A stretch of DNA of 50,864 nucleotides, from the IMG/VR virus record IMGVR_UViG_2695420685_000015; one strand, written 5' to 3'. Of the stretch, positions 1 to 50,864 are shown one piece after another (position 1 is the stretch's first letter; each line of letters begins with the position of its first letter). The notes beneath the pieces were generated by a model. It ran no database searches, was not told the origin of the DNA, and worked only from the letters and a program-made list of their open reading frames with translations. The DNA comes from a virus. Lineage: Duplodnaviria; Heunggongvirae; Uroviricota; Caudoviricetes. A program made the position numbers and the translations under genes.

Positions 1-3
1 CTA

Positions 4-324
<321 letters not shown>

Positions 325-328
<4 letters not shown>

Positions 329-513
329 ACTGGTTTTCAAATCACTTTGGAAAAATTTGGCTGGCAATTCTTGCCCTCATGGCCGCCGGTTGGGTATCGA
401 ACATTATAAAACTTGTTTGCTCTGGCGATCTCCAGTTTCAGGCTGGCATGACCTTGGCTCGTGTAGTTGGGATTTTTATTTTTCCAGTCGGTTCGGTACT
501 TGGTTATTTCTGA
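325..513 (+). CDS. small hydrophobic (membrane) protein
   Basis: ATG start, 62 aa, hydrophobic stretch WLAILALMAAGW and IFIFPVGSVLGYF. Confidence 0.4.
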
Positions 514-548
514 CGGTTGTTAGTGCATATGCATTGACCGTCTTTGCG

Positions 549-583
549 TAAGCAATTTATTTAACTAGAAAACAACTTGTTTT
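549..583 (+). promoter_or_regulatory. class-A promoter/operator copy 1
   Basis: AGAAAACAACTTGTTTT perfect palindrome at 567-583, 24 nt upstream of ATG 607. Confidence 0.55.
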
Positions 584-606
584 GACAAATAACAAAAGGA
601 AAACAC

Positions 607-1032
607 ATGTTAGGTTTCTTCAAAAAGAAAACTCGTAAAGCAGTTATCGAAGTCAAAAAAATGGAGAACCGTGATGCGGTTGAGGCCACCGTGTGGGGCG
701 CGTACATGATCTCCTATGCCGACGGCACATGTGACGCAAAAGAAATTGCCATTCTTGAGAAGACAATTGCAGCTCTGCCTGCGTTTTCTCCGTTTGCTGG
801 TGAAATTGCCCAAATGAGCGCCAATATCCGTGCTCGTTACGAAGCGTCCCCTCGTTCTGCTAATGCACAGGCTATTCGTGAGCTGTCTGATATTGCTGGT
901 ACTCCAGAGGCGGTCGATGTTCTGTGTCTGTGCCTTGATATTGCCGATCAGGATGGCATTGGTGAACAAGAAGAGCAGGCACTGAAAAAGATCGCCCAGG
1001 CGCTTCAGTTGTCACTGGATGCTTATCTCTAA
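607..1032 (+). CDS. TerB-like domain protein
   Basis: ATG with AAAGGA RBS; 141 aa; duplicated D-G-x-x-D-x-x-E-I/Q pattern (DGTCDAKEIAILEK and DQDGIGEQEEQALKKIA) typical of TerB family. Confidence 0.6.
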   Translation: MLGFFKKKTRKAVIEVKKMENRDAVEATVWGAYMISYADGTCDAKEIAILEKTIAALPAFSPFAGEIAQMSANIRARYEASPRSANAQAIRELSDIAGTPEAVDVLCLCLDIADQDGIGEQEEQALKKIAQALQLSLDAYL

Positions 1033-1190
1033 TGCTTGAGAGATTCCGGCTTGTGATCGTCATTGCTCTTCTGGTGATGGCGGTGTTGGTGGATTTTACG
1101 GGAAAGATGATGTCTGTCATTTCTGATGGCGTCCTCATTGGTTTGGCGATCTACTTCGCTTATCCGTTAGTTCGTAAAGCAAAGTGTTAA
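1032..1190 (+). CDS. small membrane protein (52 aa), translationally coupled to TerB-like gene
   Basis: ATG overlaps upstream TAA (TAATG); MLERFRLVIVIALLVMAVLVDFTGKMMSVISDGVLIGLAIYFAYPLVRKAKC; followed by terminator. Confidence 0.4.
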   Translation: MLERFRLVIVIALLVMAVLVDFTGKMMSVISDGVLIGLAIYFAYPLVRKAKC

Positions 1191-1193
1191 TGA

Positions 1194-1219
1194 CAAGGGC
1201 CATTTGGCCCTTGTGTTTC
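1194..1219 (+). terminator. rho-independent terminator
   Basis: caagggccatttggcccttg hairpin followed by tgtttcg. Confidence 0.6.
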
Positions 1220-1278
1220 GTTGACCGAAATAGAGAGTTTGCACCTTTACGTTTAGCTTGCTCCCCTTATATGCCACA

Positions 1279-1311
1279 TCACAATAAAACCAATAAGAAA
1301 ACAACTTGTTT
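1279..1311 (+). promoter_or_regulatory. class-A promoter/operator copy 2
   Basis: AGAAAACAACTTGTTT at 1296-1311 upstream of ATG 1330. Confidence 0.55.
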
Positions 1312-1329
1312 AAGCATTAAGGAAAACAC

Positions 1330-1896
1330 ATGTGCGAGAAATGCAAAGCAATAGCTGATGAACAAAACGCCCTATTCGAAGAAATGGATGCTAATGAACT
1401 TGTCAAAATGTTATCCATTCTTCGAGGAATAGAAGACGTTTCCATATTTGAGAGACTGTTTACAATACTTAATTTTAATTCCACCTTTGAAGAGCCAACT
1501 CAGATTGTAGCTTTGGCACACCATTTCGGTGTTCATTACCTTGCTGAAAAAGAGAGAGCTGATAAGTTGCAAGCGACTTTGGATATGGTGAGCGAGACTC
1601 AAGGAACTGATGACGGTAACAAAAGTGAGACGATTATTGCCAGCAAAGATCGTGAAATTGCCGGGCTTAAATCCTCTCTAACGATGTTGATGTCTGCAAT
1701 CAACCTTATGTCTTCTAAAGCAGGTTATAAAATGCCATCACTAAACAGCGACGATCCGATGGCCGTTCGCCAGCTTTTAGGTGCAATGGCCGACCAGCTC
1801 GACGACACAAAGAGTCGCCTTGAAGACATGATGCGGGAGCTCACGCATCGCCATGACTTGAATAAGCAGCCGCACAAAACGCAATACGCACTCTAA
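1330..1896 (+). CDS. hypothetical protein
   Basis: ATG start after conserved GGAAAACACATG initiation region; 188 aa; terminator downstream. Confidence 0.6.
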   Translation: MCEKCKAIADEQNALFEEMDANELVKMLSILRGIEDVSIFERLFTILNFNSTFEEPTQIVALAHHFGVHYLAEKERADKLQATLDMVSETQGTDDGNKSETIIASKDREIAGLKSSLTMLMSAINLMSSKAGYKMPSLNSDDPMAVRQLLGAMADQLDDTKSRLEDMMRELTHRHDLNKQPHKTQYAL

Positions 1897-1913
1897 TACT
1901 GCACCAGTCGACA

Positions 1914-1935
1914 GGGGGCGAAAGCCCCCATTTTT
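1914..1935 (+). terminator. rho-independent terminator
   Basis: gggggcgaaagccccc hairpin then attttta. Confidence 0.65.
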
Positions 1936-1990
1936 ACGCCTTAAATCTGCTGTAACGCCTATGAATGCAGCTTTTATGCCTTTTCAAGTT

Positions 1991-2025
1991 TGCGATAATT
2001 ACACCAATCAGAAAACAAATTATTT
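1991..2025 (+). promoter_or_regulatory. class-A promoter/operator copy 3 (degenerate palindrome)
   Basis: TGcGATAAT extended -10-like at 1991-1999, then AGAAAACAAATTATTT at 2010-2025. Confidence 0.5.
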
Positions 2026-2037
2026 AATGGTGTAATT

Positions 2038-3723
2038 ATGAATACAGCCCTTTCTATCATCGACGATGCCAGCTCAAACACGGCTATCGACTATCGTCAG
2101 GAAATGAATGTCATCCACGAAATCGTGGCCGAGTGCGAGAAAGAGATCGCCTTCATGTATCAGGTACACGACTTCGTTTATGGCGACGAACGCCACAACA
2201 TGATTAATCGCCTGCTGAGACTAAACCATCGACCAGATGAAGATCGCTCGCGTTTAAATCGAGGTTGGTTGGATAAAGTCGATCTGGAATGGGTGAAACA
2301 GAATATTTGGGCCGAGTACTGGAGGAAGGTCACGGACATGACTAACGTTTTGCTGATCATGCCAGCTTCCCGTCGAGATGAGTGGCGCGAGCAGTTTATA
2401 GAGGGCAAACAGGAAGTCATCAAAACTGACAGAACCGGCTACCAGATGAAGGTTAAAGAGTTCGTTGGTGTACCGGAGTTCAAAGCAGAAACGGTCATAC
2501 CCACGATGCTTAATTTGCTGAATGACAGGCACAAATATCTCTCTGAGCGCGTGTATGGCTTGTTTAAGGCGCTGAGTCCTGCGCACAAGACAAATAAGAC
2601 AAACGGTTTCAGCGAGCGGCTGATAATCGCTGACTGCATTTCTGATTTCTGGCGGGACAGCGTTAGCGTGAACTATCGCAAAGAGGACTACATCGACGAT
2701 CTGCGTGTCTTGCTTCATTTCTTCGCGCACAAAGAATTTATTACCATCAACCGCACTGCTGAGGTGCTATCAGCTGCGTATAGGGCAAACGACTGCCAGA
2801 CCGGTGACTGGATGAACGTCGATGGAAATCTGATGCGCGTGAAGATGTTCAAGAACGGCAACGTTCACTTTGAAATACATCCTGACGTGGCCTGGAAGTT
2901 GAATGAGGTGCTGGCTTACAGTATGCCTGCTGCAATCCCCGCGCCATGCCGAACTGCGCCAAAAACACGGGCACCAAAGCAGTTCGGGTTAATCCAGAAG
3001 ACGATCTCCGTGCCGGTTCGCACTGCGCTTCGTGACGGGCGATTGAGCAAAGACAAAGGCGTATGGTACTTCTCTGATTCAGCTCTCCAGAAGTCGCAGG
3101 TGGAAGAGCTTGAGCGCACACTGAGCTTCATTGGCGGCGTGCAGGAGAAAAAGCACTGGCAGTTCCCGTATGACATCGGCCATACGCTAAATACGATTGT
3201 GGCTACCGGTTTAATACCGGATACTAAATCACACCAGTTCTACCCTACCCCACGCTTGATTGCTGAGTACGTTGCCAGAGCCACTGAATTGAAGTCTGGT
3301 GAGAAGCTGCTGGAGCCTCAAGCCGGACGTGGGGATCTTCTGGCCTATATTAACGCCGATCTGGAAGATGTTACCTGCATAGAAATCGCACCTCTCTTCG
3401 CTGATATCCTGCGTGGAAAAGGGTATACGAACACGATTTGCTGCGACTTCATAAAGTGGTCTGAGGACAACGCAGGTTATCAGTTCGACAAAATCGTTAT
3501 GAACCCGCCGTACTCGCTTGGTCGTCATAGAGAGCACACGATGGCTGCGCTGGGGCATCTGAAAGTCGGCGGGCGTCTTGTAGCAGTATTGCCGGGCACT
3601 GCGCCAATACTGGACTGGATGACGATGGATAATTACGTTTATGCCAGAGGGAAGTCGTTTACCAACGAGTTTGAAGACACAGGGATCACAGTCAGCGTAT
3701 ACGTTTTCAAACGCGTTAAATGA
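2038..3723 (+). CDS. orphan N6-adenine DNA methyltransferase with large N-terminal domain of unknown function
   Basis: C-terminal region has motif order FYPTP (motif X), LLEPQAGRGDL (motif I, SAM binding), VMNPPY (motif IV), i.e. gamma-class amino-MTase layout; no adjacent restriction gene. Confidence 0.8.
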   Translation: MNTALSIIDDASSNTAIDYRQEMNVIHEIVAECEKEIAFMYQVHDFVYGDERHNMINRLLRLNHRPDEDRSRLNRGWLDKVDLEWVKQNIWAEYWRKVTDMTNVLLIMPASRRDEWREQFIEGKQEVIKTDRTGYQMKVKEFVGVPEFKAETVIPTMLNLLNDRHKYLSERVYGLFKALSPAHKTNKTNGFSERLIIADCISDFWRDSVSVNYRKEDYIDDLRVLLHFFAHKEFITINRTAEVLSAAYRANDCQTGDWMNVDGNLMRVKMFKNGNVHFEIHPDVAWKLNEVLAYSMPAAIPAPCRTAPKTRAPKQFGLIQKTISVPVRTALRDGRLSKDKGVWYFSDSALQKSQVEELERTLSFIGGVQEKKHWQFPYDIGHTLNTIVATGLIPDTKSHQFYPTPRLIAEYVARATELKSGEKLLEPQAGRGDLLAYINADLEDVTCIEIAPLFADILRGKGYTNTICCDFIKWSEDNAGYQFDKIVMNPPYSLGRHREHTMAALGHLKVGGRLVAVLPGTAPILDWMTMDNYVYARGKSFTNEFEDTGITVSVYVFKRVK

Positions 3724-3725
3724 TA

Positions 3726-3742
3726 GGTAAATACTTACTTAA
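3726..3742. promoter_or_regulatory. class-B palindrome copy (TAAGTA-n-TACTTA family)
   Basis: ggtaaatacttacttaa, 43 nt upstream of ATG 3785. Confidence 0.4.
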
Positions 3743-3784
3743 TTTGTGTAAGAGTTTAGTGGCTAAACGATAAGAGAAAAACAC

Positions 3785-4489
3785 ATGAACAACCTCCAGT
3801 TAGAGCATTTTAACGTCACAGGCCATTCTGATTTTCCTTTCAAGTTTACATTGAAAGGTTATGCAGAGGATGCGGTAGGCCAGATCATTATTGATAAAGG
3901 CATCGTTAAGTTTGAGGGGAATTTTGATGAATCCGCGAAAACATTCATAGACTTCGTTGCCAAACGTTGGAGCGAGCAATGGAAAGACCTGGAAAAGCGC
4001 GCTAGTGAGTTTGATCGGTTCATGGATGCAATGGATACAGCAAAAGAGGCTCTTGCTGCCGGGACTCCGTTAGATCTTGAGTCACTTTTCAACGGCGAAG
4101 TGGCCTCTGCGATGTTCGCCACCATGTTCGCGGGTGAGTTCGTCCGCAGCGGTGCCAAAAACTACCTTGAGCTGGATTACAACGTCTCTGCAATTGGCGA
4201 TTTCGTCGTTACCATCCAACGCAAAGAAGGTAAGACGCCAGGTGAACGCGTCGCAGAGCTTGAGGCCGTTGTGGATCAGCGTAACGGAGAGTGTGACCGT
4301 TTGATCAACGAGCTTCATGCACTTCGGGAAGAAAGAATATGTGCGGGTAGCAATACACGTAATGCAGCGGATATCTACTTCCAGTTAGTTGAGGAATGCC
4401 AGATTCCACCAGGTGGCTCTCTTGTCGATTACGTCAGACATTTAATGGCGGAAGTTAACTCCAGCCATAAAGATGGTGAGGTGCGCTGA
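3785..4489 (+). CDS. hypothetical protein
   Basis: ATG start, 234 aa, G/C-rich third codon positions. Confidence 0.6.
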   Translation: MNNLQLEHFNVTGHSDFPFKFTLKGYAEDAVGQIIIDKGIVKFEGNFDESAKTFIDFVAKRWSEQWKDLEKRASEFDRFMDAMDTAKEALAAGTPLDLESLFNGEVASAMFATMFAGEFVRSGAKNYLELDYNVSAIGDFVVTIQRKEGKTPGERVAELEAVVDQRNGECDRLINELHALREERICAGSNTRNAADIYFQLVEECQIPPGGSLVDYVRHLMAEVNSSHKDGEVR

Positions 4490-4869
4490 TGTTTGGCATT
4501 GACGCACAGCGTATAGCCGCTTTTGCAAAAAGCCCTCTTGATAATCCCTTGTCTCGTAGTGAGCAAATGGAGCTGGCAAGGCTTTTTCTTCACATTCAAA
4601 AACAGGCAGACATTTTCAATAACATGCCTAATCAACCTATTCTGGATGGTCACATCCAGATGGTCATTAACAGTCATGAGAAAGGCTGGGCTGCAATCGT
4701 CCCCTGCACAATTACATACAAGTTGGCGAAAGAGGTTCAAGAGTTTCGAAAAGCCAGTGTCGAATCGGAGTCTACCAAAGCCGCAATAAACACTCTTATT
4801 CGCATGGGGTTCACATGGAACGGTGGAGCCTACTGGCAAGCACCTCACCCCATTTTATCCGGCAATTAG
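4489..4869 (+). CDS. hypothetical protein
   Basis: ATG overlaps upstream TGA (translational coupling); 126 aa. Confidence 0.55.
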   Translation: MFGIDAQRIAAFAKSPLDNPLSRSEQMELARLFLHIQKQADIFNNMPNQPILDGHIQMVINSHEKGWAAIVPCTITYKLAKEVQEFRKASVESESTKAAINTLIRMGFTWNGGAYWQAPHPILSGN

Positions 4870-4924
4870 ACGCTACAAATCCTTCGGCATGAATAAATAA
4901 AGGCCATAAGTTGTGGCCTTAAAT

Positions 4925-4978
4925 AAATTGTTTTCTACCTTTTCTTATTTGTGAAAATAACCACAACTAGAAAACAAC
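4925..4978 (+). promoter_or_regulatory. class-A promoter/operator copy 4
   Basis: Upstream half-palindrome AATTGTTTTCTACC, TGtGAAAAT -10-like, then AGAAAACAAC at 4969-4978. Confidence 0.5.
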
Positions 4979-4988
4979 GGAGTTAAGA

Positions 4989-5630
4989 ATGTCTAGTATT
5001 TCCGAAGCTCATATGTTCGCCGCTGGCGCTCATGGTGGCGTTGGTCAGAAAAGAAAATATACCGGCGAAGACTACATCAACCACCCGGTTGCTGTCCGAG
5101 AGATTGTTGCATTGCATGACGGAACCGTGGAGATGCAAATCGCGGCGCTTCTGCATGATGTGGTCGAAGACACCCATGTAACCATAGAGATGGTTCGTGA
5201 TCACTTCGGTGAGCGCGTAGCTGAAATGGTTCAGGCTCTGACCAACATTGCAAGGCCAGAAGACGGCAATCGAATACAGCGTTTCATCATCAATGTCCGG
5301 GAGCTGGAGCAAAATCTCGACATGCAGACGCGCATGATCAAGCTGGCTGACCTGCTCGACAATACCTCTTCTATCGTGAGTCGCGATCCCGAGTTTTCAG
5401 CTGTCTACCTCGCAGAGAAAGAACTGATGCTGGACGTACTCTTTCACGGCAAAGAGATTGGTGCCAACGCTGATGTTGTCGAGTACATGGAGAGGATAGG
5501 AATAGAACACCCGTTGCTATTAAGCGCAATGGCGAAAGTCACTGAAGGTATTGCGCTTCTGAAACCGGTACACATCAAACGTTATGAAAAACACAAATCG
5601 CTGATCTGGAGCGCGTGGGAGGCTGCATGA
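4989..5630 (+). CDS. HD-domain (p)ppGpp hydrolase-like protein (small alarmone hydrolase, SpoT/Mesh1 family)
   Basis: YINHPVAVREIVAL...AALLHDVVEDT matches the RelA/SpoT hydrolase HD signature; 213 aa, no synthetase domain. Confidence 0.8.
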   Translation: MSSISEAHMFAAGAHGGVGQKRKYTGEDYINHPVAVREIVALHDGTVEMQIAALLHDVVEDTHVTIEMVRDHFGERVAEMVQALTNIARPEDGNRIQRFIINVRELEQNLDMQTRMIKLADLLDNTSSIVSRDPEFSAVYLAEKELMLDVLFHGKEIGANADVVEYMERIGIEHPLLLSAMAKVTEGIALLKPVHIKRYEKHKSLIWSAWEAA

Positions 5631-6169
5631 AGGTCGAAAAAATAGATGTTCTTTCCTTTGTGCTGACGGATCTGGAACGCCTCGATCCGGTTCGAGTAAT
5701 GATTGAAAACTACGAACCTGGTAAGGGAAGAATCACCATCATCTGCTACGGAAAAGCGTGGACTGCGGCTTGGTTTGCTATGGGCGGTGATGATGTGCAG
5801 ACGTTCATTAAGCGGGTCAGCAACGAGTATCTAATCGGCTATTTCGACTCTCAACTGCGAAGCACGGTCGACGATGACAACGATGCAAATCTGCTTTTCG
5901 TGAAGTCAGAAATCATAAAGTTACGAAGAGAGAGAGAAATCGACGCCGTACTGGCTCGTGAAATGTGGGACGAGGCGGAAAACGCCGATGACGTAAAAGA
6001 AAGCTGCTGTTGTTTCGGCGTCGGTAACAAACTGCTGAATCTCTTTGGTGATGATCCGTGGTATGCCGACTGGCCAACGGTACCAAACCCGAAATACCAG
6101 TATCTGGAACGCATTGTGAACGCGGTACGTGAAGGGCTGAAAGAGTTAGATAAGTTAGAGGCATCGTAA
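5627..6169 (+). CDS. hypothetical protein
   Basis: ATG overlapping upstream TGA with GGGAGG RBS; track start 5615 is GTG. Confidence 0.55.
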   Translation: MKVEKIDVLSFVLTDLERLDPVRVMIENYEPGKGRITIICYGKAWTAAWFAMGGDDVQTFIKRVSNEYLIGYFDSQLRSTVDDDNDANLLFVKSEIIKLRREREIDAVLAREMWDEAENADDVKESCCCFGVGNKLLNLFGDDPWYADWPTVPNPKYQYLERIVNAVREGLKELDKLEAS

Positions 6170-6669
6170 TGAGAGAGAAAATCAAGAACCCGGTCGTCGT
6201 ATTGTATAAACGGGAAACCAGCGATTCTTATGCGGTATCCATCACTGATGGAAGCCAGAACATGCACGATGGTCTGCTAATGGCCTCCGTATCTCCTGAT
6301 GATTCTGACTACCCTTTCGCCACTTTCGCTATGGTTGGTTACTACATGGCTGCCGAAATTGAGAAGTTGCGAGCGCAGAGAGACGCATTAGCGGCGGAGA
6401 ATGCAGCCCTGAAAGAATCTGAGCGAGCATTCGATGCGATGTGTGCCGAGGAACACGGAGATAATTGGGTTAGCGAATTAACGGAGACTCCAGCCACCGA
6501 TGCTTTTCTGGCTGAAGTACGTGCGCAGGGCGTGGATATGGCTCGTAACGCGATGATTGATTTTGTTGATGGTGAAGTTGGGCCAAACAAGAACGTTCCG
6601 GGGCTGATTAGAGGCGCAGAGATATGCGTAAGTATTGCTGAACAGCTTCGTAAAGGAGTCATCCAGTGA
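6169..6669 (+). CDS. hypothetical protein
   Basis: ATG overlaps upstream TAA; 166 aa. Confidence 0.55.
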   Translation: MREKIKNPVVVLYKRETSDSYAVSITDGSQNMHDGLLMASVSPDDSDYPFATFAMVGYYMAAEIEKLRAQRDALAAENAALKESERAFDAMCAEEHGDNWVSELTETPATDAFLAEVRAQGVDMARNAMIDFVDGEVGPNKNVPGLIRGAEICVSIAEQLRKGVIQ

Positions 6670-7067
6670 GCAAGATTGACTATCAGGCACTGCGTGAGGC
6701 GGCAGAGCGTGCAATTCCGGCAATGGAACGCCTGTTAATGTTGCCAGTTGATGATGATCTGATAAGCGAACAGGAACTTAAAGATAGCGGTGTTGATATT
6801 GATGCCCTCAACGCCTTCAAATTTCTGGCCGGACCAGAAACCGTGCTGGCACTACTGGATGAGATCAACGCATTAGAGGAAACGCGTATCAACGATGTTT
6901 GCCGTATTGCGGAACTAACAAAACAACTGGAGTTGGCAAAATCAAAACTCAACGAGCAGCGTGAGTATTACGAGGGCGTTATCTCGGATGGAAGTAAGCG
7001 CATAGCCGCTCTTCTTCGCAAGGACAATCTTGCCAGCGCCACGAACATTGAAGGTGAAAGAAAATGA
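6666..7067 (+). CDS. hypothetical coiled-coil protein
   Basis: GTG start with AAGGAG RBS 7 nt upstream; 133 aa. Confidence 0.5.
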
Positions 7068-7912
7068 CCACATCGCACTCTGCTATTACCCAAGAAAAAG
7101 CCTTCAACATACTCGAACGACTAGAGACGCTCGCTACGGAGGAGGAGATATCCCCGGAGAAACTGGTTGAGTTCAGCCGTGTGATATTGCGTCGCAAGAA
7201 CGATATGGAGCGGCTGACATCTGGCGCTCCATCCTTATCAGTCAGGCGAACACTTTGTTGCAGCTTCTGCAACAAATCCCAGTACGCCGTCAAAAAGTTA
7301 ATTGCTGGGGACGCCGTTTTCATCTGCGACGAGTGTGGATGTGTGCAACAGAATTATCCGGGGAGAGAAAGAGGGATCAGCATGAAATTATCCAAATTTT
7401 CTGAGTTGGTGAATCGTATTTTGTCCAACAACCACAGCCATCGTCGCGATATGGATGTAACGATCGTTGTTCATTCGCCTGGTCGCATCGGTTCAACACC
7501 ATCAGTTGAGGTTCAGTCAATTAAGGCGGGTTTTGATTGGGATGCCGGGCAAGTGATGATTTTTCCATCACAGCCACTGACCACGCTAACACCAGAGCAG
7601 GTTGCTGATATCACTGATAGTGTGCGCAAAGGTCAGTCTTGGCACGCGTATCAGGAATACAAGAAGCATAAAGAGCAGTTGGAAAAATTGTCGATGGAGT
7701 TGGAAGCCGCTAAACAGCGGGAAAAAGATCTGTTTATGGAAAATGTTCGACTTAAGTCAGGTATAGCCGGTCTGATACACCTCGGTATTCGATATGCGGA
7801 TGTTGAGGTCATGAAAATTGCTGGAGATGCCCAGCTTTCTACTCCATGCACTGACAGCATCATAAACAGCATTGCAGCAGGCATTTTCACCAAAGAGGGG
7901 GCAGCACGATGA
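7064..7912 (+). CDS. ClpX-type C4 zinc-finger domain protein (ClpX N-terminal zinc-binding-domain homolog fused to unknown C-terminal region)
   Basis: [31 protein letters not shown] closely matches ClpX N-domain [29 protein letters not shown]; no AAA+ module in this 282-aa protein. Confidence 0.65.
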
Positions 7913-8094
7913 GAACACTAGAGGTTCGCGCTGAAGACGTAATCCCTGGTGATGTGCTCATAACATCTAAAGGTCAACAATGTGCGGTTAAATCTTTTTG
8001 GATGGAAAATGACAAAGTGACTCTGTTCGGTACGGATGGTTCCGAAACTGATTATGACTACGACGAATTGCTTGTTGTTGAGAGAGCTGCCTAA
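7909..8094 (+). CDS. hypothetical small protein
   Basis: ATG overlaps upstream TGA; 61 aa. Confidence 0.45.
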
Positions 8095-8747
8095 TGACCA
8101 CCGTTAACAATAAGAAATGCTACCCAAGCGAGAAATATCTTAATGAGCTGATCACCAACATTGAGTTTGCTGCAAGGGCACCAGTTGAAGTCGTGAGAGC
8201 GATTGCAGCAGAGCTACAGAAGCACCGTAAGGCCTATGCCAATACAGCCGCATCTAAGGATGGTTGGATAAGCTGTAGTGAGCGAATGCCTGTAATTGGC
8301 GAGCTAAATTGGAGAACTAGTTTTCCTTTACTGGTTACGTGTGAGATCGGCGTTATACCTGCTTATTACGGCTTTGTGAGCGTTAATGGTAATAGGCATT
8401 ATGGCTTTATGGAGAGTCTTAAATACGGAGACGATAACGGCAACCATCCTCAAACTAATGAATATGGTCTGATTAGCAATGTCACACACTGGATGCCACT
8501 ACCAGAACGCCGCAGGAGTCGAACAGTGAATAATGCAGAGTTATTTCAGAAAATATCGGCTCTCGCGACTGAATGCCACGCTATAGCATCTGAGCTTGAT
8601 GTTGGCGATGAACGAACCGAGATGTTCGAAATATACAGTGTGCTGCGCAATCTCTGTCGGCGTGGCTACGCCACTCAAGTAGGGCGAATGACTAACCCAC
8701 TACTCTCATCCTGTGATGAGGATGACTCGGATGAGGATGACGAATGA
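8094..8747 (+). CDS. DUF551-like phage protein with poly-acidic C-terminal tail
   Basis: DGWISCSERMP resembles the DUF551 W-I-S-x-x-x-R-x-P core; C-terminus SCDEDDSDEDDE. Confidence 0.45.
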   Translation: MTTVNNKKCYPSEKYLNELITNIEFAARAPVEVVRAIAAELQKHRKAYANTAASKDGWISCSERMPVIGELNWRTSFPLLVTCEIGVIPAYYGFVSVNGNRHYGFMESLKYGDDNGNHPQTNEYGLISNVTHWMPLPERRRSRTVNNAELFQKISALATECHAIASELDVGDERTEMFEIYSVLRNLCRRGYATQVGRMTNPLLSSCDEDDSDEDDE

Positions 8748-9415
8748 TGCATAAATCAGTAGCCGGTGAGTTTCAGAAGGAAGTCGATAATACTACCGTT
8801 CTATTGGACGATATTTTAAGCATTCTCGCGCTTCTTGAGGCTGGCGATTGGTCAGAACATTGCACTAAAACGGAGTTAGGCGGTCGGCTTGAAAGAGAGA
8901 TTACACGACTTATTGGTGATGCGCAGGAAGCTACAGTCACTAGTTATGAGTTAATCGCTGAAGCCTGGCGTTTGATGGATGGACAAGATCCTAAAACCAG
9001 CGATTGGCATAGCAAGGCTTCGAAGTATTTAAATTCCGATAGGGTAGAAAAAGTTGATGATGTGAAACCGAAGCCAGTAGATCACGGTTTCCGCGATAAC
9101 TGCGAATGCTCTAGTTGCCAGACCACGGCCCGTATTTGTTCCGAATTGACAGATAAGTCCAGCCTAATCTACGAAGTTAATGTAGGCGGTAATACATGGG
9201 TCGAATGCACAAGAGCTGCATACGTAAGAGCAAAAGACAAGGGTGAATTAACCAGAGTTGTTGCCCATCACCCAAATAATGAGCTTAAAGATCACCAGAT
9301 TAGAGAACTGGTGAATGAGTTGCGGGATATTGCGGTTCAGTACCACGGAACGCAGCAATTGCGGGAGAAAATTGCCAGAGCAGTGAACAACTCAATTAGA
9401 TCAGAAAGTATGTAG
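8744..9415 (+). CDS. hypothetical protein
   Basis: ATG overlapping upstream stop; 223 aa. Confidence 0.55.
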   Translation: MMHKSVAGEFQKEVDNTTVLLDDILSILALLEAGDWSEHCTKTELGGRLEREITRLIGDAQEATVTSYELIAEAWRLMDGQDPKTSDWHSKASKYLNSDRVEKVDDVKPKPVDHGFRDNCECSSCQTTARICSELTDKSSLIYEVNVGGNTWVECTRAAYVRAKDKGELTRVVAHHPNNELKDHQIRELVNELRDIAVQYHGTQQLREKIARAVNNSIRSESM

Positions 9416-9517
9416 TCAATACAATAAAATGGCCCCATTTGGATGGGGCCGGTAACAACTAGCATTATGGGCGCTGGTTGACGTACTCAATGATCGCTTC
9501 GATGATTGCGAACATAG

Positions 9518-9825
9518 GCGGCACGATTTTGAAAAGTAAGTTAAGCACTATAGGCCTCACTTAGTTTTATCGCACCTAGCTGCAAATACCTTTGAGCTTG
9601 CCTTTGCAGTTGCAATATCTGTAGTCGCCAGATACTTACGGCACGATTTCGAGTTAAGGTAAGGTTTTAGAGTCACCAAAAACCTGGACTTAAATCTTCT
9701 TTGAGAACAACGATGTTTGGTAAATGGTCATTATTACCTAGCATGACGGCTCAACGTTTCTTGATGAATCCAGTACATTCGGTTAATCTTAGCTCAGTCG
9801 CCAGATACTTATGGCTCAGGAACAG
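9518..9825. repeat. intergenic direct repeats (CGCCAGATACTTAyGG and CGGCACGATTTyGAr)
   Basis: cggcacgattttgaaaag at 9519 and cggcacgatttcgag at 9639; gtcgccagatacttacgg at 9623 and gtcgccagatacttatgg at 9797. Confidence 0.5.
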
Positions 9826-9840
9826 AGGCGCAAACTCTGT

Positions 9841-9880
9841 TTCCTTTTAAAAAGCCCAGCCTAGTCAACTGGGCTTTTTT
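9841..9880. terminator. bidirectional rho-independent terminator
   Basis: aaaaagcccagcctagtcaactgggctttttt, A-run and T-run flanking a 7-bp GC stem. Confidence 0.7.
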
Positions 9881-10175
9881 AATGTCCGTTTTTAACCAAA
9901 TGTACCCACAATACCGCAACATCAGTGTCTTGCGAATTAAGATAGGATTTATAGAGACTATGTGCAAGTGCATAACTTTGTGGATAACTCGTAAAGGAAA
10001 AAGTGGTTTCCGCGGACATTAGTTCAGACAAGGAGTCTGGGAAAGTCAATGGGAAGTAAAAATTTGTTAAAAATAACGTTTGTTGGAATTGTATATATTT
10101 ATGCCTTTCAATAGTTAGCATCTTATTAACATCTTTTTTAAGAGATAGAGTTCAAAAATATATAGCTTCAACATG

Positions 10176-10195
10176 TACTGTATGCATATACAGTA
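10176..10195. promoter_or_regulatory. LexA (SOS) box
   Basis: tactgtatgcatatacagta matches TACTGT-(AT)4-ACAGTA consensus; 17 nt upstream of ATG 10212. Confidence 0.8.
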
Positions 10196-10211
10196 TTAAG
10201 AGGCGAGTATT

Positions 10212-10601
10212 ATGGGCTTCCCTTCTCCTGCGGCGGATTATGCTGAGAGCCGTATTTCTCTTGATCAGCAGATAATTAGACATCCTTCAGCGACCTACTT
10301 CATGAGGGCGGCTGATAGTCATCATCGTGAGGGAATATTGCAGGGTGCATTGCTGGTGGTCGATTCCTCACTGACTCCTGTTGATGGATCTCTTCTTGTA
10401 TGTGCTCTGGATGGGGAATATCGCGTAAAAAGATACCGGAAGTATCCACGTCAGCATCTGGAGGATTTAAGAACTGGTAAGAAGGAAGCATTGCCAAAGG
10501 ATGATGATGGATGCACGGGCAGCAATGCCGTGTTTGGTGTGATCACTCACATTATCAACGACGCAAGAAGTGGCGAGTTTGATGATTGTCCTGTGATGTA
10601 G
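10212..10601 (+). CDS. UmuD-prime-like (pre-cleaved UmuD / HumD-like) S24-family protein
   Basis: Starts MGFPSPAADY, corresponding to the UmuD-prime N-terminus after the Cys24-Gly25 cleavage site; HPSATYF and DS/K catalytic positions retained; C-terminus divergent; no umuC partner. Confidence 0.75.
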   Translation: MGFPSPAADYAESRISLDQQIIRHPSATYFMRAADSHHREGILQGALLVVDSSLTPVDGSLLVCALDGEYRVKRYRKYPRQHLEDLRTGKKEALPKDDDGCTGSNAVFGVITHIINDARSGEFDDCPVM

Positions 10602-10612
10602 GAGAACTGTTT

Positions 10613-10639
10613 AGGTGGTGCATTGCACCACCTTTTTAT
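10613..10639. terminator. bidirectional terminator between UmuD-prime-like gene and apbC
   Basis: aggtggtgcattgcaccacct hairpin then ttttta. Confidence 0.65.
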
Positions 10640-11739
10640 CACACTGCGCGGAATGCGATTTCGCCAGGTATTACTTCACCTTGCCAATACATTTGGGCAG
10701 CAACGCGATCTGCGAGGTCACGATAAATAGCCGTAAATTCGCTATCTGGACGACTAATAACGGTTGGTGTTCCGTTATCCAGATCTTCACGAAGAGAGAT
10801 ATGAAGTGGCATTTGGCCTAACAACTGCGTGTTGTATTTCTCGGCCAGTTTCTGTGCGCCACCGGTGCCAAAAATTGGCTCGTGATGACCGCAGTTACTG
10901 CAAATATGCACACTCATGTTTTCGACGATACCTAGTACCGGCACTTCGACTTTTTCGAACATCACAATGCCTTTCTTCGCATCGATCAGCGCGATGTCTT
11001 GCGGCGTAGTTACCACAACCGCACCAGTTACAGGAATGTTCTGCGCCAGCGTCAACTGAATATCACCAGTGCCCGGCGGCATATCGAGAACGAGATAGTC
11101 CAGATCAGGCCATAGAGTTTCCTGCAACATCTGCATCAGCGCCTTGCTGGCCATCGGTCCACGCCACACCATTGCATTGTCGTCGGTGACCAGATAACCA
11201 ATAGAGTTGGTTGCCAGGCCATGAGACATGATAGGTGCCATGTGAGTACCGTCAGGTGAGGTTGGACGTTGGTTTTCCGCGCCCAGCATGGTTGGAATTG
11301 ATGGACCATAGATATCGGCATCCAAAATACCAACTTTCGCACCTTCAGCAGCCAAAGCCAGTGCCAAGTTTACTGCTGTGGACGATTTGCCTACACCGCC
11401 CTTGCCTGAGCTTACGGCGATAATATTCTTAACACCATTAATGCCTGGTTGGTTTTTGACGCGCTTAAGCGTGGCAATGTTGTACGACAGCTTCCAGTCA
11501 ATAGCCTTTGCGCCAGTGATACGGAGCAGATCACCACTACATTGCTCTTTCAGGTCTTCAAAAGGCTTATTCCACACGAAAGGCATGATTAGTTCGACAT
11601 GCAGTGTGTCATCCATCAACGCAACATGGTGTAACGCTTTAAGCGTAGTCAGGTTGTGTTTCAGGGTTGGGTGCTGAAAATTAGCCAGCGTACCGGCTAC
11701 CATTGCTCTCAGGGCATCCGGCGATTTGGACTCGCTCAT
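10639..11739 (-). CDS. apbC: iron-sulfur cluster carrier ATPase ApbC/Mrp
   Basis: 366 aa; deviant Walker A SSGKGGVGKSSTAVNLA, C-terminal CSNCGH motif; AAGGAGA RBS; from memory near-identical to E. coli Mrp. Confidence 0.95.
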   Translation of the reverse strand: MSESKSPDALRAMVAGTLANFQHPTLKHNLTTLKALHHVALMDDTLHVELIMPFVWNKPFEDLKEQCSGDLLRITGAKAIDWKLSYNIATLKRVKNQPGINGVKNIIAVSSGKGGVGKSSTAVNLALALAAEGAKVGILDADIYGPSIPTMLGAENQRPTSPDGTHMAPIMSHGLATNSIGYLVTDDNAMVWRGPMASKALMQMLQETLWPDLDYLVLDMPPGTGDIQLTLAQNIPVTGAVVVTTPQDIALIDAKKGIVMFEKVEVPVLGIVENMSVHICSNCGHHEPIFGTGGAQKLAEKYNTQLLGQMPLHISLREDLDNGTPTVISRPDSEFTAIYRDLADRVAAQMYWQGEVIPGEIAFRAV

Positions 11740-11896
11740 CCCGTCTCCTTTATTTTAATTTGCGCAATTGTCGCCTTGTAGTGTACTCCAGCTGCGACAT
11801 TTAATCATTTATGAGAAATGCTGTTATCACATGGCAGACATAAGGCCATTTTGTTACTATCAAGCCCCTTTTCACTACAAAGAAGTAATGCCTACT

Positions 11897-13930
11897 ATGA
11901 CCCAAGTCGCGAAGAAAATTCTGGTGACGTGCGCGCTGCCGTACGCTAACGGCTCAATCCACCTCGGCCATATGCTGGAGCACATCCAGGCTGATGTCTG
12001 GGTTCGTTACCAGCGAATGCGCGGCCACGAGGTTAATTTCATCTGTGCCGACGATGCCCACGGTACGCCGATCATGCTGAAAGCACAGCAACTTGGTATC
12101 ACACCGGAGCAGATGATTGGCGAAATGAGTCAGGAACACCAGACTGATTTCGCAGGCTTTAACATCAGCTATGACAACTATCACTCGACGCACAGCGAAG
12201 AGAACCGTCAGTTGTCTGAGCTTATCTATACTCGCCTGAAAGAGAACGGTTTTATTAAAAATCGCACTATCTCTCAGTTGTACGACCCGGAAAAAGGCAT
12301 GTTCCTGCCGGATCGTTTTGTGAAAGGCACCTGCCCGAAATGTAAAGCGCCAGATCAATACGGCGATAACTGTGAAGTTTGCGGCGCGACCTACAGCCCG
12401 ACTGAACTGATCGAGCCGAAATCGGTGGTTTCTGGTGCTACCCCGGTAATGCGTGATTCTGAACACTTCTTCTTTGATCTGCCCTCTTTCAGCGAAATGT
12501 TGCAGGCATGGACCCGCAGCGGTGCGTTGCAGGAGCAGGTGGCAAACAAAATGCAGGAGTGGTTTGAATCTGGTCTGCAACAGTGGGATATCTCCCGCGA
12601 CGCACCTTACTTCGGTTTTGAAATTCCGAACGCGCCGGGTAAATATTTCTACGTCTGGCTGGACGCACCGATTGGCTACATGGGTTCCTTCAAGAATCTG
12701 TGCGACAAGCGCGGCGACACTACCAGCTTCGATGAATACTGGAAGAAAGACTCCACCGCCGAGCTGTACCACTTCATCGGTAAAGATATCGTTTACTTCC
12801 ACAGCCTGTTCTGGCCTGCCATGCTGGAAGGCAGCAACTTCCGCAAGCCGACCAACCTGTTTGTTCACGGCTATGTGACGGTGAACGGCGCGAAGATGTC
12901 CAAGTCTCGCGGCACCTTTATTAAAGCCAGCACCTGGTTGAATCATTTTGACGCTGACAGCCTGCGTTACTACTACACTGCGAAACTCTCTTCGCGCATT
13001 GATGATATCGATCTCAACCTGGAGGATTTCGTTCAGCGTGTGAATGCCGATATCGTGAACAAAGTGGTTAACCTGGCGTCCCGTAACGCTGGCTTTATCA
13101 ATAAGCGTTTTGACGGTGTGCTGGCAAGCGAGCTGGCTGACCCGCAGTTGTACAAAACCTTCACTGATGCCGCTGAAGTGATTGGTGAAGCGTGGGAAAG
13201 CCGCGAATTTGGTAAAGCTATCCGTGAAATCATGGCACTGGCTGACCTGGCTAACCGCTATGTCGACGAGCAGGCTCCTTGGGTAGTCGCAAAACAGGAA
13301 GGTCGCGATGCTGACCTGCAGGCGATTTGCTCAATGGGCATCAACCTGTTCCGCGTGCTGATGACTTACCTGAAACCGGTACTGCCGAAACTGACAGAAC
13401 GTGCGGAAGCATTCCTGAATACGGAACTGACCTGGGATGGCATCCAGCAACCGCTGCTGGGCCATAAAGTGAATCCGTTCAAAGCACTGTATAACCGTAT
13501 CGACATGAAACAGGTGGAAGCATTGGTGGAAGCGTCTAAAGAAGAAGTGAAAGCTACTGCCGCGCCAGTTACTGGCCCGCTGGCAGACGACCCGATTCAG
13601 GAAACCATCACCTTTGACGACTTTGCCAAAGTTGACCTGCGCGTGGCACTGATCGAAAACGCAGAGTTTGTTGAAGGTTCTGACAAACTGCTGCGCCTGA
13701 CGCTGGATCTCGGCGGTGAAAAACGCAATGTCTTCTCAGGCATCCGTTCTGCTTATCCAGACCCACAGGCACTGATTGGTCGTCACACCATTATGGTGGC
13801 TAACCTGGCTCCGCGTAAGATGCGCTTCGGCATCTCCGAAGGTATGGTGATGGCTGCTGGCCCCGGCGGGAAAGATATCTTCCTGTTAAGCCCGGATGCT
13901 GGTGCTAAACCTGGCCACCAGGTTAAGTAA
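11897..13930 (+). CDS. metG: methionyl-tRNA synthetase
   Basis: 677 aa from ATG 11897 (track start 11768 is an upstream extension); [15 protein letters not shown] motif, KMSKS motif, CPKC...CEVC zinc knuckles, C-terminal tRNA-binding domain; from memory ~99% identical to E. coli MetG. Confidence 0.97.
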
Positions 13931-13950
13931 TTAAGCAACCTCTGTTCGCA

Positions 13951-13978
13951 ATGCCCGGCAACACGCTGGGCATTTTTC
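13951..13978 (+). terminator. metG terminator
   Basis: atgcccggcaacacgctgggcat hairpin followed by ttttc. Confidence 0.55.
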
Positions 13979-14014
13979 ATATAGACACAATCCCTCCTGA
14001 TTTACACAAGCCCT

Positions 14015-14079
14015 AAAACAATTTGTTTTCTACCTTTTGTTGATTGAGATAATAAGCCACATAAGAAAACAAATTGTTT
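14015..14079 (+). promoter_or_regulatory. class-A promoter/operator copy 5 (both palindrome copies)
   Basis: AAAACAATTTGTTTT at 14015-14029, TGaGATAAT, then AGAAAACAAATTGTTT at 14064-14079. Confidence 0.55.
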
Positions 14080-14092
14080 CGGAGTGGTTGAA

Positions 14093-14392
14093 ATGTTGAA
14101 CATTACCCAAGCCTACCAGGTGGCATTGATCAGTTCATCTCATACATCAGAGGAAGATGCTCGCCGATTCATGATCGCAAGCAATGAGCTGGATTGGGTT
14201 TCACAAATTGATGGCGGTTGTATTGTCCACGCCGGGTTACAGGATGATGTCTGGAAAGACGACTTGCGTCGATATGGTATATCCGAAGGCGCGATTGCTA
14301 ACATTCAGAAAGTACTTGATGTAGGCTTTGACTCTGTACATTTTGATTGTGGTGCGCCGATCGTTGAAGGGCTTGAGTGCTGGTGTTGGTAG
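14093..14392 (+). CDS. hypothetical protein
   Basis: ATG 14093 with GGAG RBS (track start 14084 is GTG); 99 aa. Confidence 0.5.
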   Translation: MLNITQAYQVALISSSHTSEEDARRFMIASNELDWVSQIDGGCIVHAGLQDDVWKDDLRRYGISEGAIANIQKVLDVGFDSVHFDCGAPIVEGLECWCW

Positions 14393-14523
14393 AGTGTATA
14401 AGCGGATCAATGAGTTACGGAAACAGTTAATAATGAGGAGCTTGTAATAAGCTGTATACCCTAGAAAAGCTAGACTAGGGAATAAAATGACGTGAAACTG
14501 GGCGAGACAGTAAATAATTCCGA

Positions 14524-15753
14524 ATGATAATTGAACAAATAACCCCTTGCTCGGAGCTTGGAATGACTGATACCGCTTTTTCAAAATCGTTACAAAAAGA
14601 AGTCGATCCTGAGCAGTACTTGGCGCTAAAGAATTTAGATGACAGCTCGGTTCATGCTATTGCCCGTGACGATATCATCTGCCCCATTTGCAAAGTTGGA
14701 GGTGGTTCGTTCGTTAGAGCCACTAGGAATGGTGGCTATCACAAGAAGGCGCATTTCAGATTTACCGGTGAAGATGGTCAAGGCCATCATCCATCATGTG
14801 ATTTCTATGGAGATAGACTAACATCTGAGGTGAAGCAGCACCTTGTCTCATTCACAAAAGATCGAACAAAGTATTCGCAGGTAATACGAAAGCTGGTCTG
14901 TGCCGGCATACAGGAAGGGATATTTACTCAAGAAAAAATGTGGCAGATGAGGGAATGGTTCTTCAATAAGCGAAAGGATTCCACATTTGAAATATGGTTA
15001 GAAAGCGAGCATTTAGACTGGCTTTATTATATTAGTGGGTTACGTGATGCATATCTAGCATGGACAACTCCTGATATTCTACCTTTCGCGCCCATTCAGG
15101 TTACTGTGCCTGGTTTTTCTTGGAAGCGTGCGATTGACAAAGAGGTGCTAAGAGTTCACATCAAGACTCTCCAGCAATTGCGTGAAATTTCAGTCTCACA
15201 TAGAGACATTGCTGTAATCTTAGAACACATAAACAATAATCGTGACCGCACAATTCTCGATCCATCGCATTTGGAGGACGAGATAAGTAAGACCTGTAAG
15301 CTTACTAGTTTTGTGATGGGCAATTACATTGAGTTTCAGACAAAAACGGTTAGCGACAGAGCATACGGGGAAGCTAAGTTTCTGGCATTTGCAGCACTTT
15401 TGTTGTTCGTGTCAGATTGGGACCTCAACATTGCTATTGGTAAGTTTTCTAAGATTGCCAGAGTGAAGGAGGTTGATGACATGCTGGCTGGTAATTTCAT
15501 TGGTCTTAATCCTTACTTCCGATACGACCTGGCTAATGCAGTGAAGAGATTGCAGGATAACTGGCCGATTGAATACCAAGAGTTGGAGCATTGGAATGTT
15601 GAGAAATCCATGCGTGACGCATATGAAAAGTGGCGTGCGACAGAGCCTGAATTCGCTCCACCCCTATTGCCAGACTTGTATATTGCCAAACATGAGAAAG
15701 AAGTCGCACAAGACGAGCAAGTCAGGCAGTGGATTAAGAACGGGGATGTTTGA
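14524..15753 (+). CDS. hypothetical protein with Cys/His zinc-ribbon-like motif
   Basis: 409 aa; CPICK...HHPSCDFY cluster; start could instead be ATG 14563. Confidence 0.55.
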   Translation: MIIEQITPCSELGMTDTAFSKSLQKEVDPEQYLALKNLDDSSVHAIARDDIICPICKVGGGSFVRATRNGGYHKKAHFRFTGEDGQGHHPSCDFYGDRLTSEVKQHLVSFTKDRTKYSQVIRKLVCAGIQEGIFTQEKMWQMREWFFNKRKDSTFEIWLESEHLDWLYYISGLRDAYLAWTTPDILPFAPIQVTVPGFSWKRAIDKEVLRVHIKTLQQLREISVSHRDIAVILEHINNNRDRTILDPSHLEDEISKTCKLTSFVMGNYIEFQTKTVSDRAYGEAKFLAFAALLLFVSDWDLNIAIGKFSKIARVKEVDDMLAGNFIGLNPYFRYDLANAVKRLQDNWPIEYQELEHWNVEKSMRDAYEKWRATEPEFAPPLLPDLYIAKHEKEVAQDEQVRQWIKNGDV

Positions 15754-15884
15754 GTGTAATTAGCTTAATCAATCAGTTGATAATGGCGGTCACAATTTGA
15801 TTCTTTTCTATAAGAATCCGTTGATCGCCACTACTCTTCTTCCATACCTGCAATCACACCTTTAAATATCAATAGGTTAACGTT

Positions 15885-16640
15885 GTTTATACCAATAATA
15901 AAACAACTAAATAACAGATCAACGAAACGTCAACGCTTTCACCCGATTTGGTCTAAAAAATTGACGTATTCACACATCACTTCTTATACCCGTAATTCTA
16001 CGCAGCAGACAGCGCCACAGCGTCCAATTTTCACCACAGACGACCCAACACACTACCAACAAAAACACACGCTCAAAATCACTCCCATTGCGTTACATAA
16101 CTATATAAACAACTTATTTTCAGCTATAACAAAACAACTAAATAACACACATGCCATTCCCCAAAACAACCAACCTCTTTATGGCAGGCTACCGAAAAGA
16201 CCCACCTCTTCTCCCCAGGCTACCGGACAGCCAACCTAACTTTCACAGGCAATCCGAAAACATTCATACGCGCGATACCCACGACACGCCATTCCCCAAA
16301 CAGCGAAGAAACACCAGAATCACTGAAAACCCAACGAAGCCTGTAACCGCAAGGATTCTCTCAATCCCAAAAGACACGAAACATAACAATCACGGGAAAC
16401 GCCATTACCCAATACACGAATAACTACAAAAGCCCTTCACACACTCCAGACAAACAACTCAAACACAATAACGAAAGGATTCGCCCACCTGCCATTACTC
16501 CATACATGGAGAAGAACAATCACCAAAACGACGAGAACACCCCATAGAAGAACCACCGCAAAACGAACGAAACCACATACACCGACAGAGAAAACAACAC
16601 ACCCAATTCACCAACAGAAATAGTCGCCGTATAGAACATT
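15885..16640 (+). other. A+C-rich strand-asymmetric ORF-free tract (candidate noncoding RNA or structural DNA element)
   Basis: About 75-80% A+C on the + strand over ~760 bp in sampled 60-nt blocks; no ATG-initiated ORF; internal short repeats (aaaacaactaaataaca twice, ccattccccaaa twice). Confidence 0.6.
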
Positions 16641-16736
16641 CTGGAAGGAGTGAGCATTAACGCCTATAGAGAGGTTGAGACAGATAAAACACAACATGCA
16701 TAGCGAAGAAGCCAGGTATGTATAAGTGGGGAGGGA

Positions 16737-16759
16737 AGGAGGGGTGTCGCCTCCTTTTT
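16737..16759 (+). terminator. rho-independent terminator downstream of A+C-rich tract
   Basis: aggaggggtgtcgcctcct hairpin followed by tttt. Confidence 0.55.
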
Positions 16760-16822
16760 CGTATTTATTCAACTCCTGATTTTATCCCCCGTAACACCCC
16801 TACGGTCAGCCTTCGGTCCATA

Positions 16823-16960
16823 CAGGGAAAAGGCTGCATCCCGCTACAGAAACGGCTGGGTTGCCTTCGGGGAACGGCTGGAGGTTTTCAGGGAAACGGT
16901 CGAGTTGCCTGTGTGGATTTCGGGAGAAGGCTCGATGCCGGTTCAGGAACGGTGGCGTAC
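16823..16960. repeat. iteron-like direct repeat cluster (core GGAAACGGC)
   Basis: cagggaaaaggctgcatccc, cagaaacggctggg, gggaacggctgga, gggaaacggtcgag, gggagaaggctcga, caggaacggtggcg at about 21-30 bp spacing. Confidence 0.6.
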
Positions 16961-17257
16961 CGGTATAGCGAGAGGGAGAGTTGCGGCTACCCACCTGTAA
17001 TGTGCGGGAAGAAGAGAGGCGCTCACGTAGGCGGACTTGCTTACCGCTGGATTCCCTCTGAATGCCCAGCTACAGCGTAATTGTGCCAGACAGCCAACGG
17101 GTCACAATCGATTTCAGTAGGTTTTCGGGGAGAGGATTATTCTGCCCACCAGCCACTAAATCAGAATAATGTAAAAAGTGTACTCGGTACTGAACCTGAA
17201 AACTCACTACCAAAACCACATTCACCGGAATAAAATCCTTTTTCGCCTGTGCGTTAT

Positions 17258-17292
17258 TGCGATAATAACACCATCAAGAAAACATGTTGTTT
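17258..17292 (+). promoter_or_regulatory. class-A promoter/operator copy 6
   Basis: TGcGATAAT then AGAAAACATGTTGTTT at 17277-17292; first in-frame ATG 17284 lies inside the motif. Confidence 0.55.
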
Positions 17293-17304
17293 AAGGATTG
17301 CTTT

Positions 17305-17634
17305 ATGTTTGCAAATATCGACATCAACCAAATCAAGAAATTAACTCAAAAAGAGTTTGATCAGTTTTATGAGTTAGAAGGTTGGTCTTCCACTCTGATC
17401 AATTCGCGGTGGGTGCTTGAGCTGATGACTCGTGATGACGCACCTGCTTTGATGATTTGCGACATGGGTGAAGATGCTGACTTTATGGATATGAGCGAAT
17501 TTTGTGTGGACACATACAACCGCAGCCAGAAGTACTACTTCACATGCGATAGCGAAAATGACGTGATTTCTAAGGTCTATCTTCACCTCGTCCAGCATTG
17601 GGACGTTCAGGAGTTTCTTGAGATATTCGCGTAA
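17305..17634 (+). CDS. hypothetical protein
   Basis: Second in-frame ATG with AAGGAT RBS; 109 aa. Confidence 0.5.
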   Translation: MFANIDINQIKKLTQKEFDQFYELEGWSSTLINSRWVLELMTRDDAPALMICDMGEDADFMDMSEFCVDTYNRSQKYYFTCDSENDVISKVYLHLVQHWDVQEFLEIFA

Positions 17635-17740
17635 TCCCAACCAAAGCCAGCATTGCTGGCTTAATTTCTCTATAGCCGCTGGGAGGAACCTGCATATCGA
17701 TCATGCACCTGATCATTATGCTTTGTAGCCGTTTTCTTAC

Positions 17741-17776
17741 TGGTATTATTTACGCCATTGAGAAAACAAGTTGTTT
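17741..17776 (+). promoter_or_regulatory. class-A promoter/operator copy 7
   Basis: TGgTATTAT then AGAAAACAAGTTGTTT at 17761-17776. Confidence 0.55.
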
Positions 17777-17787
17777 ACGGAGTTGTG

Positions 17788-18099
17788 ATGAAAAAATCAT
17801 TGGTTCTTGGTCTGGACAAAGACCAGAAGAGAAAAGAGAAGCCTGCACTGGTTGCTCAATTAACTTTGCTAGACATCGTTGCCAATGGAACTTCTATTCG
17901 TCTGTTCCGTGAAACAGCGGTGTCTTTCGATAAAAACACCTTTACTCGTTATGTAATGAATGTTCGTCGCCAGCGTGGAAAAGGATGGGTGGCATTTCAA
18001 AGAATGTGGCCGGAACATCAGCTCGAACTGGCCTTGATGGAAGTTAACCGCGTGGCCCAGCAAGAAATTCAGAGAGCATCAGTGATGGCAATAGCCTGA
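17788..18099 (+). CDS. hypothetical protein
   Basis: ATG 17788 with ACGGAG RBS (track start 17758 is TTG inside the promoter); 103 aa. Confidence 0.5.
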   Translation: MKKSLVLGLDKDQKRKEKPALVAQLTLLDIVANGTSIRLFRETAVSFDKNTFTRYVMNVRRQRGKGWVAFQRMWPEHQLELALMEVNRVAQQEIQRASVMAIA

Positions 18100-18133
18100 T
18101 AATGTGCAAGTGGTAATTAGTCGACAGTACGAC

Positions 18134-18161
18134 AGCCCCGCCATCCTTACGGGGCTTTTTT
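18134..18161 (+). terminator. rho-independent terminator
   Basis: agccccgccatccttacggggct then tttttt. Confidence 0.7.
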
Positions 18162-18166
18162 GTATT

Positions 18167-18182
18167 GTAAGTACATACTTAC
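18167..18182. promoter_or_regulatory. class-B palindrome copy
   Basis: gtaagtacatacttac perfect palindrome, 44 nt upstream of ATG 18226. Confidence 0.45.
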
Positions 18183-18225
18183 GATCATAGAATATAAAAA
18201 TAACCAATACACTACGGAGAGTGAA

Positions 18226-18621
18226 ATGACCGTTAAACGCGAAAAACTGACAGTTGATGTTTACTATGCCTCTGAAACCGCCGAAGGTAAGAATGTGGCA
18301 AAAATCACCGTTGTTACGTACAACACCGAAACTGGTGCCGAAGTCCAGGCCAGTACGATCGTGCGTAAAGGTGATGCCTCCGGCGGCGAGTACGCGACTC
18401 AATACCAGTCCATTCTCGATGCAACTGACCCGCTGCTGCTGAAAATCGAGAACTACTTCCGCCAGGTTGATGAAGAGGTGTTTGAAACCATGATGAATAT
18501 GGTTAACACCGTATTCGCCTCCAGCCTGAACACCAGCACCACCTGGATTGGCCAGTACGGTCTGCGCATTACCTCTGGCATTCCTGCCGGCACCTTAATC
18601 CCTGAAAGCGTATTCGCTTAA
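18226..18621 (+). CDS. hypothetical protein
   Basis: ATG 18226 with GGAGAG RBS; 131 aa; terminator downstream. Confidence 0.5.
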   Translation: MTVKREKLTVDVYYASETAEGKNVAKITVVTYNTETGAEVQASTIVRKGDASGGEYATQYQSILDATDPLLLKIENYFRQVDEEVFETMMNMVNTVFASSLNTSTTWIGQYGLRITSGIPAGTLIPESVFA

Positions 18622-18631
18622 TCCTCTTTGA

Positions 18632-18658
18632 ATGGCGCGTAAACCGCGCCATTTTCTT
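18632..18658 (+). terminator. rho-independent terminator
   Basis: atggcgcgtaaaccgcgccat then tttctt. Confidence 0.65.
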
Positions 18659-18667
18659 ATGCCCGAT

Positions 18668-18730
18668 AACAATTTGTTTTCTGCCTTTATCTCGCTGCGA
18701 TAATTACAACAACAAGAAAACAACATGTTT
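18668..18730 (+). promoter_or_regulatory. class-A promoter/operator copy 8 (both palindrome copies)
   Basis: AACAATTTGTTTT at 18668-18680, TGcGATAAT, AGAAAACAACATGTTT at 18715-18730. Confidence 0.55.
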
Positions 18731-18749
18731 ACGCAGTGAGGATATGCTC

Positions 18750-19031
18750 ATGACTGATTTCACCATTACCACCAAAGCACAAAATGTATTCCTCGAATCA
18801 TGGCTGGACTTGCCGGAAACAGAACAGCAAGAAATGGATCATGTGGATTATGATGAGCAGGTAAGCACGCGATTCTTCCACTTTGAGGGATGCGTTTACG
18901 ACATTGCCGACTTCATGCGAGATGACCGCTTCCCTGAATGGCACGCAAGCTATCCACTAAACGCCTTTGCCATGCTGATGATCCGTGTGGATGATTCAGG
19001 GGATACCATCGACATCGGTCTGCTCCACTGA
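18750..19031 (+). CDS. hypothetical protein
   Basis: Second ATG (18750) has GAGGAT RBS at proper spacing; 93 aa. Confidence 0.5.
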   Translation: MTDFTITTKAQNVFLESWLDLPETEQQEMDHVDYDEQVSTRFFHFEGCVYDIADFMRDDRFPEWHASYPLNAFAMLMIRVDDSGDTIDIGLLH

Positions 19032-19081
19032 AGAATAAGGTCACCAATGCTGGTGGCCTTAAATGACCATCCTGCTTCCCT

Positions 19082-19160
19082 CAGGCTAAAAACACCAACC
19101 TCTTACCTCCAGGCAACCGACAAACCCACCTGTTCCCGTCCGGCTACCGCAACTTTCCAC
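19082..19160 (+). repeat. partial second copy of the A+C-rich tract
   Basis: caggctaaaaacaccaacctcttacctccaggcaaccgacaaacccacct...ggctaccgcaactttccac resembles 16185-16246 (caggctaccgaaaagacccacctcttctccccaggctaccggacagccaacctaactttcac). Confidence 0.5.
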
Positions 19161-19182
19161 TTTGACGCCTTATTCGTACAAC

Positions 19183-19215
19183 GATAATTAACACAAACAA
19201 GAAAACAATTTGTTA
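19183..19215 (+). promoter_or_regulatory. class-A promoter/operator copy 9
   Basis: GATAAT at 19183-19188 then AGAAAACAATTTGTTA at 19200-19215. Confidence 0.55.
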
Positions 19216-19235
19216 TTTACGATAAGGAATTAATC

Positions 19236-19718
19236 ATGAATTTTATCGCTACTGTAAACGCACCCGCACATGGCAATATCGCTGTAACGTTCTCTGACAT
19301 TGAAAAACGAGTACTTGGTGCATGGCGCGACAATGAGACGGTAGAACTGTCAGCACAAGAAAAATGCATTATTGCACGCGACATCATTGGCAATCGTCGT
19401 TACTCGCGGGTATTTGAGAAAGCGTATGTGGTAAATTCTGGATTCGGAACGTTCGTCTTTCCGGTGCGCTCCGGGCGATTCTGCCAGTCCAAGCTGATTG
19501 AGTTCGCTACGCAGATTTCTTTCTGGATTAAAACTCAATCGTCGTTCAAATTTTCCGACGATGAAGCAGTATCGCAGGGGATGCGGATCGCCAACAATGC
19601 GATTAAATGCAAAAACATTACGTATACCGCTGGCGTTGACACATGGAAACTGTTTTGCGCTAACTTTATGCTGAATGTATACGCAAGCAACCGCATCCAC
19701 ATCCTTGATGGCGTGTAA
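19236..19718 (+). CDS. hypothetical protein
   Basis: ATG with AAGGAAT RBS; 160 aa; terminator-like hairpin agggccagaaacggccct downstream. Confidence 0.55.
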   Translation: MNFIATVNAPAHGNIAVTFSDIEKRVLGAWRDNETVELSAQEKCIIARDIIGNRRYSRVFEKAYVVNSGFGTFVFPVRSGRFCQSKLIEFATQISFWIKTQSSFKFSDDEAVSQGMRIANNAIKCKNITYTAGVDTWKLFCANFMLNVYASNRIHILDGV

Positions 19719-19726
19719 CTGAGAAG

Positions 19727-19856
19727 AGGGCCAGAAACGGCCCTTTATCTATAGCCACCAGCTGCCGCAGGGAAATTTTCAGAAACGGCGAGGAAAGCAT
19801 TCATGAGCCGACGGGAAACGGCCAGGATTTTTTCGGGAAACGGCTGCATTCGCCTT
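19727..19856. repeat. second iteron-like repeat cluster (GGAAACGGC family)
   Basis: ccagaaacggccc, cagggaaattttcagaaacggcgagg, cgggaaacggccagg, cgggaaacggctgcattcgcc; last unit closely matches cagggaaaaggctgcatccc at 16824. Confidence 0.55.
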
Positions 19857-20304
19857 TATGTAGAAAAAACATCGGGAAGCTGGTGGAATCCAACCAGCGG
19901 TTGTCGGACAGGTGAGCGGGGAAAATTATGATGACTTTCGTCGCCTGAGACATCCAGATTTCTTTCGTAGCATAATCACATACGTGATTAAGTGGTGTGA
20001 TTATGTGAAAAATCACGCGCACATAATACGCGAGCGGATACGGAACAAAACAAAATGCCGATCCGCGCCGACAAATAAACGCGGATCATAAAGCAAGACT
20101 AAAAGCCAATGATTAACCATACTCTATAGCGCAATATAACGCGTTTTAAGCGCGTTAATGTGTTAAGTAATGGGTATGTACTGGTAAGGATATAAAAGCG
20201 CGTCTATGGCGTTATTTTGGCGCTTATTTTTATGTTGTTGGAGTGAGTTAAAGACAATAAAAAACGCGCTAATGATGGCGCGTTATGGTGGGAGTATTGG
20301 AAAC

Positions 20305-20335
20305 GAAAAAAGCGCCCATAGTGGGCGCTCGATTT
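20305..20335 (-). terminator. terminator with conserved AGCGCCCA-yrT-GGGCGCT hairpin
   Basis: aaaaaagcgcccatagtgggcgctcgatttta; A/T runs on both sides; same stem sequence recurs at 20806-20824. Confidence 0.6.
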
Positions 20336-20565
20336 TATTTGTGTAAACTGATTTTAAATCCCATTTCTACAAACGCTTTTAACATTAAAAATATATCAGC
20401 GTCGTTCACGTCTGCTTTTTTTCGCTCCTGGTCGCTCAATAAGTCAATTTTGCGCGTCGTTTCATCTATAAGCTCGACTGCGCGCCCAGCGTAACCAGCG
20501 ATCCCAGCGATGCGATTAACATAATATTCATTATGGACGTTAACGCCAGCGATAAGAACAAACAT
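20335..20565 (-). CDS. hypothetical protein
   Basis: ATG with AAGGAG RBS; 76 aa; AT-rich local composition. Confidence 0.55.
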   Translation of the reverse strand: MFVLIAGVNVHNEYYVNRIAGIAGYAGRAVELIDETTRKIDLLSDQERKKADVNDADIFLMLKAFVEMGFKISLHK

Positions 20566-20584
20566 GATTAAGCTCCTTAAAAAA

Positions 20585-20788
20585 TTAAATAGAATTTTGA
20601 AGTTTTCCGATTAATGCGCTTAAACGTAAGTATTCACGTTTGCGCTTGCAATCTCGCTTGCTGTTAAGCAAATCAGAAAACGTAAAATTTAATTGGTCGC
20701 GTTGCGCGATCAAATCATCGATTAATTCCAGTTTATAAGCGCGATACTTTGCGCGATATTCCGCGCGGATCTTGTCATAGCTGACCAT
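20585..20788 (-). CDS. hypothetical small basic protein
   Basis: Start moved to second ATG (20788) with AAAGGAG RBS because the track N-terminus runs through the conserved hairpin; 67 aa. Confidence 0.5.
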   Translation of the reverse strand: MVSYDKIRAEYRAKYRAYKLELIDDLIAQRDQLNFTFSDLLNSKRDCKRKREYLRLSALIGKLQNSI

Positions 20789-20805
20789 CTTTAAAGCTCC
20801 TTTAA

Positions 20806-20824
20806 AGCGCCCACTATGGGCGCT
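20806..20824 (-). repeat. second copy of conserved hairpin AGCGCCCAyTrTGGGCGCT
   Basis: agcgcccactatgggcgct between genes 20837-21487 and 20585-20788. Confidence 0.5.
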
Positions 20825-20836
20825 TGATTCCATTTA

Positions 20837-21487
20837 TTACGCTTTGAAAGCATCAGCTAAATAATTGTAGAAATCATTTTTAATGAAGCGATATTGCTGA
20901 GTACCAGCTTTCGCGCTCCCAGCTCCTTTGACTTTTTCAACAAGTCCAAGACGTTCGCAAAGATTGATCAACTGGTTGGCTTGAGTATAGCCAGCGTCCA
21001 ATTTAATTTCACACGCTTTTTTAGCTTCATTCATTAAATCGAAAACAGCGCCATTGGTGAACGTGTCGATCTCGTCGTTAATCATATCGATTAAAGCGAA
21101 TACACGAGATCCTGACATATCAGCGATGGAATAAACGCATTTACCAGATTTAATTGATTTAACCAGATAAACCAGTTTTTCCAGAGAATAACTATTAGTC
21201 ATTGCATCACGGAAAAATACTTCTGGCGCTTGTTTGCTTGCTTTAATCGCATAGTAGAAAACAGAGCATAATTTTTCGTCTTCTACTGCGTTTACGACGT
21301 TGTTGATGAAGTAAGCAAGTTTAGTGGTCGCAGCTTGCATATTTGCTTTGTCTGCTTTAGTGTGCGTACCATTTTTATAATGTTCGTTATATGTTTGAGT
21401 TGCCAGATCTGCTTTTTCGCGCAGTTCATCGGATACAATGGAAGCAGCTTCAATGATGGATTTTTTAGAAATGATAATGTTAGCCAT
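20837..21487 (-). CDS. hypothetical protein, possible C-terminal winged-helix DNA-binding domain
   Basis: ATG with AAGGAAAAA RBS; 216 aa; C-terminal LINLCERLGLVEKVKGAGSAKAGTQQYRFIKN looks winged-helix-like (weak). Confidence 0.5.
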   Translation of the reverse strand: MANIIISKKSIIEAASIVSDELREKADLATQTYNEHYKNGTHTKADKANMQAATTKLAYFINNVVNAVEDEKLCSVFYYAIKASKQAPEVFFRDAMTNSYSLEKLVYLVKSIKSGKCVYSIADMSGSRVFALIDMINDEIDTFTNGAVFDLMNEAKKACEIKLDAGYTQANQLINLCERLGLVEKVKGAGSAKAGTQQYRFIKNDFYNYLADAFKA

Positions 21488-21734
21488 GATAATTTTTCCT
21501 TATGTAAATTTAAAATTTATTGTCGTTAGCGTCTTCGCTTTCGACGAGTTCAATTATCGATACGCGAAAAAAGATTGCAAGTGTTTTTTTTAAAATTTTT
21601 TGCAGGGATGAAAGTCCTAGAAATAAAAGCGAGATCGTCGAAGGTGTTCCCTAAATAAATAATCGATTGCGGCTTTAGACCTTATATATATTTAGGTTAT
21701 TTGATTTGTAGATATAAAGAAGTGATGTGAAAAA

Positions 21735-21758
21735 TAATAACCGGACTTAGCCGGTTAT
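21735..21758 (-). terminator. rho-independent terminator (minus strand)
   Basis: aataaccggacttagccggttatt with T-run on the minus strand. Confidence 0.6.
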
Positions 21759-21771
21759 TAACCTTATAGAT

Positions 21772-22080
21772 TTATTGAACAGACTCTACAGCCTTACGAT
21801 TGGTGTCAAATAGCGCATCAACGAACTGTGCCGATGACTCGCTAGATTCGCAATCCAACATTGCCCTTTCTTCATTTGCCACTTTCTTACACAGTTCCAC
21901 ATTCTCACCTATCGCTTTTCCTGCTTTTACGGCTGCCGAAAATTGATACATGCAAACTGATACATTCTGAGACGTTGAGCACACGTCATTCATCAGCGAC
22001 TGAATGACAGGCTTATAGTCCATTGCATTTGCCGCAACTGAGCAAAGTAAAAATAATGGTGGTAACAATATCGATTTCAT
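21772..22080 (-). CDS. predicted secreted/periplasmic protein
   Basis: N-terminal signal peptide MKSILLPPLFLLCSVAANA; 102 aa. Confidence 0.55.
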   Translation of the reverse strand: MKSILLPPLFLLCSVAANAMDYKPVIQSLMNDVCSTSQNVSVCMYQFSAAVKAGKAIGENVELCKKVANEERAMLDCESSESSAQFVDALFDTNRKAVESVQ

Positions 22081-22083
22081 AAC

Positions 22084-22608
22084 TCAAAAAGGCAAAATTC
22101 GTTCAACCCAATCGAACAAAACAACTATTTTTCTACCGTTCTCGACACGTAGTGTAACCTGACAAGCATCTGCGCCTGCTGACACCCCCTCAATTTCACG
22201 GCCATCCGCCATGTACACCCTTATAGATTTGTTTGCTTTGTAGGCTTGGTTGCAAATTGCAAAAAAATCGCGGCGTGATGGCCGATTATCGACATAATCA
22301 GGGTGAACTGTTAGTCGACCTTTGAAATCGTGAGCGATACTGTCAACCACACCTGATTCAATTGTACTAATGCGTTCAAGTGGGAGCCTTATACGATTTT
22401 CTTTGTCAAAAGGGGCTGGGCAAAGGTCAACTTTGTTACGAGATGGCATGAGGCCATAAACGTACATGCAAAACGCCTGGCCATCTTCGAGAGTGACCCT
22501 TACAGGAATTTGTTCTCTGCGCCAGAACATCAGTAGTTTTTCAACGTTAGTGTAATCTCGCGGCCAGAGTTCAGCTTGGATACCGTAGGTAATATCTTTG
22601 GTTGTCAT
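22084..22608 (-). CDS. hypothetical protein
   Basis: Start set at MTTKD ATG 5 nt after upstream stop (track start 22686 overlaps upstream gene); 174 aa. Confidence 0.5.
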   Translation of the reverse strand: MTTKDITYGIQAELWPRDYTNVEKLLMFWRREQIPVRVTLEDGQAFCMYVYGLMPSRNKVDLCPAPFDKENRIRLPLERISTIESGVVDSIAHDFKGRLTVHPDYVDNRPSRRDFFAICNQAYKANKSIRVYMADGREIEGVSAGADACQVTLRVENGRKIVVLFDWVERILPF

Positions 22609-22612
22609 GTCA

Positions 22613-23077
22613 TCACAGAGTTGTTGGCAGAATGTCGATGTCACCAGAATTGCTGGTGAACACCCTGAACGCTTTTGTGTCTCCATTCTTCAGAGTCGTT
22701 TCTCGCTCTTGACGAGCGGGGTTTAGAGCACATAAACCTGCACCTTCAAGAGATGCACCCACAATTAATTCTCCGGCATTTAAATGGAAAGTCGCTTTTT
22801 CGCCTGTAGCCAGTTTTGCGACAGTTTCGCCGTTGATGAAAATGGAAGCATCACATCCAGCTCCTACAAAACCTGTGTCTCTCATTACCACCAACGTAGC
22901 TGGCGCTGCGCTTTGATACTTGAACACTTTGGCCTGCGGTGCTGGTTTGGCGTCATGGATTGATATTGGGCGTGATTGGCACGCGGTAAGCATCAACACT
23001 GGTAACGTTAGTAGAGGGAGAAGCGAGTATTTCATGATAGTTTTAGAACAGAAAGTGAACAGTATGGGAGACTTCAT
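22613..23077 (-). CDS. predicted lipoprotein
   Basis: MKYSLLPLLTLPVLMLTAC signal peptide with LTAC lipobox; start may be ATG 23035 rather than 23077. Confidence 0.6.
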   Translation of the reverse strand: MKSPILFTFCSKTIMKYSLLPLLTLPVLMLTACQSRPISIHDAKPAPQAKVFKYQSAAPATLVVMRDTGFVGAGCDASIFINGETVAKLATGEKATFHLNAGELIVGASLEGAGLCALNPARQERETTLKNGDTKAFRVFTSNSGDIDILPTTL

Positions 23078-23103
23078 CTTTGTCTCCCTAATTGATAGCG
23101 TGA

Positions 23104-23382
23104 TTATTTTAATCTGCTTAATAGCGTTTCGAGATCTTCCTTTGTCATATTAGAGTTCTCATAGATACGCATGATTTTCTCACGAGTCTTAGCGGAAGCC
23201 CCGACAGAAGATATAACCTTGTCAAAGTCGGCCATTGTCAATTGTTCCAGAATGGTATTTATGACTTCAGCCTTAGACATTTTGATATTTTTTTCTTTTA
23301 GTTTCACTTGAAACTTTCCAAGTTTGTCATTGGCCTTATCAGACAATGCTACCTGACAATAAGTTGTTTTCTTTTCGCTCAT
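23104..23382 (-). CDS. small hypothetical protein, possibly ribbon-helix-helix DNA-binding
   Basis: 92 aa, immediately downstream of helicase; N-terminal beta-strand plus helix pattern is only suggestive. Confidence 0.4.
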   Translation of the reverse strand: MSEKKTTYCQVALSDKANDKLGKFQVKLKEKNIKMSKAEVINTILEQLTMADFDKVISSVGASAKTREKIMRIYENSNMTKEDLETLLSRLK

Positions 23383-23384
23383 AA

Positions 23385-24944
23385 CTAATCTCGTTTCAGA
23401 ACTCCAAAATCGAATGCTCCATCAATAGGCAATACACCTTCTGCAAAGCCAGGTGTGGTGTCGATGATGTGTTTTCGCTCATAAGAGTGAGACAACAGGT
23501 ATTTGTTGCTAATGTCAATGAAATCAGTGATAAAACACACGTTTGCCTGATTTTTTTTGGCTCGTAAGCCACGACCGACACGCTGCCTCATTTCAACTTC
23601 TGCTTTCCCACCACCAGCAAGAATGACCGCACCAACGCTTGGCACATCAACACCGACATCCAGAATAGTCGAGCCTATTAAAACATCTATTTCTCCAGAC
23701 GCTAAACTGTTCAGCTTTGCTTGCCTTGTCGCCTGGTTAGATTCCCCATAGATGAAGTCAACTCTAAGGCCGGACTCTTTCATCATTTCCATCAGGATTT
23801 GCCCGTGGCGTTTAAGACGAACCAGAGTCATACAATTGAGAGAATGTTGCTTATAGAGCAATGCTTCGCGAACAATGGCCTCGTTACGTCCCAAATTATA
23901 CACGATCCCCAACTGATAAGCCTTTTGGTAGGCGGTGCTCATACCAACTCTAAAATTGAGGTGTTTGTTGGCAAGTTCGGCCTTGATTCTGGCCTCGTCT
24001 GGCTTGTAGGCAACTTTATGATAAAGGAAGTACGGCTTTGCCAGAATGCCTCGATCAATCAGGTACTTTTCTGTGACTTTAATTTCAATTCGCCCGGCCA
24101 CCGCCATCAGGCGCATGTTGGCTTCCGTCGAATCCTTCATGAACGGCGTGGCTGTAAGCGCCAGACGATAGTCTGCGTTCACACATAATCTGGCGATGTC
24201 ATAGAAATTTGAGCCTGAAGACTCATGCGCCTCTTCCAGAATAAGAAGAGAGACACTTGAAAGGAAGCGTTTCACCAACTCCCGACGTTTGAGGTGGTAG
24301 CTTTTCTTATCTGGTGTTGCATCGCGTGGTGGTTCTTCGAGGAAACTTGCAAGAGTTTGAACTGTAGCGACGTTGATATGTCGTGATACCTGGAACTCAC
24401 CCGAGCCAATGACTCCAACCTTTTGGTCTTTTAACCACGGTTCGCCATTTTCGGCGCGGTAGTCGATGGATCTCTGGAAGTTTTCGGCCATTTGAAACAT
24501 CAGAACAGAGCGGGTTGTTAAAAATAATGTCATTCGACCGATACGTGCAGCTGCTTTGCAGGCAACGTTAGATTTCCCGCCACCAGTAGCGATCTGCGCA
24601 ATCATCATTCCCTCTCGAACCAGTGTTTCCACAGTCTGATCCTGATACGCATAATCAGGATTGTATGGGAATGGGTTAACCGCCGGATTTGGTTTACCAA
24701 GCGCCGGGGCTTTGTCTTTGCGGATATGAACACATTTGATGCCCGCCTTGTTCAAGTTCGCCGCTACAGGCTTGGCAAAGCCAGCAGGGAACGAGTTTTT
24801 ACTCCAGTTGAACATCGTGCTTGTGCCCTTCCAGTCGCCAGTCTCGACTTCGTAGCTCAACATTTGCTGCACCAGTTGCTTTACCTTGTCATCTGCGCCA
24901 GAAATAAGCGCATTTACTGCGTTAGATACAATCCGAACAGTCAT
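23385..24944 (-). CDS. superfamily-2 DEAD/DEAH-type helicase
   Basis: Walker A ATGGGKS, motif II LILEEAHES, motif III LTATP, motif VI QRVGRGLR; AAGGAAAGAGG RBS. Confidence 0.85.
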   Translation of the reverse strand: MTVRIVSNAVNALISGADDKVKQLVQQMLSYEVETGDWKGTSTMFNWSKNSFPAGFAKPVAANLNKAGIKCVHIRKDKAPALGKPNPAVNPFPYNPDYAYQDQTVETLVREGMMIAQIATGGGKSNVACKAAARIGRMTLFLTTRSVLMFQMAENFQRSIDYRAENGEPWLKDQKVGVIGSGEFQVSRHINVATVQTLASFLEEPPRDATPDKKSYHLKRRELVKRFLSSVSLLILEEAHESSGSNFYDIARLCVNADYRLALTATPFMKDSTEANMRLMAVAGRIEIKVTEKYLIDRGILAKPYFLYHKVAYKPDEARIKAELANKHLNFRVGMSTAYQKAYQLGIVYNLGRNEAIVREALLYKQHSLNCMTLVRLKRHGQILMEMMKESGLRVDFIYGESNQATRQAKLNSLASGEIDVLIGSTILDVGVDVPSVGAVILAGGGKAEVEMRQRVGRGLRAKKNQANVCFITDFIDISNKYLLSHSYERKHIIDTTPGFAEGVLPIDGAFDFGVLKRD

Positions 24945-24986
24945 AAACCTCTTTCCTTAGTGCCTTTTGTATGTTATTTGGCTATT

Positions 24987-25007
24987 ATAATAAGTAAGTG
25001 ATTACAT
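24987..25007. promoter_or_regulatory. class-B-like element in divergent helicase/ParB region
   Basis: ataataagtaagtgattacat, 20 nt upstream of ATG 25027. Confidence 0.35.
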
Positions 25008-25026
25008 AGTGGATTGTAGCAATAAA

Positions 25027-25707
25027 ATGGATGTAAAAATCACGATTTTGCAGGTTGATGTTGCCAACCTTCGCCCGAATACCTGGAACACCAATTCGGT
25101 TGGTGCGCAGAATTTTGAAAAACTGAAAGGTTCTATCGAAAAATTGGGCTTTTTTAAGCCAATTTTGGCTCGTGAACTTGAAGATGGATTTTTTGAAATC
25201 CTCGGCGGCGAACATCGCTGGCGTGCTGCTATTGAGCAAGGAATTTCAACGGTTCCGGTGCTTTCTGTGGGCAAAATTAGCGATGTCGTAGCTAAACAGA
25301 TGTCACTGGTGGACAACGAGCGATACGGTGAAGACGACCAAATCGCATTGCAACGCTTCATTGAAGAAATTCAGTCAGAACTTGACTATCAACTGTCTGA
25401 AATCGCCCCGTATGACGACGAAATCTCGATGGTTTTAGCAAAAGAGGCGGCAATCGACCTTGAAGCACTGGAGGCGTTGTCTCGTGGTAGTGATGAGCCT
25501 GTCGATACCGACAAACGAGAGAAAACCGAACGTGTGGGTGCGGAACATCAGACCATGCGCTTCAAAGTAACTTTCGATGCGTCAGATCGTGTTGCAGAAA
25601 CCATAAAAAACATCATCAAAGAGCAGGCTATTAACACCGGTAATGAAATGGAGAACGCTGGTGAGGCTCTGGTGTGGCTGGTCGACTACTACAAGGAGCG
25701 TATGTAA
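25027..25707 (+). CDS. ParB-like nuclease-domain protein 1
   Basis: ParB/Srx N-domain pattern KPILARELEDGFFEILGGEHRWRAAIEQGISTVPV; start ambiguous (GTG 25009 or ATG 25027). Confidence 0.6.
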   Translation: MDVKITILQVDVANLRPNTWNTNSVGAQNFEKLKGSIEKLGFFKPILARELEDGFFEILGGEHRWRAAIEQGISTVPVLSVGKISDVVAKQMSLVDNERYGEDDQIALQRFIEEIQSELDYQLSEIAPYDDEISMVLAKEAAIDLEALEALSRGSDEPVDTDKREKTERVGAEHQTMRFKVTFDASDRVAETIKNIIKEQAINTGNEMENAGEALVWLVDYYKERM

Positions 25708-26375
25708 TGACCAAAAAGTTTGAAATCGTATATCGCGACCCGGCAGATCTTATTCCCTATGAGATGAATGCCAAAAAGCATGATGAACAGCAGATCCGAG
25801 ATCTAGCCGCAGCCATTAAAAAGCGCGGATTTGACCAGCCAATTACGGTCGATAAGAACGACGTAATTATTACTGGCCACGGCCGCCGTGAGGCTGCAAT
25901 TTTTGCTGGACTTGAGCGCGTACCGGTTATTGTTCGCGATGATCTCAGTGATGACGAGGTTCGTGCGAAGCGCCTTGAAGATAACCGACTTGCCAGCATT
26001 GATTACGATGCAATTAAGCTACAGAAAGAGCTTGAGTCGCTTGTTCTGGACGATATCGAGGTTTTCGGCTTTGAAGAGCGTGAGTTGAATGTTCTCGTTG
26101 GCAGTATGACAGAAGAAATGGACACCGACTCGCTAGTTATCGATCTTGGCGAAGAAACTAAACGACAGAAGGATGAACACACCGAGATCAGTCGTGAAGT
26201 TGCAGCGGAAGAAGTACGTGTTGTCGACGTATTGGGCTTTAAAACGCTCCCTGCTGGCTCTGCCATTGTTGTTGGTGATTTGCTTGCCCACATGGAAGAA
26301 ATGACGGGAGAAAGCGGGGTAGACGCATTTGTGGCATATGCGGAGAAGATCTCTTCCGGGGAGATGGCTGCATGA
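25707..26375 (+). CDS. ParB-like nuclease-domain protein 2
   Basis: ATG overlaps upstream TAA; ITVDKNDVIITGHGRREAAIFAGLERVPVIV fits the ParB GxxRxxA box. Confidence 0.6.
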   Translation: MTKKFEIVYRDPADLIPYEMNAKKHDEQQIRDLAAAIKKRGFDQPITVDKNDVIITGHGRREAAIFAGLERVPVIVRDDLSDDEVRAKRLEDNRLASIDYDAIKLQKELESLVLDDIEVFGFEERELNVLVGSMTEEMDTDSLVIDLGEETKRQKDEHTEISREVAAEEVRVVDVLGFKTLPAGSAIVVGDLLAHMEEMTGESGVDAFVAYAEKISSGEMAA

Positions 26376-27037
26376 GCAAATACATCATCAACGTATCGTT
26401 TCAGACACGCGTAAATAAAACCACGCGCACGTTGGAAATCGCTGAGTCGTTCGGGCTTGGCCTGGACGAAAAAGAGTGGACGCTTTACGACAATCTGGAG
26501 CTGGAAGTGAAGCAGGGCGATGTGGTGTACATCACCGGCCAATCCGGTTCCGGCAAATCCGTTGTGCTGCGCGAGTTGCAACGACAGATGAAGGATGAAG
26601 GGCTGTCTGTAGCCTCCATCGATGATTTTACCTTCGATAATGAGGTTAACGTCATCGATCAGTTGGGCAAAACGACCAGTGATGCGCTTGGGTTGTTATC
26701 TATGGCTGGTCTGAACGATGCATATCTGTTTGTTCGCAAGCCTTCTGAAATGTCAGACGGCCAGAAATATCGTCTCAAGATTGCCAAACTGATTGAGTCA
26801 GGCGCTAAAGTGTGGGCTGCTGACGAGTTCGGCGCTGTTCTCGACCGTGTAACCGCTCAGGTTGTGGCGTCTAACCTCCAGCGTGCCGCTCGAAAGGTTG
26901 GTGCGACGGTAATGGTGGCGACGACTCACGAAGACCTGAAGAACGCGCTGCGCCCGGATATGCAGATCACCAAGCACTACAAAGAACGCGTGAAGGTGGA
27001 ATATCACAATGGTAGTCACGATGAGGTCCATTCATGA
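26372..27037 (+). CDS. ABC-type P-loop ATPase
   Basis: Walker A GQSGSGKS, signature-like MSDGQKYRLKIA, Walker B VWAADEFG; 221 aa; coupled ATGA start. Confidence 0.65.
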   Translation: MSKYIINVSFQTRVNKTTRTLEIAESFGLGLDEKEWTLYDNLELEVKQGDVVYITGQSGSGKSVVLRELQRQMKDEGLSVASIDDFTFDNEVNVIDQLGKTTSDALGLLSMAGLNDAYLFVRKPSEMSDGQKYRLKIAKLIESGAKVWAADEFGAVLDRVTAQVVASNLQRAARKVGATVMVATTHEDLKNALRPDMQITKHYKERVKVEYHNGSHDEVHS

Positions 27038-27924
27038 CGGACATCATCATTAAACGCTACCGCCCTGAAGAGTTTCCGCGTCATCTGGACTTTCTGGAGC
27101 GAATGACTGTTACAAAGGGAACTGTAGAGGACTGGCACGCTCTTAAGTCGCTTCACTACAAAACAGACGGCAAACCTTTCGCGCCAACTTACTATCGCTG
27201 CGAACTTGATGACCGTCTGGTGGGCGTCGTGGTTATGGCTTACCCGAAACTACTGTTGGCACCTCGCCACCGCATGTTTCCTAAGTTGAAACCAACCACT
27301 AATACCACCGTGGCTAACCAGTACTGGGGTCGGTACGTGAATAACAACTTTGCGGTGATCAGTCGCTCAGTTGTGGATACTCAGTATCGTGGCGTAGGCG
27401 TCTCTTATCGAATGATTAACCTGGTTAGCAGGATGCATGACCGGCCAATCATTGAGATCCAGTCCTCGATGAGCAAATACAATCCCTTCGCCATGAAAGC
27501 AGGGTTTAAGTTCATCCGCCCTGAGCGACCGAAGAGCTATGAAAGTGCACTGCGTGTATTCCAGCGCCATTTCCGTTCCGACCCGGGTGATAACGAGGCG
27601 ATCGTCAAAGAGTTGTTCGCAATGAGCGAGTCTCGTCGTCGCCGTGCACTGCGTGATCTGGTGGCGGACTACCACAAGAACAGTTCCCTGGCAAAAGCTG
27701 GGCGGAATCGTGGCACGACGATTCAGGACATTGCCGACAGTCTGGTGGACGAGGCCAGCATTGTGAAGTTGCTCAAGGACATTCACAACCTGAGCTTTAC
27801 GTCTCCGTTGTATGGGGTGTATCGAAACCCTGACTTTGGTCGTCGACTGCCTGACACGCTGCCACTGCTGGCATTCGACAAACAACCTTTGGATAAACCG
27901 TTAGAAATTGCTTTACCGGCATAA
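27034..27924 (+). CDS. hypothetical protein (possible acetyltransferase-like N-terminal region)
   Basis: 296 aa; YRGVGVSYRMINLV loosely resembles GNAT motif A; weak. Confidence 0.45.
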   Translation: MTDIIIKRYRPEEFPRHLDFLERMTVTKGTVEDWHALKSLHYKTDGKPFAPTYYRCELDDRLVGVVVMAYPKLLLAPRHRMFPKLKPTTNTTVANQYWGRYVNNNFAVISRSVVDTQYRGVGVSYRMINLVSRMHDRPIIEIQSSMSKYNPFAMKAGFKFIRPERPKSYESALRVFQRHFRSDPGDNEAIVKELFAMSESRRRRALRDLVADYHKNSSLAKAGRNRGTTIQDIADSLVDEASIVKLLKDIHNLSFTSPLYGVYRNPDFGRRLPDTLPLLAFDKQPLDKPLEIALPA

Positions 27925-27933
27925 GGATTTGCC

Positions 27934-28200
27934 ATGACGTTAACCGATAAACAAAAGGACATCATCAAAACGCTCAATCTCGGTTATGAGCGAGGTCATC
28001 TACTTGATCTGGACGAATTGCTTGAAGTTTTGCCGTACAAGACAACCAAGCAAAGTATCCAGTTCTCAATTCGCGCTCTGATAAAAAAGGGGCTTGTGGA
28101 GAAAGGGCATACGCGCCAACGCAGTGACAATCGCTATCACCGCCGAACTCTTGGGTTAACCACTTTAGGTCGAGCCAAAGCGAAGTTACTGGTGATGTAA
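27934..28200 (+). CDS. small putative DNA-binding protein
   Basis: 88 aa, basic C-terminal half, AAGGAT RBS. Confidence 0.45.
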   Translation: MTLTDKQKDIIKTLNLGYERGHLLDLDELLEVLPYKTTKQSIQFSIRALIKKGLVEKGHTRQRSDNRYHRRTLGLTTLGRAKAKLLVM

Positions 28201-28244
28201 TCGGTCTGGGAGCTTATTTAAAGACCTGCTTCTGTATATAAATA

Positions 28245-28259
28245 ATAAGTAACTTATTA
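28245..28259. promoter_or_regulatory. class-B palindrome copy
   Basis: ataagtaacttatta upstream of terminase promoter region. Confidence 0.4.
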
Positions 28260-28313
28260 AATATATACGGAAGCAGGCTTAATAAGACATGCCCAGACCT
28301 AATTAAACAACCC

Positions 28314-28355
28314 AGAAAACAAGTTGGTTAGAAAATGCAGTAAACAAGTTGTTTT
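28314..28355 (+). promoter_or_regulatory. class-A motif pair upstream of terminase small subunit
   Basis: AGAAAACAAGTTGGTT at 28314-28329 and AAACAAGTTGTTTT at 28342-28355. Confidence 0.5.
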
Positions 28356-28386
28356 AGAGCGCATGGACGCGCTCTGTGTGTTTTAG
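28356..28386 (+). terminator. promoter-proximal terminator-like hairpin in terS leader
   Basis: agagcgcatggacgcgctct hairpin followed by gtgtgtttt, about 10 nt before ATG 28395. Confidence 0.45.
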
Positions 28387-28394
28387 AGGGATCT

Positions 28395-29027
28395 ATGACG
28401 GTCGAAAAAGACGAGGTAAAAACTCGCCTGACACCAGCGGAGTGGGCCGAAGCTGAAGCCAAATGGACGTCAGGCGAATATACACTCTCAAAGCTGGAGG
28501 AAGAGTACGGCATTCGTCGTGAAACACTCTCCAGACATTTCAAAAAGCGAGGATTAGAGAAAGGCGCGGACTCTGTTGGGAAGATGGTTCGTGAGTCTCT
28601 TAAATCTGACGCAGAGCTTCGCGCTAAAGCCCGTGCGGAAAAGATAGAAGAACGTCGTACACGTTATGACGGCTGGGCGTATGCGTTGGGGCAGATGGTG
28701 ATGGTCGAAGTCACTACGGCCAAACGTGAGGGTAAGCCTTTAGGGGCGATTGAGGATTCTCTCAAGAGCTTACAGAGAGCCAGTAATACCCTTGCAAAAT
28801 GCTTTGAAGTTTCGTCCAAAGCATTGGGCATGGATCATGCGGAAAATGACGAGGAAGAAATTCCGAACCTGGTATTTGGTGAGCTTACGCCTTCCCAGGT
28901 GGCGAAATTACGTCAGGAAGACGACGAGCCTGAAATCATCGATGACGAATTGCTTGAGACGTTGGAAGAAGAAGCTCTAAGCGAATTTGATGCGACAGAT
29001 GATGGAAGTGAAGGGGAGGACGAATAA
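28395..29027 (+). CDS. terminase small subunit
   Basis: 210 aa, N-terminal HTH-like segment, highly acidic C-terminus, immediately upstream of and coupled to the large subunit. Confidence 0.7.
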   Translation: MTVEKDEVKTRLTPAEWAEAEAKWTSGEYTLSKLEEEYGIRRETLSRHFKKRGLEKGADSVGKMVRESLKSDAELRAKARAEKIEERRTRYDGWAYALGQMVMVEVTTAKREGKPLGAIEDSLKSLQRASNTLAKCFEVSSKALGMDHAENDEEEIPNLVFGELTPSQVAKLRQEDDEPEIIDDELLETLEEEALSEFDATDDGSEGEDE

Positions 29028-30283
29028 TGGCAATCCCGTCCTCGCTCAGTCTTGTGCAACTGCATTCTGGACAGATGAAAGTCTTCCAGTCTCCGCATCG
29101 ATTTAAAGTTGTTTGTGCTGGTCGACGCTGGGGAAAATCCCGGTTGTCGATCTCCACTATTATTCGTGCGGCGGCAAAGGAAAAAAAGCAAAGGGTCTGG
29201 TATGTCGCTCCTACTTACCAGATGGCTCGCCAGATTTTGTGGGACGATCTACAGGAAGTTCTGCCTCGTAAGTGGGTTAGGAAAAAGAACGACACCACGA
29301 TGACAATCGTGTTGAAGAACGGTTCGGAGATCGCCCTCAAAGGTGCTGATAAGCCTGACACTCTGCGCGGCGTAGCGTTGCATTTTGTAGTGCTTGATGA
29401 ATTTCAGGATATGAAGGCTGACACCTGGTACAAGGTGTTACGACCTACTCTTTCATCGACACGCGGCGGTGCACTTATCATTGGTACGCCAAAAGGTTTC
29501 TCGGAATTTCACAAACTGTGGACTATAGGCCAGAACGTAGAGCTGCAAAGAAAGGGACAGTGGAAGAGCTGGCAGTTTGTAACTGCCGATTCTCCGTTTG
29601 TGCCTACGGCGGAAATTGAAGCTGCTAAGAACGATATGGACCCGAAATCGTTCGCTCAGGAGTACCTGGCGAGCTTTGAGAACATGTCCGGGCGCGTTTA
29701 CTACCCGTTCGATCGTAACGTGCATGTAAAACCGCTTCAGTTCAACCCTCGGTTGCCTATATGGGTAGGGCAGGACTTCAACATTGACCCGATGTCTTCA
29801 GTAATTTTGCAACCTCAGCCAAATGGTGAGCTATGGGCAATTGATGAATTGGTGCTCTTTTCCTCTAACACGGCAGAGGTTTGTGATGAGCTTGAGAGAC
29901 GCTTCTGGCGCTGGAAATCACAGATAACGGTATTTCCAGATCCGGCAGGTGCTTATCGCCAACATGCTCGCGGGGAGTCTGACGTCGACATATTCAAAGA
30001 GAAGGGATTCTTACGTGTCGATTATTCGAAAAAGCACCCGCCAATTGCGGATCGTGTTAATGCTGTTAACCGAATGCTGATGACCGCATCTGGAGATATC
30101 CGGTTGTATATCGATCCGAAGTGCAAGCATTTGATTGATTCACTGGAAAAAGTCATCTACAAGCCTGGAACACGAGATATGGATAAGACAGGTGGCATTG
30201 AGCATAGTGCAGACGCATTGGGCTATCCAGTACATCGTAGGTATCCAGTCAAAAACCGTGTTATTCTTGGTGGTTCTAGATAG
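29027..30283 (+). CDS. terminase large subunit
   Basis: Walker A VVCAGRRWGKS, Walker B HFVVLDEF; 418 aa; followed by portal. Confidence 0.8.
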   Translation: MAIPSSLSLVQLHSGQMKVFQSPHRFKVVCAGRRWGKSRLSISTIIRAAAKEKKQRVWYVAPTYQMARQILWDDLQEVLPRKWVRKKNDTTMTIVLKNGSEIALKGADKPDTLRGVALHFVVLDEFQDMKADTWYKVLRPTLSSTRGGALIIGTPKGFSEFHKLWTIGQNVELQRKGQWKSWQFVTADSPFVPTAEIEAAKNDMDPKSFAQEYLASFENMSGRVYYPFDRNVHVKPLQFNPRLPIWVGQDFNIDPMSSVILQPQPNGELWAIDELVLFSSNTAEVCDELERRFWRWKSQITVFPDPAGAYRQHARGESDVDIFKEKGFLRVDYSKKHPPIADRVNAVNRMLMTASGDIRLYIDPKCKHLIDSLEKVIYKPGTRDMDKTGGIEHSADALGYPVHRRYPVKNRVILGGSR

Positions 30284-30300
30284 GTAAGTAATTATCTAAG
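30284..30300. promoter_or_regulatory. class-B palindrome copy
   Basis: gtaagtaattatctaag, 10 nt upstream of portal ATG. Confidence 0.4.
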
Positions 30301-30309
30301 GTTATTCAA

Positions 30310-31884
30310 ATGGAATTGAACGACAAACAAATTAAGGATCTGGTGGCGCGACGCCACCCGGAATACGAAAAGAAAAAAGAACATTGGGACTTCCTCGCCA
30401 GCACTTACGCTGGCGGGCGTGGTTGGTTTACAGACAATATCTTTCGTTACTTTAAAGAGGGAGATCAGGAGTTTAAGGAGCGAGTTGAGCGTGCTTATCG
30501 CTTCAACCACACTCGTGAGGTGGTAAACCTCATCAACAAATATCTCTTTAAAGAAGACATTCATAGAAATATCGAAGAGGCACCAGAGCAGATCCGCAAT
30601 TTCTGGAAACGTGCGACTCGCCAGAATGCCTCTATTGACTCATTTATGGCCGCTATTGATTTGCAGTCGTCTATTTACGGTCGCATATGGGTTGTTGTCG
30701 ATAGCACGATGAGTGGTGATGTTGAGTCAGTAGCTGACGAGAAAAAGAAAGATGCTCGCGCCTACGCCTACTGGATTTCACCTCAGCAAATGCTGGATGT
30801 GGCATGGGACGACGACGGGAATATGTTGTGGGCGTTAATTGTGGAAGTCGCTCGTGATGACGCAGATCCTTTTACTTCTACAGGTCAGGAATACCAACGT
30901 TATCGTCTGTGGACACAAAACGAGTGGTATCTGTTCCGTGAGGAAGTGAAGAAGGGCGCTGGTGGAGCAGGTCGCCGTCAGGCAAAAGTTATTTTAGAGG
31001 ATAGCGGTGAGCATAATCTCGGCGTAGTTCCTGTGTTTCCTGTTGATTGTATTGGAGAAAGTGAATCACCGTATTTCAGCCCATCGTTGATCGATGATAT
31101 CGCTTATCTTGATCGTGCGGTTGCAAACTATCTGTCAAACCTTGATGCCATTATTCAGGATCAGACATTTAGCCAGTTGGCTATACCGGTACAGTCGCTT
31201 TTACCTGGTGATGAAAACCACACTAAAGTGCTTGAAATGGGCACAAAGCGAGTCTTCACCTACGATTCTGAAGGTGGAAACCAGCCGTTTTATTTGTCAC
31301 CAGACCCGAAACAAGCTCAGATGATCATCACTACGATTAAGACGGTGATTAACGAAATCTACCATTCAGTTGGTGTCGCTGGTGAGCGAACGAAGCAGGA
31401 CAACGCACAGGGAATTGATAACTCATCTGGTGCCGCAAAAATGTATGACTTCCAGCGTGTAAATAGCTTGCTTGTCACAAAAGCAGAGCGTCTGGAAAGG
31501 GCTGAACGCCAAATCATGCTACTGGTTGCGAAATGGATGGGGGTAGATCTGGACGAAGACCACTCTTTAATTGCGTATCCAGAAAGTTTCGATATTCGTG
31601 GCCTTACAGATGAATTTTCTGTTGCCGAGAAACTGTCATTACTTCAGGCACCGGACTCTGTACGTCGTCACCAGATGGAAATGCTTATTGAGAAGATTTT
31701 CCCGAACATTACTGAGGCGATGAAAAAGGAATTTGATAAAGATCTCTTGAATTTTCCGCCAAAAAATGATCTAAACACCCTTGAAAATAAGTCAGTACTT
31801 ACTTATGATCGTGGTGCAGCCCAAGAAAGCGGGCAAGATCAACCCCGAGGGAATGGGGACTCATCTACTCAAGAGAACGAGTGA
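30310..31884 (+). CDS. portal protein
   Basis: 524 aa, position between terminase and scaffold, acidic C-terminus. Confidence 0.7.
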   Translation: MELNDKQIKDLVARRHPEYEKKKEHWDFLASTYAGGRGWFTDNIFRYFKEGDQEFKERVERAYRFNHTREVVNLINKYLFKEDIHRNIEEAPEQIRNFWKRATRQNASIDSFMAAIDLQSSIYGRIWVVVDSTMSGDVESVADEKKKDARAYAYWISPQQMLDVAWDDDGNMLWALIVEVARDDADPFTSTGQEYQRYRLWTQNEWYLFREEVKKGAGGAGRRQAKVILEDSGEHNLGVVPVFPVDCIGESESPYFSPSLIDDIAYLDRAVANYLSNLDAIIQDQTFSQLAIPVQSLLPGDENHTKVLEMGTKRVFTYDSEGGNQPFYLSPDPKQAQMIITTIKTVINEIYHSVGVAGERTKQDNAQGIDNSSGAAKMYDFQRVNSLLVTKAERLERAERQIMLLVAKWMGVDLDEDHSLIAYPESFDIRGLTDEFSVAEKLSLLQAPDSVRRHQMEMLIEKIFPNITEAMKKEFDKDLLNFPPKNDLNTLENKSVLTYDRGAAQESGQDQPRGNGDSSTQENE

Positions 31885-31905
31885 TAAGTAACAAAGGGAA
31901 TTTTT

Positions 31906-32793
31906 ATGAAACTGTGGCAAATGCTTTTGGCCCGTCGTGGTCTGATGGATGTTGCTGAAGCGCATGAGCGTGGGGGCGCTGGCGGTGTAGCTGCTGATAA
32001 TGAGCAGAGTACACAAGATCCTGACAAGCAGGGTGAACAAAAAGAGCAGCCGAAGGGTGATGACGAATACGCTGGCATGACTCATGAAGAGTTACTGGCC
32101 GAACTTCGCAAAACCAAGAAAGCTGGTGCTGAACTGCTGAAAGAGAACATGAAGCGCAAAGAGAAAGAGCGCACATTGGCCGATCAGCTTGCTCAGTACG
32201 GTGAAATCGACCCGGCGCGTGCTCGCCAGCTTTTAGAAGCTGAACAGGCCGCAGAAAACGCACGTCGTGAGGCGGAGCAAGCTGAACTGGAGCGTCGTGG
32301 TGAGTTCGATGCTGTTAAAAAACAGATGATCGAAGCACACCAGGCAGAGCTGGCACAGCGTGACGAACGTTATGCAGCACTGGAAAGTGAAAACGCATCA
32401 CTGAAATCTCAATTAGTCGAGATGACCGTGGGCGCTTCCTTCAGTAACTCTCTCTTCCTACGTGACAAAGTTCTGATGACTCCGGCAAAAGCCCGCGTGA
32501 TCTACGGTTCTCATTTTGAAGTGGGTGAAGACGGTAGCGTAGTGGGTTATGACAAACCGGCAGGTCATAAAGAACGAGCTGTTCTGGTTGACGGTGAAGG
32601 TAAGCCGTTGCCGTTTGAATCCGCGATTGAACGCATTGTGCGGGCAGATCCGGAAGCTGACGCATTGATGCGTAGCGAAGCCAAGCAGGGTGTAGGCTCA
32701 CATTCCAAATCGACCTACACAATATCCCAACCGAAGAACAAGTCGACTATGGATAAGTTGGCCTCCGGTCTGGGGAAAATTGGACTTAAGTAA
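31906..32793 (+). CDS. scaffolding protein
   Basis: 295 aa; A/E/K/R-rich predicted coiled coil; located between portal and major capsid. Confidence 0.65.
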   Translation: MKLWQMLLARRGLMDVAEAHERGGAGGVAADNEQSTQDPDKQGEQKEQPKGDDEYAGMTHEELLAELRKTKKAGAELLKENMKRKEKERTLADQLAQYGEIDPARARQLLEAEQAAENARREAEQAELERRGEFDAVKKQMIEAHQAELAQRDERYAALESENASLKSQLVEMTVGASFSNSLFLRDKVLMTPAKARVIYGSHFEVGEDGSVVGYDKPAGHKERAVLVDGEGKPLPFESAIERIVRADPEADALMRSEAKQGVGSHSKSTYTISQPKNKSTMDKLASGLGKIGLK

Positions 32794-32818
32794 CATCTAA
32801 ATCAAAGGGAATTGATAG

Positions 32819-33694
32819 ATGCCATTACTGCGTGAAGAAGCTGAAAAGCTGTCTAACAACGAACTTGAACAGGGCGTGATTGAAACCATCATCGATCGCG
32901 ATGACCTGTTTGCCATCCTGCCTTTTATGAAAATTACTTCAAAGGCATATCTGTACAACCGTGAAAAAACGCTGAGTGAAGCTACCTTCATCGACGTTAA
33001 CGACACCATCCCGGAAGGTGCAGCAACCTTCGAAGAATGCGTTGCGAAACTGCGTATTCTGGCTGGTGACGTAGACGTTGATAAATTCCTGGCAACCACT
33101 ATGGCCGACACCAATAACCAGTTGGCTATTCAGGTTCGTCAGAAAGTTAAAGGTCTGGCTCGTGCGTTCCGTCGCAATCTGATTTTGGGTGACTCCAGCA
33201 CCAACAACAAAGCGTTTGACGGCATTCCACGCCTGATGCACGCAGATCAGAAGATCGATATCGCCGGTGCATCTATGACTTTCTCTATGTTCGACGAACT
33301 GGTCGATGCGGTGAAAGATCTTGGTGCTGACTGCATCATGATGCGTTCAGAGCACCTTCGTGCTTACCGTGCGCTGCTGCGTACAGTAAACGTAGGTCCG
33401 TCTGAAATCATGATGGAGAACTTCGGTCGTCCGATGCTGTGTCATAACGGCGTTCCGTTCATCATCAACGACTTCATCCCGACTGATTCTGGCAAAGCAA
33501 GCATCTACTGCTTGCATCTGTCAGAAGAGAACGGCGTTACTGGTCTGTATGGCGGCGATAACGCAGGTATCGTTGTTGAAAACATTGGTACTGTACAGAA
33601 CAAAGACGCAGTACGTACCCGTGTGAAGTGGTACTGCTCTCTGGCGAATAAGCACGATAAGGCTATCGCTGCACTGACCAATGTAAAAATTTAA
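32819..33694 (+). CDS. major capsid protein
   Basis: 291 aa, position after scaffold, followed by a very strong terminator. Confidence 0.7.
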   Translation: MPLLREEAEKLSNNELEQGVIETIIDRDDLFAILPFMKITSKAYLYNREKTLSEATFIDVNDTIPEGAATFEECVAKLRILAGDVDVDKFLATTMADTNNQLAIQVRQKVKGLARAFRRNLILGDSSTNNKAFDGIPRLMHADQKIDIAGASMTFSMFDELVDAVKDLGADCIMMRSEHLRAYRALLRTVNVGPSEIMMENFGRPMLCHNGVPFIINDFIPTDSGKASIYCLHLSEENGVTGLYGGDNAGIVVENIGTVQNKDAVRTRVKWYCSLANKHDKAIAALTNVKI

Positions 33695-33706
33695 TCAGTG
33701 CAGTAG

Positions 33707-33722
33707 ATAAGTAGTTATCTAT
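33707..33722. promoter_or_regulatory. class-B palindrome copy
   Basis: gataagtagttatcta after major capsid gene. Confidence 0.4.
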
Positions 33723-33725
33723 GTT

Positions 33726-33757
33726 AAAGGGTGGGCTATACGCCCACCCTTTTTGTA
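33726..33757 (+). terminator. strong rho-independent terminator after major capsid gene
   Basis: aaagggtgggctatacgcccacccttt followed by ttgt. Confidence 0.75.
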
Positions 33758-33767
33758 GGAGCGAGAA

Positions 33768-34688
33768 ATGCCAGAACAAAAGATGAAGATTACGGAAGAG
33801 GCATTTTCGGATTTTACGGGGCATATGTGCCGTGCCGGATTTACCAATTCTATCTCCGATGAACCTTTAACCGAGCGGCAACAAAGTCAGCTATCTGCTT
33901 GTTTGCAGGCGGTTCCCCTCTCCCAATCCGTAAACATAACCCCGGCTTCACCGTCAGTTTTGGTTGGGAAAACTGTTCAACTTAGTGCAGGTATTAGTAT
34001 GGGTAAGAGTGCCAGTTCATTCACCTGGAAGTCAGCCAATGACCAAATTGCAACCGTTAACGGCACTGGATTAGTAACTGGCGTAGCACCAGGCAAAGTA
34101 AAAATTACTGCAACTGATCAGGAAACCCAGCTTTCCGCTTCAGTGGAAGTCACCGTAAATCCGGTAGCCGTTCAATCCGTAACGGTAACGCCAGAATCAA
34201 CGTCTGTTGAGAAAGGGAAATCAGTCAGTCTGAAAGCGAATGTTCAGCCGTCAAATGCGACGAATAAGGCTGTTACCTGGTCTTCCAAAAATGAAGATAA
34301 GGCAACGGTAGACCAGAGCGGGAACGTTACTGGTGTAGAAGTTGGCACTGCGACGATTGAGATCGTTTCCCAAGATGGCAGCAAAAAGGCAACTGCAACG
34401 GTGGAAGTAACTGCGCCTGTTGTGGCTGTTACCGGCGTCGAAATCGACCCAAATAGCACAACCGTTGAGGCAAACAAAACTGTTCAGCTGACAGCAAATG
34501 TCGAGCCGGCAGGAGCCACAAATAAAACCGTTACTTGGGAATCCAAAAATACCGAGTTTGCAACGGTTGACAGCGAAACCGGTGTTGTAACTGGTGTTGC
34601 GGCTGGTACTGCCACAATCGAGGTTACTACCCAAGATGGTAGCCACAAAGCGACAGCAACTGTAGAAGTTACTGCCGCACAGGAATAA
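33768..34688 (+). CDS. Ig-like (Big_2) domain protein, probable capsid decoration protein
   Basis: Three tandem ~85-aa repeats of the V-T-V-x-P...ATV-x-V-T pattern characteristic of bacterial Ig-like group 2 domains. Confidence 0.65.
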   Translation: MPEQKMKITEEAFSDFTGHMCRAGFTNSISDEPLTERQQSQLSACLQAVPLSQSVNITPASPSVLVGKTVQLSAGISMGKSASSFTWKSANDQIATVNGTGLVTGVAPGKVKITATDQETQLSASVEVTVNPVAVQSVTVTPESTSVEKGKSVSLKANVQPSNATNKAVTWSSKNEDKATVDQSGNVTGVEVGTATIEIVSQDGSKKATATVEVTAPVVAVTGVEIDPNSTTVEANKTVQLTANVEPAGATNKTVTWESKNTEFATVDSETGVVTGVAAGTATIEVTTQDGSHKATATVEVTAAQE

Positions 34689-34732
34689 CCGATATTGGGC
34701 GGCTTTCGCCGCCCAAGTGGAGAGAAAGCGTT

Positions 34733-35167
34733 ATGAAACCAGCAAAAATTGTTTTATTAGAACCGCAATTTTCCGGTTATTCGGGAATGCTGTGTGGCGT
34801 TCAGTTCGAGAACGGGGTATCCGTAGCGGAGTTGCCTTTTATCGATCAGCAGAGGATTTGTGCTTCAATGCGAGCGTCAACAGTAGAGGGCAAAAATGTT
34901 TCTCCGTCTGCCGCATACAGTGATCGTGGTGAATTGACAGCAGACCTGATTACCGAGCCAGCAGCGCCTGACATTGTGCCAATGAAACGTGGGACACCAG
35001 ATGAACCGGCCAAACAGATCCAGACTTTCACACGAGAAGAGCTGGAGTCAATTGCAGACAACGAAGGTATTGCCGGTCTACGAGTTATTGGTAATCAGGT
35101 TGGTGTCAAAGCGAAAGGAATTGTCGAAATGATTGACGGCATCCTGAAAGCACAAGGCGGTGAGTAA
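34733..35167 (+). CDS. head-associated hypothetical protein
   Basis: 144 aa, GGAGAGAAAG RBS. Confidence 0.5.
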   Translation: MKPAKIVLLEPQFSGYSGMLCGVQFENGVSVAELPFIDQQRICASMRASTVEGKNVSPSAAYSDRGELTADLITEPAAPDIVPMKRGTPDEPAKQIQTFTREELESIADNEGIAGLRVIGNQVGVKAKGIVEMIDGILKAQGGE

Positions 35168-36000
35168 TGGCGCAGATCGACTCGTATCGTAGCGGTGAAG
35201 CTGTTTCTCTTTCATTTGCCTTCAACGTGCTGGATATCGAATCTGCCACCTACACAGTAAAGGACAGCACCGGGGCTATTCTCGTTGATGGCGAGCCGCT
35301 AGAAATTACCAGCGGTCAAATGTCGATTCCGGTTGTCGTGTCGGCTGAATATAACCAGCTCTCTGTGAAAGAGCGAGATCTGCGGTACGTCATTGTGAAG
35401 GCTGTTGCATCGGGTCTGACGCATGAAGAGCGGCAAATGTATGTTCTGCTGAATAGTTTTGAACTGTCGATACCAGAACAGTCGTTTGCAACTGTCGCTG
35501 ATGCTCAAATGCAGGCGATCGATATGCTGAATGGGGACACTTTGCTGTCGGATGGTGAAGGCTTAATGCGCAAGCGTCTCATTGAGGCTACCAGACGAAT
35601 TAAAACTTTACCGTTCTCAATCCGCAAAATTCTACGTATCGACTTTGACCGATACGATCGCCCTCAAAATATGCTGAATGTGTATGACATTCCGTGGGGA
35701 GCAGATGGAGCGTACCGGCATGATTTAGTCGATTGGGAAAAGATGACGCAGGAGAAGTTTGAAGAGTTCCCTGACTACTTCAAAGAAGCGTTGATGCTTG
35801 CCGTTGTCAACGAAGCGTGTGAGATCGCAAATGGCAATGATGTAGCCGCAGCACGAGAGGATGGCATTTTGTCAGAGTCCATCGGTGAAACAACCAACAT
35901 GTACCGTACCGGTAAAGCTGCAAACGTGCATGTGGCTCGTAGTACCTGGCGCTTGCTGGTCAGTTACATCAACAACCGTATGATTGTTCGCCGTGCGTAA
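35167..36000 (+). CDS. head-tail joining / head completion protein (hypothetical)
   Basis: 277 aa, coupled ATG. Confidence 0.5.
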   Translation: MAQIDSYRSGEAVSLSFAFNVLDIESATYTVKDSTGAILVDGEPLEITSGQMSIPVVVSAEYNQLSVKERDLRYVIVKAVASGLTHEERQMYVLLNSFELSIPEQSFATVADAQMQAIDMLNGDTLLSDGEGLMRKRLIEATRRIKTLPFSIRKILRIDFDRYDRPQNMLNVYDIPWGADGAYRHDLVDWEKMTQEKFEEFPDYFKEALMLAVVNEACEIANGNDVAAAREDGILSESIGETTNMYRTGKAANVHVARSTWRLLVSYINNRMIVRRA

Positions 36001-36079
36001 CGCCAGTCGCATTATTTACTTTTGGTCTAAAGGGTTTTTGGCCAGTAATGAGAGCGACCGACAACAACAGGGAGAGAGC

Positions 36080-36424
36080 ATGAATATTTCATGGCAAACA
36101 GAAATTGCGATCTACCGCTTTGGCGCAAAGAACGTTTACGGTGAGGCGCAATTACAATTCGTCAGGAAGACGAATGTCGGCGTGGTTAAGTTCGAACAGA
36201 GTAATGAGAAATCGTCAGTTCGTGCTGATAGCTCTGGTAGTCGTGGTAAGGCGAGTCTGGAGCTGTTTGATGCTGTGTTAGTTGTCCCTTTGGAAGCGGC
36301 TGTACAACTTGATGATGTACTGATCCTTGAAGGTCAAAAATTAAAGGTGTCCAGTGTTCATCGCCGCTGGGGGCTACGAGGAAGACCTGGGCATCTTGAA
36401 GTAGGGGCGAATATATGGGTCTGA
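36080..36424 (+). CDS. head-tail adaptor (hypothetical)
   Basis: ATG 36080 with GGGAGAGAG RBS; 114 aa. Confidence 0.5.
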   Translation: MNISWQTEIAIYRFGAKNVYGEAQLQFVRKTNVGVVKFEQSNEKSSVRADSSGSRGKASLELFDAVLVVPLEAAVQLDDVLILEGQKLKVSSVHRRWGLRGRPGHLEVGANIWV

Positions 36425-36888
36425 AATACGATGCGCATCAGTTCAAACGTGCGGGGAATAGACTCAACAACAGCCAGAAAGCATTTAAGCGATATCTTAT
36501 TCGGGACATGGAAAAGCTGGCGCGTTTGGTTGAGCGTCTCAGCCGTGCAATGGCCCCGCTGGAAACCGGATCTCTGGAGACAGCCATCTTTGCCAGGGTG
36601 ATTAAAGAAGGTTATTCAGGGCTGCGTATTGAGCTTTCTGTGTCTGGAGCAAAACCACGTCAGGGGCATCCGGGCGTAGAAGTAGGTGACTATGCTAAGT
36701 ACATGGAGCTGGGTAAATACCGACTCGGTTATCTTTCTCGAATGAAGAACGTGACAAACCCACCAATTGCCGGTGTTAAACCCCGTGTTGGGCCACACTT
36801 TCTGGAAAGAGCGGTGGAAATTAGCGAGAAGCAGTTCTCAGAAGCGATTCTTGAGGCTGCCAGAAAAGCCGGATTTACGAGAGGTTAA
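36415..36888 (+). CDS. head-tail joining protein (hypothetical)
   Basis: 157 aa, overlapping start. Confidence 0.5.
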   Translation: MGLKYDAHQFKRAGNRLNNSQKAFKRYLIRDMEKLARLVERLSRAMAPLETGSLETAIFARVIKEGYSGLRIELSVSGAKPRQGHPGVEVGDYAKYMELGKYRLGYLSRMKNVTNPPIAGVKPRVGPHFLERAVEISEKQFSEAILEAARKAGFTRG

Positions 36889-36889
36889 T

Positions 36890-37273
36890 GTGTTTATTGA
36901 AGCGTTTGCAAGTTTGATGCAGAAGGCAAAGATTGGCACGGTCGGGACTGACATTTTCTGTCACTACTTGCCTGCCAATGTGAAATCTGGCGTCCTGCTT
37001 ATTAACCCAAATACCGGTATCAGCATCGATCATGAGCTACAGGGCTTTTATCTCGAATCATTCACAATCATTGTGCGTGGTTCGTCAATTACTACGACGG
37101 TTGAGAAAGCCAATAAAATCATTGAGATGTTTCCAGTAGAGGAAACGGAATCTGGTGGTGTTTATTTTCGACTTGTACGACCGATGGCGATGCCAATCAT
37201 TTATCCCAAAAATGATGGGGCATTAATAGAAGCAGGCATTCCTGTTGAATTTGCTGGCTATTTATTGAATTAA
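36890..37273 (+). CDS. tail completion / tail terminator-like protein (hypothetical)
   Basis: GTG start with GAGAGG RBS; 127 aa; directly upstream of major tail gene. Confidence 0.45.
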   Translation: MFIEAFASLMQKAKIGTVGTDIFCHYLPANVKSGVLLINPNTGISIDHELQGFYLESFTIIVRGSSITTTVEKANKIIEMFPVEETESGGVYFRLVRPMAMPIIYPKNDGALIEAGIPVEFAGYLLN

Positions 37274-37280
37274 CTCAATT

Positions 37281-37298
37281 AGTAAGTATATACTTACT
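37281..37298. promoter_or_regulatory. class-B palindrome copy
   Basis: agtaagtatatacttact perfect palindrome, 50 nt upstream of major tail ATG. Confidence 0.45.
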
Positions 37299-37347
37299 AT
37301 TAGCGCAATGAATGCGTAGAATTAACGGAAAAAGGAGTTTTCCATCA

Positions 37348-38094
37348 ATGTCTAATACCCATGTAAAAAACATCAAACTTGGTGCCTGTAAGGTGTCGTT
37401 TGGTGGTGTGGATTTGGGTTACACCAAAGGTGGTGTTCAGGTTGAAGTAGCCACTGAAACGCTGAAAGTCACCGTCGATCAGTTGGGGCAGACCGTAATT
37501 TCCGAATTAGTTCAGGGGCGCAACATTACCATCACCGCGCCTCTGGCTGAGTCTGTACTCCAAAACATGGTTGACCTGATGCCTGGTTCTACTCTGAGCG
37601 AAGATGACAACTCTGTCACGATCACATCTGCACAGGGCGTTAACCTGATTGATGTGGCGAAGGAGCTGGTTCTGACTCCGCAGGACACCACCGACTATGT
37701 GTTGACCATCCCGAAAGCGGCAACCGCGGGCAACTTCACTATGACCTACCAGTCTGATGATGTTCGTGTGTTCTCTGTTCAGTTCAGCGCATACCCTGAT
37801 GACGAAGGCGTTCTGGGAAGAATGAGCGGCCCTAAACCGGTAAAAACTGTGTCGATCGCACCGGAATCTCCAACCGTAAAAGCTGGAGAAACTGTGCAAC
37901 TGACAGCCGAAATCACTCCAGCTGATGCCGCAGACAAAACCGGTGTTTGGGAATCCGAAGACCAGGAAAAGGCCACGGTAGATCAAACGGGTCTTGTGCG
38001 CGGTGTGGCGCAGGGTACTGCAAACATCTCCTTCACCAGCAATAGCGGTTCTAAGAAGGCTACTAAGTCAGTAACGATTAACTCCGCAGGTTAA
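37348..38094 (+). CDS. major tail protein with C-terminal Ig-like (Big_2) domain
   Basis: ATG with AAAAGGAG RBS; 248 aa; C-terminal VKTVSIAPESPTVKAGETVQLTAEI...ATKSVTI Big_2-type repeat, as in lambda gpV. Confidence 0.7.
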   Translation: MSNTHVKNIKLGACKVSFGGVDLGYTKGGVQVEVATETLKVTVDQLGQTVISELVQGRNITITAPLAESVLQNMVDLMPGSTLSEDDNSVTITSAQGVNLIDVAKELVLTPQDTTDYVLTIPKAATAGNFTMTYQSDDVRVFSVQFSAYPDDEGVLGRMSGPKPVKTVSIAPESPTVKAGETVQLTAEITPADAADKTGVWESEDQEKATVDQTGLVRGVAQGTANISFTSNSGSKKATKSVTINSAG

Positions 38095-38107
38095 TCAGTA
38101 ATTAAGC

Positions 38108-38133
38108 AGAGGCTCAGGATGAGCCTCTCTTTT
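38108..38133 (+). terminator. terminator between major tail and chaperone genes
   Basis: agaggctcaggatgagcctct then cttttaaaa. Confidence 0.6.
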
Positions 38134-38149
38134 AAAAGGATTTTAACCA

Positions 38150-38467
38150 ATGACCAAATTACTCGATCTCGATTCCATTCTGCCTCCGAAGAAAAGCATC
38201 AAATTTGGCGGTCAGGAATATCCCATCGTTGAAATGACGGTAGGTTTGTTCGTTTCCATCAAGCAGATGGAAGGCAAAGATCTCATGAACATGTCTCCTG
38301 TTGAGCAAGTGACAGCTTATGCAGATCTGGTTCGTAAGGTTATCCCTTCAGTGCCTGATGAAGTTCTTGAAAAACTGACTGTTCCGCAACTCCAGCAGAT
38401 CTTCACCTTCGCTATGGAAGTGATTGATGAAGAAAACGAAAAAGCGGCTGGCGAAGGGGCAAAGTAA
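38150..38467 (+). CDS. tail assembly chaperone (lambda G-like)
   Basis: 105 aa, acidic C-terminus, position between major tail and tape measure. Confidence 0.65.
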   Translation: MTKLLDLDSILPPKKSIKFGGQEYPIVEMTVGLFVSIKQMEGKDLMNMSPVEQVTAYADLVRKVIPSVPDEVLEKLTVPQLQQIFTFAMEVIDEENEKAAGEGAK

Positions 38468-38817
38468 TTTCCCGTGATGAATCCGGGACAAGGACCGTCT
38501 CAATAGATCTCGGATTCTATTTCAGTCGTGTAGTTGCTCACTACGCCGTGTCGCCATTAGAGCTACTGAACGTTCCTCTCACGATGTTCTGGATGCTCAG
38601 TCGCAATATAGACCGTCTGCGTGCGGAAGAGGATGTCCGCAACTTACAAGTCGCTCGTGCGTCCCAGGCGGATGGCGAGGCTGTGAAGGCGTTCATGGAG
38701 GGTTTGCAACTCAGGATTGGAAGACCAGTCGTAACAGATAAAGTCTACGATCCAAGCCAGGATAAGGCAGACCCTGACGCCAAAGAGCAACTGATGCAAA
38801 TATTTGGCAGAGGATGA
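38431..38817 (+). CDS. tail assembly chaperone frameshift extension (lambda GT-like, -1 frame)
   Basis: The -1 frame is open from 38431, overlapping the last 12 G codons, and runs to TGA 38817; slip site not identified. Confidence 0.5.
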   Translation, partial: RKRKSGWRRGKVISRDESGTRTVSIDLGFYFSRVVAHYAVSPLELLNVPLTMFWMLSRNIDRLRAEEDVRNLQVARASQADGEAVKAFMEGLQLRIGRPVVTDKVYDPSQDKADPDAKEQLMQIFGRG

Positions 38818-38824
38818 CAAGGGA

Positions 38825-41800
38825 ATGTCACAAAACGTAGAGTTTATCCTGTCGCTGGAAGACAAACAGTTTACAGCGTCAATCGATCGTGCGGGGAAAC
38901 TGCTTACTCGATTTGGTGAGCAGGTAACAAAGCCTGCTCAAAAAATCCAAACCTTTGAACGCTCTTTGGGTTCGGTCGCCCGTATCATTCGCGTTCTGGA
39001 AAGCAAGCTCGATTCTACGGCAGATAAACTACAGGATGTAGCTGCCGGTTTTGAGCTTGCTTCAGATGCTACGCGTAAAATGCGTGGTAACATCACCAGC
39101 CTCAATTCTGGTCTTAAAGCCCTGATTGAGCGCGTCGATACGACAACTTCTTCAGTAGATAAACTCACCGCGTCATTACGTAAAGTGCAATCAGAGCTAA
39201 ATGATTTCTCTGATTGGTCGACCTATGCAAGCAAAAGCGCAAGCCGCTTTGGTACGGAGGTCAAAGAGGCCTCTGCGTCCGTGAGTGGCATGAATACGCG
39301 CCTTAATACCACGACGAAGCGACTCAGTAATTGGGGTGTCACAACGAGCCAGGCTGCCGAGGGACTGAAAAAGGTTCGTGAGCAGATGGACGAAGTTATC
39401 GGACGTCAGCAACTGATTAGCAAGCCGGTACGCGTTCGTACATCTGGCAGTGGCGATGGTGGCAGCGGGCGGCGTAGCGGCTCTGGCCATAGCGGTAAAA
39501 GTAACGAAGGAGGTATGTTCTCTGGCCTTCGTGGCAACATTTTCCTGCTTGGCGAGATCGGAGATGCAGCCAGAACGGTTACTGACATCATGTTTGGATG
39601 GCAGAAGCCTATTGTTGAAGCTGCGGCCGAAATGGAACGTATGCGGGTGATGCTTCGTGGGTTGAATAAGGAGAAGTCTAACCCTGGCCAGGCTGCCGCC
39701 GATGACATGAAGTACATCGTAGACATGGCTCAAAATGCGCCGTTCGCGATGCAGGCGTTAACAGATTCCTTCGTGAAGTTTCGTTCTGCTGGCTTAGATC
39801 CAACCGATGGCTCTCTGAAGGCGCTGGTGGACTCCGTTGCTCGTTTTGGTGGTGATAGTGAGCTGTTGAAACGTGCGGCTGTGGCCGTTCAGCAGATGTC
39901 CGGTAAGGGCGTCGTGTCAATGGAAGAGCTACGTCAGCAATTAGGTGAAGCCGTTCCTAACGCGATGCAGGCAATGGCAGACGCCGCAGGCATCACTATG
40001 GGGGAACTGACTAAAGCCGTTGCCAGCGGTACGGTTGAGGCAAAACAGGCGTTGTCTCTGATGTTTGTTGGTCTGCGTGCGGAGAATGAGAACGCAGCGA
40101 AAGACATGATGCAAACCTACACAGGTGCGCTGGCGCAACTTCAGACGTCATTCACGTTATTTGCTGATCGGGTTGGTCAGGCCGGATATCTGGATTCTCT
40201 ATCGAAGGGGATGAAAGAACTGGCTTCAATCATGAATAGCGCCGAAGGGATTTCGTTTGCTAATTCTTTAGGTTCGGGGTTAACGACGGCAATCGATGGG
40301 TTGCGTCAGCTTGCTCAATGGTTAGCAAAGAACCAAGAGCTGGTAATTAATCTCGGTAAGGTCGTGGCCGCGATGGTTGCGTTCAAACTGATGCGTGCAG
40401 GGATTATGGGCGTAGTTGGTGCTGGCGGCCAGATGGTTAGTACCTTCGCCACGATGGCAACCGCCATACAGACTCCATTTAACCTCGGCGCTACAGCAGT
40501 AACTCGATTCAATCGTGCGGCACGTATGGGGTTGGCTCCGATCCCCTCTCTCATTTTCGCCATCCGTGGGGCGATTACGGGGCTGAAAGGCGCTTTTGCA
40601 GGATTAACGGCGTTCATTGCAGCAAACCCTATAGGGGCAGCATTTACAGTTGCCACTGTAGCTGTTGCTGGCCTAATCACGTACATGACCATGCTCCGCA
40701 GCGAAACTTCAAAGGTCGTTGACGAGATTAGGAAAATACCAGAAGCGATGACAGCGGCCAAACGTGCACAAATGGCCGACCGCGCAGAAAAGCTCGAAAA
40801 GCAGATTCTTGCTGATCAACGAGCATTAAAAACTGGTGAGGGTGTTAATTACGTATCTAACTCTGCCGGTGTTATTACTCACAAAGAGTCGAAGGCTGAC
40901 ATCGAAGCACGCCTGAAAAAAAATCAGGAAGAGTATCAAAAGATAACCGGCACGATAGCTCTTGGTGACGGCGCTGTAGCAAAGCGTTTGGCTAAAGAGG
41001 CTGCCGAATCTCAGATTGAGAAAATTCGAGCGGAAAACCAGATTTTCGCGGCAACATTCGTGAAAGCCCGGCAGGAGGCTCTGGATAAGATCCAGAAAAT
41101 CAATGATGACGGTTCACTTTCAGATGACGAAAAGAACAAGCTATTGGCACCGTTACGTGAAACGGTAAACAAAAGCTATCTGGAGCCTGCGCAAAAACTG
41201 GTTGATTCACTTTCTTCTCGTAAGAATGCTACCGAGAAGCAAATAGCGACTCTTAATGATCAGCTTGAAAAAGCCAAAAAAGATGGCAATACCGAGCAAA
41301 TCCAGAAACTGCAAGGCAGTATTCGTGGTTATCAGGAGCATTTGGAAGCCGTTGCTCAGGAACTGACACAGGCAGAGTTCGAGAGAGATAACGCGGCCAA
41401 AACTGGTAAGGGCGTAATGTCAAACCAGGGGACGGTTCTTGGGTTAGGTACAACTGATAAAGCTGCTCAGAAGGCGCTGGCGCAATATATGCGAAACCAG
41501 ATGGATTCTGCGACTTATCAGCGTACTTTGCCTGATGGCACTCCGATGAAGGACTTCGAAGGTAAGCCGATTATTGGGCCTAAACAACTCAAGACGCAGC
41601 TTAATTTGCAGAAAGCATCCAGTGCCAGCTCTCTGGAGAAAATGAGCGATGAAGAGCGTGCCGCAGCCATTGCCGCACTGACTAAAGCTCGTGAACAGGA
41701 TGCCGCAGCCGCCGAGAAAGCAGCCCAACGATCAGCTAATGCCTCGCAGCGTGCGGCCAAGAAAGAACAGGCAGCGCAACAGAAACTGGCGGCCGGATAT

Positions 41801-43393
41801 CAGAAGGCTCTGGATAAAGCCGATCAGCTTATGGGGCAAATGGGTGAAAGCTCTAAGGCTACGGTATCGTTTGATCAGTCTCTTCGCGATACAACGAAAT
41901 CGCTAACTGATTTGGCTAATGCGGTTCCTAACGAGTTCATCACTCAAGAGATGATCGACAAGGCGAAAAAACGTCTTGAAGACCTCAAAAATGCGACACC
42001 TGAATATCGCGAGATGTTTAATCGCCGCAATGTTGAGCAGATGATCTCCACTTGGGCACCGGAGGCGGATTCCATTATTAGTGCTGGCTATACGCCGTCT
42101 CGTGAAGAGAAAGTTGCTGATTTCGAAGACACCTACAACCGCAATCTCAAAGCGTTGATAGAACTTCGTGATAAGGCGTCTGATCCTAAAGTCGTGGCGC
42201 TTTATACAAAGAAAATCAATCAACTTATTGCTGCTGGCAATACCGCGCTTATTAAAGAGACGGGGACTGCGACGCAGAAGTTGGCACTGGAATACGAAAA
42301 CCTGGCAGAGCAGATTGAAAGCACCTGGACTGATTTGTTTAGTGGCTTAACTGATGTCCTGACTGATTTCGTTATTAACGGGAAGATGAGCTTCTCCAGC
42401 CTATCTCAGTCCATTTTGAAAGATATCACCAATATGGTCGTGAAGTCGCAAATCACGCTGCCTCTAATGAACATGTTGGGGATGGGAACCACCGCAGCTG
42501 GTAGTTCACAGAGTGGCAATTTGCTGACCGGGGTTGCTTCTGCCGTTGCCAATCAAGGTGTACGAATGGGCAACACTGTTAATGGCGACAAGTCGGTAGG
42601 AGAAGCCACGAAGGAGACGTCCAGTTCGGTAACTGGATTGGGGCAAACAACACAGCAGACCACCAGCGCAATTGGCACAGCAACAAATGCGATTGGTAGC
42701 TGGGTATCGGGGCTATTTGATAGCACCGAAGCCAAAGATGCTGAGACAAAAGCAGTGAAGGACTCCATCTTCTCGATGCAGAATCTCAGCTCTGTTACCG
42801 GCGCTCTGTCAGCCGCGTTTGCAATGCTTGGAGCTAATGCTTCCGGCTCTGGTAATAAGTGGTTGAATTTCGGCGCGACAGTTGCATCTGGTTTGGTTTC
42901 AGTATGGGCTGGTGGTGGATTCGATGGATTGATGTCCGGTTCTTCTGGCTCAACTTCCGGCTTCAACAATCTGACCAGTTCTGCTGCCGATGGCACGAAT
43001 GGTATTCCTGCAATTCCGAAGTTTGCAAATGGTGGCATATTTGGAAAAGACGGCGTGATCCCGCTCCGGGCATACCAGAAAGGCGGTATCGCCAACTCAC
43101 CTCAATTGGCGTTGTTTGGGGAAGGCGATATGAATGAGGCGTATGTTCCATTGCCTGATGGTCGAACAATCCCTGTAACGCTCAGTACCGATGGTATGAG
43201 TGGAGGAGGAAATGTTCTTTCTCCGGTATCAATTGAGATCAACGTCCATAGTGACGGTAGCACAACTGAATCCGGCGATACAGAAAGCATATGGAACAAT
43301 GCCGCTCAACGGATGAAAGCAATCGCGCTTGAGACTATCGCTCAAGAGAAACGCCCTGGCGGATCACTCAACCCAAACACTCAACGTAACTAA
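38825..43393 (+). CDS. tail tape measure protein
   Basis: 1522 aa from ATG 38825 (track start 38804 is TTG); long coiled-coil regions, Gly-rich hydrophobic segment, C-terminal Ser/Gly-rich region. Confidence 0.85.
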   Translation: MSQNVEFILSLEDKQFTASIDRAGKLLTRFGEQVTKPAQKIQTFERSLGSVARIIRVLESKLDSTADKLQDVAAGFELASDATRKMRGNITSLNSGLKALIERVDTTTSSVDKLTASLRKVQSELNDFSDWSTYASKSASRFGTEVKEASASVSGMNTRLNTTTKRLSNWGVTTSQAAEGLKKVREQMDEVIGRQQLISKPVRVRTSGSGDGGSGRRSGSGHSGKSNEGGMFSGLRGNIFLLGEIGDAARTVTDIMFGWQKPIVEAAAEMERMRVMLRGLNKEKSNPGQAAADDMKYIVDMAQNAPFAMQALTDSFVKFRSAGLDPTDGSLKALVDSVARFGGDSELLKRAAVAVQQMSGKGVVSMEELRQQLGEAVPNAMQAMADAAGITMGELTKAVASGTVEAKQALSLMFVGLRAENENAAKDMMQTYTGALAQLQTSFTLFADRVGQAGYLDSLSKGMKELASIMNSAEGISFANSLGSGLTTAIDGLRQLAQWLAKNQELVINLGKVVAAMVAFKLMRAGIMGVVGAGGQMVSTFATMATAIQTPFNLGATAVTRFNRAARMGLAPIPSLIFAIRGAITGLKGAFAGLTAFIAANPIGAAFTVATVAVAGLITYMTMLRSETSKVVDEIRKIPEAMTAAKRAQMADRAEKLEKQILADQRALKTGEGVNYVSNSAGVITHKESKADIEARLKKNQEEYQKITGTIALGDGAVAKRLAKEAAESQIEKIRAENQIFAATFVKARQEALDKIQKINDDGSLSDDEKNKLLAPLRETVNKSYLEPAQKLVDSLSSRKNATEKQIATLNDQLEKAKKDGNTEQIQKLQGSIRGYQEHLEAVAQELTQAEFERDNAAKTGKGVMSNQGTVLGLGTTDKAAQKALAQYMRNQMDSATYQRTLPDGTPMKDFEGKPIIGPKQLKTQLNLQKASSASSLEKMSDEERAAAIAALTKAREQDAAAAEKAAQRSANASQRAAKKEQAAQQKLAAGYQKALDKADQLMGQMGESSKATVSFDQSLRDTTKSLTDLANAVPNEFITQEMIDKAKKRLEDLKNATPEYREMFNRRNVEQMISTWAPEADSIISAGYTPSREEKVADFEDTYNRNLKALIELRDKASDPKVVALYTKKINQLIAAGNTALIKETGTATQKLALEYENLAEQIESTWTDLFSGLTDVLTDFVINGKMSFSSLSQSILKDITNMVVKSQITLPLMNMLGMGTTAAGSSQSGNLLTGVASAVANQGVRMGNTVNGDKSVGEATKETSSSVTGLGQTTQQTTSAIGTATNAIGSWVSGLFDSTEAKDAETKAVKDSIFSMQNLSSVTGALSAAFAMLGANASGSGNKWLNFGATVASGLVSVWAGGGFDGLMSGSSGSTSGFNNLTSSAADGTNGIPAIPKFANGGIFGKDGVIPLRAYQKGGIANSPQLALFGEGDMNEAYVPLPDGRTIPVTLSTDGMSGGGNVLSPVSIEINVHSDGSTTESGDTESIWNNAAQRMKAIALETIAQEKRPGGSLNPNTQRN

Positions 43394-43435
43394 CTATCGA
43401 CTGCCCCGGTCGGGGCAGTCTCACAAGGATGTGAG

Positions 43436-43771
43436 ATGGAAAGACAAACGTTTAATTGGTATCCAGATTACGAATCTGAAAAAAGCGTAAAACCGAATGT
43501 AACGGTACTTAATTTTGGTGATGACTACGAGCAGCGACAGGCTCAAGGTCTTAATCGTATTAAAGAAGAATGGTCGTTAACCTTTACCAGATCATACAAC
43601 GAAATTAATGCAATCGATGACTTCCTGACTGAGCGATCAGGCGTTGAATCGTTCTATTGGGTTAATCCAAGAGGCAAGCAGATTGTAGTTGTATGTGACA
43701 GTCATACGGTCAAGCGATATCAGGGGCACTGTGTCTTAACTGCTACATTCAGACAAGTATTTGAGGCTTAA
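43436..43771 (+). CDS. minor tail protein (lambda M-like)
   Basis: 111 aa, position immediately after tape measure. Confidence 0.6.
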   Translation: MERQTFNWYPDYESEKSVKPNVTVLNFGDDYEQRQAQGLNRIKEEWSLTFTRSYNEINAIDDFLTERSGVESFYWVNPRGKQIVVVCDSHTVKRYQGHCVLTATFRQVFEA

Positions 43772-43779
43772 GTATCTGG

Positions 43780-43800
43780 ATAAGTAAGTACTAATTTACT
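43780..43800. promoter_or_regulatory. class-B element
   Basis: ataagtaagtactaatttact followed by hairpin ggcgctgacaggatgttagcgcc. Confidence 0.4.
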
Positions 43801-43853
43801 ATCATTGTGGCGCTGACAGGATGTTAGCGCCTACTTATTTCAAGGATGAAACA

Positions 43854-44552
43854 ATGGGAATTAAAGCTGATATTCAGAGCTTATCTCCCTCTGCACTCAT
43901 TGAGTTGTTCGTACTGGATATGTCGAACACAACTTCAGGGGGGAAGCTATTCTTCCACGCCGGAACAAACGAACTGATGCAACCGGTCGTCTGGCAAGGG
44001 GTGACATACGAGCCGTGGCCAATCAAAGCATCAGGCTTTGACAAAACGGGCCAGGGAACGTTGCCACGTCCAAAAATTCAGGTATCGAACTTTGCCGGAA
44101 CCGTCTCTGCGGAAGTTCAGGCGAACGACGATCTTGTTGGCTGCCGCATTATTCGCAAGATGACGCTGGCTCGCTTCCTCGATGCCGTTAATTTTAAAGA
44201 CGGCAACCCAACAGCAGATCCAAACCAACATTTCCCTGATGAAATGTGGTTTATCGAACAGAAAACTCTCGAAACTCATCAGGTTGTCGAGTTTGAATTG
44301 TCCAGTGTGTTCGATTTGATGGGGGTGCAACTGCCGTATCGTCAGATCATTAAAAACACCTGCCCGTGGAAATACCGAGGGCCAGAATGCGGATATACCG
44401 GTCCATATTTCGACAAAAATAACCAGCAGACGTCTATGTCTGGTGCGGATTACTGCACAAAACGTTATGACGCCTGTAATGCGCGTCGGAATTATTTTGC
44501 CGACGGTGTGATCCATTTTGGCGGATTTATTGGAGCTACGCGGTATGGGTAA
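43854..44552 (+). CDS. minor tail protein L (lambda L-like)
   Basis: 232 aa; ARFLDAVNF and NTCPWKYRGPECGYTGP match conserved lambda gpL segments; first track ATG lies inside a hairpin. Confidence 0.8.
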   Translation: MGIKADIQSLSPSALIELFVLDMSNTTSGGKLFFHAGTNELMQPVVWQGVTYEPWPIKASGFDKTGQGTLPRPKIQVSNFAGTVSAEVQANDDLVGCRIIRKMTLARFLDAVNFKDGNPTADPNQHFPDEMWFIEQKTLETHQVVEFELSSVFDLMGVQLPYRQIIKNTCPWKYRGPECGYTGPYFDKNNQQTSMSGADYCTKRYDACNARRNYFADGVIHFGGFIGATRYG

Positions 44553-45342
44553 TAAAGCAATCCCTGAGCTTGGCTCTGACGTTATGCAGCAAATCTATCT
44601 CTGCGCCATAAATCGCTACCCTAATGAAGCGTGTGGCTTTCTGGTTAGAACTAATGGCGACAAATATCGCTTTATGGAAGCGCGGAATGTTTCGGAGAAC
44701 CCGCAGAACACTTTTGTAATGCACGTTGACGACATTATGGCGGCAGAGGATGCGGGTGATGTTATCGCAATCTGGCATTCACATACTGATGAATCAGCAG
44801 AAGCATCTGATGCCGATCGTGCAGGCTGCGAAGCGACGGAAGTTCCGTGGATGATTCTGGCTATTCGCAAGAATGTTGAGGGAGATGCCCCTTTCCATTT
44901 TAGCGAGATGAATGTGATCACACCTGATGGTTTCGAAATGCCATACCTGGGCAGACCGTATGTATTTGGCGTATTCGATTGCTGGATGTTGTGTCGGGAC
45001 TATTTGAAGCGTGAGTTTAACGTCGAACTAAACCCGAACGCACACCTGCATATTCCATCGTGGTACACCGGCGATAACGACATTCTCGACCAGAACTACC
45101 GAAACGAAGGATTGGTACGGCTTGCGCCCGGAACAGAGCCTCAACGTGGGGACATCTTCTTTATCCAATACGGGAAAATGCCTGACCACTGCGCGGTTTA
45201 TATCGGCGATGGAATGATTCTTCATCACCAGATCGACCGCCTTAGTTGTCGTGCTTATTACGGCGGAATGTATCAGAAACATACGACGCATCACTTGCGT
45301 CACAGAGACTTGCTCAAGGGAGATGAGACGTGTCTGAGTTAG
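44545..45342 (+). CDS. tail assembly protein K-like (MPN/JAMM plus NlpC/P60-like domains)
   Basis: ATG overlaps L stop; EACGFLV...AIWHSHTDESAEASDAD JAMM motif; C-terminal Cys/His region. Confidence 0.7.
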   Translation: MGNKAIPELGSDVMQQIYLCAINRYPNEACGFLVRTNGDKYRFMEARNVSENPQNTFVMHVDDIMAAEDAGDVIAIWHSHTDESAEASDADRAGCEATEVPWMILAIRKNVEGDAPFHFSEMNVITPDGFEMPYLGRPYVFGVFDCWMLCRDYLKREFNVELNPNAHLHIPSWYTGDNDILDQNYRNEGLVRLAPGTEPQRGDIFFIQYGKMPDHCAVYIGDGMILHHQIDRLSCRAYYGGMYQKHTTHHLRHRDLLKGDETCLS

Positions 45343-45920
45343 TTCATGTGCAGCTTGGCGGCCCTATGGCCAAACATTTTGGCCGCCACTGGCATTTAAA
45401 GGTGCGCAATACAAAACAGGCTCTGGATTTAATTGAGGCCAACAAGCCTGGGTTTAAAGCATGGATGAAGCGCAACATCAAAACCTATGACAGATACCAC
45501 ATCCAGATCACCAATAAACAGGGCCACAAGTGGTCTGTGGACGAGAGTGAATATCAGATGATGGGGCAGTCTGACAACATTGCCAAAATCCGCATTACCC
45601 CTGTTCCGCGAGGAAGTGGTGGATCTGCTTTTGGGTGGTTTCAGACGGTTGTTGGAGCAGTATTAATGGTTGCCTCGATATGGGTGCCCGCTCTTGCGCC
45701 TCTCGGTTTGTCACTGATGATGGGTGGTATAGCGCAAATCATATCTCCGCAAGCCACTAACGAAAGTGTGAGGCAGGCGGATAACTCGAACTCTTATTAC
45801 TTCGATGGACCTCAAAACACAACAAACCAGGGGAACCCTGTACAGCTTATCTATGGTGAGGAAATTTTAGTTGGCTCACAGGTCGTGAGTTCTTCTATCA
45901 CCATCGACCAGCTTATGTAA
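45330..45920 (+). CDS. tail assembly protein I-like
   Basis: GTG start with AAGGGAG RBS; 196 aa; hydrophobic central segment; immediately upstream of J. Confidence 0.6.
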   Translation: MSELVHVQLGGPMAKHFGRHWHLKVRNTKQALDLIEANKPGFKAWMKRNIKTYDRYHIQITNKQGHKWSVDESEYQMMGQSDNIAKIRITPVPRGSGGSAFGWFQTVVGAVLMVASIWVPALAPLGLSLMMGGIAQIISPQATNESVRQADNSNSYYFDGPQNTTNQGNPVQLIYGEEILVGSQVVSSSITIDQLM

Positions 45921-45937
45921 TCAAGGATTTTTTGGAC

Positions 45938-48900
45938 ATGGAACAGTTCAAGAAGAAAAAATTACCGCTTCTTATTGCCGGTGCTGGTGGCAAGAAAAGT
46001 AAAAGCTCCAGCCGTACCCCGGTTGAAGCTGATGATACTGTAAATTCTCGTGCTATGGCAGCCATCCTCGACCTTCTTGGCGAGGGGGTTATCGGTGGCC
46101 TGGTAAATGGCGCAAAGTCGATCTTCATCGACGATTTACCGATCTTGAATGAAGATGGCTCTTCCAACTTCAGCGGTATTACATGGGATTTTCGTGACGG
46201 CTCACAAGACCAGACGCCAATGGCTGGTTTTGATTTTGTCGAAACGCCTAAGTCCGTAAATATTCAGCTTAAAAAAACACACGACGTTACGGTTTCAATC
46301 GATAACGATGAAGCTGATCGCGTTCGTGTCATCATGAAATTCCCCTCTTTACGTAGCGTTGATAAAAGCTCTGGCGATACAAATGGCACTACGGTGAAGT
46401 ACAAATTCCAGATCGCCAACGGAGACGCAACATTTTCTGATGTAGTGGCAGAAGGTGAGAAAAGCGTTGATATCACGCTAACGGCAAAGAAAACCGGCGT
46501 GTATTACCGTAGCTATGAGCTGAAACTGCCTAAACCTGGCCGTGCATACAAGGTTCGGGTGATTCGTCTTACGGATGATAACAGTAGCCAGTACCTCTAC
46601 AACGATACCTGGGTTGATTCCATCGGTGAGATTGTAGATACCCCCATGAACTACCCTAACTCTGCACTTGTTGGCTTAAAGGTCAATTCAGAGCAGTTTG
46701 GTAGCACAATGCCTTCCCGTTCGTATTTGGTGCGCGGTATCAAAATTCGAGTGCCGTCAAACTACAACGAATACACCAATACTTATGTCGGCGTATGGGA
46801 CGGTACTTTTAAGCTGTTGTCTTCTTCAAACCCTGCGTGGATTCTCTACGATTTGCTTACCAATACTCGGTATGGTCTTGGGCAATTTGTGTCGGAATCC
46901 ATGATTGACCTCGGCCAGCTCTACCAGATTGGTCGATATTGTGACGAAGAGGTCGATGATGGCTTTGGGGGTAAAGAGAAACGCTTTGCAATCAATACGC
47001 AGATCACCAGTCGACAAGACGCATACCGATTAATTCAGGATATTGCCGGTGCATTCCGCGGCATGGTGTTTTGGGCTGGTGGCATGGTTAACATCATGCA
47101 GGATAGCCCATCAGATCCAGTAATGATGTTTACCAACTCCAACGTCAAAGATGGACTGTTTACCTATAAAGGTTCTGCGCGTAAAGATCGCCCATCCGTT
47201 GCGCTCGTAACCTACAACAACAAGGAGGACGGTTATAAGCAAAACATCGAGTACGTTGAAGATCAGGACGCAATGCGCCGTTATGGTGAGCGTAAAACAG
47301 AAGTCGTAGCATTTGGATGTACAAGCCGAGGCCAGGCTCACCGAGTTGGTTTGTGGCTTTTGTATACCGCCAGAATGGAGTCGGATGTAATTACATTTAC
47401 TGCCGGCTTAGACGCCTCATTTCTGATGCCCGGTGAAACCGTTCTGATTCAGAACAAATATCGTGCAGGTAAACGTAACTCCGGTCGAATTGTGGAGTTT
47501 ACCAAAAACAGCATCACTCTCGATGCGCCTGTGTCGTTAGCTAAAAGCGGCAGCTTTATTCGGATATTGAATCAGGAAGGCAAAATCGTTGAGCGCGATG
47601 TTCTTGAAACTGGCGAAAACATAACAAAGGTTACGTTTTCAAAAGCTCTGTCGTCAGCGGAAACGCCTGTTTTGAACGGTGTCTGGACAATTACAGAACC
47701 AGATCTCGAACCTATGCGCGTTCGCATCGTTAACATCGCTCAGGGGGAAACGTCGGGTAGCTTTGACATCACCGCTGTTGAAAACAATCCGTCTAAATAT
47801 GAGGCGATCGACAATGGTGCAACGCTTATCCCGCAGAATACGACGGTATTGGACCCGACTTACTCCAAGCCGTCTAATTTGCAAATCACTGAAGGGACTT
47901 ACCTCTCAAGCCCGGGCAACCTGTCAGTAAAACTGACTGCAACATGGGAAGGGAAATCTCCAGAGTATTGGATCAGTTGGCGACGTTCTGATGAAAACAA
48001 TGTATCGAACTGGCAATCGGCGCGTGTAACCGAAGAGCAATACGAAATCGTTAATGTCGCGGAGAATGGACGCTACGACTTCCAACTGTATGCGGTTTCA
48101 TTCAACGGTAAAAAAACAGAAATTATCAGTACCGTTTATCAGGTGCTGGGCACAATGACACCGCCGGATGCACCAACGTCATTAACGGCCGTTGGAGACT
48201 ATCGTAATGTGATACTGAATTGGGTTAATCCAGATTCGGTAGACCTTGATCACATTAATGTTTACGCATCCCAGACCAACAATCTGGATACGGCGAAACT
48301 GATCGCAGAGTCTGCAAGCACCACCTTTACACATGCTGGTCTTGGGGATAGCGAAACGTGGTATTACTGGGTTCGAGCATCGAACAAGCGAGGTATGTTA
48401 AGCCCTCCGAACTCAAACTTGGGTACAGAGGCGACAACTCGCGATGTACTGTCGTTCCTGGCTGGCAAAATTACATCTTCCGAGCTTGGTCAGGCTCTGC
48501 TTGAGGACATCAACAGCAAAGCCTCTCAAGAAGCAGTTGACGAGTTAAATGAGCATATCAACCAGAGCGTCGAATCTTTGGAGGGGGCGGTAAACGACGT
48601 TAAGGAAGATATAGCTGAATTAGATAAGCAGTTCAGCGATAACCTCGCGGGTTTTGAAATAAAATTCAACGAGCGTAGCGATGCTTTGGAGAACGCACAA
48701 ACCGAGCTTAAAGGTGAGGTTTCGGCAACGATCGACAAGGTCAATGAAGCGTTTGAAAAAATTGATGCTACTGATGCTGCAATTGTTGAAATCGAAAACA
48801 CCGTATCTGAACACGATAAAGCTCTCGCTAATACAGTCGAGGCAATAAAGGCTGCAAGAGACGAAGCGGCGGCTCTTATTGCTAAGGAAAGCGAGGCTCG

Positions 48901-50662
48901 TGTTGAAGGTGATGCCGCAAACGCTAAACAACTGGAAGTGTTGCAGTCGACGGTAGAGGAAAGTTCCGCAGCCGTTGAAGAAATGAAAAAGACGGTTGCA
49001 GAGGTCGATCGTGCCAGTGCAGAACTGACTACGAACATTGAGGCGTTAGCTAAAACAAATATTGACCTGGCTCTTCGTCAAGATGAAGACCAGCACAAGC
49101 AGATGGTCAATAACGCGAAGATCGCAACAACACAGAAAACCTTTGCTGATGATATGTCTGCAATGGCCACGAAGGTTGAGGAAATTCGCGTAGAAATTGG
49201 CGAAGACATTAAGGCCAGTATTCTGGAAGAGTCCACCGCTCGTGCCGATGGCGATGAAGCGTTGGCAAAGCGTGTCACTCAGCTGCAATCTAAGTTTGAA
49301 GGAGATATCAGCGCGGCGATTAGTACAGAACAGGAGGCTCGTACATCTGCCGATGAAGCTTTGACGAAACAAATAACTCAGCTTGAGTCGAAAGTAAGCA
49401 ACGATATTGTCGCAGCCATTAAGGAAGAGCAAAAAGCCCGAGCAACGGAAGATTCGGCTCTGGCAAGCCAGATCACCCAACTTCAGGCAAAAGTTGATGA
49501 TGATATTTCTGCTGCAATACGCAGTGAGCAGGAGGCGCGTGCGAGCGGAGACTCTGCGTTAGCTAAACAAATAAACCAGCTTCAAGCAAAGGTTGACGGT
49601 GATATATCCGCCGCCATCACTCAGGAGCAGGAGGCTAGAGCAAGTGCTGACGAGGCGCTCTCACGAGAAATTAACAGCCTGCGGGCGCAGACCGGAACTG
49701 ACATTGTCGCAGCCGTTGCTGTAGAGACAAAGGCAAGGACTGACGCCGATAGTGCATTGTCCAGCCAGATTACATCTCTTACAGCAAAAGCTAATGATCT
49801 CGAGGCGTCTCTTGCCAAAGAAACAACGGCTCGTGCAGATGGCGATACCGCTTTAACAAAAGAGGTTTCAAGTTTAAAAGCACAGACTGCGAAAGATATT
49901 AGTGCGGCCGTTGCAGTGGAAACGCAGGCTCGAACTGATGCTGACTCGGCGTTGTCATCTCAGATCACCAAGCTGACCTCTCAATACAAAGAGGATATTA
50001 AAGCGGCTGTAGCAACCGAAACGAAAACGCGTACAGAGCAAGATGCGGCATTGGCGACTCAAATCACAAACTTAGAGTCTCAAACAGCAGCCAACATTTC
50101 TGCGGCGGTCACAACTGAAACGACAGCGAGAACGCAGGCAGATAATGCTCTAAGTGGGCGAATCGATACTCTGAAAGCAGAGGTGGATGGAAATACCGCG
50201 ACAATTCAACAGCAGGCAACAGCCATTGCTGATACCAACAAAAAAGTCTCAACCGCGTGGACGTTGAAAATGGAGACTTCAACGAGCGGAGGGCAGAAGT
50301 ATGTTGCCGGTATTGCGCTTGGTATCGACACCACCGGTCTTTCTCAGTTTTTGGTGCAGGCGGACAGATTTGGTTTGGTCAACTCTGTTAACGGGAAGAT
50401 CACCACGCCATTTGTTATCGAAAACAGTATCGCCTATATGAATGGTGCGTATATCAAGGATGGCACAATCACCAATGCAAAAGTAGGCGATCTGCAATCT
50501 ACCAATTTTGTTAGCGGTAGATCTGGATGGCGGTTCGGCAAAAATGGAACGCTTGAGATCAACGGTAATAGCGGCGGCAATGGGCGATTGGTTATAAATG
50601 GTCAGCGGATTGACGTTTATGACGATAACAACGTCTTACGAGTAAGAATTGGCCTTCTGTGA
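45938..50662 (+). CDS. host-specificity / central tail fiber protein (lambda J-like) with C-terminal fiber repeats
   Basis: 1574 aa from ATG 45938; position after M/L/K/I; about ten tandem ~33-aa repeats (E-T-x-A-R-x-x-A-D-x-A-L...I-x-x-L) in the C-terminal third. Confidence 0.8.
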   Translation: MEQFKKKKLPLLIAGAGGKKSKSSSRTPVEADDTVNSRAMAAILDLLGEGVIGGLVNGAKSIFIDDLPILNEDGSSNFSGITWDFRDGSQDQTPMAGFDFVETPKSVNIQLKKTHDVTVSIDNDEADRVRVIMKFPSLRSVDKSSGDTNGTTVKYKFQIANGDATFSDVVAEGEKSVDITLTAKKTGVYYRSYELKLPKPGRAYKVRVIRLTDDNSSQYLYNDTWVDSIGEIVDTPMNYPNSALVGLKVNSEQFGSTMPSRSYLVRGIKIRVPSNYNEYTNTYVGVWDGTFKLLSSSNPAWILYDLLTNTRYGLGQFVSESMIDLGQLYQIGRYCDEEVDDGFGGKEKRFAINTQITSRQDAYRLIQDIAGAFRGMVFWAGGMVNIMQDSPSDPVMMFTNSNVKDGLFTYKGSARKDRPSVALVTYNNKEDGYKQNIEYVEDQDAMRRYGERKTEVVAFGCTSRGQAHRVGLWLLYTARMESDVITFTAGLDASFLMPGETVLIQNKYRAGKRNSGRIVEFTKNSITLDAPVSLAKSGSFIRILNQEGKIVERDVLETGENITKVTFSKALSSAETPVLNGVWTITEPDLEPMRVRIVNIAQGETSGSFDITAVENNPSKYEAIDNGATLIPQNTTVLDPTYSKPSNLQITEGTYLSSPGNLSVKLTATWEGKSPEYWISWRRSDENNVSNWQSARVTEEQYEIVNVAENGRYDFQLYAVSFNGKKTEIISTVYQVLGTMTPPDAPTSLTAVGDYRNVILNWVNPDSVDLDHINVYASQTNNLDTAKLIAESASTTFTHAGLGDSETWYYWVRASNKRGMLSPPNSNLGTEATTRDVLSFLAGKITSSELGQALLEDINSKASQEAVDELNEHINQSVESLEGAVNDVKEDIAELDKQFSDNLAGFEIKFNERSDALENAQTELKGEVSATIDKVNEAFEKIDATDAAIVEIENTVSEHDKALANTVEAIKAARDEAAALIAKESEARVEGDAANAKQLEVLQSTVEESSAAVEEMKKTVAEVDRASAELTTNIEALAKTNIDLALRQDEDQHKQMVNNAKIATTQKTFADDMSAMATKVEEIRVEIGEDIKASILEESTARADGDEALAKRVTQLQSKFEGDISAAISTEQEARTSADEALTKQITQLESKVSNDIVAAIKEEQKARATEDSALASQITQLQAKVDDDISAAIRSEQEARASGDSALAKQINQLQAKVDGDISAAITQEQEARASADEALSREINSLRAQTGTDIVAAVAVETKARTDADSALSSQITSLTAKANDLEASLAKETTARADGDTALTKEVSSLKAQTAKDISAAVAVETQARTDADSALSSQITKLTSQYKEDIKAAVATETKTRTEQDAALATQITNLESQTAANISAAVTTETTARTQADNALSGRIDTLKAEVDGNTATIQQQATAIADTNKKVSTAWTLKMETSTSGGQKYVAGIALGIDTTGLSQFLVQADRFGLVNSVNGKITTPFVIENSIAYMNGAYIKDGTITNAKVGDLQSTNFVSGRSGWRFGKNGTLEINGNSGGNGRLVINGQRIDVYDDNNVLRVRIGLL
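49230..50200 (+). repeat. intragenic tandem repeat array in J-like gene (~99-bp units)
   Basis: Units such as TEQEARTSADEALTKQITQLESKVSNDIVAAIK, EEQKARATEDSALASQITQLQAKVDDDISAAIR, VETKARTDADSALSSQITSLTAK. Confidence 0.7.
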
Positions 50663-50692
50663 TGGTAGAAAAAAATATTTATATCGGTAAAA

Positions 50693-50711
50693 ATAAGTAT
50701 GTACTTACTTA
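50693..50711. promoter_or_regulatory. class-B palindrome copy after J
   Basis: ataagtatgtacttactta followed by hairpin ggtgggcaaggatagcccacc and an AAGGAG RBS. Confidence 0.4.
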
Positions 50712-50864
50712 ATGGTGGGCAAGGATAGCCCACCAAATCAAGGAGCATATTCATGTACTGACCCCAAAAAGTTGGACAGTTAAACACGAGGCATATAGGT
50801 CTGATTCCGATATTCAATTGGAGTCAGACCTTTTAATTTCAGGCTAATTCTTCTGCTGTTGTAG

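Follow-up and report, generated by a model that had tools for sequence, protein, structure and literature searches.

A putative stand-alone N6-adenine DNA methyltransferase with an N-terminal DUF4942 module in an SSU5-like phage-plasmid

How does a methyltransferase that has neither a recognition domain behind its catalytic core nor a restriction enzyme beside it find its target, and what does the element that encodes it gain? The question is raised by an open reading frame of the viral DNA in IMG/VR record IMGVR_UViG_2695420685_000015, a stretch of 50,864 nucleotides analysed as a whole and referred to here as the window, to which all positions refer. The window is an SSU5/pHCM2-like phage-plasmid with 99.9% identity to E. 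coli pECOH89, in which the counterpart of the protein is RefSeq WP_024269809, named according to its DUF4942/methyltransferase membership; the SSU5 orthologue carries the annotation “DNA methyltransferase”. The identical protein is present on 191 contigs and the 90% cluster holding it has 1,384 members; the reality of the gene is far above chance. Of 5,426 complete E. coli genomes, 251 have the gene, which is nearly always plasmid-borne. SSU5/pHCM2-like phage-plasmids are frequent in clinical Enterobacterales and are able to carry ESBL genes, and CTX-M-15 is reportedly found on pECOH89. The reading frame, from ATG to TGA, was confirmed as previously observed, and is listed with the element preceding it.

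1914..1936, + strand: hairpin GGGGGCGAAAGCCCCC with a T run behind it, resembling a terminator (consensus match only) and lying ~100 nt ahead of the start codon
2038..3723, + strand: complete ORF, DUF4942-methyltransferase fusion, 561 aa plus stop

The hairpin suggests that a new transcription unit may start at the methyltransferase gene. A promoter scan found no convincing promoter upstream of it, and Rfam, tRNA and tandem-repeat scans of the window gave no matches.

The catalytic features are all located in the C-terminal part of the protein, as follows.

3214..3720, + strand: minimal seven-stranded class I SAM-dependent methyltransferase core (aa 393-561, ending at the C-terminus)
3232..3252, + strand: motif X, HQFYPTP (aa 399-405), Q400 invariant (100%)
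3313..3336, + strand: motif I, EPQAGRGD (aa 426-433), SAM binding by motif, E426 and G430 invariant (100%)
3382..3384, + strand: motif II acidic residue E449 at the end of strand 2 (96%, else Asp)
3445..3450, + strand: motif III, D470-F471, after strand 3 (99% and 98% conserved)
3502..3513, + strand: motif IV, NPPY (aa 489-492), catalytic by motif; family-wide NPP(F 79%/Y 20%)

The AlphaFold2 model of the 561-aa protein (mean pLDDT 83.8) has strands at residues 424-426, 445-449, 465-468, 483-488, 508-519, 533-542 and 551-559, and the class I seven-stranded fold is complete, with EPQAGRGD after strand 1 and E449 closing strand 2. NPPY comes directly after the strand at 483-488, the fourth, with N489 and P491 conserved at 100% in 138 sequences, and has the (D/N/S)PP(Y/F/W) form that marks amino-methyltransferases at this place. 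The fold consumes the chain to residue 559 of 561 and therefore leaves no room for a C-terminal target-recognition domain (TRD), in agreement with the earlier note, which had described none; the modelled chain ends two residues past strand 7. The same note had motifs X, I and IV packed near the C-terminus, and all of them indeed lie within the last 163 residues. It had named loss of the catalytic residues as what would speak against its reading, and these residues are intact and almost invariant among 137 distant relatives with 29-35% identity (Q400, E426, G430, N489 and P491 100%, E449 96%, D470 99%). The protein is very probably an active methyltransferase, as predicted from its sequence.

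The core resembles that of the gamma class (EcoKI HsdM/M.TaqI-like, PF02384), with which it shares the order of motifs X, I, (II, III) and IV in one domain, the (Q)F/Y-x-TP form of motif X, the NPPY/F motif IV and the class I seven-stranded fold. Foldseek matches in the PDB were confined to the core (E ~1e-7 to many class I methyltransferases) and include M.TaqI, the StySJI and EcoKI M subunits, CamA, M.BseCI and several RNA methyltransferases. The best PDB sequence match is M.TaqI, to residues 22-110 of which motifs X through IV are aligned in order. Among profiles, the core matches PADLOC mad2 (1.5e-14), Type II MTase (1.4e-10) and DNA methyltransferase families of PHROGs, some of them cores within giant phage proteins, while the Pfam N6_Mtase score of 13.8 bits is below the gathering threshold of 20.4 for PF02384, as it is in some relatives too. 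However, M.TaqI has a C-terminal TRD and EcoKI an HsdS partner, whereas the 561-aa protein is without either. The core is also smaller (~170 aa, versus ~240 aa in TaqI), and the 390 additional residues stand at the N-terminus and show no relationship to HsdM_N or any known TRD. Two further assignments were rejected. A Type IIG/IIL fusion of the MmeI or Eco57I type has a PD-(D/E)xK nuclease at its N-terminus, followed by a helical domain, the methyltransferase and a C-terminal TRD; here the C-terminal TRD is absent, hhalign was negative for the N-terminal module, and the sole PADLOC IIG match covers a short stretch of the core (E 0.0011). For MADS mad2, only aa 394-523 match (positions 265-401 of 492), and a Pfam/PHROGs scan found no adjoining defence families.

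What precedes the core is a module of about 390 residues, the parts of which are listed here.

2095..2400, + strand: helical N-terminal part of the module (aa 20-121), from AlphaFold2 secondary structure and conservation
2455..2922, + strand: Pfam DUF4942 (PF13708) match (aa 140-295), the most conserved stretch of the module
2578..2610, + strand: loop PAHKTNKTNGF (aa 181-191), H183, T185 and N186 invariant (100%)
2695..2706, + strand: DDLR (aa 220-223), D221 100%, L222 at least 95%, R223 98%
2821..2904, + strand: beta-beta-helix segment (aa 262-289), D262 99%, G274, H277 100%, H281 87%, N289 100%
2923..3009, + strand: proline-rich basic linker with net charge +5 (aa 296-324), conserved A299-I300-P301 and R305
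3010..3213, + strand: small variable alpha/beta domain just before the core (aa 325-392), conserved G366 and F376

The earlier note described this region as a domain of unknown function and proposed a Pfam search. Functionally it is indeed uncharacterised, but it already belongs to a recognised family, since the search gives DUF4942 at aa 140-295 (E 1.6e-20, 74 bits against a gathering cut-off of 25), a match found in all 17 of 17 aligned relatives; the name itself is a label and carries no function. The Pfam model spans only ~155 of the ~390 conserved N-terminal residues. Upstream of it, the start of the segment at aa 20-121 is variable and residues 91-120 are conserved (W95, T102 and W116 at least 95%); downstream, the domain at aa 325-392 occurs together with the core in PHROG 9133. 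Because the confidence of the model is low in the loop at aa 181-191 (pLDDT <50 at 182-185), the loop is suggested to be flexible and functional. No solved structure resembling the module was found below E 0.07 by phmmer and profile hmmsearch of PDB sequences, and a viral structure library gave two uncharacterised proteins of ~250 aa and nothing further. None of the weak Pfam signals in the module (E up to 5) is common to more than one sequence, and kinship to the nuclease, helical or TRD domains of MmeI was rejected after hhalign against an MmeI-family protein (probability 0.35%). Considering that the core is without a recognition domain of its own, the module is probably, though far from certainly, the DNA-binding or target-recognition part of an N6-adenine DNA methyltransferase, and the earlier note's placing of target recognition in this region is plausible. 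Conservation in the DUF4942 core equals that of the catalytic domain, in contrast to the variable TRDs of enzymes that differ in specificity; if the module is a TRD, this probably indicates one specificity common to the family, or none.

The two parts are found together throughout the family. A profile search with the N-terminal part retrieved 1,586 clusters at 50% identity, and in the best 150 of these the proteins are nearly all 500-600 aa long with the module N-terminal. The whole protein matches PHROG 6263, “DNA methyltransferase”, from end to end (E 6.2e-300, residues 1-561 to profile positions 1-548 of 548). Judged from these profiles, the architecture is fixed and the module obligatorily fused to the core. 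Apparently free-standing modules were examined as possible evidence of a two-subunit system and rejected: two (L010, L012) are frameshifted genes in which the methyltransferase part continues in another frame, three (L013, L014, L015) are shortened or decayed copies without a separate core gene, and two (L008, L009) run to contig ends. The family is a known and annotated one that is functionally uncharacterised, DUF4942 and PHROG 6263 being labels and not functions. The literature search returned no published methyl-transfer data or dedicated study for any DUF4942-methyltransferase, only passing mentions of DUF4942, nothing on Methyltransf_27, and nothing relevant on SSU5 or pHCM2 with methyltransferases or on orphan methyltransferases of phage-plasmids.

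Within ~6 kb of the gene, the neighbours are TerB, DUF3927, hypotheticals, HD_4, Ead/Ea22, a ClpX zinc finger and DUF551; none has a Pfam or PHROGs match to a nuclease or restriction family, and no HsdS-like gene was found near the methyltransferase gene. Likewise, no linked restriction enzyme was found in five further genomic contexts (Klebsiella, Providencia, Variovorax, an unclassified Enterobacterales genome and an IncHI2 plasmid), among which the neighbouring genes differ. The absence of restriction-family neighbours, together with neighbours that change between related elements, identifies the gene as an orphan and bears out the remark that no restriction enzyme is adjacent. A restriction-modification system of Type I, II or III was rejected as well, there being no cognate endonuclease gene adjacent or co-inherited. 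One metagenomic relative adjoins an MmeI-type enzyme, which has its own methyltransferase. Mobile elements are the setting in every context examined, namely phage-plasmids, phages, lambdoid prophages, where the family member lies in early-right regions beside other orphan methyltransferases, and IncHI2 plasmids, where it lies beside a Dam gene. SSU5-like elements with the gene come from Escherichia, Salmonella, Klebsiella, Citrobacter, Cronobacter, Enterobacter, Xenorhabdus, Providencia, Moellerella and Morganella. Its placement in an accessory array is therefore doubtful: it is kept across the elements of these ten genera, at 44-99% identity, while the neighbour genes change, and appears to behave like a persistent part of the SSU5-like element, not like a sporadic moron.

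Taken as a whole, our reading leans towards an active stand-alone N6-adenine DNA methyltransferase of the SSU5-like phage-plasmid, in which the N-terminal module would select the target and the enzyme would protect and/or mark the DNA of the element. The C-terminal 170 residues would form an EcoKI/TaqI-like (gamma-type) core that holds SAM by motifs X, I, II and III and, at NPPY, methylates a flipped-out adenine on its exocyclic amine. The 390-residue module, comprising DUF4942 and its flanks, would supply DNA binding and target selection, with H183/T185/N186, D221/R223, D262, H277 and N289 as its putative functional site. The enzyme would probably be expressed from the early or replication-side genes of the element, and methylation of the element's own DNA would give protection from restriction in new hosts and/or a mark for the element's purposes. 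The parts of this reading differ in strength. DNA is the likely substrate, and adenine N6 would be the modified atom; anti-restriction as the main role, which the earlier note had put forward as self-protection against host restriction, is plausible from the genomic context but falls somewhat short of probable.

It is possible, if unlikely, that the enzyme has little or no sequence specificity, or acts on adenines in single-stranded or replicating DNA, the module clamping DNA without regard to sequence or tethering the enzyme to the machinery of replication or packaging, with M.EcoGII or M.EcoGIX as a functional analogue giving blanket protection. The invariance of the DUF4942 core among distant relatives, which is not that of a specificity-determining TRD, is in line with this, although a family that reads a single fixed sequence, in the manner of Dam, would be expected just as much to keep its recognition residues invariant. 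Among plasmids, the core has its closest relative in YdcA of the IncF leading region, a 187-aa putative adenine methylase (31% identity over the core, E 1e-14) that has no recognition domain: it is a bare core from which the N-terminal module is absent. YdcA is also an orphan on a mobile element, in an anti-defence setting with an antirestriction gene, ssb, psiA and a ParB-like gene. A split IncF version with ydbA as the module and ydcA as the core was rejected, since ydbA, which lies upstream of ydcA, is DUF3560 and without similarity, and only ydcA is related. Giant phage proteins of the DarB/polyvalent type, which are believed to work on incoming DNA, also contain related cores, and the methyltransferase cores of polyvalent proteins have been placed among the EcoKI/TaqI-like DNA adenine methyltransferases (Iyer et al. 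2017, PMC5512222). Here, aa ~396-522 match the methyltransferase segments of giants of 1,259-3,925 profile positions (PHROGs 15406, 11358, 10691, 5143 and 9133), and the core also matches “structural proteins” of Pseudomonas phages; P1 DarB is absent from the tblastn matches at E 1e-5 or better. The polyvalent proteins are mobile-element members of the same broad lineage and are presumed to act against restriction, but the present protein is a single-function one of 561 aa, without a helicase or SNF2 partner and with no sign of virion packaging. Low specificity is also favoured by published examples of promiscuous methyltransferases in phages and plasmids (PMC5778455, PMC7736820). M.EcoGIX and M.BceJIII (single-strand-specific, from plasmid leading regions) and M.EcoGI and M.EcoGII (non-specific, from prophages) are likewise orphan adenine methyltransferases, silent in ordinary growth, and M.EcoGIX, which aids plasmid entry against restriction (PMC7736820), may by analogy be a functional model for a possible role of this gene. 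However, these enzymes are of another class, and the analogy to them is thus functional only. M.EcoGIX and M.EcoGII are beta-class enzymes with an N-terminal DPPY, a central TRD and a C-terminal FxGxG (PMC7736820, PMC5778455), whereas here the SAM-binding motif is ahead of NPPY. Kinship to M.EcoGIX, M.EcoGI and M.EcoGII was rejected on these grounds, as they are beta-class proteins of ~350 aa with DPPY before the SAM-binding motif and no sequence relationship.

With a similarly small chance, the module could be a new nucleic-acid-handling domain with an invariant site (H183-x-T185-N186, D221-L-R223, D262, H277, N289) that makes the core something other than a classical sequence-specific enzyme. 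Such a domain might recognise a structure of the DNA or an intermediate of replication or packaging, might couple a second chemical step, or might provide a single specificity that beats a widespread restriction class.

Somewhat less probable still is a sequence-specific orphan that serves chiefly to control the element epigenetically, for example in its replication, its packaging or its change between the plasmid and the lytic state, anti-restriction being secondary. Phage P1 uses Dam methylation for such self-control. The persistence of the gene across the SSU5-like group while the surrounding genes are exchanged would be consistent with this, as would its position in pECOH89, where a block of genes for replication and nucleotide metabolism (nrdAB, thymidylate synthase, DHFR, an exonuclease, a Dam-like methyltransferase and RNase H) lies just upstream of it and is read in the same direction. 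The SSU5-like element already encodes a separate Dam-like enzyme, and a second methyltransferase may have a distinct role. However, members of the family also occur in unrelated elements (lambdoid prophages, phages of lytic appearance and IncHI2 plasmids), a spread that is easier to reconcile with a general and portable function, for instance protection, than with a regulatory circuit of one element.

It is improbable that the substrate is not DNA, the NPPY core methylating host rRNA or tRNA, or protein, during host takeover while the module recognises that substrate. NPP(Y/F) cores are known in RNA m6A, RNA m2G and glutamine methyltransferases, the structural neighbours from Foldseek include TrmN, Trm11, RlmL and a putative rRNA methylase, there are weak NCBIfam matches to KsgA and Erm, and one source labels a fragment “predicted RNA methylase”. 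However, RNA methyltransferase models match much more poorly (E 0.0014 to 0.12), the DNA methyltransferase profiles being better by some ten orders of magnitude. Furthermore, motif X (QFYPTP) and the match to M.TaqI are of the DNA amino-methyltransferase type, and prophage copies lie beside other DNA methyltransferases. Most improbable is a module that is itself a second enzyme, such as a metal-dependent nuclease, in a fused restriction-modification or anti-defence protein, for which six polar residues invariant at 100% (three His or Asp) in the pattern of an active or metal site, the location of H277, H281 and N289 on the beta-beta-helix element of the model, and one phage record that labels an orthologue “RE endonuclease” can be quoted.

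Returning to the stand-alone adenine methyltransferase that we favour, the enzyme part is ordinary and does not overturn existing understanding; orphan phage methyltransferases are commonplace. The combination of a minimal adenine methyltransferase core with a strictly conserved, uncharacterised module that has no structural relatives, and that would have to dictate the choice of substrate, offers a clean system for the swapping of recognition modules. It may also yield a new specificity or a new promiscuous enzyme for DNA-footprinting methods. Relatives of the gene are found on IncHI2 resistance plasmids, and if the enzyme shields incoming DNA, the host range of such elements would be partly set by it. 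If the module is indeed a new kind of domain, the DUF4942-methyltransferases would constitute a distinct architectural class of DNA methyltransferase, in which a conserved recognition module at the N-terminus stands in place of a variable TRD and which extends over phages, phage-plasmids and large conjugative plasmids.

The window belongs to an SSU5/pHCM2-like phage-plasmid. Over its first 8 kb it shares 99.9% identity with the E. coli plasmid pECOH89 (NC_023916, 111.7 kb), and the remainder carries, in order, an apbC-metG block, a helicase/ParB region, and terminase, portal, capsid, tape-measure and tail genes. Megablast with window 1–8000 matched 3,465 plasmid records, among them 145 from Yersinia and many conjugative plasmids; since only 43 records cover at least 80% of these 8 kb, short modules of this stretch are widely shared outside the SSU5-like elements. 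The gene studied here codes for a fusion of DUF4942 and a methyltransferase. Its product is named "DUF4942 domain-containing protein" in RefSeq, and the phage SSU5 counterpart (92% identical) is annotated as "DNA methyltransferase". The features of the gene (window positions) and its protein (aa) are the following:

1914–1929, followed by a T run: terminator-like hairpin, about 100 nt upstream of the gene
2038–3723, + strand: open reading frame of 561 aa, ATG to TGA
aa 296–324: basic proline-rich linker, net charge +5
aa 399–405: HQFYPTP (motif X)
aa 426–433: EPQAGRGD (motif I)
aa 489–492: NPPY (motif IV)

The three motifs lie where the earlier note had placed them, and its claim that a C-terminal target-recognition domain (TRD) is missing is borne out by the AlphaFold2 model of the whole protein (32 homologues, mean pLDDT 83.8, pTM 0.71). 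Residues 393–561 form a complete seven-stranded class I methyltransferase core, and because its final strand reaches residue 559, no room is left for such a domain. When the whole-protein model was compared with the PDB using Foldseek, only the core found matches, to M.TaqI, the StySJI and EcoKI M subunits, CamA, M.BseCI and several RNA methyltransferases. By sequence, the sole PDB match is M.TaqI, in an alignment spanning motif X to motif IV. The core matches DNA methyltransferase models in PADLOC at 1.5e-14 and 1.4e-10, better by many orders of magnitude than rRNA methyltransferase models (0.0014–0.12). Profile comparison also matches it to the methyltransferase segments of giant phage proteins; the methyltransferases of polyvalent DarB-like proteins have been assigned to the EcoKI/TaqI-like DNA adenine methyltransferase lineage (PMC5512222). 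The core alone also shares 31% identity with YdcA, a methylase of IncF leading regions that consists of the bare core (187 aa). Kinship with the promiscuous M.EcoGIX and M.EcoGI/GII was ruled out, as these are unrelated beta-class DPPY enzymes.

The N-terminal region, described in the earlier note as a domain of unknown function, contains a recognised family (Pfam DUF4942, aa 140–295, 74 bits against a cut-off of 25); literature searches found no study of any member. PHROG 6263 matches the protein over its whole length. Searching a library of 1.8 billion proteins with a profile of residues 1–392 (the N-module, comprising DUF4942 and its flanks) retrieved 1,586 clusters at 50% identity, 414 of them at E ≤1e-30. 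Of the best 150, almost all are 500–600 aa long, with the N-module first and then about 170 residues, while the shorter "stand-alone" N-modules examined are frameshifted genes whose core continues in another frame, truncated or decayed copies, or cuts at contig ends. The architecture of N-module and minimal core is therefore essentially fixed.

In several E. coli records, a "hypothetical protein" of 158 aa clustering with the gene is annotated (P0391, P0393 and P0394; window 2038–2510), and PHROG 16000 (158 positions) matches residues 1–157. These findings suggest a split or truncation after about residue 157 in some copies of the gene. On one E. coli plasmid the match is confined to the first 448 nt of the gene. 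On a metagenomic contig (L010), a frameshifted copy (3001–4621) lies directly 3' of a complete MmeI-family Type IIL restriction-modification enzyme (113–2830, 905 aa). Three assemblies share the identical frameshift, which may therefore be programmed or mark a genuine pseudogene, as opposed to being an error of sequencing.

Modelled separately (residues 1–392, pLDDT 82), the N-module is without a convincing structural relative. A profile search of PDB sequences found no relatives, only two uncharacterised proteins of about 250 aa were matched in the viral structure library, and comparison with an MmeI-family enzyme by hhalign was negative. Weak winged-helix matches, which prove nothing, are compatible with DNA binding.

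Conservation was assessed on an alignment of 137 cluster representatives, only 29–35% identical to the protein. The catalytic residues, for which the earlier note had considered the possibility of loss, and the SAM-binding ones are invariant or nearly so: Q400, E426, G430, N489 and P491 are at 100%, D470 at 99% and E449 at 96%, and motif IV reads NPP(F/Y). In the N-module, six polar residues (H183, T185, N186, D221, H277 and N289) are likewise at 100%. Conservation reaches 98% or more at R223 and D262 and extends to many aromatic and glycine positions. The loop holding H183, T185 and N186 has low model confidence (pLDDT <50 at 182–185), as flexible substrate-contacting loops often do. The DUF4942 core (aa 150–295) is as conserved as the catalytic domain (40% vs 42% identity when compared with the most distant homologues in the alignment), and variability is greatest in residues 1–90 and in a small alpha/beta domain at 316–390.

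The gene is an orphan, and a persistent one. Its ten neighbouring proteins (TerB, hypotheticals, an HD_4 phosphohydrolase, Ead/Ea22, a ClpX zinc finger and DUF551) show no match to any family of nucleases or restriction enzymes, in agreement with the earlier note, and no co-travelling nuclease was found in any genomic context examined. It is kept at 44–99% identity in elements of about 100–118 kb from Escherichia, Salmonella, Klebsiella, Citrobacter, Cronobacter, Enterobacter, Buttiauxella, Xenorhabdus, Providencia, Moellerella and Morganella, whereas its neighbours are not: the HD_4 gene lies upstream instead of downstream in a Klebsiella element, and a fimbrial operon and a ParDE pair flank the gene in a Providencia one. 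More distant relatives (33–38% identity) occur in lambdoid prophages of Variovorax and of an unclassified Enterobacterales genome, where they occupy the early-right regions after repressor/Cro-like and replication genes and adjoin other orphan methyltransferases. Full-length relatives are present in Pseudomonas and Aeromonas phages, and a 563-aa version is found on IncHI2 plasmids, where a Dam gene lies nearby. Among 5,426 complete E. coli genomes, 251 carry the gene, at 256 matching places in all, 247 of which are on plasmids.

The element also encodes another orphan adenine methyltransferase, located on pECOH89 roughly 4.5 kb upstream from where the window starts (L001 9366–9959; 197 aa, "phage N-6-adenine-methyltransferase"; its Klebsiella relative is PF05869 Dam), where it closes a nucleotide-metabolism and replication block (nrdAB, thymidylate synthase, DHFR, exonuclease, RNase H). 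IncHI2 plasmids similarly combine a Dam-family gene with a DUF4942-methyltransferase. The E. coli AST85 chromosome (NZ_AP043644) holds a type I-E CRISPR spacer (L018 1501–1533) matching window 2713–2744, within the gene, exactly over 32 nt. It lies in an array adjoining cas2e-cas1e and, being leader-proximal, is the most recently acquired. Next to the protospacer the + strand has CAT (ATG in the sense of the spacer), an interference-proficient I-E PAM; the spacer documents that CRISPR immunity against SSU5-like phage-plasmids occurs in nature. The divergent apbC (mrp) and metG (methionyl-tRNA synthetase) pair at 10639–13930 is a diverged copy (mostly 80–95% nucleotide identity) of the corresponding chromosomal locus, which is present in each of the 5,426 complete E. 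coli genomes searched, and is shared at 98.5–99.7% identity with other E. coli records of this kind (about 110–113 kb). About 1.5 kb at ~15754–17284, without annotated gene in pECOH89, is unusual in composition (GC skew −0.20, AT skew +0.34 at 16001–17000) and contains a few direct repeats that are short and imperfect, among them a pair of adjacent 31-nt units at 16161–16222; neither an Rfam match nor a tandem array was found there, and the stretch may be non-coding and act as a control or origin-like region.

The analysis establishes fold, motifs, architecture, invariance and orphan status; for substrate, modified atom, N-module role, timing and benefit alike, we infer the following scheme. 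The core would bind SAM and methylate adenine at its N6 amino group, with the base flipped into the NPPY pocket, and would be unable to choose its substrate by itself. The fused N-module, joined to it by the basic linker and the small variable domain, would most likely grip the DNA and pick the target via the invariant polar site. Because this site is invariant across the family, its members probably share one specificity or have little sequence specificity, and the picture of a variable TRD does not apply. Methylation of the element's own DNA would shield it on entry into restricting hosts; the main biological alternative to such self-protection is a regulatory role for the element itself. 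The observation in the earlier note was correct, and its interpretation is reasonable but supported only in part. Annotation of the family exists already, and its members are very common; the value of the finding lies in its conserved N-terminal module, which is without a characterised relative.

Follow-up and report, generated by a model that had tools for sequence, protein, structure and literature searches.

A palindrome repeated along the window (the whole 50,864-nucleotide stretch of viral DNA analysed here), which we call class-B, is, as originally predicted, a distinct and conserved recognition element, one found at operon junctions and different from the class-A motif, and it has the sequence of a binding site for SlmA. 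The window covers roughly half of an SSU5-like E. coli phage-plasmid and is 97% identical to E. coli phage-plasmids. This element may be borrowing SlmA, a cell-division regulator of its host, and we put at roughly 0.45 the probability that host SlmA binds the sites, represses the promoters containing them and, with rising copy number, becomes activated against FtsZ. We found sequence identity with SlmA sites, a genome-wide distribution of the motif, symmetry at the level of DNA, and no TetR gene on the element.

The repeated palindrome was confirmed by counting. Exact TAAGTA-N2-4-TACTTA occurred three times in the window (18168, 37283 and 50694) and never in 100 dinucleotide shuffles; with up to two mismatches and a 2-nt gap there were 16 matches (overlapping registers counted), whereas the shuffles averaged 1.15 and never exceeded 5. 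A scan with a position weight matrix (PWM) from three related genomes, at a cut-off of 14 bits, gave nine window sites of at least 14 bits against 0.07 expected, with 18168 additionally at 10.6 bits. The window holds nine true copies against the 0.07 expected. These are not quite the nine first listed, of which eight are real (3724, 18167, 24991, 30281, 33704, 37279, 43781 and 50694); the terS copy (28246) falls away, and a copy within the 3' end of the portal gene (31788-31805) had been overlooked. Two of the three palindromes described as perfect are so (18167-18182 and 37281-37298), while at 50694 the arms are perfect but enclose a non-symmetric TG. The proposed distance of 40-55 nt to the start codon, measured from the site end, holds for five sites (41-55 nt) and fails for the portal site (11 nt), the ParB-like site (18 nt) and 31788 (100 nt).

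The complete relatives Cyrano, SSU5 and Klebsiella pJN2-26 carry 26-29 copies each, and 36-48 matches with up to two mismatches against 1-3 expected, nearly all of them intergenic. Within diverged spacers the palindrome stands out as a phylogenetic footprint. Enteric relatives found in PLSDB came from Enterobacterales genera, and an Acinetobacter relative has sites at the same junctions with the motif shifted to GTCAGTACTGAC.

The full motif is a palindrome of 18-20 bp, (G/A)TAAGTAAGT|ACTTACTTA(C/T). Its true consensus, TAAGTAAGT|ACTTACTTA, is longer than the one first described and symmetric in information content, and the motif can be read as two GTAAGT-N4-ACTTAC units shifted by 4 bp relative to each other. 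Mirrored positions showed no covariation, Watson-Crick counts being equal to the independence expectation at 9/9 mirrored pairs (82 sites). The halves of the palindrome vary independently of each other, which argues that the motif is a double-stranded DNA protein site and not an RNA hairpin. The original prediction had also allowed for an RNA processing or translational operator, and some features fit a hairpin that acts at the RNA level in processing, termination or translational control: the sites lie in transcribed DNA between genes, an A-tract and a T-tract flank them, and perfect copies could form A/U-rich stems of 7-8 bp. However, these stems are weak (-3.6 to -7.6 kcal/mol), it is the sequence that is conserved and not the pairing, with no compensatory changes of the kind expected for a hairpin or intrinsic terminator at the nine mirrored pairs, the distance from site start to start codon is highly variable (13 to 189 nt), and the identical sequence serves as a DNA operator elsewhere. 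Action in RNA is thus very improbable.

The published SlmA-binding site (SBS), GTGAGTACTCAC, needs G, T, A and G at positions 1, 2, 4 and 5, takes any purine at position 3 (with A in place of G the Kd is about 60 nM, the same as that of the consensus) and accepts any pyrimidine at position 6 (Tonthat 2011, PMC3020112). The class-B core of the family consensus, GTAAGTACTTAC, satisfies every one of these rules. The likeness extends beyond the core, as the SlmA ChIP consensus oligonucleotide SBScons, AAGTAAGTGAGCGCTCACTTACGT (PMC4423959), and class-B, (A/G)TAAGTAAGTACTTACTTA(T/C), share outer GTAAGT/ACTTAC hexamers 4 bp outside the inner hexamers. Class-B therefore has the same 18-20 bp sequence logic as the E. 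coli chromosomal SBS (read in nucleoid occlusion by the TetR-family SlmA as a dimer of dimers), i.e. an inner GT(R)AG(Y) hexamer pair with the outer pair offset by 4 bp. The 12-bp rule (GTRAGY|RCTYAC) is met by the family consensus and only partly by the window copies: the core 12-mer had 0 exact matches and 7 within one mismatch against 0.9 expected, and the dimer site had 2 exact and 5 within one mismatch against 1.0 expected. In pJN2-26 there were 6 exact SBS cores against 0.08 expected. Many single class-B copies are 1-3 mismatches off the strict rule, and 30281 and 33704 are poor SlmA sites. The most conserved class-B positions (T0, A1 and T4) differ from those reported as most critical for SlmA, and position 5, where the SlmA consensus has G, is A in 75/82 sites and never G; the outermost G is also A in 76% of class-B copies. 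The position-5 A and the conserved T0, A1 and T4 suggest a binder that prefers a somewhat different sequence than SlmA. The two sets of sites differ in distribution as well. E. coli has 24-52 SBS per 4.6 Mb, mostly intragenic (2/24 intergenic; PMC5519180), whereas class-B sites number about 28 per 100-110 kb on a mobile element, are almost all intergenic and are conserved in position at operon junctions. Our literature search found no paper linking SBS to SSU5-like phage-plasmids.

Along the window, the first copy, TAGGTAAATACTTACTTA (3724..3741; PWM 27.5 bits), lies directly 3' of the stop codon of a DUF4942 gene and 43 nt 5' of an Ead/Ea22-like gene (3785); its core 12-mer has one mismatch to the SlmA rule, and it was kept in Cyrano, SSU5 and pJN2-26 despite diverged flanks. 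A perfect single-dimer site, GTAAGT-ACAT-ACTTAC, follows at 18167..18182, an exact match with 0 mismatches to GTRAGY-N4-RCTYAC, between a terminator hairpin and a gene starting at 18226. It overlaps the -35 and the spacer of a sigma-70-like promoter, TTGTAA (18165-18170)-17-TAGAAT (18188-18193), whose hexamers and 17-nt spacing are conserved in SSU5 and pJN2-26. The site TAAGTAAGTGATTACATA (24991..25008; 21.0 bits) occupies the divergent region between a UvsW-like helicase gene (minus strand) and the ParB_N operon (ATG 25027), and its orthologous position is conserved, the Acinetobacter relative included (28810 in L088). At the terL-portal junction, TAGGTAAGTAATTATCTA (30281..30298; 23.8 bits) has the terL stop as its first TAG, stands directly 5' of the portal Shine-Dalgarno sequence and ends 11 nt before the portal ATG (30310); it fits the strict SlmA rule poorly, with 2 core mismatches. 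This junction also carries a site in SSU5, pJN2-26, a distant contig (L039, 13981) and the Acinetobacter plasmid (22168), and since the site lies between stop codon and Shine-Dalgarno sequence in both the E. coli and Acinetobacter lineages, it cannot be the portal promoter.

Further into the structural region, TAAGTCAGTACTTACTTA (31788-31805; 27.2 bits, identical in relatives) fills the spacer of a TTGAAA-17-TATGAT promoter (31781..31809, plus strand), the best sigma-70-like promoter of that region (10/12 in a promoter scan), inside the portal gene 3' end and 100 nt 5' of the gene at 31906. The site TAGATAAGTAGTTATCTA (33704..33721; 21.8 bits, a weak fit to the SlmA rule) lies 9 nt 3' of the major capsid stop and is followed by a strong terminator-like hairpin (33728-33748 plus T5; -21 kcal/mol) and then the decoration gene (33768); its orthologue in pJN2-26 is the canonical TAGGTAAGTACTTACCTA. 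The perfect palindrome AGTAAGTATATACTTACT (37279..37298) is placed 5 nt 3' of the upstream stop and 51 nt 5' of the major tail gene (37348), contains an exact single-dimer site, GTAAGT-ATAT-ACTTAC (37282-37297), with 0 mismatches to the dimer rule, and overlaps a predicted promoter, TTGAAT-18-TATACT (promoter scan). In LF82, where the prophage is mostly silent, expression across the orthologous boundary rose by 2.5 log2 in macrophages at 6 h. The site TAAGTAAGTACTAATTTA (43781..43798; 26.0 bits) lies 9 nt 3' of the gene M stop; after it come TATCAT, a hairpin (43809-43831) and, at 43854, what is probably the true start of gene L. The Acinetobacter plasmid also has a site at this junction (8252). 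The window's best site, TAAGTATGTACTTACTTA (50694..50711; 29.6 bits), is an exact match 31 nt 3' of the gene J stop, is followed by a GC-rich hairpin (50714-50734) and is conserved in Cyrano and SSU5.

Class-B sites had been proposed to mark late operons and to be read by a late-gene activator. In the relatives, replication, nucleotide-metabolism, structural, lysis and immunity genes all have copies at their junctions. The motif lies 5' of helicase/primase-region genes, UvsY, SSB, RNR, ThyX, methyltransferase, holin and accessory genes and overlaps the putative prophage repressor promoter, and in none of Cyrano, SSU5 and pJN2-26 was it restricted to morphogenesis and lysis operons. With copies also in front of replication, recombination and nucleotide-metabolism genes and on the repressor promoter, late specificity is lost: the palindrome is not a late-gene signal, being spread all over the family genomes. 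A wider form of the activator idea makes it a promoter element for a phage-encoded activator of all lytic genes, similar to the late promoters of P1 (Lpa plus host SspA, a 9-bp inverted repeat at -22, the '-22 box' AAGTnACTT), which are annotated in NC_005856 as AAGTnACTT-N4-TAnnnT. Class-B shares the half-sites, with a TAtnAT hexamer 3 nt after AAGT|ACTT, and likewise lacks a -35; under stress, some class-B junctions (11->12, 55->56 and 59->60 in LF82 RNA-seq) show an increase in expression from one side to the other. The counterpart of Lpa would be an 88-aa winged-helix protein (phrog_900; 27934..28200, plus strand), encoded by a conserved MarR-like gene immediately 5' of terS, as lpa is 5' of pacA in P1. 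Its AF2 model (pLDDT 81.6) has a minimal MarR-like fold, and it is conserved in all relatives, Acinetobacter included. However, the P1-type arrangement of AAGTnACTT box, 4-nt spacer and gene-side -10 was not found in class-B, where half-site spacing is 0 or 4 nt instead of the 1 nt of P1, the flanks are symmetric and the -10-like hexamer is equally strong on the non-coding strand. Several conserved sites directly adjoin a Shine-Dalgarno sequence or start codon, too near for such a promoter, or precede a terminator hairpin, and the motif is found beyond late genes too. Searches for a homologue of Lpa (PF25716) were negative by tblastn (best E-value 0.43), family HMM (best E-value 1.9) and hhalign, the last giving no similarity between Lpa and the winged-helix protein (probability 0.2%). 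This protein's recognition helix is nearly unchanged in the Acinetobacter lineage although the class-B motif differs there, and we therefore disfavour it as the class-B binder. An activator of this kind is improbable. The LF82 RNA-seq data, from a mostly silent prophage, did not discriminate between the models.

The DNA-operator reading gains from other genomes. The exact class-B 18-mer, TAAGTAAGTACTTACTTA, occurs in more than 120 unrelated genomes, and 30/80 analysed loci adjoin a TetR gene of about 200 aa. At several of these the order is TTGACA-N2-3-[site], the final TA of the site opening the -10. E. coli SlmA matched an HMM of the TetR neighbours at 1.2e-21 and has in common with them the DNA-reading motif TT...GVSEAxxYRHF. 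In many phyla (groups such as Acidobacteriota, Opitutia, Planctomycetota and Clostridia), SlmA-like TetR genes therefore have the identical 18-mer as an autoregulatory operator within the promoter, with the same geometry as in class-B promoters, where the site is in the spacer and its last TA opens the -10. These genes have one site beside a cognate TetR gene, in contrast to the phage-plasmids with about 28 sites and no TetR gene: searches of the window, Cyrano, SSU5, pJN2-26 and the Acinetobacter plasmid with an HMM of the TetR neighbours and a helix-turn-helix regex detected neither a TetR-like ORF nor a helix-turn-helix, i.e. no cognate gene for autoregulation on any of the five replicons.

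A SlmA/TetR-type operator with no TetR protein encoded makes SlmA the most likely binder in Enterobacterales. The genera of this order in which the enteric relatives occur carry SlmA, and slmA is present in E. coli K-12. The motif would be a double-stranded operator of two overlapping GTAAGT-N4-ACTTAC sites offset by 4 bp, each unit fitting one helix-turn-helix dimer and the full site a dimer of dimers, with the host nucleoid-occlusion factor SlmA as the putative binder. From the sequences we infer SlmA occupancy and both functional consequences. Bound SlmA would repress or block transcription at promoters that have a site in the -35/-10 spacer or across the transcription start, the candidates being 18167, 31788 and 37279 in the window and, in relatives, the promoter of the Xre repressor; promoters with an SBS between their -35 and -10 are indeed SlmA-repressible (PMC3573117). 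DNA binding activates SlmA against FtsZ, and an element that outnumbers the chromosome in sites per cell would load SlmA onto itself, such that its lytic replication should titrate and activate SlmA, blocking host division and relieving repression. Tandem SBS on a multicopy plasmid cause a SlmA-dependent lethal division block (PMC3573117). The shift of the Acinetobacter motif at the same junctions is the pattern that a host-dependent binder would give. Acinetobacter is not known to have SlmA, so the variant motif must have a different reader there, and a binder encoded by the element itself is conceivable in every lineage.

The element's own Xre-family repressor (the CYRAN_45 homologue, encoded outside the window) is such a candidate and the main rival to SlmA. 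On about 28 intergenic palindromes, acting as operators or 'stoperator'-like roadblocks, it would silence all lytic operons, the SlmA likeness being coincidence or mimicry; we consider this possible but rather unlikely. Multi-operator silencing is familiar from the P1 C1 operators, the stoperators of mycobacteriophage L5 and the conserved inverted repeats of phiC31, and class-B resembles these in its tens of copies (26-29 sites per genome) in short intergenic spaces of early and late operons and in the copy at the repressor's own promoter. In Cyrano and pJN2-26 that promoter is TTTACA-16-TAATAT, with a conserved core palindrome GGTAAG(T/C)(G/A)CTTACC at about +2 to +15 and extra GGTAAG/CTTACC half-sites around the divergent gene. 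The relatives' best strict-rule site is on this promoter, and on the Acinetobacter plasmid three variant sites flank the repressor gene within the switch region, a classic layout for the operators of a phage's own repressor. LF82 lysogens express the repressor while their lytic genes are silent, and expression drops from an expressed upstream gene across class-B junctions (30->31, 64->65, 71->72 and 78->79), although these drops coincide with ordinary terminators. The repressor and the family occur together in 865 plasmids. Like the motif, the repressor's recognition helix is not the same in the enteric and the Acinetobacter lineages, and the variable position of sites relative to predicted promoters is operator-like and not activator-like. 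However, phage SSU5 lacks the repressor/integrase module and yet has 27 high-quality sites, a chance match to the SlmA consensus over 18 positions is very unlikely, and elsewhere the same 18-mer is tied to TetR genes and not to Xre genes. The known systems are also read by a phage-encoded repressor, whereas class-B matches a host protein's site, and the L5 and P1 sites are asymmetric and oriented, whereas class-B is a perfect palindrome. KorB, a plasmid-encoded ParB-family protein, similarly reads a dozen or more copies of one palindrome (OB) in many operons of plasmid RK2; no link of the element's two ParB_N proteins to the class-B motif was found.

The rejected terS copy (28246) is the centre, TAAGTAACTTA, of a separate 97-bp inverted repeat with 48-nt arms (28203..28299; repeat search), which is not class-B. 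In Cyrano the arm motif of this repeat occurs twice more, at 31176 and 78100, and the GenBank records of Cyrano and SSU5 start and end at the repeat.

The class-B palindrome, originally described as TAAGTA-N2-4-TACTTA, is strongly non-random: three exact copies occur in the window, against none in 100 shuffled sequences. Allowing up to two mismatches gave 16 matches in the window (1.15 expected), and the same excess was found in the complete genomes of relatives, with 36 matches in Cyrano (pLF82 of E. coli LF82; 3 expected), 41 in SSU5 (1.2 expected) and 48 in Klebsiella phage pJN2-26 (2 expected). A position weight matrix, built iteratively from 82 sites in Cyrano, SSU5 and pJN2-26 and used with a cut-off of at least 14 bits, returned nine window sites against 0.07 expected; a tenth, at 18168, lies in the other half-site register. 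When spacers between orthologous genes were aligned, the palindrome was kept and the flanking spacer had diverged. The observation is confirmed with corrections: the copy previously assigned to terS forms the middle of another element, a 97-bp inverted repeat (28203-28299), and a copy absent from the original prediction lies at 31788, within the 3' end of the portal gene.

The window (50.9 kb) comprises about half of an E. coli SSU5-like phage-plasmid, with 97% identity to Escherichia phage CMS-2020a and Cyrano and 81% to Salmonella phage SSU5, and begins in accessory gene arrays, continuing through a block on the minus strand (FljA-like repressor, UvsW-like helicase) and a ParB_N/ATPase operon to terS and on to the end of the tail gene J. 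Clinical Enterobacterales commonly carry SSU5-like phage-plasmids, whose relatives include S. Typhi pHCM2 and part of Y. pestis pMT1, and the two marker proteins used as queries were found on ∼800 PLSDB plasmids. Homologues of both the Xre-like repressor (66% identity) and the 88-aa winged-helix protein (89% identity) of the family are present on PLSDB plasmids of Y. pestis of 77-141 kb, which we take to be of pMT1/pFra type.

The consensus of the 82 sites is an 18-bp perfect palindrome, TAAGTAAGT/ACTTACTTA, with mirror-symmetric information content, an A-rich tract on its 5' side and a T-rich tract on its 3' side. TAAGTA-N2-TACTTA describes one register and a second lies 4 bp away, and the motif is best read as two overlapping GTAAGT-N4-ACTTAC units offset by 4 bp, the hexamer centres lying 10 bp apart inside each unit. 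Perfectly palindromic single-unit sites occur at 18167 and 37282, and double-unit sites at e.g. 50694 and 31788. In a covariation test on the 82 sites, Watson-Crick pairs at every mirrored position were as frequent as expected under independence, i.e. the two halves vary independently, which favours a symmetric protein on duplex DNA and disfavours a selected RNA or DNA hairpin. Given this negative result and weak fold energies, RNA structure was rejected as the basis of the motif.

The palindrome had been proposed to mark late-operon boundaries, as the site of a late activator or as an RNA operator. This reading is largely wrong, as judged from the covariation test together with the distribution of the sites, the lack of Lpa and the symmetry of the -10-like element. 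In the complete relatives the motif is found equally upstream of non-late genes: structural and lysis genes behind it include those for portal, scaffold-region protein, decoration, major tail, L, tail fibre and holin, and the others include helicase/primase neighbours, UvsY, SSB, RNR, ThyX, methyltransferase and accessory genes. Late promoters in the annotated P1 record have the form AAGTnACTT-N4-TAnnnT, which class-B resembles in having AAGT/ACTT followed 3 nt on by TAtnAT, but from which it differs in half-site spacing. Despite the similar half-sites, an Lpa-type activator was rejected because tblastn, a family HMM and hhalign revealed no Lpa homologue; the first 50 kb of P1 contain no class-B match. 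A directional promoter signal was also rejected, as the -10-like hexamer is equally strong on both strands of the 82 scored sites and no -35 was found. Published RNA-seq of LF82 (per-gene table) gave mixed changes across class-B junctions and no significant induction bias for the genes behind class-B sites; the prophage is almost silent in these data, which do not tell the models apart.

Good predicted sigma-70-like promoters overlap the palindrome differently: at 18167 by their -35 and spacer, at 31788 by the spacer and at 37279 by the -10, and such variation is the behaviour of an operator. Several conserved sites, among them the terL-portal site in both the E. coli and the Acinetobacter lineages, are placed between a stop codon and the following Shine-Dalgarno sequence, and the sites at 33704 and 43781 are just 5' of a terminator hairpin; these positions also speak against the likeness to P1 late promoters. 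Distances from site to start codon are bimodal (28-37 nt and 55-81 nt), and whether or not a hairpin lies in between explains this as well as leaderless mRNAs do.

Scanning 185,579 species genomes with the 18-mer identified more than 120 loci in unrelated phyla, and in 30 of the 80 loci analysed a TetR-family gene of ∼200 aa lies 0-20 nt downstream of the site. Several of these TetR-adjacent loci have the arrangement TTGACA-N2-3-[site], with the final TA of the site forming the start of the -10 hexamer. In the TetR neighbours the DNA-reading motif is TT...GV(S/T)EAxx(F/Y)RHF, as it is in E. coli SlmA, the TetR-family nucleoid-occlusion protein of the host, and an HMM of these proteins matches SlmA at 1.2e-21. 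The SlmA-binding site (SBS) is GTGAGTACTCAC, in which G, T, A and G are obligatory at positions 1, 2, 4 and 5, any purine is accepted at position 3 (G to A keeps a Kd of ∼60 nM) and any pyrimidine at position 6 (PMC3020112). The class-B core GTAAGTACTTAC agrees with all of these published rules. In SBScons, a ChIP-derived consensus oligo (AAGTAAGTGAGCGCTCACTTACGT), outer GTAAGT/ACTTAC hexamers lie 4 bp beyond the inner ones, and SlmA binds as a dimer of dimers (PMC4423959); class-B has the same double-unit architecture.

From these sequence comparisons, the reading that we rank as most likely, with a probability of roughly 45%, is that the class-B sites are an array of SlmA-type operators for which host SlmA is the candidate binder in Enterobacterales. 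The sites do differ from known SBSs: where the SlmA consensus has G at position 5, class-B has A in 75 of 82 sites and G in none, and chromosomal SBSs are mostly intragenic. A strict 12-bp core rule gave no exact copy in the window, a single-unit rule gave two exact copies, and five within one mismatch where 1.0 was expected; the sites at 30281 and 33704 fit the SlmA rule poorly. Neither a TetR-like protein nor its helix-turn-helix motif was found in the phage-plasmid genomes examined, including the Acinetobacter one, and our literature search found no paper on the class-B motif or on SlmA sites in phages or plasmids of the SSU5-like family. What appears to be new is the redeployment of SlmA/TetR-type operators as a genome-wide array on a phage-plasmid without the regulator gene.

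The main rival is that the sites are operators of the element's own Xre-like repressor, a putative prophage repressor (CYRAN_45 homologue) encoded outside the window, which we regard as doubtful. The repressor is expressed in lysogens, and its own promoter contains a class-B core copy, GGTAAG(T/C)(G/A)CTTACC, at about +2 to +15, conserved in Cyrano and pJN2-26 alike. A distant relative (an IMG/VR contig with 30-55% protein identity, loci L039 and L056) has the same 18-mer at terL-portal and other junctions, and the Acinetobacter baumannii phage-plasmid NZ_CP115642.1 has a variant motif, ATAGTCAGTACTGACTGAT, at matching junctions (terL-portal, after the capsid gene, between genes M and L, and ParB-helicase). 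Three copies of this variant cluster around the Xre-like gene of the Acinetobacter plasmid, and changes in the Xre-like recognition helix parallel the change of motif. However, SSU5 lacks the repressor gene and keeps 27 good sites, and it is very improbable that 18 positions would agree with the SlmA consensus by chance. To our knowledge Acinetobacter has no SlmA; the variant would there be read by another host TetR, unless in every lineage the element itself encodes the binder.

An 88-aa MarR-like winged-helix protein (27934-28200) is a DNA-binding candidate by homologues, structure model and fold search, but is disfavoured because its recognition helix is the same in the lineage with the changed motif; nothing ties the ParB_N proteins or the FljA-like repressor to class-B. 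Beside the Xre-like repressor of Cyrano, and divergent from it, lies the small gene CYRAN_46 (42826-43038 of the Cyrano record, outside the window). No other plasmid gene is induced as strongly at 6 h in macrophages (log2 4.3 to 10.8), when integrase and repressor are also up; CYRAN_46 looks like the early gene of the lytic arm of the switch.

With regard to the preferred SlmA reading, an SBS inserted between -35 and -10 puts a promoter under SlmA repression, SlmA antagonizes FtsZ only when bound to DNA, and a multicopy plasmid with tandem SBSs causes a SlmA-dependent lethal division block (PMC3573117; PMC4117426). Cyrano is present at ∼5.5 copies per cell (PMC9928086) and has ∼28 sites, so that if these bind SlmA a mobile element would hold more nucleoid-occlusion sites per cell than the chromosome with its 24-52. 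On this reading, lytic replication of the element should both titrate and activate SlmA. A broader proposal, which we hold only tentatively and think rather unlikely, is that nearly every operon junction of SSU5-like phage-plasmids holds predicted SlmA sites, through which SlmA is used as a global silencer and division inhibitor, with Acinetobacter-type relatives retuned. SlmA would then be a ready-made global silencer: over-replication would lift repression by titration, i.e. act as a copy-number-sensing switch, and DNA-bound SlmA could serve as a DNA-triggered inhibitor of host division in lytic growth, or during carriage could protect plasmid copies from having a septum form across them. 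In relatives whose hosts lack SlmA (e.g. Acinetobacter) all sites would have been retuned to another host factor. If the sites bind SlmA, DNA sites and not a phage protein would couple plasmid carriage and induction of the phage to the division machinery of the host, and this would be a case of a host-supplied prophage silencer. Even if the element's own repressor is the binder, the operator set of the whole family is defined, and the motif is not a late-gene signal.

Outside the SSU5 family, the genes of a widespread TetR subfamily (loci L089-L168; Acidobacteriota, Opitutia, Planctomycetota, Thermodesulfobacteriota, Clostridia, Methanobrevibacter and others) have the operator TAAGTAAGTACTTACTTA unchanged within their own promoters, and at several of these loci a start codon ∼11 nt past the site points to leaderless mRNAs. 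In prophage-like contigs of low GC that are unrelated (L021, L064, L067) a perfect TAAGTAAGTACTTACTTA and the variant TCAGTCAGCACTTACTGA lie 47 nt apart directly 5' of an 86-aa HTH gene; both variants therefore co-occur outside the family. The neighbours of the 18-mer in unrelated viral contigs were uninformative.

A second motif, the class A palindrome AAACAAnTTGTTT, has 14 copies within one mismatch in the window against 0.35 expected (570, 1299, 14016, 14067, 17764, 28317, 28342 and seven more), usually 20-40 nt 5' of a start codon and often preceded by a GATAAT-like -10; none was found in the Acinetobacter relative or in the distant-contig fragments. Class A resembles the segment of the fliC 5'-UTR to which FljA binds, CAAGTTGT. 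An FljA-family ORF ('repressor of phase-1 flagellin'; 22084-22686, minus strand; PF03614, E = 2.5e-84), which also has a weak Hfq-like match at its C-terminus, is a candidate post-transcriptional regulator that may bind class A, and its syntenic place in the Acinetobacter relative is taken by a 179-aa gene annotated 'Hfq'. Upstream of terS are two class A copies and a terminator-like hairpin (28355-28376). The 97-bp inverted repeat (28203-28299), between the winged-helix gene and terS, has 48-nt arms that are 73% complementary, and its centre is the start/end point of the Cyrano and SSU5 GenBank records; related arms (CTGCTTCTGTATATA...TATATACAGAAGCAG) occur at two further places in Cyrano, 31176 and 78100, and the repeat may be a packaging, replication or terminator element. 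A UmuD/HumD-like gene (10212-10601) is preceded, at a distance of 17 nt, by a perfect LexA-box-like palindrome, TACTGTATGCATATACAGTA (10176-10195); in LF82 the Cyrano orthologue of this gene ranks with the most highly expressed and stress-induced plasmid genes. The window edge (50751-50864) may hold an insertion or a tail-fibre module that has been replaced: past the class-B site 3' of J, where the tail fibre should start, the sequence reads ATG TAC TGA, then departs from that of Cyrano and SSU5 and includes a hairpin (GGTCTGATTCC...GGAGTCAGACC).

Follow-up and report, generated by a model that had tools for sequence, protein, structure and literature searches.

The window analysed here, i.e., the whole stretch of 50,864 nucleotides, encodes a 213-amino-acid protein that, judged from its sequence, is a RelA/SpoT-type hydrolase with one domain, in other words a small alarmone hydrolase (SAH). 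On the same grounds, it is the Escherichia coli phage-plasmid orthologue of PaSpo^SSU5, which places it in the PaSpo subfamily (as classified by Atkinson 2011 / Jimmy 2020) by orthology to a tested representative. We regard it as highly probable that the protein is a Mn2+-dependent 3'-pyrophosphohydrolase of the RelA/SpoT-homologue class, of the PaSpo type, that counters toxSAS.

In terms of domain architecture, the Pfam family HD_4 (PF13328) covered residues 8–135 of the SAH (E = 1.2e-18; 67.8 bits, with a gathering cutoff of 27.2 bits), and the generic HD family (PF01966), which also scored over its cutoff, was the only other Pfam domain. The NCBIfam models spoT_relA and SpoT, which are about 690–700 positions long, were matched over model positions 1–123 and 23–152, respectively. 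Because only the N-terminal parts of these models were matched, the SAH corresponds to the hydrolase domain and nothing more; synthetase, TGS, and ACT domains were absent in the Pfam and NCBIfam searches. Among the PHROGs, the protein was assigned to phrog_990, 'metal-dependent phosphohydrolase' (2.9e-55), and the PADLOC-DB defence-protein models matched neither the SAH nor four of its neighbours. The preliminary description of this DNA had proposed a stand-alone SpoT/Mesh1-like hydrolase of 213 amino acids without a synthetase domain, recognized from the motifs HPVAV and AALLHDVVEDT. Both motifs are present as claimed (residues 32–36 and 52–62), and the proposal proved correct by sequence, residues, and fold.

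The conservation alignment comprised 49 homologues that were 43–88% identical to the SAH, and H32, H56, D57, E60, D61, D121, N125, R22, and K23 were invariant throughout. When the SAH was aligned with SpoT and Mesh1, the check that had been suggested for its metal-binding residues, all four metal ligands (H32, H56, D57, and D121) were found to be present. The roles assigned to these residues, including the Mn2+ ligands H35, H61, D62, and D122 of MESH1, are those reportedly established for MESH1 and RelSeq (work said to be that of Sun et al. 2010 and Hogg et al. 2004). The Asp of the MESH1 RKD motif has no counterpart in the SAH, which carries KRKY instead. A phmmer search against the PDB sequences matched Acinetobacter baumannii SpoT (1.7e-13), Mycobacterium tuberculosis Rel (5e-13), and human MESH1 (1.7e-12), and further matches were obtained to RelSeq, Thermus thermophilus Rel, the Pseudomonas aeruginosa SAH, Corynebacterium glutamicum RelH, and the Bacteroides caccae (p)ppApp hydrolase; a profile of the SAH family strengthened these matches to approximately 1e-23 to 1e-24. 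Matches of this kind lie well outside what chance would give. The AlphaFold2 model, built from the 49-homologue alignment, was all-helical and very confident (mean pLDDT 96.9, pTM 0.92). With this model as the query, Foldseek returned 41 PDB matches at E ≤ 1e-3, every one of them an RSH hydrolase. The best superposition was with MESH1 (3nr1; TMq 0.70, TMt 0.83), and the other top matches were the P. aeruginosa SAH, C. glutamicum RelH, and the hydrolase domains of T. thermophilus Rel and A. baumannii SpoT.

Compared with the known members of the class, the SAH shares with human and Drosophila MESH1 (3nr1, 3nqw, and 5vxa) the H..HD..ED..D..N constellation at 26–28% sequence identity, and MESH1 is its best structural match; however, MESH1 is a metazoan protein of 179 amino acids, whereas the SAH has about 35 extra C-terminal residues, predicted by AlphaFold2 to form additional helices. 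MESH1 neutralizes toxSAS and de-pyrophosphorylates tRNA, and it is also an NADPH phosphatase. The P. aeruginosa SAH (6yvc, 6z3n), C. glutamicum RelH (7qoc/7qod), and B. caccae Aph1 (7smg) resemble the SAH in fold and as stand-alone hydrolases but are only 21–27% identical to it, are chromosomal, and in many cases accompany (p)ppApp toxins or have housekeeping roles. The HD domains of SpoT and Rel (7qpr, 1vj7, 6s2t, and 5xnx) were the best sequence matches and represent the homologous catalytic domain, although these long RSH proteins additionally contain synthetase, TGS, and ACT domains and are controlled allosterically, none of which applies to the SAH. The PbcSpo-type SAHs, such as the C. 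marina type IV antitoxin ATfaRel and the SAH of Salmonella phage PVP-SE1, are likewise single-domain RSH hydrolases but constitute another SAH subfamily; they neutralize every toxSAS tested, and ATfaRel strips the 3'-pyrophosphate from tRNA in vitro. The ATfaRel gene shares an operon with that of its toxSAS; no synthetase gene neighbours the SAH gene in the window.

Table. Positions of the SAH gene, its motifs, and the surrounding features in the window
Feature	Position	Strand	Details
GC-rich, terminator-like hairpin marking the start of a separate unit	4900..4920	.	Follows the upstream gene (stop at 4869); scored on the - strand, palindrome readable on the + strand
Copy of the repeated intergenic module	4921..4977	.	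AGAAAACAA-N-TTGTTT at 4921-4936 and half-site TAGAAAACAA at 4968-4977; 80-nt family D2
Two-gene accessory cassette (SAH and PF26211 gene), 1,205 bp	4964..6168	+	Present in the window, pECOH89, and SSU5; absent from phage Cyrano
Shine-Dalgarno sequence GGAG	4979..4982	+	6 nt 5' of the SAH ATG; read from the sequence
SAH coding sequence, 213 aa, orthologue of PaSpo^SSU5 (SSU5_099)	4989..5630	+	ATG at 4989, TGA at 5630; Pfam, PHROGs, alignment, AlphaFold2/Foldseek
R22-K23, basic pair, phosphate-binding motif	5052..5057	+	Aligned with MESH1 R24-K25 (3nr1 alignment); invariant in 49 homologues
HPVAV; H32 is the first metal ligand	5082..5096	+	H32 aligned with MESH1 H35; H32 and P33 invariant in 49 homologues
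AALLHDVVEDT; H56-D57 metal ligands, E60-D61 catalytic ED pair	5142..5174	+	Aligned with MESH1 H61/D62 and E65/D66; all four invariant
KLADLLDN (residues 118-125); D121 fourth metal ligand, N125 conserved	5340..5363	+	Aligned with MESH1 D122 and N126; K118, D121, and N125 invariant
Downstream ORF, 180 aa, PF26211 and C-terminal part of phrog_3451; second gene of the cassette	5627..6169	+	ATG overlaps the SAH stop (ATGA); 87% identical to SSU5_100
AGAAAACAA-N-TTGTTT sites, examples	567-582, 1296-1311, 2010-2025, 4921-4936, 14016-14031, 14064-14079		Motif scan
AGAAAACAA-N-TTGTTT sites, further examples	17277-17292, 17761-17776, 18667-18682, 18715-18730, 19200-19215, 28314-28354		Motif scan

The SAH was 87% identical to SSU5_099 (AFL47026), a protein annotated as guanosine polyphosphate pyrophosphohydrolase, in a gapless alignment over 213 of 213 amino acids, and the gene order around the two genes was the same. 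Since tblastn detected only one SAH-like locus in phage SSU5, SSU5_099 is the published PaSpo^SSU5. None of the 27 substitutions between the two proteins fell at invariant or near-invariant columns, and 19 were located in the C-terminal third (residues 136–213). Both are carried by the same phage-plasmid family, with an Eaa-like gene upstream and a PF26211 gene overlapping downstream, and both retain the catalytic residues; they differ in that PaSpo^SSU5 comes from a Salmonella host lineage, whereas the SAH of the window occurs in E. coli (pECOH89-type).

In E. coli, PaSpo^SSU5 neutralizes all five of the toxSAS tested, namely CapRel, PhRel, PhRel2, FaRel, and FaRel2 (Jimmy et al. 2020, PNAS, PMC7229694, Table 1), and phage SAHs were proposed in the same work as a means by which incoming phages bypass toxSAS defence (PMC7229694, Discussion). 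Leaky expression of PaSpo^SSU5 suffices to neutralize FaRel2, and the protein has become a routine detoxifying reagent that permits the expression of CapRel^SJ46, PhRel2, and FaRel2. FaRel is a producer of (pp)pApp. [quoted passage not shown] Because PaSpo^SSU5 neutralizes both classes of toxSAS, its likeliest chemistry is the removal of 3'-pyrophosphate from nucleotides and tRNA, and a later paper states that PaSpo acts in this way (Sci Adv 2024, PMC11559606). In the literature available, direct in vitro hydrolysis is reported for ATfaRel and MESH1, and the support for PaSpo consists of genetic neutralization and this later citing statement. On this basis, the substrate range of PaSpo likely includes 3'-pyrophosphate on tRNA, (pp)pApp, and (p)ppGpp. 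For the allele in the window, we infer its own toxSAS neutralization, its substrates, and its counter-defence role in vivo. The preliminary description had suggested a counter to alarmone-based toxins or immunity; this is supported by the neutralization of five toxSAS by the 87% identical orthologue (PMC7229694), with the refinement that four of the five make no alarmones. Thus, that interpretation is supported, and the protein (through its orthologue) and the anti-toxSAS idea are already known from publications.

Over the 1.8 kb around the SAH gene, identity was 99.6–99.8% to non-mobilizable E. coli plasmids of ~110 kb (e.g., pECOH89, NC_023916) and 87% to Salmonella phage SSU5. Elsewhere, the window carries genes for terminase, portal, capsid, tape-measure, and tail proteins and for ParB-like proteins. 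Together, the identity to these plasmids and to SSU5 and the presence of phage structural and ParB-like genes indicate that the window belongs to an SSU5-family phage-plasmid. The SAH gene and the gene after it form an accessory cassette. Homology to the sister phage Cyrano stops at position 4963 and restarts at 6169, and Cyrano has 43 bp in between (blastn), i.e., a clean indel. The full SAH gene was found in 36 of 5,426 complete E. coli genomes, plasmid-borne in every case, and in 122 PLSDB plasmids from Escherichia, Enterobacter, Salmonella, and Citrobacter; by way of comparison, 197 plasmids carried the terminase of this kind of phage-plasmid. The protein cluster of the SAH, P0001 (99% identical to the window protein), had 705 member sequences.

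Degraded forms of the gene were also observed. In the related plasmids CP057685.1, NZ_CP022167.1, and NZ_JBSWAS010000002.1, only the initial 43 nt of the gene (4989–5031) were matched, at 100% identity and with nothing annotated there, and from their sequences these remnants look like deletion scars of a loss event other than that of Cyrano. Several Enterobacter and E. coli plasmids encode SAH chimeras, in which the C-terminal ~140–155 amino acids are 82–85% identical to the SAH but are joined to a foreign N-terminus without the HP/HD metal ligands. The N-terminus of one chimera (P0012) resembles the window ORF at 3785–4489, another (P0010) is annotated as an AAA ATPase, and a further relative (P0009) has HG in place of HD. 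These decapitated chimeras and the HG variant show that the array has been subject to recombination and decay.

The SAH gene belongs to a series of small genes, all on one strand, that resemble the lambda 'ea' genes (Ead/Ea22, DUF4942 methylase), so its earlier placement in an 'accessory array' was fair. The three genes on either side encode only a DUF4942 methyltransferase, Ead/Ea22-like domains, and domains of unknown function; no RelA_SpoT synthetase was found among them or among the proteins that PGAP annotates on pECOH89 over the extent of the window. The SSU5-like plasmids of Klebsiella have the SAH gene directly 5' of the DUF4942 gene, and in metagenomic phage contigs, it lies amid unrelated small ORFs, with no synthetase next to it in either setting. 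We considered whether the SAH is a type IV antitoxin of a toxSAS operon, like ATfaRel, and rejected this because no synthetase adjoins it in the window, its relatives, or the contigs; the lack of a synthetase neighbour indicates a stand-alone enzyme, not a cognate antitoxin. The overlapping downstream ORF was likewise rejected as a functional partner of the SAH, because its family is widespread without the SAH and is not adjacent to it in the Klebsiella relatives; nothing was found to connect the two in function. Chromosomal prophages of Enterobacterales devoid of an SAH commonly encode PF26211 proteins, some of which have a different module joined to the N-terminus. AlphaFold2 gave a best pLDDT of 89.9 for this ORF, with the five models spanning 53 to 90; there was no significant PDB fold match (best Foldseek E-value 0.06) and no match in the local Pfam, NCBIfam, and PADLOC libraries. 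Homology of this ORF to the 'Eae-like' gene of Cyrano was also discarded, as that gene matches the window ORF at 6169–6669 instead.

The 287-position profile of phrog_3451 matched residues 13–101 of the ORF at 3785–4489 (profile positions 13–101) and the whole of the ORF at 5627–6169 (profile positions 105–282); these two parts form one protein in other phages, suggesting that modules have been shuffled around the SAH. The 561-amino-acid product of 2038–3723 combines DUF4942 in its N-terminal half with a C-terminal half that resembles DNA methyltransferases (phrog_6263, 6e-300). Its gene is conserved beside or close to that of the SAH in the SSU5-like elements of E. coli, Salmonella, and Klebsiella, and the protein is likely an anti-restriction methylase. 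At 7064–7912, the window has a single ORF of 282 amino acids with an N-terminal ClpX-type C4 zinc finger (PF06689, 2e-10); the equivalent region of pECOH89 has two overlapping CDSs of 107 and 176 amino acids, indicating a small frameshifting indel between the elements.

Upstream of the SAH gene, the terminator-like hairpin is followed by one copy of a repeated intergenic module. The palindromic 16-nt motif of this module, AGAAAACAA-N-TTGTTT, occurred 22 times (≤2 mismatches, at about 15 sites), against 0.34 occurrences expected; all sites were intergenic, confined to the non-structural half (window positions 560–28360), and usually located 10–40 nt upstream of ORF starts. Pairs of motifs approximately 48 nt apart formed a module of ~80 nt at 4905–4984 (5' of the SAH), 14000–14079, and 18651–18730, and the same module was found upstream of another SSU5 gene. 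From this arrangement, the module probably serves the early or accessory genes as an operator, a promoter, or a module boundary. No convincing sigma-70 promoter candidate was found on the + strand upstream of the SAH. The sequence TGTGA-N6-CCACA at 4950–4965 resembles a CRP site by eye, but its centre is ~31 nt from the SAH ATG, a position unfit for activation.

In the mechanism that we propose, the SAH would remove the 3'-pyrophosphate from toxSAS-modified tRNA and from (pp)pApp and (p)ppGpp, and the phage-plasmid and its host would thereby escape growth arrest or abortive infection by CapRel-, PhRel-, or FaRel-type systems, whether these reside in the host itself or in competing prophages. 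CapRel^SJ46 comes from a temperate phage of Salmonella, and E. coli prophages encode it as well; since these are also the hosts of the phage-plasmid, a role in counter-defence or compatibility is plausible. We suggest, tentatively and at somewhat less than even odds, that the native SAH is a determinant of counter-defence or compatibility during infection, establishment, or induction in enterobacteria with CapRel-type toxSAS (e.g., in P1-like or SJ46-like prophages), perhaps together with the translationally coupled PF26211 protein as a mobile two-gene cassette. In the literature searched, we found no infection experiment on a phage SAH and none on the toxSAS sensitivity of a phage or phage-plasmid lacking PaSpo, and the SAH is missing from the anti-defence genes reported in surveys of SSU5 phage-plasmids with DefenseFinder.

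The catalytic domain could also serve host takeover or maintenance: the SAH would lower host (p)ppGpp and blunt the stringent response, with benefits for replication, the outcome of the lysis–lysogeny decision, or the upkeep of the plasmid state, and toxSAS neutralization would be a side effect of over-expression. The homology of the domain to those with which SpoT and Rel hydrolyze (p)ppGpp fits this reading, as does the link between alarmone accumulation and phage infection (PMC7229694, Discussion), and 249 phage records contain SAH homologues, many of them from virulent jumbo phages, for which general host manipulation is plausible. However, only ~16% of the E. coli SSU5-like plasmids carry the SAH (36 genomes vs ~223 plasmid metG-apbC loci), indicating that it is dispensable for the life cycle, and the functional data consist of toxSAS neutralization alone; we consider host takeover unlikely, at about one chance in four.

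It is less probable still that the SAH protects the lysogen from delivered (p)ppApp synthetase toxins, such as Tas1-like type VI effectors or MuF/CDI polymorphic toxins, and is thus an immunity gene of benefit to the host, not a phage counter-defence. The resemblance of the SAH to the (p)ppApp hydrolases Aph1 (7smg) and PaSAH (6z3n/6yvc) in sequence and fold, the neutralization of the (pp)pApp producer FaRel by PaSpo^SSU5, and the carriage of the SAH by plasmid-state elements in E. coli of clinical and environmental origin are consistent with such protection, although it shares its mechanism in part with the toxSAS-countering hydrolase that we favour. A non-alarmone substrate, i.e., NADPH, as for the MESH1 NADPH phosphatase, or other 3'-phosphorylated metabolites, seems very improbable: MESH1–NADPH and MESH1–PAPS complexes were among the best structural matches, and an orphan bacterial SAH is reported to be metabolically promiscuous (PMC9765508), but such a substrate leaves the neutralization of five of five toxSAS by the orthologue unexplained. 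Finally, close relatives of the SAH include decapitated chimeras (P0010 and P0012–14) and the HD-to-HG variant (P0009), but the allele in the window is full length, retains all invariant residues, yields a very confident AlphaFold2 model, and belongs to a cluster of 705 sequences (P0001), so we dismiss a degenerate, inactive remnant as extremely improbable.

Elsewhere in the window, positions 10639–13930 contain a full-length methionyl-tRNA synthetase gene, metG (tRNA-synt_1g 5e-166 plus tRNA_bind), divergent from a gene for an Mrp/ApbC P-loop ATPase. This arrangement is that of the E. coli chromosome, with DNA ~90% identical to it, which together indicate that metG-apbC is a diverged, captured host locus. 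It occurs at 223 plasmid places in the complete E. coli genomes and is absent from phage SSU5. The combination of a second MetRS with a putatively tRNA-repairing SAH is intriguing. No tRNA genes or Rfam families that might serve as a tRNA-based counter-measure were found in the window.

These results are a confirmation, not a discovery: the broad-spectrum toxSAS-neutralizing hydrolase known from SSU5 is also carried, as an orthologue, by pECOH89-type E. coli phage-plasmids. Phage-plasmids of this type spread CTX-M-15, and the gene acts in them as a movable accessory cassette that a minority of the elements possess. The SAH could serve as an annotation marker that is currently missed by the anti-defence surveys of SSU5 phage-plasmids, and it offers a possible starting point for asking whether SAHs act as counter-defences during infection.

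Follow-up and report, generated by a model that had tools for sequence, protein, structure and literature searches.

A phage ORF which carries a ClpX-type zinc-binding domain (ZBD) on an otherwise unfamiliar protein raises the question of whether it encodes a new modulator of host ClpXP proteolysis, or whether its architecture has some simpler origin. The ORF lies in the window, a 50,864-nucleotide stretch of viral DNA (IMG/VR record IMGVR_UViG_2695420685_000015). The first-pass annotation described it as a ClpX C4 zinc finger at residues ~64–95 joined to ~190 aa of unrelated sequence ending in a coiled coil, with no ATPase module, and suggested that the product could heterodimerise with host ClpX N-domains or titrate adaptors. 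The reading frame itself is real, and is present unchanged in public assemblies:

7064–7912, + strand: fused ORF of 282 aa with an ATG start (ORF list; alignment with phage PhiR41_1; exact protein in public contigs).

The zinc finger is readily confirmed. The Pfam profile zf-C4_ClpX (PF06689) matches residues 65–91 with an E-value of 2e-10 and 40.8 bits, against a gathering cut-off of 27 bits, and phmmer aligns residues 62–92 to the E. coli ClpX ZBD in the PDB (2ds5, 2ds7, 1ovx; E ~1e-8). All four zinc cysteines, C66, C69, C88 and C91, are kept in the CxxC...CxxC arrangement and align with C14, C17, C36 and C39 of ClpX. The match to the ClpX finger is thus significant, but it is shorter than was first proposed: it stops at residue 91/92 and covers only profile positions 2–29 of 39, so that the fused ORF lacks a complete zf-C4_ClpX domain with the alpha-helix that follows the second CxxC. 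An intact relative covers positions 2–38 and scores 57.5 bits. The absence of an ATPase module is equally clear. The NCBIfam ClpX models (TIGR00382, NF003745) score 28 bits against cut-offs of 359–371, reaching only model positions 4–35 (NF003745) and 8–57 (TIGR00382), and the Pfam search returned no AAA match. Judged by these profiles, the fused ORF is therefore not a ClpX but a ClpX-type ZBD without the ATPase module. Two other searches were negative: Pfam gave no Ead/Ea22-like PF13935 match in the fused ORF at E-values up to 1, and the PADLOC defence models gave just pAgo (E 0.0074), with no matched stretch above threshold.

The PHROG families divide the ORF. Residues 1–92 belong to phrog_6797, residues 107–220 to phrog_6026 and the C-terminus to Ea22-like families; this split was the earliest hint of an ORF spanning more than one gene. 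Met107 is the exact residue at which the phrog_6026 match sets in, at profile position 1. The phrog_6797 profile has 107 positions, of which an intact member of the family (P0001) covers 1–106 and the fused ORF 1–92, and the fused ORF thus has no end-to-end match finishing at the ATGA overlap which closes the intact gene. In Escherichia phage PhiR41_1, the same DNA is annotated as two coding sequences, of 107 and 176 aa, which share that ATGA. The window and PhiR41_1 have 99% mean column identity by pairwise alignment (97.8% by megablast), and the alignment contains one gap only, at which the window reads GACGAGTGTGGATG and the relative GACGAGTGTGTGGATG. The ancestral pair and its junction can be laid out on the window as follows:

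7064–7336, + strand: ancestral 107-aa ZBD gene, the part still in its own frame, aa 1–91, with the helical hairpin, a linker, and the zinc knuckles and beta-hairpin at aa 64–91 (phrog_6797 over aa 1–92; zf-C4_ClpX over 65–91; AF2 model of the intact homologue; Foldseek).
7334–7337, + strand: slip site, (TG)2 in the window and (TG)3 in relatives (pairwise alignment; indel list against plasmid pAVS0225-A; motif census of loci).
7337–7381, + strand: old 3' end of the ZBD gene, 15 codons in the wrong frame, with the conserved C-terminal helix gone (translations; family alignment).
7370–7384, + strand: Shine–Dalgarno-like AGAGGG (7370–7375) and ATG (7382–7384), the start of the ancestral 176-aa gene (sequence read; the ATG starts an annotated coding sequence in relatives; phrog_6026 at M107).
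7382–7912, + strand: ancestral 176-aa gene (PHROG matches; mosaic DNA matches; AF2 model).

The missing TG falls between positions 7336 and 7337, right where the codon for C91, the last of the four zinc cysteines, ends. Because of this 2-bp deletion the ORF bypasses the stop codon of the ZBD gene: 15 out-of-frame residues replace 16 native residues and the stop, and the next gene is then entered at its own ATG (7382), the former stop/start overlap of the two genes being 7382–7385. The tail is therefore a neighbouring gene reached by read-through, and the picture of ~190 aa of unrelated sequence recruited to a zinc finger does not hold. In the wild-type arrangement the frame of the downstream gene has no stop for 71 codons ahead of its ATG. 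A long fused ORF would consequently follow from any -2 or +1 slip within the final ~213 nt of the ZBD gene, and no special coincidence is needed. The AGAGGG sits 6 nt upstream of the ATG at 7382 and both are retained in the window, so the 176-aa protein is probably still translatable separately.

The distribution of the two arrangements indicates which of them is ancestral. Records covering at least 80% of the locus comprise 43 plasmids (PLSDB), 3 phages and 67 complete E. coli genomes. Among the near matches listed (up to 40 from plasmids and 60 from E. coli), the locus measures 851 nt in each full-length case, against 849 nt in the window; the exception is plasmid pPSUO78_2, with 850 nt, and yet it keeps (TG)3. 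The two-gene annotation is found in the 100+ close relatives listed and the fused form in none of these, PGAP naming the pair 'ClpX C4-type zinc finger protein' and 'hypothetical protein'. The ZBD gene is also a separate coding sequence, of 106–110 aa, in the P1-like phage D6 and the P2-like phage P88, with other genes downstream of it. Furthermore, mosaic DNA matches in other phages cover ORF nucleotides 1–304, 301–656 and 649–832. Their boundaries coincide with the gene junction, from which it follows that the two halves are independent recombination modules. On these comparisons the fusion is a derived frameshift allele and not a designed domain fusion.

It might be objected that the deletion is an error of sequencing or assembly, and that the true genome has two genes. 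The site does lie in a short dinucleotide repeat, and the window shows only a handful of differences from its nearest wild-type relative, with 7 substitutions and the 2-bp gap over 8.85 kb against plasmid pAVS0225-A. The indel list against that plasmid, however, contains no other obvious in-gene frameshift, and the exact 282-aa protein is among the gene calls of at least 12 contigs drawn from independent runs and projects (carrier sources ERR4785098, ERR1937572, ERZ27230492, SRR19671072, SRR29007555 and SRR27876785) and has two NCBI protein accessions. A pattern scan of IMG/VR found (TG)2 in 2 of 17 contigs, one of which (L020) matches the window at 100% identity across 12 kb, and (TG)3 in the other 15. 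An identical deletion in independent contigs from public runs and IMG/VR is not a one-off sequencing error, and this explanation is scarcely credible.

A second alternative is that the (TG)n run is a programmed switch, by phase variation or programmed frameshifting, between two proteins and their fusion. The change is indeed one unit of a dinucleotide repeat, and ORF fusions occur at neighbouring junctions of the same gene array. Three repeat units are, however, too few for high-frequency slippage, and (TG)3 is found not only in the 15 IMG/VR contigs but in each listed RefSeq, PLSDB and phage record checked. All carriers have a common haplotype around the site, from which one of them (L010) departs only on the downstream side, beyond window position 8154; this indicates a single origin and later recombination, not recurrent switching. 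A programmed switch is thus highly improbable. Sequencing error and phase variation were both rejected as explanations.

The deletion allele is recent, by its closeness to wild-type pAVS0225-A, and by its shared haplotype of single origin, with later recombination. It is also rare: an abundance count gave 8 contigs for the fused form against 900 to >1000 contigs for each individual intact 107-aa sequence. In one carrier (L023) an extra 1-nt deletion at ORF nucleotide 26 cuts the ATG-initiated product to 19 aa. This second frameshift is consistent with ongoing decay, although it falls in a CCC homopolymer and may be a sequencing error. The allele has nevertheless been sampled in several independent isolates and has recombined downstream; it is therefore not strongly deleterious, which counts against reading it as a loss of function.

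What the deletion does to the ZBD can be judged from the conservation of the segment it removes. CDECV-x-x-C-N-x-x-I is kept in 19 of 19 family members and in E. coli ClpX, the residues after CDEC following the pattern V-[DEK]-x-C-N-x-x-I-[RQ]-E in the same 19 members and in ClpX. In an alignment of 51 sequences C95 is invariant and I99 nearly so. Residues 92–99 of the fused ORF are GCVQQNYP as against the conserved V-x-x-C-N-x-x-I. F68 of the phage protein is equivalent to F16 of ClpX, and I98/I99 to I46/I47; the window allele keeps F68, has Y98 and P99 in place of the two isoleucines, and has G92 and Q95 for V92 and C95. In the ClpX N-domain homodimer the hydrophobic core is formed by the C-terminal helices and beta-hairpins (PMC5890618). 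According to PMC7804408, the lambda-O site of ClpX overlaps a hydrophobic region to which F16 and I46 belong and to which SspB, RssB and trigger factor (TF) bind; the residue-level binding map used here is that of later papers citing the original mapping work.

We infer that the fused product keeps the N-terminal helical hairpin, both CxxC knuckles and the beta-hairpin, and that it loses the amphipathic C-terminal helix. The zinc knuckles may still bind metal, while the domain as a whole is most likely misfolded or unable to dimerise. Since the lost helix contributes part of the dimer core and the I46 position of the adaptor and substrate patch, ZBD function is probably lost in the window allele. 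Some features speak for residual function: neither the beta-hairpin nor any of the four zinc ligands is lost, and the long helix of the tail could in principle provide for dimerisation.

These features are also what the proposal of a working fusion would have to draw upon, in which the 282-aa protein would use its ZBD and coiled coil to heterodimerise with ClpX N-domains or titrate adaptors, and so modulate ClpXP. The zf-C4_ClpX match is significant, with four cysteines present, the long, confidently predicted helix of the tail could supply oligomerisation, the allele occurs in several isolates, and free ZBD has been found to inhibit RssB-mediated sigma-S turnover in vitro (PMC7226468). Against this, the protein is the product of a 2-bp slip, absent from the 100+ close relatives listed and far rarer than the intact form, one of its carriers (L023) shows further decay, and the helix bearing dimer-core residues and I46 has been exchanged for an out-of-frame peptide containing Gly and Pro. 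The loss of that helix makes heterodimerisation or adaptor titration unlikely for the fused protein, and a functional fusion is accordingly an improbable reading of the locus as a whole. The suggestion of ClpXP modulation retains its sense for the intact 107-aa parent.

The explanation which best accommodates the locus, and in which we place considerable confidence, is that a 2-bp deletion fused a 107-aa ZBD gene to a 176-aa gene, with the ZBD most likely inactivated and the intact parent plausibly mimicking the N-domain of ClpX. Two adjacent, translationally coupled accessory genes were joined when (TG)3 lost one TG, and the fused allele would be a loss-of-function form of the ZBD gene, an early pseudogene. 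The intact parent could titrate adaptors and substrates which dock on the ZBD, or pair with ClpX N-domains, during phage-plasmid development. Rather than a ClpXP modulator of a new kind, the fused ORF is therefore most likely a damaged allele of a small phage protein which has been catalogued but little studied.

The 176-aa half and the surrounding genes have the character of mosaic accessory DNA. The 176-aa protein begins with a module of the phrog_6026/phrog_368 type, continues with a long helix and ends in a mosaic module resembling Ea22/EaD (nt ~7712–7895); no Pfam or NCBIfam match was found in this part. Its N-terminal ~115 residues recur before many different C-termini, including DUF551 and Ead_Ea22, and the DNA of the last ~60 residues of the ORF (~180 nt) is 93–97% identical to the 3' ends of Ea22/EaD-annotated genes in many phages. 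The AF2 model has a mean pLDDT of 57 and is confident only in helix 87–146, corresponding to fused residues ~193–252 (nt ~7640–7819). The coiled coil noted at first thus has a counterpart in a confident long helix, but a further predicted helix of low confidence follows, so that the long helix does not strictly form the C-terminus. When the fused protein was aligned jointly with the two parent families, the 107-aa family was misaligned onto the coiled coil, and this alignment was not used for modelling. The neighbouring genes on the + strand form an array of short genes with overlapping or abutting stops and starts:

4989–5630, + strand: HD-domain protein.
5615–6169, + strand: Phage_phiTE_072-like protein (ORF list; the start lies at 5627 in relatives).
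6169–6669, + strand: 166-aa ORF.
6666–7067, + strand: Ead/Ea22-like protein of 133 aa, its stop overlapping the start of the fused ORF by ATGA (Pfam PF13935, E 1.3e-22; ORF list).
7909–8094, + strand: 61-aa ORF, phrog_15283, its start overlapping the stop of the fused ORF by ATGA (ORF list; PHROG).
8094–8747, + strand: DUF551 protein.
8744–9415, + strand: 223-aa ORF.

Beyond the 223-aa ORF lie genes for an S24 (UmuD-like) peptidase and an ApbC/Mrp-like ATPase, and metG. Two minus-strand ORFs, 6979–7323 and 7651–7893, had no PHROG match and were set aside as shadow ORFs. Other fusions by read-through arise in the same array, among them a 237-aa protein which joins the 176-aa gene to the next, 61-aa gene and is found on 38 and 24 contigs; such read-through fusions are hence recurrent mutational noise there. 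The whole window is 98–99% identical to plasmid pAVS0225-A, a 112-kb element with genes for tail, capsid, portal and terminase, and the closest phage records, CMS-2020a, PhiR41_1 and Cyrano, are of ~108 kb. Judged by these close matches, the window is part of an SSU5/pHCM2-type E. coli phage-plasmid.

The intact parent belongs to a well-populated family, the RefSeq 'ClpX C4-type zinc finger protein' or PHROG 6797, whose members have 102–121 aa and form ~26 clusters down to 66% identity. Many GenBank records mislabel them as 'carboxylate--amine ligase'. The family is confined to phage-plasmids and prophages of Escherichia, Shigella and Salmonella; its carriers include SSU5-like and P1-like phage-plasmids, the P2-like P88, and prophages of E. 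coli and Salmonella. By blastn of the ZBD-coding DNA, members are present in 220 of 5426 complete E. coli genomes (~4%). The same search of the 5426 genomes detected no DNA similarity to host clpX, and recent capture of clpX DNA was on this ground rejected as the origin of the gene. At the protein level the intact ZBD is ~68% identical to that of E. coli ClpX (28 of 41 residues), the helix and the positions corresponding to F16 and I46/I47 being included.

The AF2 model of the intact protein (mean pLDDT 72.5) comprises helices at 10–26 and 31–52, a disordered linker, and the ZBD at 64–99 with its helix at 89–99. The N-terminal helical hairpin (aa ~10–52) is conserved and specific to the family, and the fused ORF has both this hairpin and the ZBD by virtue of the identity of its residues 1–91 to P0001. 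The best PDB matches of the intact model in Foldseek were 2ds5, 2ds6, 2ds8 and 1ovx, over 38 columns (37 for 1ovx) at 71–73% identity and ~2.1 Å rmsd. The PADLOC models matched neither the intact 107-aa protein nor the 176-aa protein.

The most economical hypothesis for the intact 107-aa protein, and a reasonable candidate, is that it acts as a decoy for the ClpX N-domain or as a heterodimerising mimic of it. Free ClpX ZBD inhibits RssB-mediated sigma-S degradation by ClpXP in vitro (PMC7226468), and since the free domain blocks adaptor-mediated degradation, the decoy idea is a sensible one for this protein. A search of the literature found no study of phage-encoded stand-alone ClpX zinc fingers, or of ClpXP inhibitors of such a type. 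It may be, alternatively, that the protein is a generic treble-clef scaffold for protein binding, unrelated to ClpXP and serving, for example, in the inhibition of a transcription factor. CsfB provides the precedent, a small stand-alone treble-clef dimer nearest in structure to the ClpX N-domain which inhibits sigma factors (PMC5890618), and both the family-specific hairpin and the silence of the literature would fit such a role. CsfB, however, is only ~20% identical to ClpX and its surfaces differ (PMC5890618), whereas the phage family is ~68% identical to the E. coli ZBD over 41 residues, with F16, I46/I47 and the helix included, and its model superposes on all four ClpX structures named above at ~2.1 Å. 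A role of this kind is thus unlikely, though it deserves to be kept in mind. A bolder combination is a long shot: that the intact family would be the first phage or plasmid mimic of the ClpX N-domain, directed against SspB, RssB, UmuD-type adaptors and ZBD-dependent substrates, and that the fused allele would at the same time keep part of this activity, the tail helix replacing the dimerisation helix in a new, tethered form.

Two lessons may be drawn. For the fused ORF the lesson is chiefly one of correction: what looks like a fusion of domains is read-through caused by a mutation, and surveys of genomes should leave it out of any tally of new architectures. More interest attaches to the parent gene, which encodes a small protein copying the docking domain of ClpX at ~68% identity. 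If the decoy hypothesis is true, the parent would be a simple natural tool for the selective block of adaptor-dependent ClpXP proteolysis, and would give mobile elements a new means of shielding unstable proteins of their own; the naturally truncated allele would then be a ready-made negative control.

A number of parallels can be drawn with known systems. The closest is the N-terminal ZBD of E. coli ClpX itself (1OVX, 2DS5–2DS8), which is the same CxxC...CxxC treble-clef domain and of which the window protein shares the first 31 of the 41 aligned residues. The phage proteins differ from ClpX in having no AAA+ module and in the family-specific helical hairpin which precedes the ZBD, and the window allele has out-of-frame sequence in place of helix V40–R48, including I46/I47. 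With the PHROG 6797 family the fused ORF shares its position in the array, after the Ead/Ea22-like gene, and over residues 1–91 it is identical to members (90% across the full alignment). The members, however, end 16 residues past the last cysteine at the ATGA overlap, whereas the window allele continues for 191 residues more.

The mosaic Ead/Ea22-like proteins of lambdoid and P1-like phages are encoded in the same type of array, made up of short ATGA-coupled genes which exchange modules, although the Pfam Ead_Ea22 model matches the upstream neighbour and not the fused ORF. The anti-adaptors IraD, IraM and IraP act on RssB, and T4 PinA inhibits Lon. These form the functional class which the intact parent would join if the decoy idea is right, that of small proteins which redirect AAA+ proteolysis through competition for docking sites. 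They have no sequence or structural relationship to it, and in contrast they bind the adaptor or the protease directly and copy no protease domain.

CsfB (Gin), the anti-sigma factor of Bacillus subtilis, is likewise a small, stand-alone, dimeric treble-clef zinc finger, and its closest structure is the ClpX N-domain (PMC5890618). No sequence relationship between CsfB and the window protein was detected. CsfB is not a phage protein; its identity to ClpX is only ~20%, its surfaces differ, and its binding partners are sigma-G and sigma-E.

The array around the fused open reading frame, in which a 107-aa protein with a ClpX-type zinc-binding domain (ZBD) is joined to a 176-aa module, is one where module swaps and ORF fusions are recurrent. 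Two of its features concern the 176-aa module directly:

Window 7360-7385: junction GAGAAAGAGGGATCAGCATGA between the ZBD gene and the 176-aa module, comprising a Shine-Dalgarno sequence and an ATGA overlap.
Equivalent of window 7382-8094, in proteins P0017, P0018 and P0020 of relatives: a 237-aa fusion joined at the ATGA overlap of both its genes.

The same GAGAAAGAGGGATCAGCATGA precedes the 176-aa module in the locus of another relative's protein, P0095, but with a different gene upstream, and the junction looks like a conserved linker for module exchange. The 237-aa protein represents a second type of read-through fusion among the relatives, here between the 176-aa gene and the next, 61-aa gene, and was counted on 38 and 24 contigs. 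In a further relative the ZBD gene is deleted and an Ead_Ea22 N-terminus lies in frame with the 176-aa module (P0030, 249 aa).

One carrier of the (TG)2 allele, the fused form found in the window, has a second frameshift:

IMGVR_UViG_2648501466_000020, 8925-9772: locus L023, carrying the (TG)2 allele.

At nucleotide 26 of this ORF a CCC run has lost one more nucleotide, which shortens the ATG-initiated product to 19 aa; the cause is either pseudogenisation that has gone further or a sequencing error in the homopolymer.

Two names used in many GenBank records have no support from the sequence: 'carboxylate--amine ligase' for the 107-aa ZBD protein, and 'ATP-dependent protease ATP-binding subunit ClpX' for the fused 282-aa form.

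Elsewhere, variable stretches were defined by comparison with the wild-type plasmid pAVS0225-A. Window 16443-17170 and 20270-21700, mostly non-coding, show three kinds of difference from it. Units of 10-11 bp are deleted (GAAGAAAACAC at 16693, CTTCGGCCAC at 17157), dinucleotides have slipped (AC at 16443, AT at 21690), and inverted repeats contain compensated indels. The stretch may hold iterons and an origin, or regulatory repeats. The large tail-tip fibre gene contains a short, indel-rich and highly divergent patch (window 42940-42990), which may be a variable segment for host range.

Downstream of the fused ORF lie:

Window 10212-10601, same strand as the fused ORF and ~2.3 kb downstream: S24 (UmuD-like) peptidase, 129 aa.
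Within window 10639-13930, minus strand: ApbC/Mrp-like iron-sulfur carrier ATPase.
Region of relatives aligned to window 10639-13930: full-length methionyl-tRNA synthetase gene.

ClpXP substrates include UmuD and UmuD', whose docking site is the ClpX N-domain; that the S24 peptidase and the ZBD protein are functionally linked is conceivable, if purely speculative. The ATPase and synthetase are unusual housekeeping-type cargo, as are genes in other parts of the window that carry the annotations rnhA, tellurite/colicin-resistance-like and DUF4942 in relatives.

The family also extends to a P2-like phage:

L015, 3504-3836: ZBD-family homologue in phage P88, 50% identical.

This homologue has the helical hairpin as well as the ZBD, and its gene comes immediately after those for a replication endonuclease and a ParM-like partition pair. 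In three unrelated temperate phage types, therefore, replication/maintenance regions are what the family travels with.

Follow-up and report, generated by a model that had tools for sequence, protein, structure and literature searches.

A predicted LexA-controlled humD cassette on an SSU5-group phage-plasmid encodes a UmuD'-like protein made without the N-terminal arm

We analysed a stretch of viral DNA of 50,864 nucleotides, referred to here as the window, and found in it a 129-codon gene that is an ordinary member of the described HumD family. A first-pass annotation had proposed that this gene encodes an analogue of UmuD' in already cleaved form, and the sequence comparisons reported here support that interpretation. 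We consider it likely, with a probability of roughly 0.8, that HumD released by the SOS response works as a ready-made UmuD' together with the UmuC of the host. The locus itself is probably a self-contained monocistronic humD cassette, consisting of a predicted LexA operator, a Shine-Dalgarno sequence, the 129-codon open reading frame (ORF) and a terminator. The features of the locus are the following:

9858-9875, plus strand: hairpin followed by a T-run, resembling an intrinsic terminator and closing the upstream operon (terminator scan)
9963-10086, plus strand: conserved non-coding segment with homology to the DnaA-box region that precedes hot in P1
10167-10194, plus strand: weak candidate sigma-70 promoter overlapping the predicted LexA box (7/12 in a relaxed scan)
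10176-10195, no strand assigned: predicted LexA (SOS) box TACTGTATGCATATACAGTA (consensus match and matrix score)
10198-10203, plus strand: Shine-Dalgarno sequence AAGAGG, 8 nt before the ATG (read from the sequence)
10212-10601, plus strand: humD coding sequence, a UmuD'-like subunit of 129 amino acids without N-terminal arm (HMM and alignment)
10613-10643, plus strand: terminator hairpin with the tail TTTTATCACA, the hairpin proper spanning 10613-10633 (terminator scan)

The assignment to the HumD family was based on protein models and on close relatives among phages. The NCBIfam equivalog NF051876, named 'HumD family translesion DNA polymerase', matched the product over its full length (model positions 1-129) with 219.8 bits, the cutoff being 120, and the protein shares 92% identity with HumD of phage P1. 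The comparison with P1 HumD drawn in the first-pass annotation was thus well founded, and the gene is a HumD orthologue. The Pfam family Peptidase_S24 (PF00717) was recognized over residues 1-80, with 37.9 bits at a gathering threshold of 23.3, and the PHROGs label for the product is 'UmuD-like'. In tblastn searches of phage records, Escherichia phage Cyrano was 100% identical, followed by the HumD proteins of P1, RCS47, SJ46 and D6 with 91.5-93% and by N15 gp26, phiKO2 gp23, HK140, HK639 and others with 60-71% identity. The family is already known, with a curated NCBI model and the HumD annotation of an identical protein in RefSeq. The RefSeq HumD-family protein WP_000506720.1 lies at the corresponding position of a plasmid in which the 801-bp humD region is 99.9% identical at the DNA level.

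Two neighbouring identities were considered and rejected. A LexA-type repressor is not encoded, as the LexA model TIGR00498 gave 27.2 bits against a cutoff of 110.95, aligned with the S24 part alone (model positions 91-166), and the N-terminal winged-helix DNA-binding domain is absent. Nor is the product UmuD proper: it reached 87 bits with the UmuD subfamily model NF007621/PRK10276, below the cutoff of 110, it has neither the N-terminal arm nor the Cys24-Gly25 self-cleavage site, and the gene is not part of an operon with umuC. A PADLOC search for defence systems with HumD returned no match. The AlphaFold2 model, computed from a low-diversity alignment of 30 sequences, had a mean pLDDT of 55.7 and a pTM of 0.46 and was judged unusable.

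The most distinctive part of the original proposal, that the product starts at the cleavage position of UmuD, was confirmed by alignment. HumD begins with MGFPSPAADY, and in a search of solved structures its Gly2 paired with Gly25 of the full-length UmuD chain 8gmt_B and, in the UmuD' crystal chain 1umu_A, with residue 1; UmuD' structures were matched with E = 7e-23. Gly25 of UmuD directly follows the RecA-stimulated cleavage site. An in-frame TAA is located four codons 5' of the ATG, which rules out a longer UmuD-like N-terminus and excludes the short N-terminus as an annotation artefact of a longer UmuD. The Gly25-equivalent start is also found in 105 of 120 cluster representatives. Moreover, all eight solo phage homologues that we compared (P1, N15, phiKO2, HK140, HK639, Enterobacter MII_001, Aeromonas pAEv1818 and Hafnia yong1) start at the same residue, with nearby in-frame stops upstream. 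The GAGG of the Shine-Dalgarno sequence is likewise kept in relatives.

The near-consensus LexA box that had been noticed before the gene proved to be exceptional within the window. TACTGTATGCATATACAGTA has two mismatches to the 20-mer LexA consensus TACTGTATATATATACAGTA and is the only site with three or fewer mismatches across the window, and none of 100 dinucleotide-preserving shuffles gave a match to the consensus. We also scored the site with a weight matrix of 24 E. coli SOS boxes, the training sites of which range from 11.8 to 25.4 bits. On this matrix TACTGTATGCATATACAGTA reached 24.8 bits, a value among the top three of the training sites, against 10.6 bits for the second-best site of the window. 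A gap of 16 nt separates the predicted box from the humD ORF.

The box is also conserved among relatives. We assembled a close-relative set of 80 viral contigs encoding proteins 91-100% identical to HumD, in P1-type (phd downstream), SSU5-type (apbC downstream) and mosaic contexts, and all 80 carry CTGT-N8-ACAG at 34-37 nt 5' of the ATG, even though their upstream sequences fall into 30 distinct variants. The CTGT and ACAG arms are constant and the central octamer differs (ATGCATAT, ATGTGTAT, ATAAATGA, ATGAATAA, ACAGATAA and others), which is the pattern expected for a LexA site. A box of 20-25 bits precedes all eight solo homologues as well, in most of them at -34 to -39; the outlying positions are -56 in pAEv1818, -64 in phiKO2 and -282 in HK140, where the box lies ahead of a small ORF. 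The identical 20-mer TACTGTATGCATATACAGTA precedes phiKO2 gp23 and the Enterobacter MII_001 homologue, and the P1 and phiKO2 records themselves annotate LexA sites at the corresponding boxes. From this we infer that LexA would bind the SSU5-type humD copy and that the gene would be SOS-induced.

The accompanying claim that the box overlaps the promoter fared less well. A strict scan for the sigma-70 consensus (at least 9/12) over 9700-10750 found no match, so that none lies between the upstream terminator and the ATG, and a relaxed scan yielded matches of 7-8/12 at most. The best candidate overlapping the box scored 7/12, with the -35 element TTCAAC at 10167-10172, a 16-nt spacer and the -10 element TACAGT at 10189-10194. 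Six distinct upstream sequence types retain a TTYAAY element where the candidate -35 lies. A promoter may overlap the predicted LexA box.

Homology to P1 DNA sets in ten bases 5' of the box, at 10166, and continues with 83% identity to 10600, where it halts at the stop codon. A second and weaker block of P1 homology is the non-coding segment at 9963-10086, which is 72% identical to positions 2830-2952 of P1 L002 and shows invariant columns across SSU5-type variants. The sole perfect DnaA box of the window, TTATCCACA at 9979-9987 on the minus strand, lies inside this segment, and the P1 record annotates DnaA boxes in the corresponding region. An Rfam search for non-coding RNA 5' of humD gave sub-threshold matches only, namely RNAI on the terminator hairpin with 24 bits against a gathering threshold of 47, and the fold z-score of the region upstream of humD was -2. 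We also considered a divergent LexA-regulated gene, comparable to lxr of P1 or the dinI-like gene of phiKO2. The sole minus-strand ORF upstream, 9879-10121 (80 amino acids), was rejected as such a gene: it has no Pfam match and is broken by stop codons in relatives. Hence, the predicted LexA box appears to serve humD alone.

The hairpin at 9858-9875 ends the upstream operon, and humD would thereby be insulated from read-through. On the other side, the downstream terminator consists of a 9-bp stem with six G-C pairs and a T-rich tail. Neither the P1 homology, with its end at 10600, nor the homology to apbC of E. coli K-12, which starts at 10643, covers this terminator. The terminators on both sides suggest that humD is a monocistronic unit. 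P1 HumD is alike in its length of 129 amino acids, in the MGFPSPAADY start and the SGEFDDCPV(M/I) end, in the LexA box about 36-39 nt 5' of the ATG and in the absence of an adjacent umuC. The settings of the two genes differ, as P1 humD is carried by a Punavirus, is accompanied by hot and the divergent LexA-regulated lxr and has phd-doc downstream, whereas the SSU5-type locus has neither hot nor lxr and is followed by apbC-metG. The SSU5-type arrangement therefore looks like the P1 arrangement minus hot and lxr.

The sequence shows the carrier to be not P1 but an E. coli phage-plasmid of the SSU5 group, about 110 kb in size. The closest complete record, NZ_CP027358.1, is a circular E. coli plasmid of 110,001 bp that is colinear with the window at 98-99% identity. 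It combines phage genes (terminase, portal, capsid, tape-measure and tail-fibre) with genes for RepB, ParB, DnaE, a DnaB-like helicase, a primase, a ligase and NrdAB, and further carries thymidylate synthase, dfrA51 and four tRNAs. The assignment to the SSU5 group follows from this colinear plasmid with its phage genes, from the large terminase of the window, which shares 96.4% identity with its counterpart in Salmonella phage SSU5, and from dfrA51, which was described from SSU5 (PMC12217456). Downstream of humD, at 10643-13931, an apbC(mrp)-metG pair is 88% identical at the DNA level to the E. coli K-12 chromosome; humD sits in a mosaic accessory region adjoining captured host genes.

The earlier statement that umuC is missing held for the window and for the whole 110-kb plasmid. 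In tblastn searches with E. coli UmuC, no match was better than E = 7.6 within the window or E = 0.46 within NZ_CP027358.1, in which we found no annotated Y-family polymerase either. An ORF of 409 amino acids at 14524-15753 was examined as a candidate umuC and rejected; it lacks any Pfam domain, does not resemble UmuC and belongs to phrog_12525 of unknown function.

The order of events that we envisage starts from the undamaged lysogen, in which host LexA would occupy the 20-bp box abutting the ribosome-binding site and keep humD off, as the sequence and its family-wide conservation suggest. DNA damage would activate RecA and trigger the self-cleavage of LexA, and humD would then be transcribed. 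The product would arise directly in the UmuD' form, given the alignment of its start with the Gly25 equivalent, and the slow RecA-dependent self-cleavage step would thereby be skipped. HumD would be expected to dimerise and, as for the P1 orthologue, to form a Pol V-like translesion polymerase with UmuC of the host, the expected partner because umuC is missing from the element. By orthology, lesions in the DNA of the host and the phage-plasmid could then be bypassed sooner or more strongly, accompanied by mutagenesis. P1 HumD is reported to be able to replace UmuD' functionally in SOS mutagenesis (McLenigan et al. 1999, as cited in PMC7092418).

We also asked how far HumD departs from UmuD. 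Identity to E. coli UmuD residues 25-139 is 42%, with 56% in the N-terminal and 28% in the C-terminal half, and 14 of the 64 residues of the C-terminal half, a tail of ten residues included, have no UmuD counterpart. The corresponding values against P1 HumD are 97% and 86%. The C-terminal half, which had been called divergent, is so relative to UmuD but not relative to P1 HumD, and the divergence is a signature of the HumD family. With its low identity and unmatched residues, this half may make partner contacts that differ from those of UmuD'.

The ten-residue C-terminal extension of the solo clade, SGEFDDCPV(M/I/L), is absent from UmuD and reads SGEFDDCPVM in the protein described here. Of 120 close cluster representatives, 108 have the pattern [DE][FWY]DDxPxx at the C-terminus, and none of the 43 full-length UmuD-like representatives does. 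With clustering at 50%, a looser acidic motif was recognized in 4 of the 15 solo representatives and again in 0/43 full-length UmuD-like ones. Some tail variants terminate with DDTPF or NLPF, and the C-terminal tip of E. coli SSB is DFDDDIPF. We found no discussion of the acidic tail of the HumD clade in the limited literature examined, and this conserved tail is the only thread of the analysis that we regard as having some potential.

The tail raises the question of whether the main task of HumD is not Pol V assembly but the manipulation of other replication or SOS partners through EFDDCPVM, so that replication of the phage-plasmid is favoured during SOS. The partners proposed are the alpha or beta-clamp subunits of Pol III, filaments of RecA, or proteins binding to the C-terminus of SSB. 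The occurrence of the motif in most close cluster representatives, its absence from full-length UmuD-like ones and the variants that recall the SSB tip would agree with such a role, as would the replacement of the Ser60 and Lys97 equivalents in several homologues, which indicates constraints unlike those of UmuD. The element also has its own DnaE, helicase and primase. Furthermore, umuD products are reported to disrupt the complex of Pol III alpha and beta (reference 82 in PMC4713147). We nevertheless regard this role as unlikely, as the P1 orthologue with 92% identity is reported to take over the function of UmuD'. The likeness to SSB is also partial, with a different register of the proline and the terminal residue, and P1, N15 and the lambdoid carriers have no dnaE of their own. 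The more specific idea that the tail is a functional peptide resembling the SSB tip, with HumD acting as an adaptor to tether UmuC of the host or to compete for replication and repair proteins that interact with SSB, seems quite improbable to us. If true, the phage or phage-plasmid would gain privileged control of lesion bypass during SOS.

Turning to the catalytic residues, Ser36 and Lys73 of HumD occupy the positions of UmuD Ser60 and Lys97. Together with the Peptidase_S24 match, this would allow HumD to be a still-active S24 peptidase or a RecA*-responsive sensor, which cleaves a partner or itself or reports induction and is not a structural subunit of a polymerase. Such an activity is highly improbable, since HumD has neither the arm with the cleavage site nor a DNA-binding domain (27 bits with the LexA model against 111), and the motif around the nucleophile is altered. 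In an alignment of 12 sequences, the full-length UmuD proteins carry GDSM, whereas the solo proteins are one residue shorter and read ADSH in P1 and the SSU5-type copy and GATH, ANTC, GSTY, GETI, AGQA or PDYC in others. At the Ser60 position, Thr, Ala or Tyr replace Ser within the solo family, and at the Lys97 position HK639 has Met, pAEv1818 and yong1 Arg. Catalysis thus appears dispensable and the dyad is not under family-wide constraint, as would be expected of a protein that never needs self-cleavage. A role in sensing induction, raised in the first-pass annotation, found nothing in its favour.

The humD genes are under strong purifying selection. The Nei-Gojobori dN/dS between the gene of the window and P1 humD is 0.043 with dS near 1. 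Synonymous divergence close to saturation indicates an old split from P1 and not a recent transfer. The ORF could also be read as the functionless, decaying remains of a former umuDC operon that has lost both ends, with the LexA box as a leftover. The missing umuD 5' end and umuC and the mosaic region beside captured host genes would agree with this reading, but it is effectively refuted by the selection signature. Further evidence against it comes from 80/80 relatives and several phage lineages, which keep the exact length, the start codon, the Shine-Dalgarno sequence and the arms of the LexA box, and from humD-like DNA in 902 of 5426 complete E. coli genomes (about 17%).

Several other UmuD-like systems were compared with the gene. 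E. coli UmuD', the accessory subunit of Pol V (1UMU, 1I4V, 8GMT), shares the homologous S24 domain and the start residue of the cleavage product, albeit arising via cleavage, whereas HumD is made directly without the arm. UmuD has Ser and Lys at the dyad positions, as HumD does, and its LexA operator is about as far from the start codon as the predicted one of humD. It differs in having GDSM, no acidic tail and umuC in cis, in contrast to the solo HumD with ADSH, the one-residue deletion and the tail. Parallels in other temperate phages are the solo UmuD'-like genes N15 gp26, phiKO2 gp23, HK140 gp28 and HK639 gp28, the products of which are 64-73% identical to the HumD described here in protein alignment. 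They share the truncated start, the upstream LexA box and the tail, and are terminator-flanked accessory genes between tail-fibre and partition or integrase genes. These four copies differ in having Thr at the Ser60 position, and in phiKO2 and HK140 the gene is paired with a dinI-like gene. LexA-boxed UmuD homologues with 43-47% identity also occur on the temperate Klebsiella phage ST846-OXA48phi9.2 and Salmonella phage Oslo, but these are full-length UmuD proteins with N-terminal arm and Cys-Gly site, umuC directly downstream and no acidic tail.

As the P1 HumD family has been characterised since 1999, the gene itself is of little discovery value, and its distribution adds some context. HumD cassettes of LexA box, ORF and terminator are common to unrelated phage-plasmid lineages (P1-like, SSU5-like and N15-like) and to lambdoid phages. 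In clinical E. coli carrying these elements, a widespread, SOS-inducible supply of UmuD' in finished form could increase the mutagenesis that follows DNA damage. This would bear on how resistance evolves under exposure to quinolones or trimethoprim, and the element also carries dfrA51. The humD-like DNA of the complete E. coli genomes lies on plasmids at 736 of 970 places. Among the matches listed, most alignments open where the LexA box has its first base, at query position 7-8.

The gene order around humD was mosaic across the 80 viral contigs carrying close HumD relatives. The gene phd was located downstream of humD in 54 of the 80 contigs and apbC in 23. Contigs combining the two kinds of flank, upstream or downstream, also occur, including a single contig (1/80) with the P1-type lxr upstream and apbC downstream. 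This mosaicism indicates that P1-like and SSU5-like phage-plasmids recombine at the humD locus.

The non-coding stretch 5' of humD (window 9963-10170) shows strong conservation: many alignment columns do not vary at all among SSU5-type variants. It holds the sole perfect DnaA box of the window (9979-9987). In P1, the DnaA-box region is found upstream of hot and is 72% identical to window 9963-10086. Some P1-like contigs bear a copy of the non-coding stretch about 1.5 kb 5' of their own humD (e.g., 807-1039 in the P1-like contig L050). Half of the LexA box is deleted in these copies, which looks like a recombination scar.

Directly 3' of humD, the phage-plasmid carries two host-like housekeeping genes:

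10639-11739, minus strand, apbC/mrp
11894-13930, plus strand, metG (methionyl-tRNA synthetase)

The DNA of this block (window 10643-13931) is 88.3% identical to mrp-metG of E. coli K-12, and the proteins share 94.8% (apbC/mrp) and 98.8% (metG) identity with their K-12 counterparts. Among the phage records listed, the contiguous humD-apbC-metG arrangement was observed only in the E. coli SSU5-group members Cyrano, CMS-2020a, and PhiR41_1, and the mrp-metG part alone was matched in a few other Salmonella, Pseudomonas, and Acinetobacter phage records.

At the protein level, the HumD clade has kept an acidic C-terminal tail, SGEFDDCPV(M/I/L), that UmuD does not have:

10569-10598, acidic tail, HumD residues 120-129

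Of 120 close representatives, 108 had the strict tail pattern, whereas a looser acidic motif was found in none of the 43 representatives that are full-length and UmuD-like. In some variants of the clade, the last residues are DDTPF or NLPF, which recalls the C-terminal tip of SSB. In our 12-sequence alignment of solo pre-cleaved HumD-like proteins and full-length UmuDs, the catalytic dyad of UmuD (in the region of HumD residues 34-37 and at residue 73) was not conserved among the solo homologues, every one of which lacks one residue of the GDSM motif. The Ser60 position is occupied by Thr in N15, phiKO2, HK140, HK639, and MII_001, by Ala in pAEv1818, and by Tyr in yong1; at the Lys97 position, HK639 has Met, and both pAEv1818 and yong1 have Arg.

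A second strong predicted LexA box lies outside the window, in the closest complete relative, the plasmid NZ_CP027358.1:

71325-71344 (21325-21344 in L006, a part of this plasmid), predicted LexA box CACTGTATAAGTAAACAGTA, 21.8 bits

A gene for a tyrosine recombinase/integrase (70195-71298, minus strand) begins 27 nt 3' of this box and may therefore be a second gene of the element under SOS control. Unlike the window, phiKO2 and HK140 have a dinI-like gene adjoining the humD homologue:

1181-1423 in the phiKO2 record (L089), gp22, dinI-like
910-1176 in the HK140 record (L090), gp26, dinI-like

In phiKO2, the dinI-like gene is transcribed divergently from a LexA site common to the humD homologue. 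As DinI limits RecA-mediated UmuD cleavage, its pairing with a pre-cleaved UmuD' gene is suggestive.

The window contains two further accessory ORFs:

7064-7912, plus strand, 282-aa ORF, ClpX C4-type zinc-finger domain (Pfam PF06689, 40.8 bits)
14524-15753, plus strand, 409-aa ORF, phrog_12525, family of unknown function

The 282-aa ORF sits 5' of humD within an ead/Ea22-like accessory gene block. UmuD' in UmuD heterodimers is degraded by ClpXP, and any connection with this ORF is speculative. The 409-aa ORF, which had no match in Pfam or PADLOC, is a variable accessory gene, since NZ_CP027358.1 has the surrounding segment (~14383-15770) but neither phage Cyrano nor the DG341 plasmid does.

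Follow-up and report, generated by a model that had tools for sequence, protein, structure and literature searches.

The stretch of viral DNA analysed here (IMG/VR record IMGVR_UViG_2695420685_000015; 50,864 nucleotides, hereafter the window) carries, between arrays of phage-type genes, an intact divergent pair of bacterial housekeeping genes, apbC and metG (10639-13930). This arrangement, already noticed in the initial annotation, raises the question of whether a phage captured a host segment encoding an essential aminoacyl-tRNA synthetase, or whether two related elements inserted on either side of the chromosomal locus, a prophage rearranged it, or the assembly is chimeric. The answer that we favour, with a probability of roughly 0.85, is that the window belongs to a phage-plasmid of the Cyrano/pLF82 lineage, whose cargo slot holds a captured enterobacterial apbC-metG cassette acting as a host-benefit moron. 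Public records already annotate the cassette, and the metG of these phage-plasmids is known from earlier work, which connected it with survival of Shigella under antibiotics.

Borders of the cassette and the cargo slot

The borders of the captured segment were located by blastn and junction alignments. Homology to the E. coli K-12 chromosome is limited to positions 10643-13931, from the stop codon of apbC to that of metG, and in the comparison with K-12 and 80 Enterobacterales chromosomal loci the alignments always started at 10634-10643 and ended at 13928-13937, with flanks and junctions aligning to phages and plasmids. The GC content of the cassette is 50.9%, versus 44-45% in the flanks.

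The left border is formed by humD (10212-10601, plus strand), coding for a phage UmuD'-like translesion subunit. Its 129-aa product, which has the length of a pre-truncated UmuD', matched the HumD equivalog NF051876 with 219.8 bits (cutoff 120), and a LexA (SOS) box, TACTGTATGCATATACAGTA, fitting CTG-N10-CAG, lies upstream on the same strand (10176-10195); together these features identify the gene as humD. The box region is 83-85% identical to the humD region of P1, P7 and D6, where it is annotated as 'LexA regulated function'. The UmuD'-like phage gene proposed beside apbC was verified, and yehE, named as the chromosomal neighbour beyond mrp/apbC, was indeed found there in K-12.

On the right, the slot is bordered by a phage promoter module (14014-14079, plus strand) consisting of a 16-nt inverted repeat, an operator pair (I5, 14016-14031 and 14064-14079, 100% complementary), around TGAGATAAT. 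Two further full copies occur on the plus strand, at 4922-4985 and at 18665-18729, the latter with 77.5% identity to the 14015 copy in an 80-nt alignment. The modules at 4925 and 14015 had been described as near-identical; they are real homologues, but their identity is only 81% over 62 nt. The window contains 21 copies of their palindromic core AACAAnTTGTTTTC, with 0.9 expected, and no copy of the phage operator motif was found inside the cassette, including the apbC/metG intergenic region. The first gene of the downstream accessory array encodes a DUF5983 protein (14093-14392, plus strand; Pfam PF19419).

Two intrinsic terminators, both predicted on the plus strand, flank the gene pair. The first, between the stop codons of humD and apbC (10613-10638), has a 9-pair stem (6 GC) followed by TTTTTAT, and the second, after metG (13950-13984), has a 10-pair stem followed by a T-run. 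None of the 80 chromosomal loci listed extends into either of them. In the sibling plasmid pTB212 a DUF4145 gene lies between the same backbone borders, the backbone homology stopping at the humD stop codon and resuming at about 14000. As the left terminator showed no homology to K-12 or pTB212, it travels with the cassette; the right one showed none to the K-12 region 3' of metG or to pTB212. The search for direct repeats, target-site duplications and att-like repeats suggested for the junctions returned none at the cassette borders. These borders would delimit a variable cargo slot, bounded by the stop codon of the SOS-regulated humD on one side and by the next early promoter under repressor control on the other, and filled in this lineage by a 3.3-kb enterobacterial chromosomal cassette that was probably captured once, in an ancient event of illegitimate recombination.

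Phage-plasmid context and prevalence

Judged by its sequence, the window is part of a temperate phage-plasmid of E. coli belonging to the SSU5 supergroup, Cyrano/pLF82 lineage. One of its closest relatives, E. coli SP15 plasmid P2 (SP15_P2), is 99.9% identical and carries ParB, terminase and head genes in the matching stretch, as well as nrdB/thyA. Assignment to the supergroup is based on colinearity with its members, among them Cyrano, described as SSU5-like, and on partition and structural/packaging genes, both in SP15_P2. Positions 8600-16000, both junctions included, are colinear at 96-99% with Cyrano, PhiR41_1, CMS-2020a and numerous plasmids deposited as circles of 105-115 kb; identity is 95.9% with Cyrano, in which MetRS is annotated at this place, and 99% with E. 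coli plasmids of about 110 kb. Virion production and extrachromosomal upkeep, shown for Cyrano in strain LF82, where the plasmid forms virions and has a copy number of about 5.5 per cell (PMC9928086), are probably features of the present element too, whose relatives are deposited as circular plasmids.

Of 5426 complete E. coli genomes, 224 (about 4%) contain the left junction, at 228 places, 222 of them on plasmids, almost always of about 110 kb, and 6 on chromosomes. Among the chromosomal matches listed, those of SJC33 and Ec-U3 run through humD and the terminator and stop after the first 64 nt of apbC, and the one inspected, SJC33, sits in a lambdoid prophage. The entire segment 10602-14020 occurs in about 190 PLSDB plasmids from E. 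coli, E. albertii and S. sonnei at 95.6-99.9% identity, including S. sonnei plasmids of 108-111 kb at 96.1-96.6%. Identical copies of the MetG protein are found in 3442 indexed blocks of the collection; all ten places listed have a phage-plasmid context, and nine of them show the complete order humD-apbC-metG-DUF5983, with the same DUF5983 neighbour (L096 lacks humD).

These data bear directly on the idea of a chromosomal apbC-metG locus caught between two prophage-like insertions, or of a chimeric assembly, to which we give practically no credence. Apart from a first impression, only the six chromosomal places speak for it, and the matches in SJC33 and Ec-U3 leave out nearly the whole cassette. 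Against it, identical junctions recur in phage records and in circular plasmids of 105-115 kb, which number in the hundreds, and chromosomal homology ends exactly at both stop codons. Two flanking elements and a prophage-mediated rearrangement both conflict with the 222 plasmid places out of 228 and with the humD-apbC-metG order in nine of the ten listed MetG places, and a chimera is excluded by the hundreds of independent complete assemblies. The capture of a host synthetase segment by a phage, also put forward at the outset, is borne out by the colinearity of 8600-16000 with phages and circular plasmids. For annotation, this means that chromosomal-looking genes in a phage-plasmid context are genuine cargo and not misassembly. 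The phage-plasmid, which about 4% of the complete E. coli genomes contain and which also occurs in epidemic S. sonnei, disseminates a second gene copy for an essential aminoacyl-tRNA synthetase.

Intactness and evolution of apbC and metG

The apbC gene (mrp; 10639-11739, minus strand) is intact and encodes a 366-aa Fe-S cluster carrier P-loop NTPase. The protein matched the ApbC equivalog NF008669 with 759 bits (cutoff 348) and Pfam PF10609, and the deviant Walker A motif GKGGVGKS and a CSNC (CXXC) motif are both present, assigning it to the ApbC/Mrp family. The metG gene (11897-13930, plus strand), also intact, encodes a 677-aa methionyl-tRNA synthetase that matched the MetRS equivalog NF001100 with 1019.8 bits (cutoff 587) over residues 4-677. 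The HLGH (21-24) and KMSKS (333-337) motifs and the zinc knuckles CPKC...CEVC (145-161) are present, the C-terminal tRNA-binding/dimerisation domain was recognised by PF01588 (tRNA_bind, 581-674) and TIGR00399 (543-677), and the E. coli MetRS chains 1f4l and 1qqt in the PDB matched at E=0, identifying the protein as a dimeric enterobacterial class I enzyme.

Compared with K-12, MetG shows 8 substitutions, all conservative, and is about 99% identical; at the nucleotide level identity is 94.1% for metG and 81.3% for apbC, with a dN/dS of 0.02 for each gene. Among phage-plasmids, dN/dS values of 0.003-0.025 indicate very strong purifying selection on both proteins. Between the window and Cyrano, metG differs by 82 synonymous and 1 nonsynonymous changes and apbC by 31 and 0, respectively. 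Despite a nucleotide divergence of 4.3-4.5%, S. sonnei p38 and E. albertii 153 share one and the same MetG protein with the window, and a single ApbC accession (WP_000004356.1) is annotated in five of six phage-plasmid records, whose hosts are E. coli, E. albertii and S. sonnei. Given the near-identity with the host MetRS and these dN/dS values, phage-plasmid MetG can be expected to have aminoacylation activity.

The divergent intergenic promoter region (11740-11896) had been taken as native. Comparison with K-12 upheld this for the metG-proximal 65 nt or so, which are nearly identical and include the TACTAT hexamer, but not for the remainder: the apbC-proximal part has diverged, with indels, among them an insertion of about 10 nt upstream of the conserved TACTAT. 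Across 10 phage-plasmids the region is almost invariant. A candidate LexA box within it was rejected by eye, since its CTG-N11-CAG spacing is wrong.

The two genes differ in their distance from Escherichia, apbC having diverged by about 19% and metG by 6%. The apbC/metG distance ratio between the phage-plasmid and K-12 is 3.13, whereas over 2775 chromosome pairs the median is 1.32 and the maximum 1.82. Furthermore, metG is mosaic and hypervariable among phage-plasmids, the four-gamete test being failed by 55% of the informative site pairs, and in the sibling plasmid EC08 p2 it contains a 575-nt tract that has 3 mismatches to K-12 and matches about 3000 E. coli records with an identity of 99% or more. 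The discordant divergence, together with this E. coli-identical tract, suggests gene conversion with the host metG, a possibly new observation. E. coli was rejected as the source of the window's own divergent metG tract (13030-13660): all 5422 chromosomal matches fall in the 90-95% band and identity with every E. coli chromosome is at most about 94%, so that recent conversion from E. coli is shown for the siblings only.

As for the donor, none of the 80 Enterobacterales chromosomal loci listed, which do not include E. albertii, E. fergusonii or E. marmotae chromosomes, exceeded 88.3% identity over the cassette. The nearest chromosomal ApbC proteins belong to Salmonella, E. coli and Citrobacter types and all reach an identity of about 94-95%, and no closer one was found among 5.8 billion proteins, in which clustering at 90% could hide one. 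A putative independent capture in Salmonella, the unverified 5.3-kb contig 'Salmonella phage S.Kent 1-2-1', was rejected as host DNA, being colinear with the Salmonella chromosome past metG and 92-96% identical to S. arizonae.

In the favoured reading, metG would since its capture have been repeatedly homogenised with Escherichia chromosomal metG by gene conversion, and apbC, too diverged to recombine, would have escaped. We tentatively propose, at somewhat less than even odds, that apbC represents an old capture, equidistant from Escherichia, Salmonella and Citrobacter, and that metG has been continually overwritten by gene conversion with the resident metG of one Escherichia/Shigella host after another. 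If so, the phage-plasmid would act as a shuttle moving alleles of an essential translation gene between Escherichia/Shigella chromosomes, and the 'highly variable' phage-plasmid metG would be explained by recombination and not by adaptive mutation. The discordance and the evidence of chromosomal exchange bear on how such cargo evolves and call for caution against an adaptive reading of metG variation.

The mosaic, recombining metG and the chromosomal tract of the sibling would also fit a cassette kept mainly as a stretch of chromosomal homology for integration, mobilisation or metG allele exchange, with proteins that matter little, as would the existence of contigs longer than 1 Mb that carry the phage-plasmid. 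We consider this very improbable, as the dN/dS range of both proteins among phage-plasmids is not expected of a mere handle and apbC, at 81%, is too diverged to serve. In the two long contigs inspected phage-plasmid genes lie on both sides of the cassette, so integration was not at metG, and chromosomal integration through metG homology was rejected for these two contigs.

Expression, role and likeness to known systems

In LF82, Cyrano apbC is transcribed 9x above the prophage background and listed as a moron (Misson et al. 2023, PMC9928086), and metG reached about 16 fpkm in LB stationary phase, about 1.6x background (PMC9928086). Such weak transcription means that a large dosage effect is not demonstrated, and the metG reads may be under-counted because the chromosomal copy is 94% identical. 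The cassette's own intergenic promoter region, its predicted terminators and the lack of an operator motif point to a possible moron character, for which the Cyrano transcription gives the unequal values just stated. Under the host-benefit moron reading, apbC and metG would be transcribed divergently from their own intergenic promoters, each ended by its own terminator, and the cassette would be inherited and packaged along with the phage-plasmid; the lysogen would therefore carry a second, plasmid-copy-number dose of wild-type-like MetRS and ApbC outside phage operator control. The selected benefit would then be a host phenotype and not a lytic-cycle function.

The opposite possibility, that the cassette serves the lytic cycle as an auxiliary gene set, in which additional MetRS for the charging of initiator and elongator tRNA-Met and an Fe-S carrier would boost translation or metabolism, like the nrd, thyA and dhfr genes of the same element, seems unlikely to us, though less so than the other alternatives. 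It agrees with the position of the cassette in the early/accessory region, adjoining many nucleotide-metabolism genes, with the low metG transcription in the uninduced lysogen, and with the MetRS genes of Pseudomonas phage Y5, Acinetobacter MD-2021a, Microcystis MaAM05 and 630-kb phages. It is contradicted by the retained chromosomal-type promoter region with no phage operator in the cassette, by apbC transcription well above background in the lysogen, and by the reported phenotype, which, as summarised in PMC12452169, belongs to lysogens. Neither tRNA genes nor Rfam families were found in the whole window, hence no phage tRNA-Met partner is present on this stretch.

The phenotype is reported to have been described by Tam et al. 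2024: in the second-hand summary of PMC12452169, the phage-plasmid metG of pWPMR2 produces antibiotic-surviving subpopulations in S. sonnei, with a predisposition to become resistant to cephalosporins. According to Wood et al., lowered MetRS function increases persistence, which sits against a wild-type-like extra copy as the cause. As the MetRS encoded here is about 99% identical to that of the host, any effect must stem from dosage, regulation or subtle variants.

Plasmid-borne second aminoacyl-tRNA synthetase genes are a classic resistance route, and the extra MetRS might protect the target from MetRS inhibitors or counteract GNAT toxins that acetylate aminoacyl-tRNA (AtaT/KacT type). MupA/MupB models do appear among the distant profile matches, and Cyrano expresses a KacT toxin-antitoxin pair in lysogeny. 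We nevertheless hold this role to be highly doubtful: with only 8 conservative differences from the host enzyme the protein is not a resistant variant, so that dosage alone could protect, and the toxin-metG link is speculation from general knowledge. The comparison with plasmid-borne MupA/IleRS2 enzymes holds for a mobile second copy of an essential synthetase, but those enzymes are highly diverged and inhibitor-insensitive, and the 8 substitutions found here do not make MetG a resistance-type duplicate of that kind.

Among phage-plasmids, pWPMR2 of S. sonnei is likewise an SSU5-supergroup member with an additional metG, according to reports that cite its description (Tam et al. 2024, medRxiv 10.1101/2024.10.27.24316207, per PMC12452169; bioRxiv 10.1101/2025.09.12.675607), and its 'highly variable' metG matches the hypervariable mosaic seen here. 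The MetG proteins of S. sonnei p38 and the window are the same, but the closest relatives of the window are E. coli plasmids and not those of S. sonnei; its probable identity with pWPMR2 is drawn from S. sonnei plasmids of the same clade, the literature grouping the SSU5-like phage-plasmids of S. sonnei with pWPMR2, and the S. sonnei members of the Cyrano/pLF82 lineage appear to include pWPMR2. The second report describes phage-plasmids like pWPMR2 as common in S. sonnei and notes their presence in E. coli CC131, CC23 and CC73 (bioRxiv 10.1101/2025.09.12.675607).

Cyrano (pLF82; OV696614) shows the same humD-apbC-metG-DUF5983 order at 96% identity, but the accessory genes on both sides of the cassette differ (81% coverage); its apbC carries the annotation 'septum site-determining protein MinD', and its metG receives no discussion (PMC9928086). 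SSU5 and pHCM2 of Salmonella, the type members of the supergroup, share the backbone family, Cyrano being 81% identical to SSU5 over 65% coverage (PMC9928086), and neither was among the nucleotide or MetG-protein hits from the phage collection; the cassette seems to be confined to the Escherichia/Shigella clade. Finally, jumbo and other large phages also encode MetRS, full-length in few records of the phage collection. Those proteins are homologues of 24-66% identity from probably virulent phages, whereas the MetRS described here appears to be a host-like copy of recent date, taken up by a temperate phage-plasmid along with its chromosomal neighbour.

The apbC-metG locus and its borders

The gene row at the locus opens with a LexA box, TACTGTATGCATATACAGTA (10176-10195), followed by humD on the plus strand (10212-10601), which matched the HumD equivalog with 219.8 bits against a cutoff of 120. 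A hairpin terminator (10613-10638) lies between humD and apbC. The latter is encoded on the minus strand (10639-11739, 366 aa) and is separated by a divergent intergenic region of 157 nt from metG on the plus strand (11897-13930, 677 aa); the ApbC and MetRS equivalog scores were 759 and 1019.8 bits against cutoffs of 348 and 587 respectively. A second terminator (13950-13984) follows metG, then a phage promoter bearing a perfect 16-nt inverted repeat on both sides (14016-14031 and 14064-14079), and the DUF5983 gene (14093-14392) 3' of this promoter. MetG retained the HLGH and KMSKS motifs, both zinc knuckles and the C-terminal tRNA-binding domain, while Walker A and CXXC were intact in ApbC. 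The equivalog matches and the conserved motifs therefore confirmed the initial annotation, which had placed apbC and metG at these coordinates with a phage UmuD'-like gene, here assigned to humD, adjoining apbC.

Alignment with E. coli K-12 showed that chromosomal homology starts at the apbC stop codon and ends 2 bases past the metG stop codon, and the same limits (10643-13931) were returned by blastn against K-12 and the 80 other Enterobacterales chromosomal loci listed. The GC content was 50.9% in the cassette and 44-45% in both flanks. In K-12 the gene order is yehE - mrp/apbC - metG - yehF, in agreement with the initial annotation, which named yehE as the chromosomal neighbour of apbC. The proposed native character of the intergenic region held for the metG-proximal 65 nt or so, which are near-identical to K-12 including a TACTAT hexamer, but not for the apbC-proximal part, which has diverged from K-12 and carries indels; an insertion of about 10 nt relative to the chromosomal gene lies upstream of the hexamer. 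A junction repeat check found no direct repeats at the cassette borders.

Two noncoding stretches were also observed in this part of the window. Upstream of humD, 800 nt (9416-10211) contain GTCGCCAGATACTTA twice (9624 and 9797) and two terminator-like hairpins; the right-hand portion, beginning at 9963, has 83-85% identity to the humD region of P1/P7/SJ46, which shows that the SSU5-type and P1-type families of phage-plasmids have exchanged modules. On the plus strand, 15950-16760 includes about 700 nt of strongly A/C-rich noncoding DNA (40% A, 33% C, 12% G and 15% T in 15990-16640), preceded by a promoter-like TTGACG-17-TTATAC site and followed near 16735-16762 by a GC hairpin and T-run. This stretch, which carries no annotation in Cyrano, EC08 p2 and SP15_P2, may specify a long A/C-rich noncoding RNA.

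Phage-plasmid setting and cargo slot

The region 8600-16000 aligned at 95.9% identity with Escherichia phage Cyrano, also known as phage-plasmid pLF82, and matched phages CMS-2020a and PhiR41_1, all three carrying metG; its identity with circular plasmids of roughly 110 kb from E. coli was 99%. The segment 10602-14020 showed 99.9% identity to E. coli SP15 plasmid P2, a 43-kb stretch of which carries ParB genes, terminase and nucleotide-metabolism genes, and some 190 plasmids of E. coli, E. albertii and Shigella sonnei in PLSDB contained this whole segment at 95.6-99.9% identity. Virions are produced by Cyrano, an SSU5-like siphovirus maintained at about 5.5 copies per cell (Misson et al. 2023, PMC9928086).

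The phage-plasmid-specific left junction, consisting of the humD 3' end, the terminator and the apbC 3' end, occurred in 224 of 5426 complete E. coli genomes, at 222 places on plasmids and 6 on chromosomes. The exact MetG protein was indexed in 3442 blocks of the assembly collection; its context was a phage-plasmid in all ten places listed, nine of which showed the full humD - apbC - metG - DUF5983 order. The occurrence of the same junctions in many plasmids, genomes and phage records rules out an assembly chimera, and the plasmid location of nearly all left junctions likewise excludes a chromosomal locus bracketed by two insertions. Among the explanations first considered, a phage with a captured host segment was thus borne out, the cassette lying inside a widespread phage-plasmid with colinear phage and plasmid relatives. 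Across 50,697 phage records, full-length MetRS was found only in four Cyrano-like phage-plasmids, a few large phages and some unverified contigs.

The cassette and its neighbours were also observed on two contigs larger than 1 Mb, VCZV01000001.1 (4.89 Mb), in which no humD adjoins apbC, and CP043541.1 (5.57 Mb); these may represent phage-plasmids integrated in the chromosome, or misassemblies. On the E. coli SJC33 chromosome (NZ_CP080255.1, 1467142-1467324), a lambdoid prophage with Ral, Kil, RecT and DNA polymerase III theta contains humD together with the phage-plasmid terminator and 64 nt left over from a phage-plasmid-type apbC 3' end; the humD-cassette junction was therefore transferred to an integrated prophage and has since been truncated.

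The sibling phage-plasmid pTB212 (NZ_CP033252.1) has the same backbone on both sides, ending at the humD stop codon on the left and resuming at about 14000 on the right, and carries at 79505-80248 a DUF4145 gene with its own, different terminator instead of apbC-metG. The interval 10602-14020 thus corresponds almost exactly to a cargo slot of variable content. Near its DUF4145 slot, pTB212 also has a type I restriction-modification system.

The right border of the slot coincides with a promoter module that belongs to a homologous set of at least three in the window (4922, 14014 and 18665). The first two had been described as near-identical; their homology was verified, but identity among the modules was 78-81%. 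Their palindromic core, AACAAnTTGTTTTC, occurs 21 times in the window against 0.9 expected, at sites including 568-584, 1297-1310, 2011-2024, 4922-4935, 14014-14078, 17762-17778, 18665-18729, 19201-19217 and 28315-28356. The copies are often paired, bracketing an extended -10-like TGnGATAAT immediately upstream of accessory-gene arrays, and the core probably serves as operator for a phage-plasmid repressor that controls these arrays. The motif scan of the window returned no copy inside the cassette, which has its own promoter region and terminators and stands outside the operator network.

Discordant divergence of apbC and metG

Compared with K-12, metG showed 94.1% identity and a dS of 0.30, about equal to the distance between K-12 and another Escherichia species, and apbC only 81.3% identity with a saturated dS of about 1.8, being as distant from Escherichia as from Citrobacter. 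The resulting apbC/metG distance ratio was 3.13; in 2775 pairs of Enterobacterales chromosomes the median was 1.32, with no ratio above 1.82. In neighbour-joining trees, metG of the phage-plasmids fell within Escherichia, and their apbC formed a very long branch sister to Escherichia. In a 90%-clustered protein search, Salmonella, E. coli and Citrobacter types were the closest chromosomal ApbC proteins, all with 94-95% identity. Capture from an unsampled donor is possible, as is assembly of the cassette from two donors.

Among ten phage-plasmids, metG had two to three times as many variable sites per 100 nt as apbC; its alleles differed by up to 6.5%, and 55% of informative site pairs failed the four-gamete test. 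The sibling plasmid EC08 p2 has apbC and the metG 5' end identical to those of the window, followed by a 575-nt metG tract (15781-16355, corresponding to window 12380-12954) with 3 mismatches to K-12 and at least 99% identity to about 3000 E. coli records, a pattern that provides evidence of gene conversion between chromosomal and phage-plasmid metG. The divergent metG tract of the window (13030-13660) reached at most about 94% identity to any E. coli chromosome and was found at 99% or more in 8 records only. Our reading is that apbC-metG was captured once, long ago, and that metG would then have been repeatedly converted with host copies and recombined between phage-plasmids, apbC being too diverged to take part.

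In a separate record, CP170191.1 ('Enterobacter hormaechei strain B56'), the apbC and metG nucleotide sequences were 100% identical to those of E. coli K-12; probably the label is wrong or the strain derives from E. coli K-12.

Constraint, expression and published phage-plasmid metG

Between the window and Cyrano, metG showed 82 synonymous differences and 1 nonsynonymous difference, and apbC 31 and 0. A single MetG protein is encoded by the window, S. sonnei p38 and E. albertii 153 despite 4.3-4.5% nucleotide divergence, and ApbC accession WP_000004356.1 was annotated in five of the six phage-plasmid records fetched (E. coli, E. albertii, S. sonnei). The MetG core differs from K-12 by eight conservative changes (S112T, S151A, S275T, V276T, S319T, V442I, R538K and A554T), four of them common to another Escherichia species. 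The scarcity of nonsynonymous differences and the identity of the proteins across hosts show that strong purifying selection maintains both. A cassette of host origin, intact and under selection, thus fills the cargo slot of this widespread phage-plasmid.

In the LF82 transcriptome, Cyrano apbC, listed among morons as 'septum site-determining protein', was expressed in lysogeny 9-fold above the prophage background, and metG reached about 16 fpkm, roughly 1.6-fold over background, a value possibly distorted by the 94% identical chromosomal copy. A role of the cassette in the lytic cycle is unlikely, and one as a counter-toxin very improbable. MetRS is a homodimer, and host and phage-plasmid subunits are about 99% identical. 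The link reported between phage-plasmid metG and antibiotic survival (Tam et al. 2024, as cited in PMC12452169) would arise from altered MetRS dosage or heterodimer composition and not from a resistant enzyme.

On this evidence the apbC-metG cassette is real, biologically notable and already described, the discordant divergence of its two genes possibly going beyond published work. According to PMC12452169, which cites Tam et al. 2024 (medRxiv 10.1101/2024.10.27.24316207), multidrug resistance in S. sonnei is associated with multiple, highly variable phage-plasmid metG copies, whose expression generates a subpopulation predisposed to acquire third-generation cephalosporin resistance. Higher persistence upon MetRS perturbation was found independently (Wood et al. 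2024). The phage-plasmid of Tam et al. was named pWPMR2 in a 2025 preprint, which reported that numerous S. sonnei isolates, as well as E. coli CC131, CC23 and CC73, carry pWPMR2-like SSU5-supergroup phage-plasmids (bioRxiv 10.1101/2025.09.12.675607).
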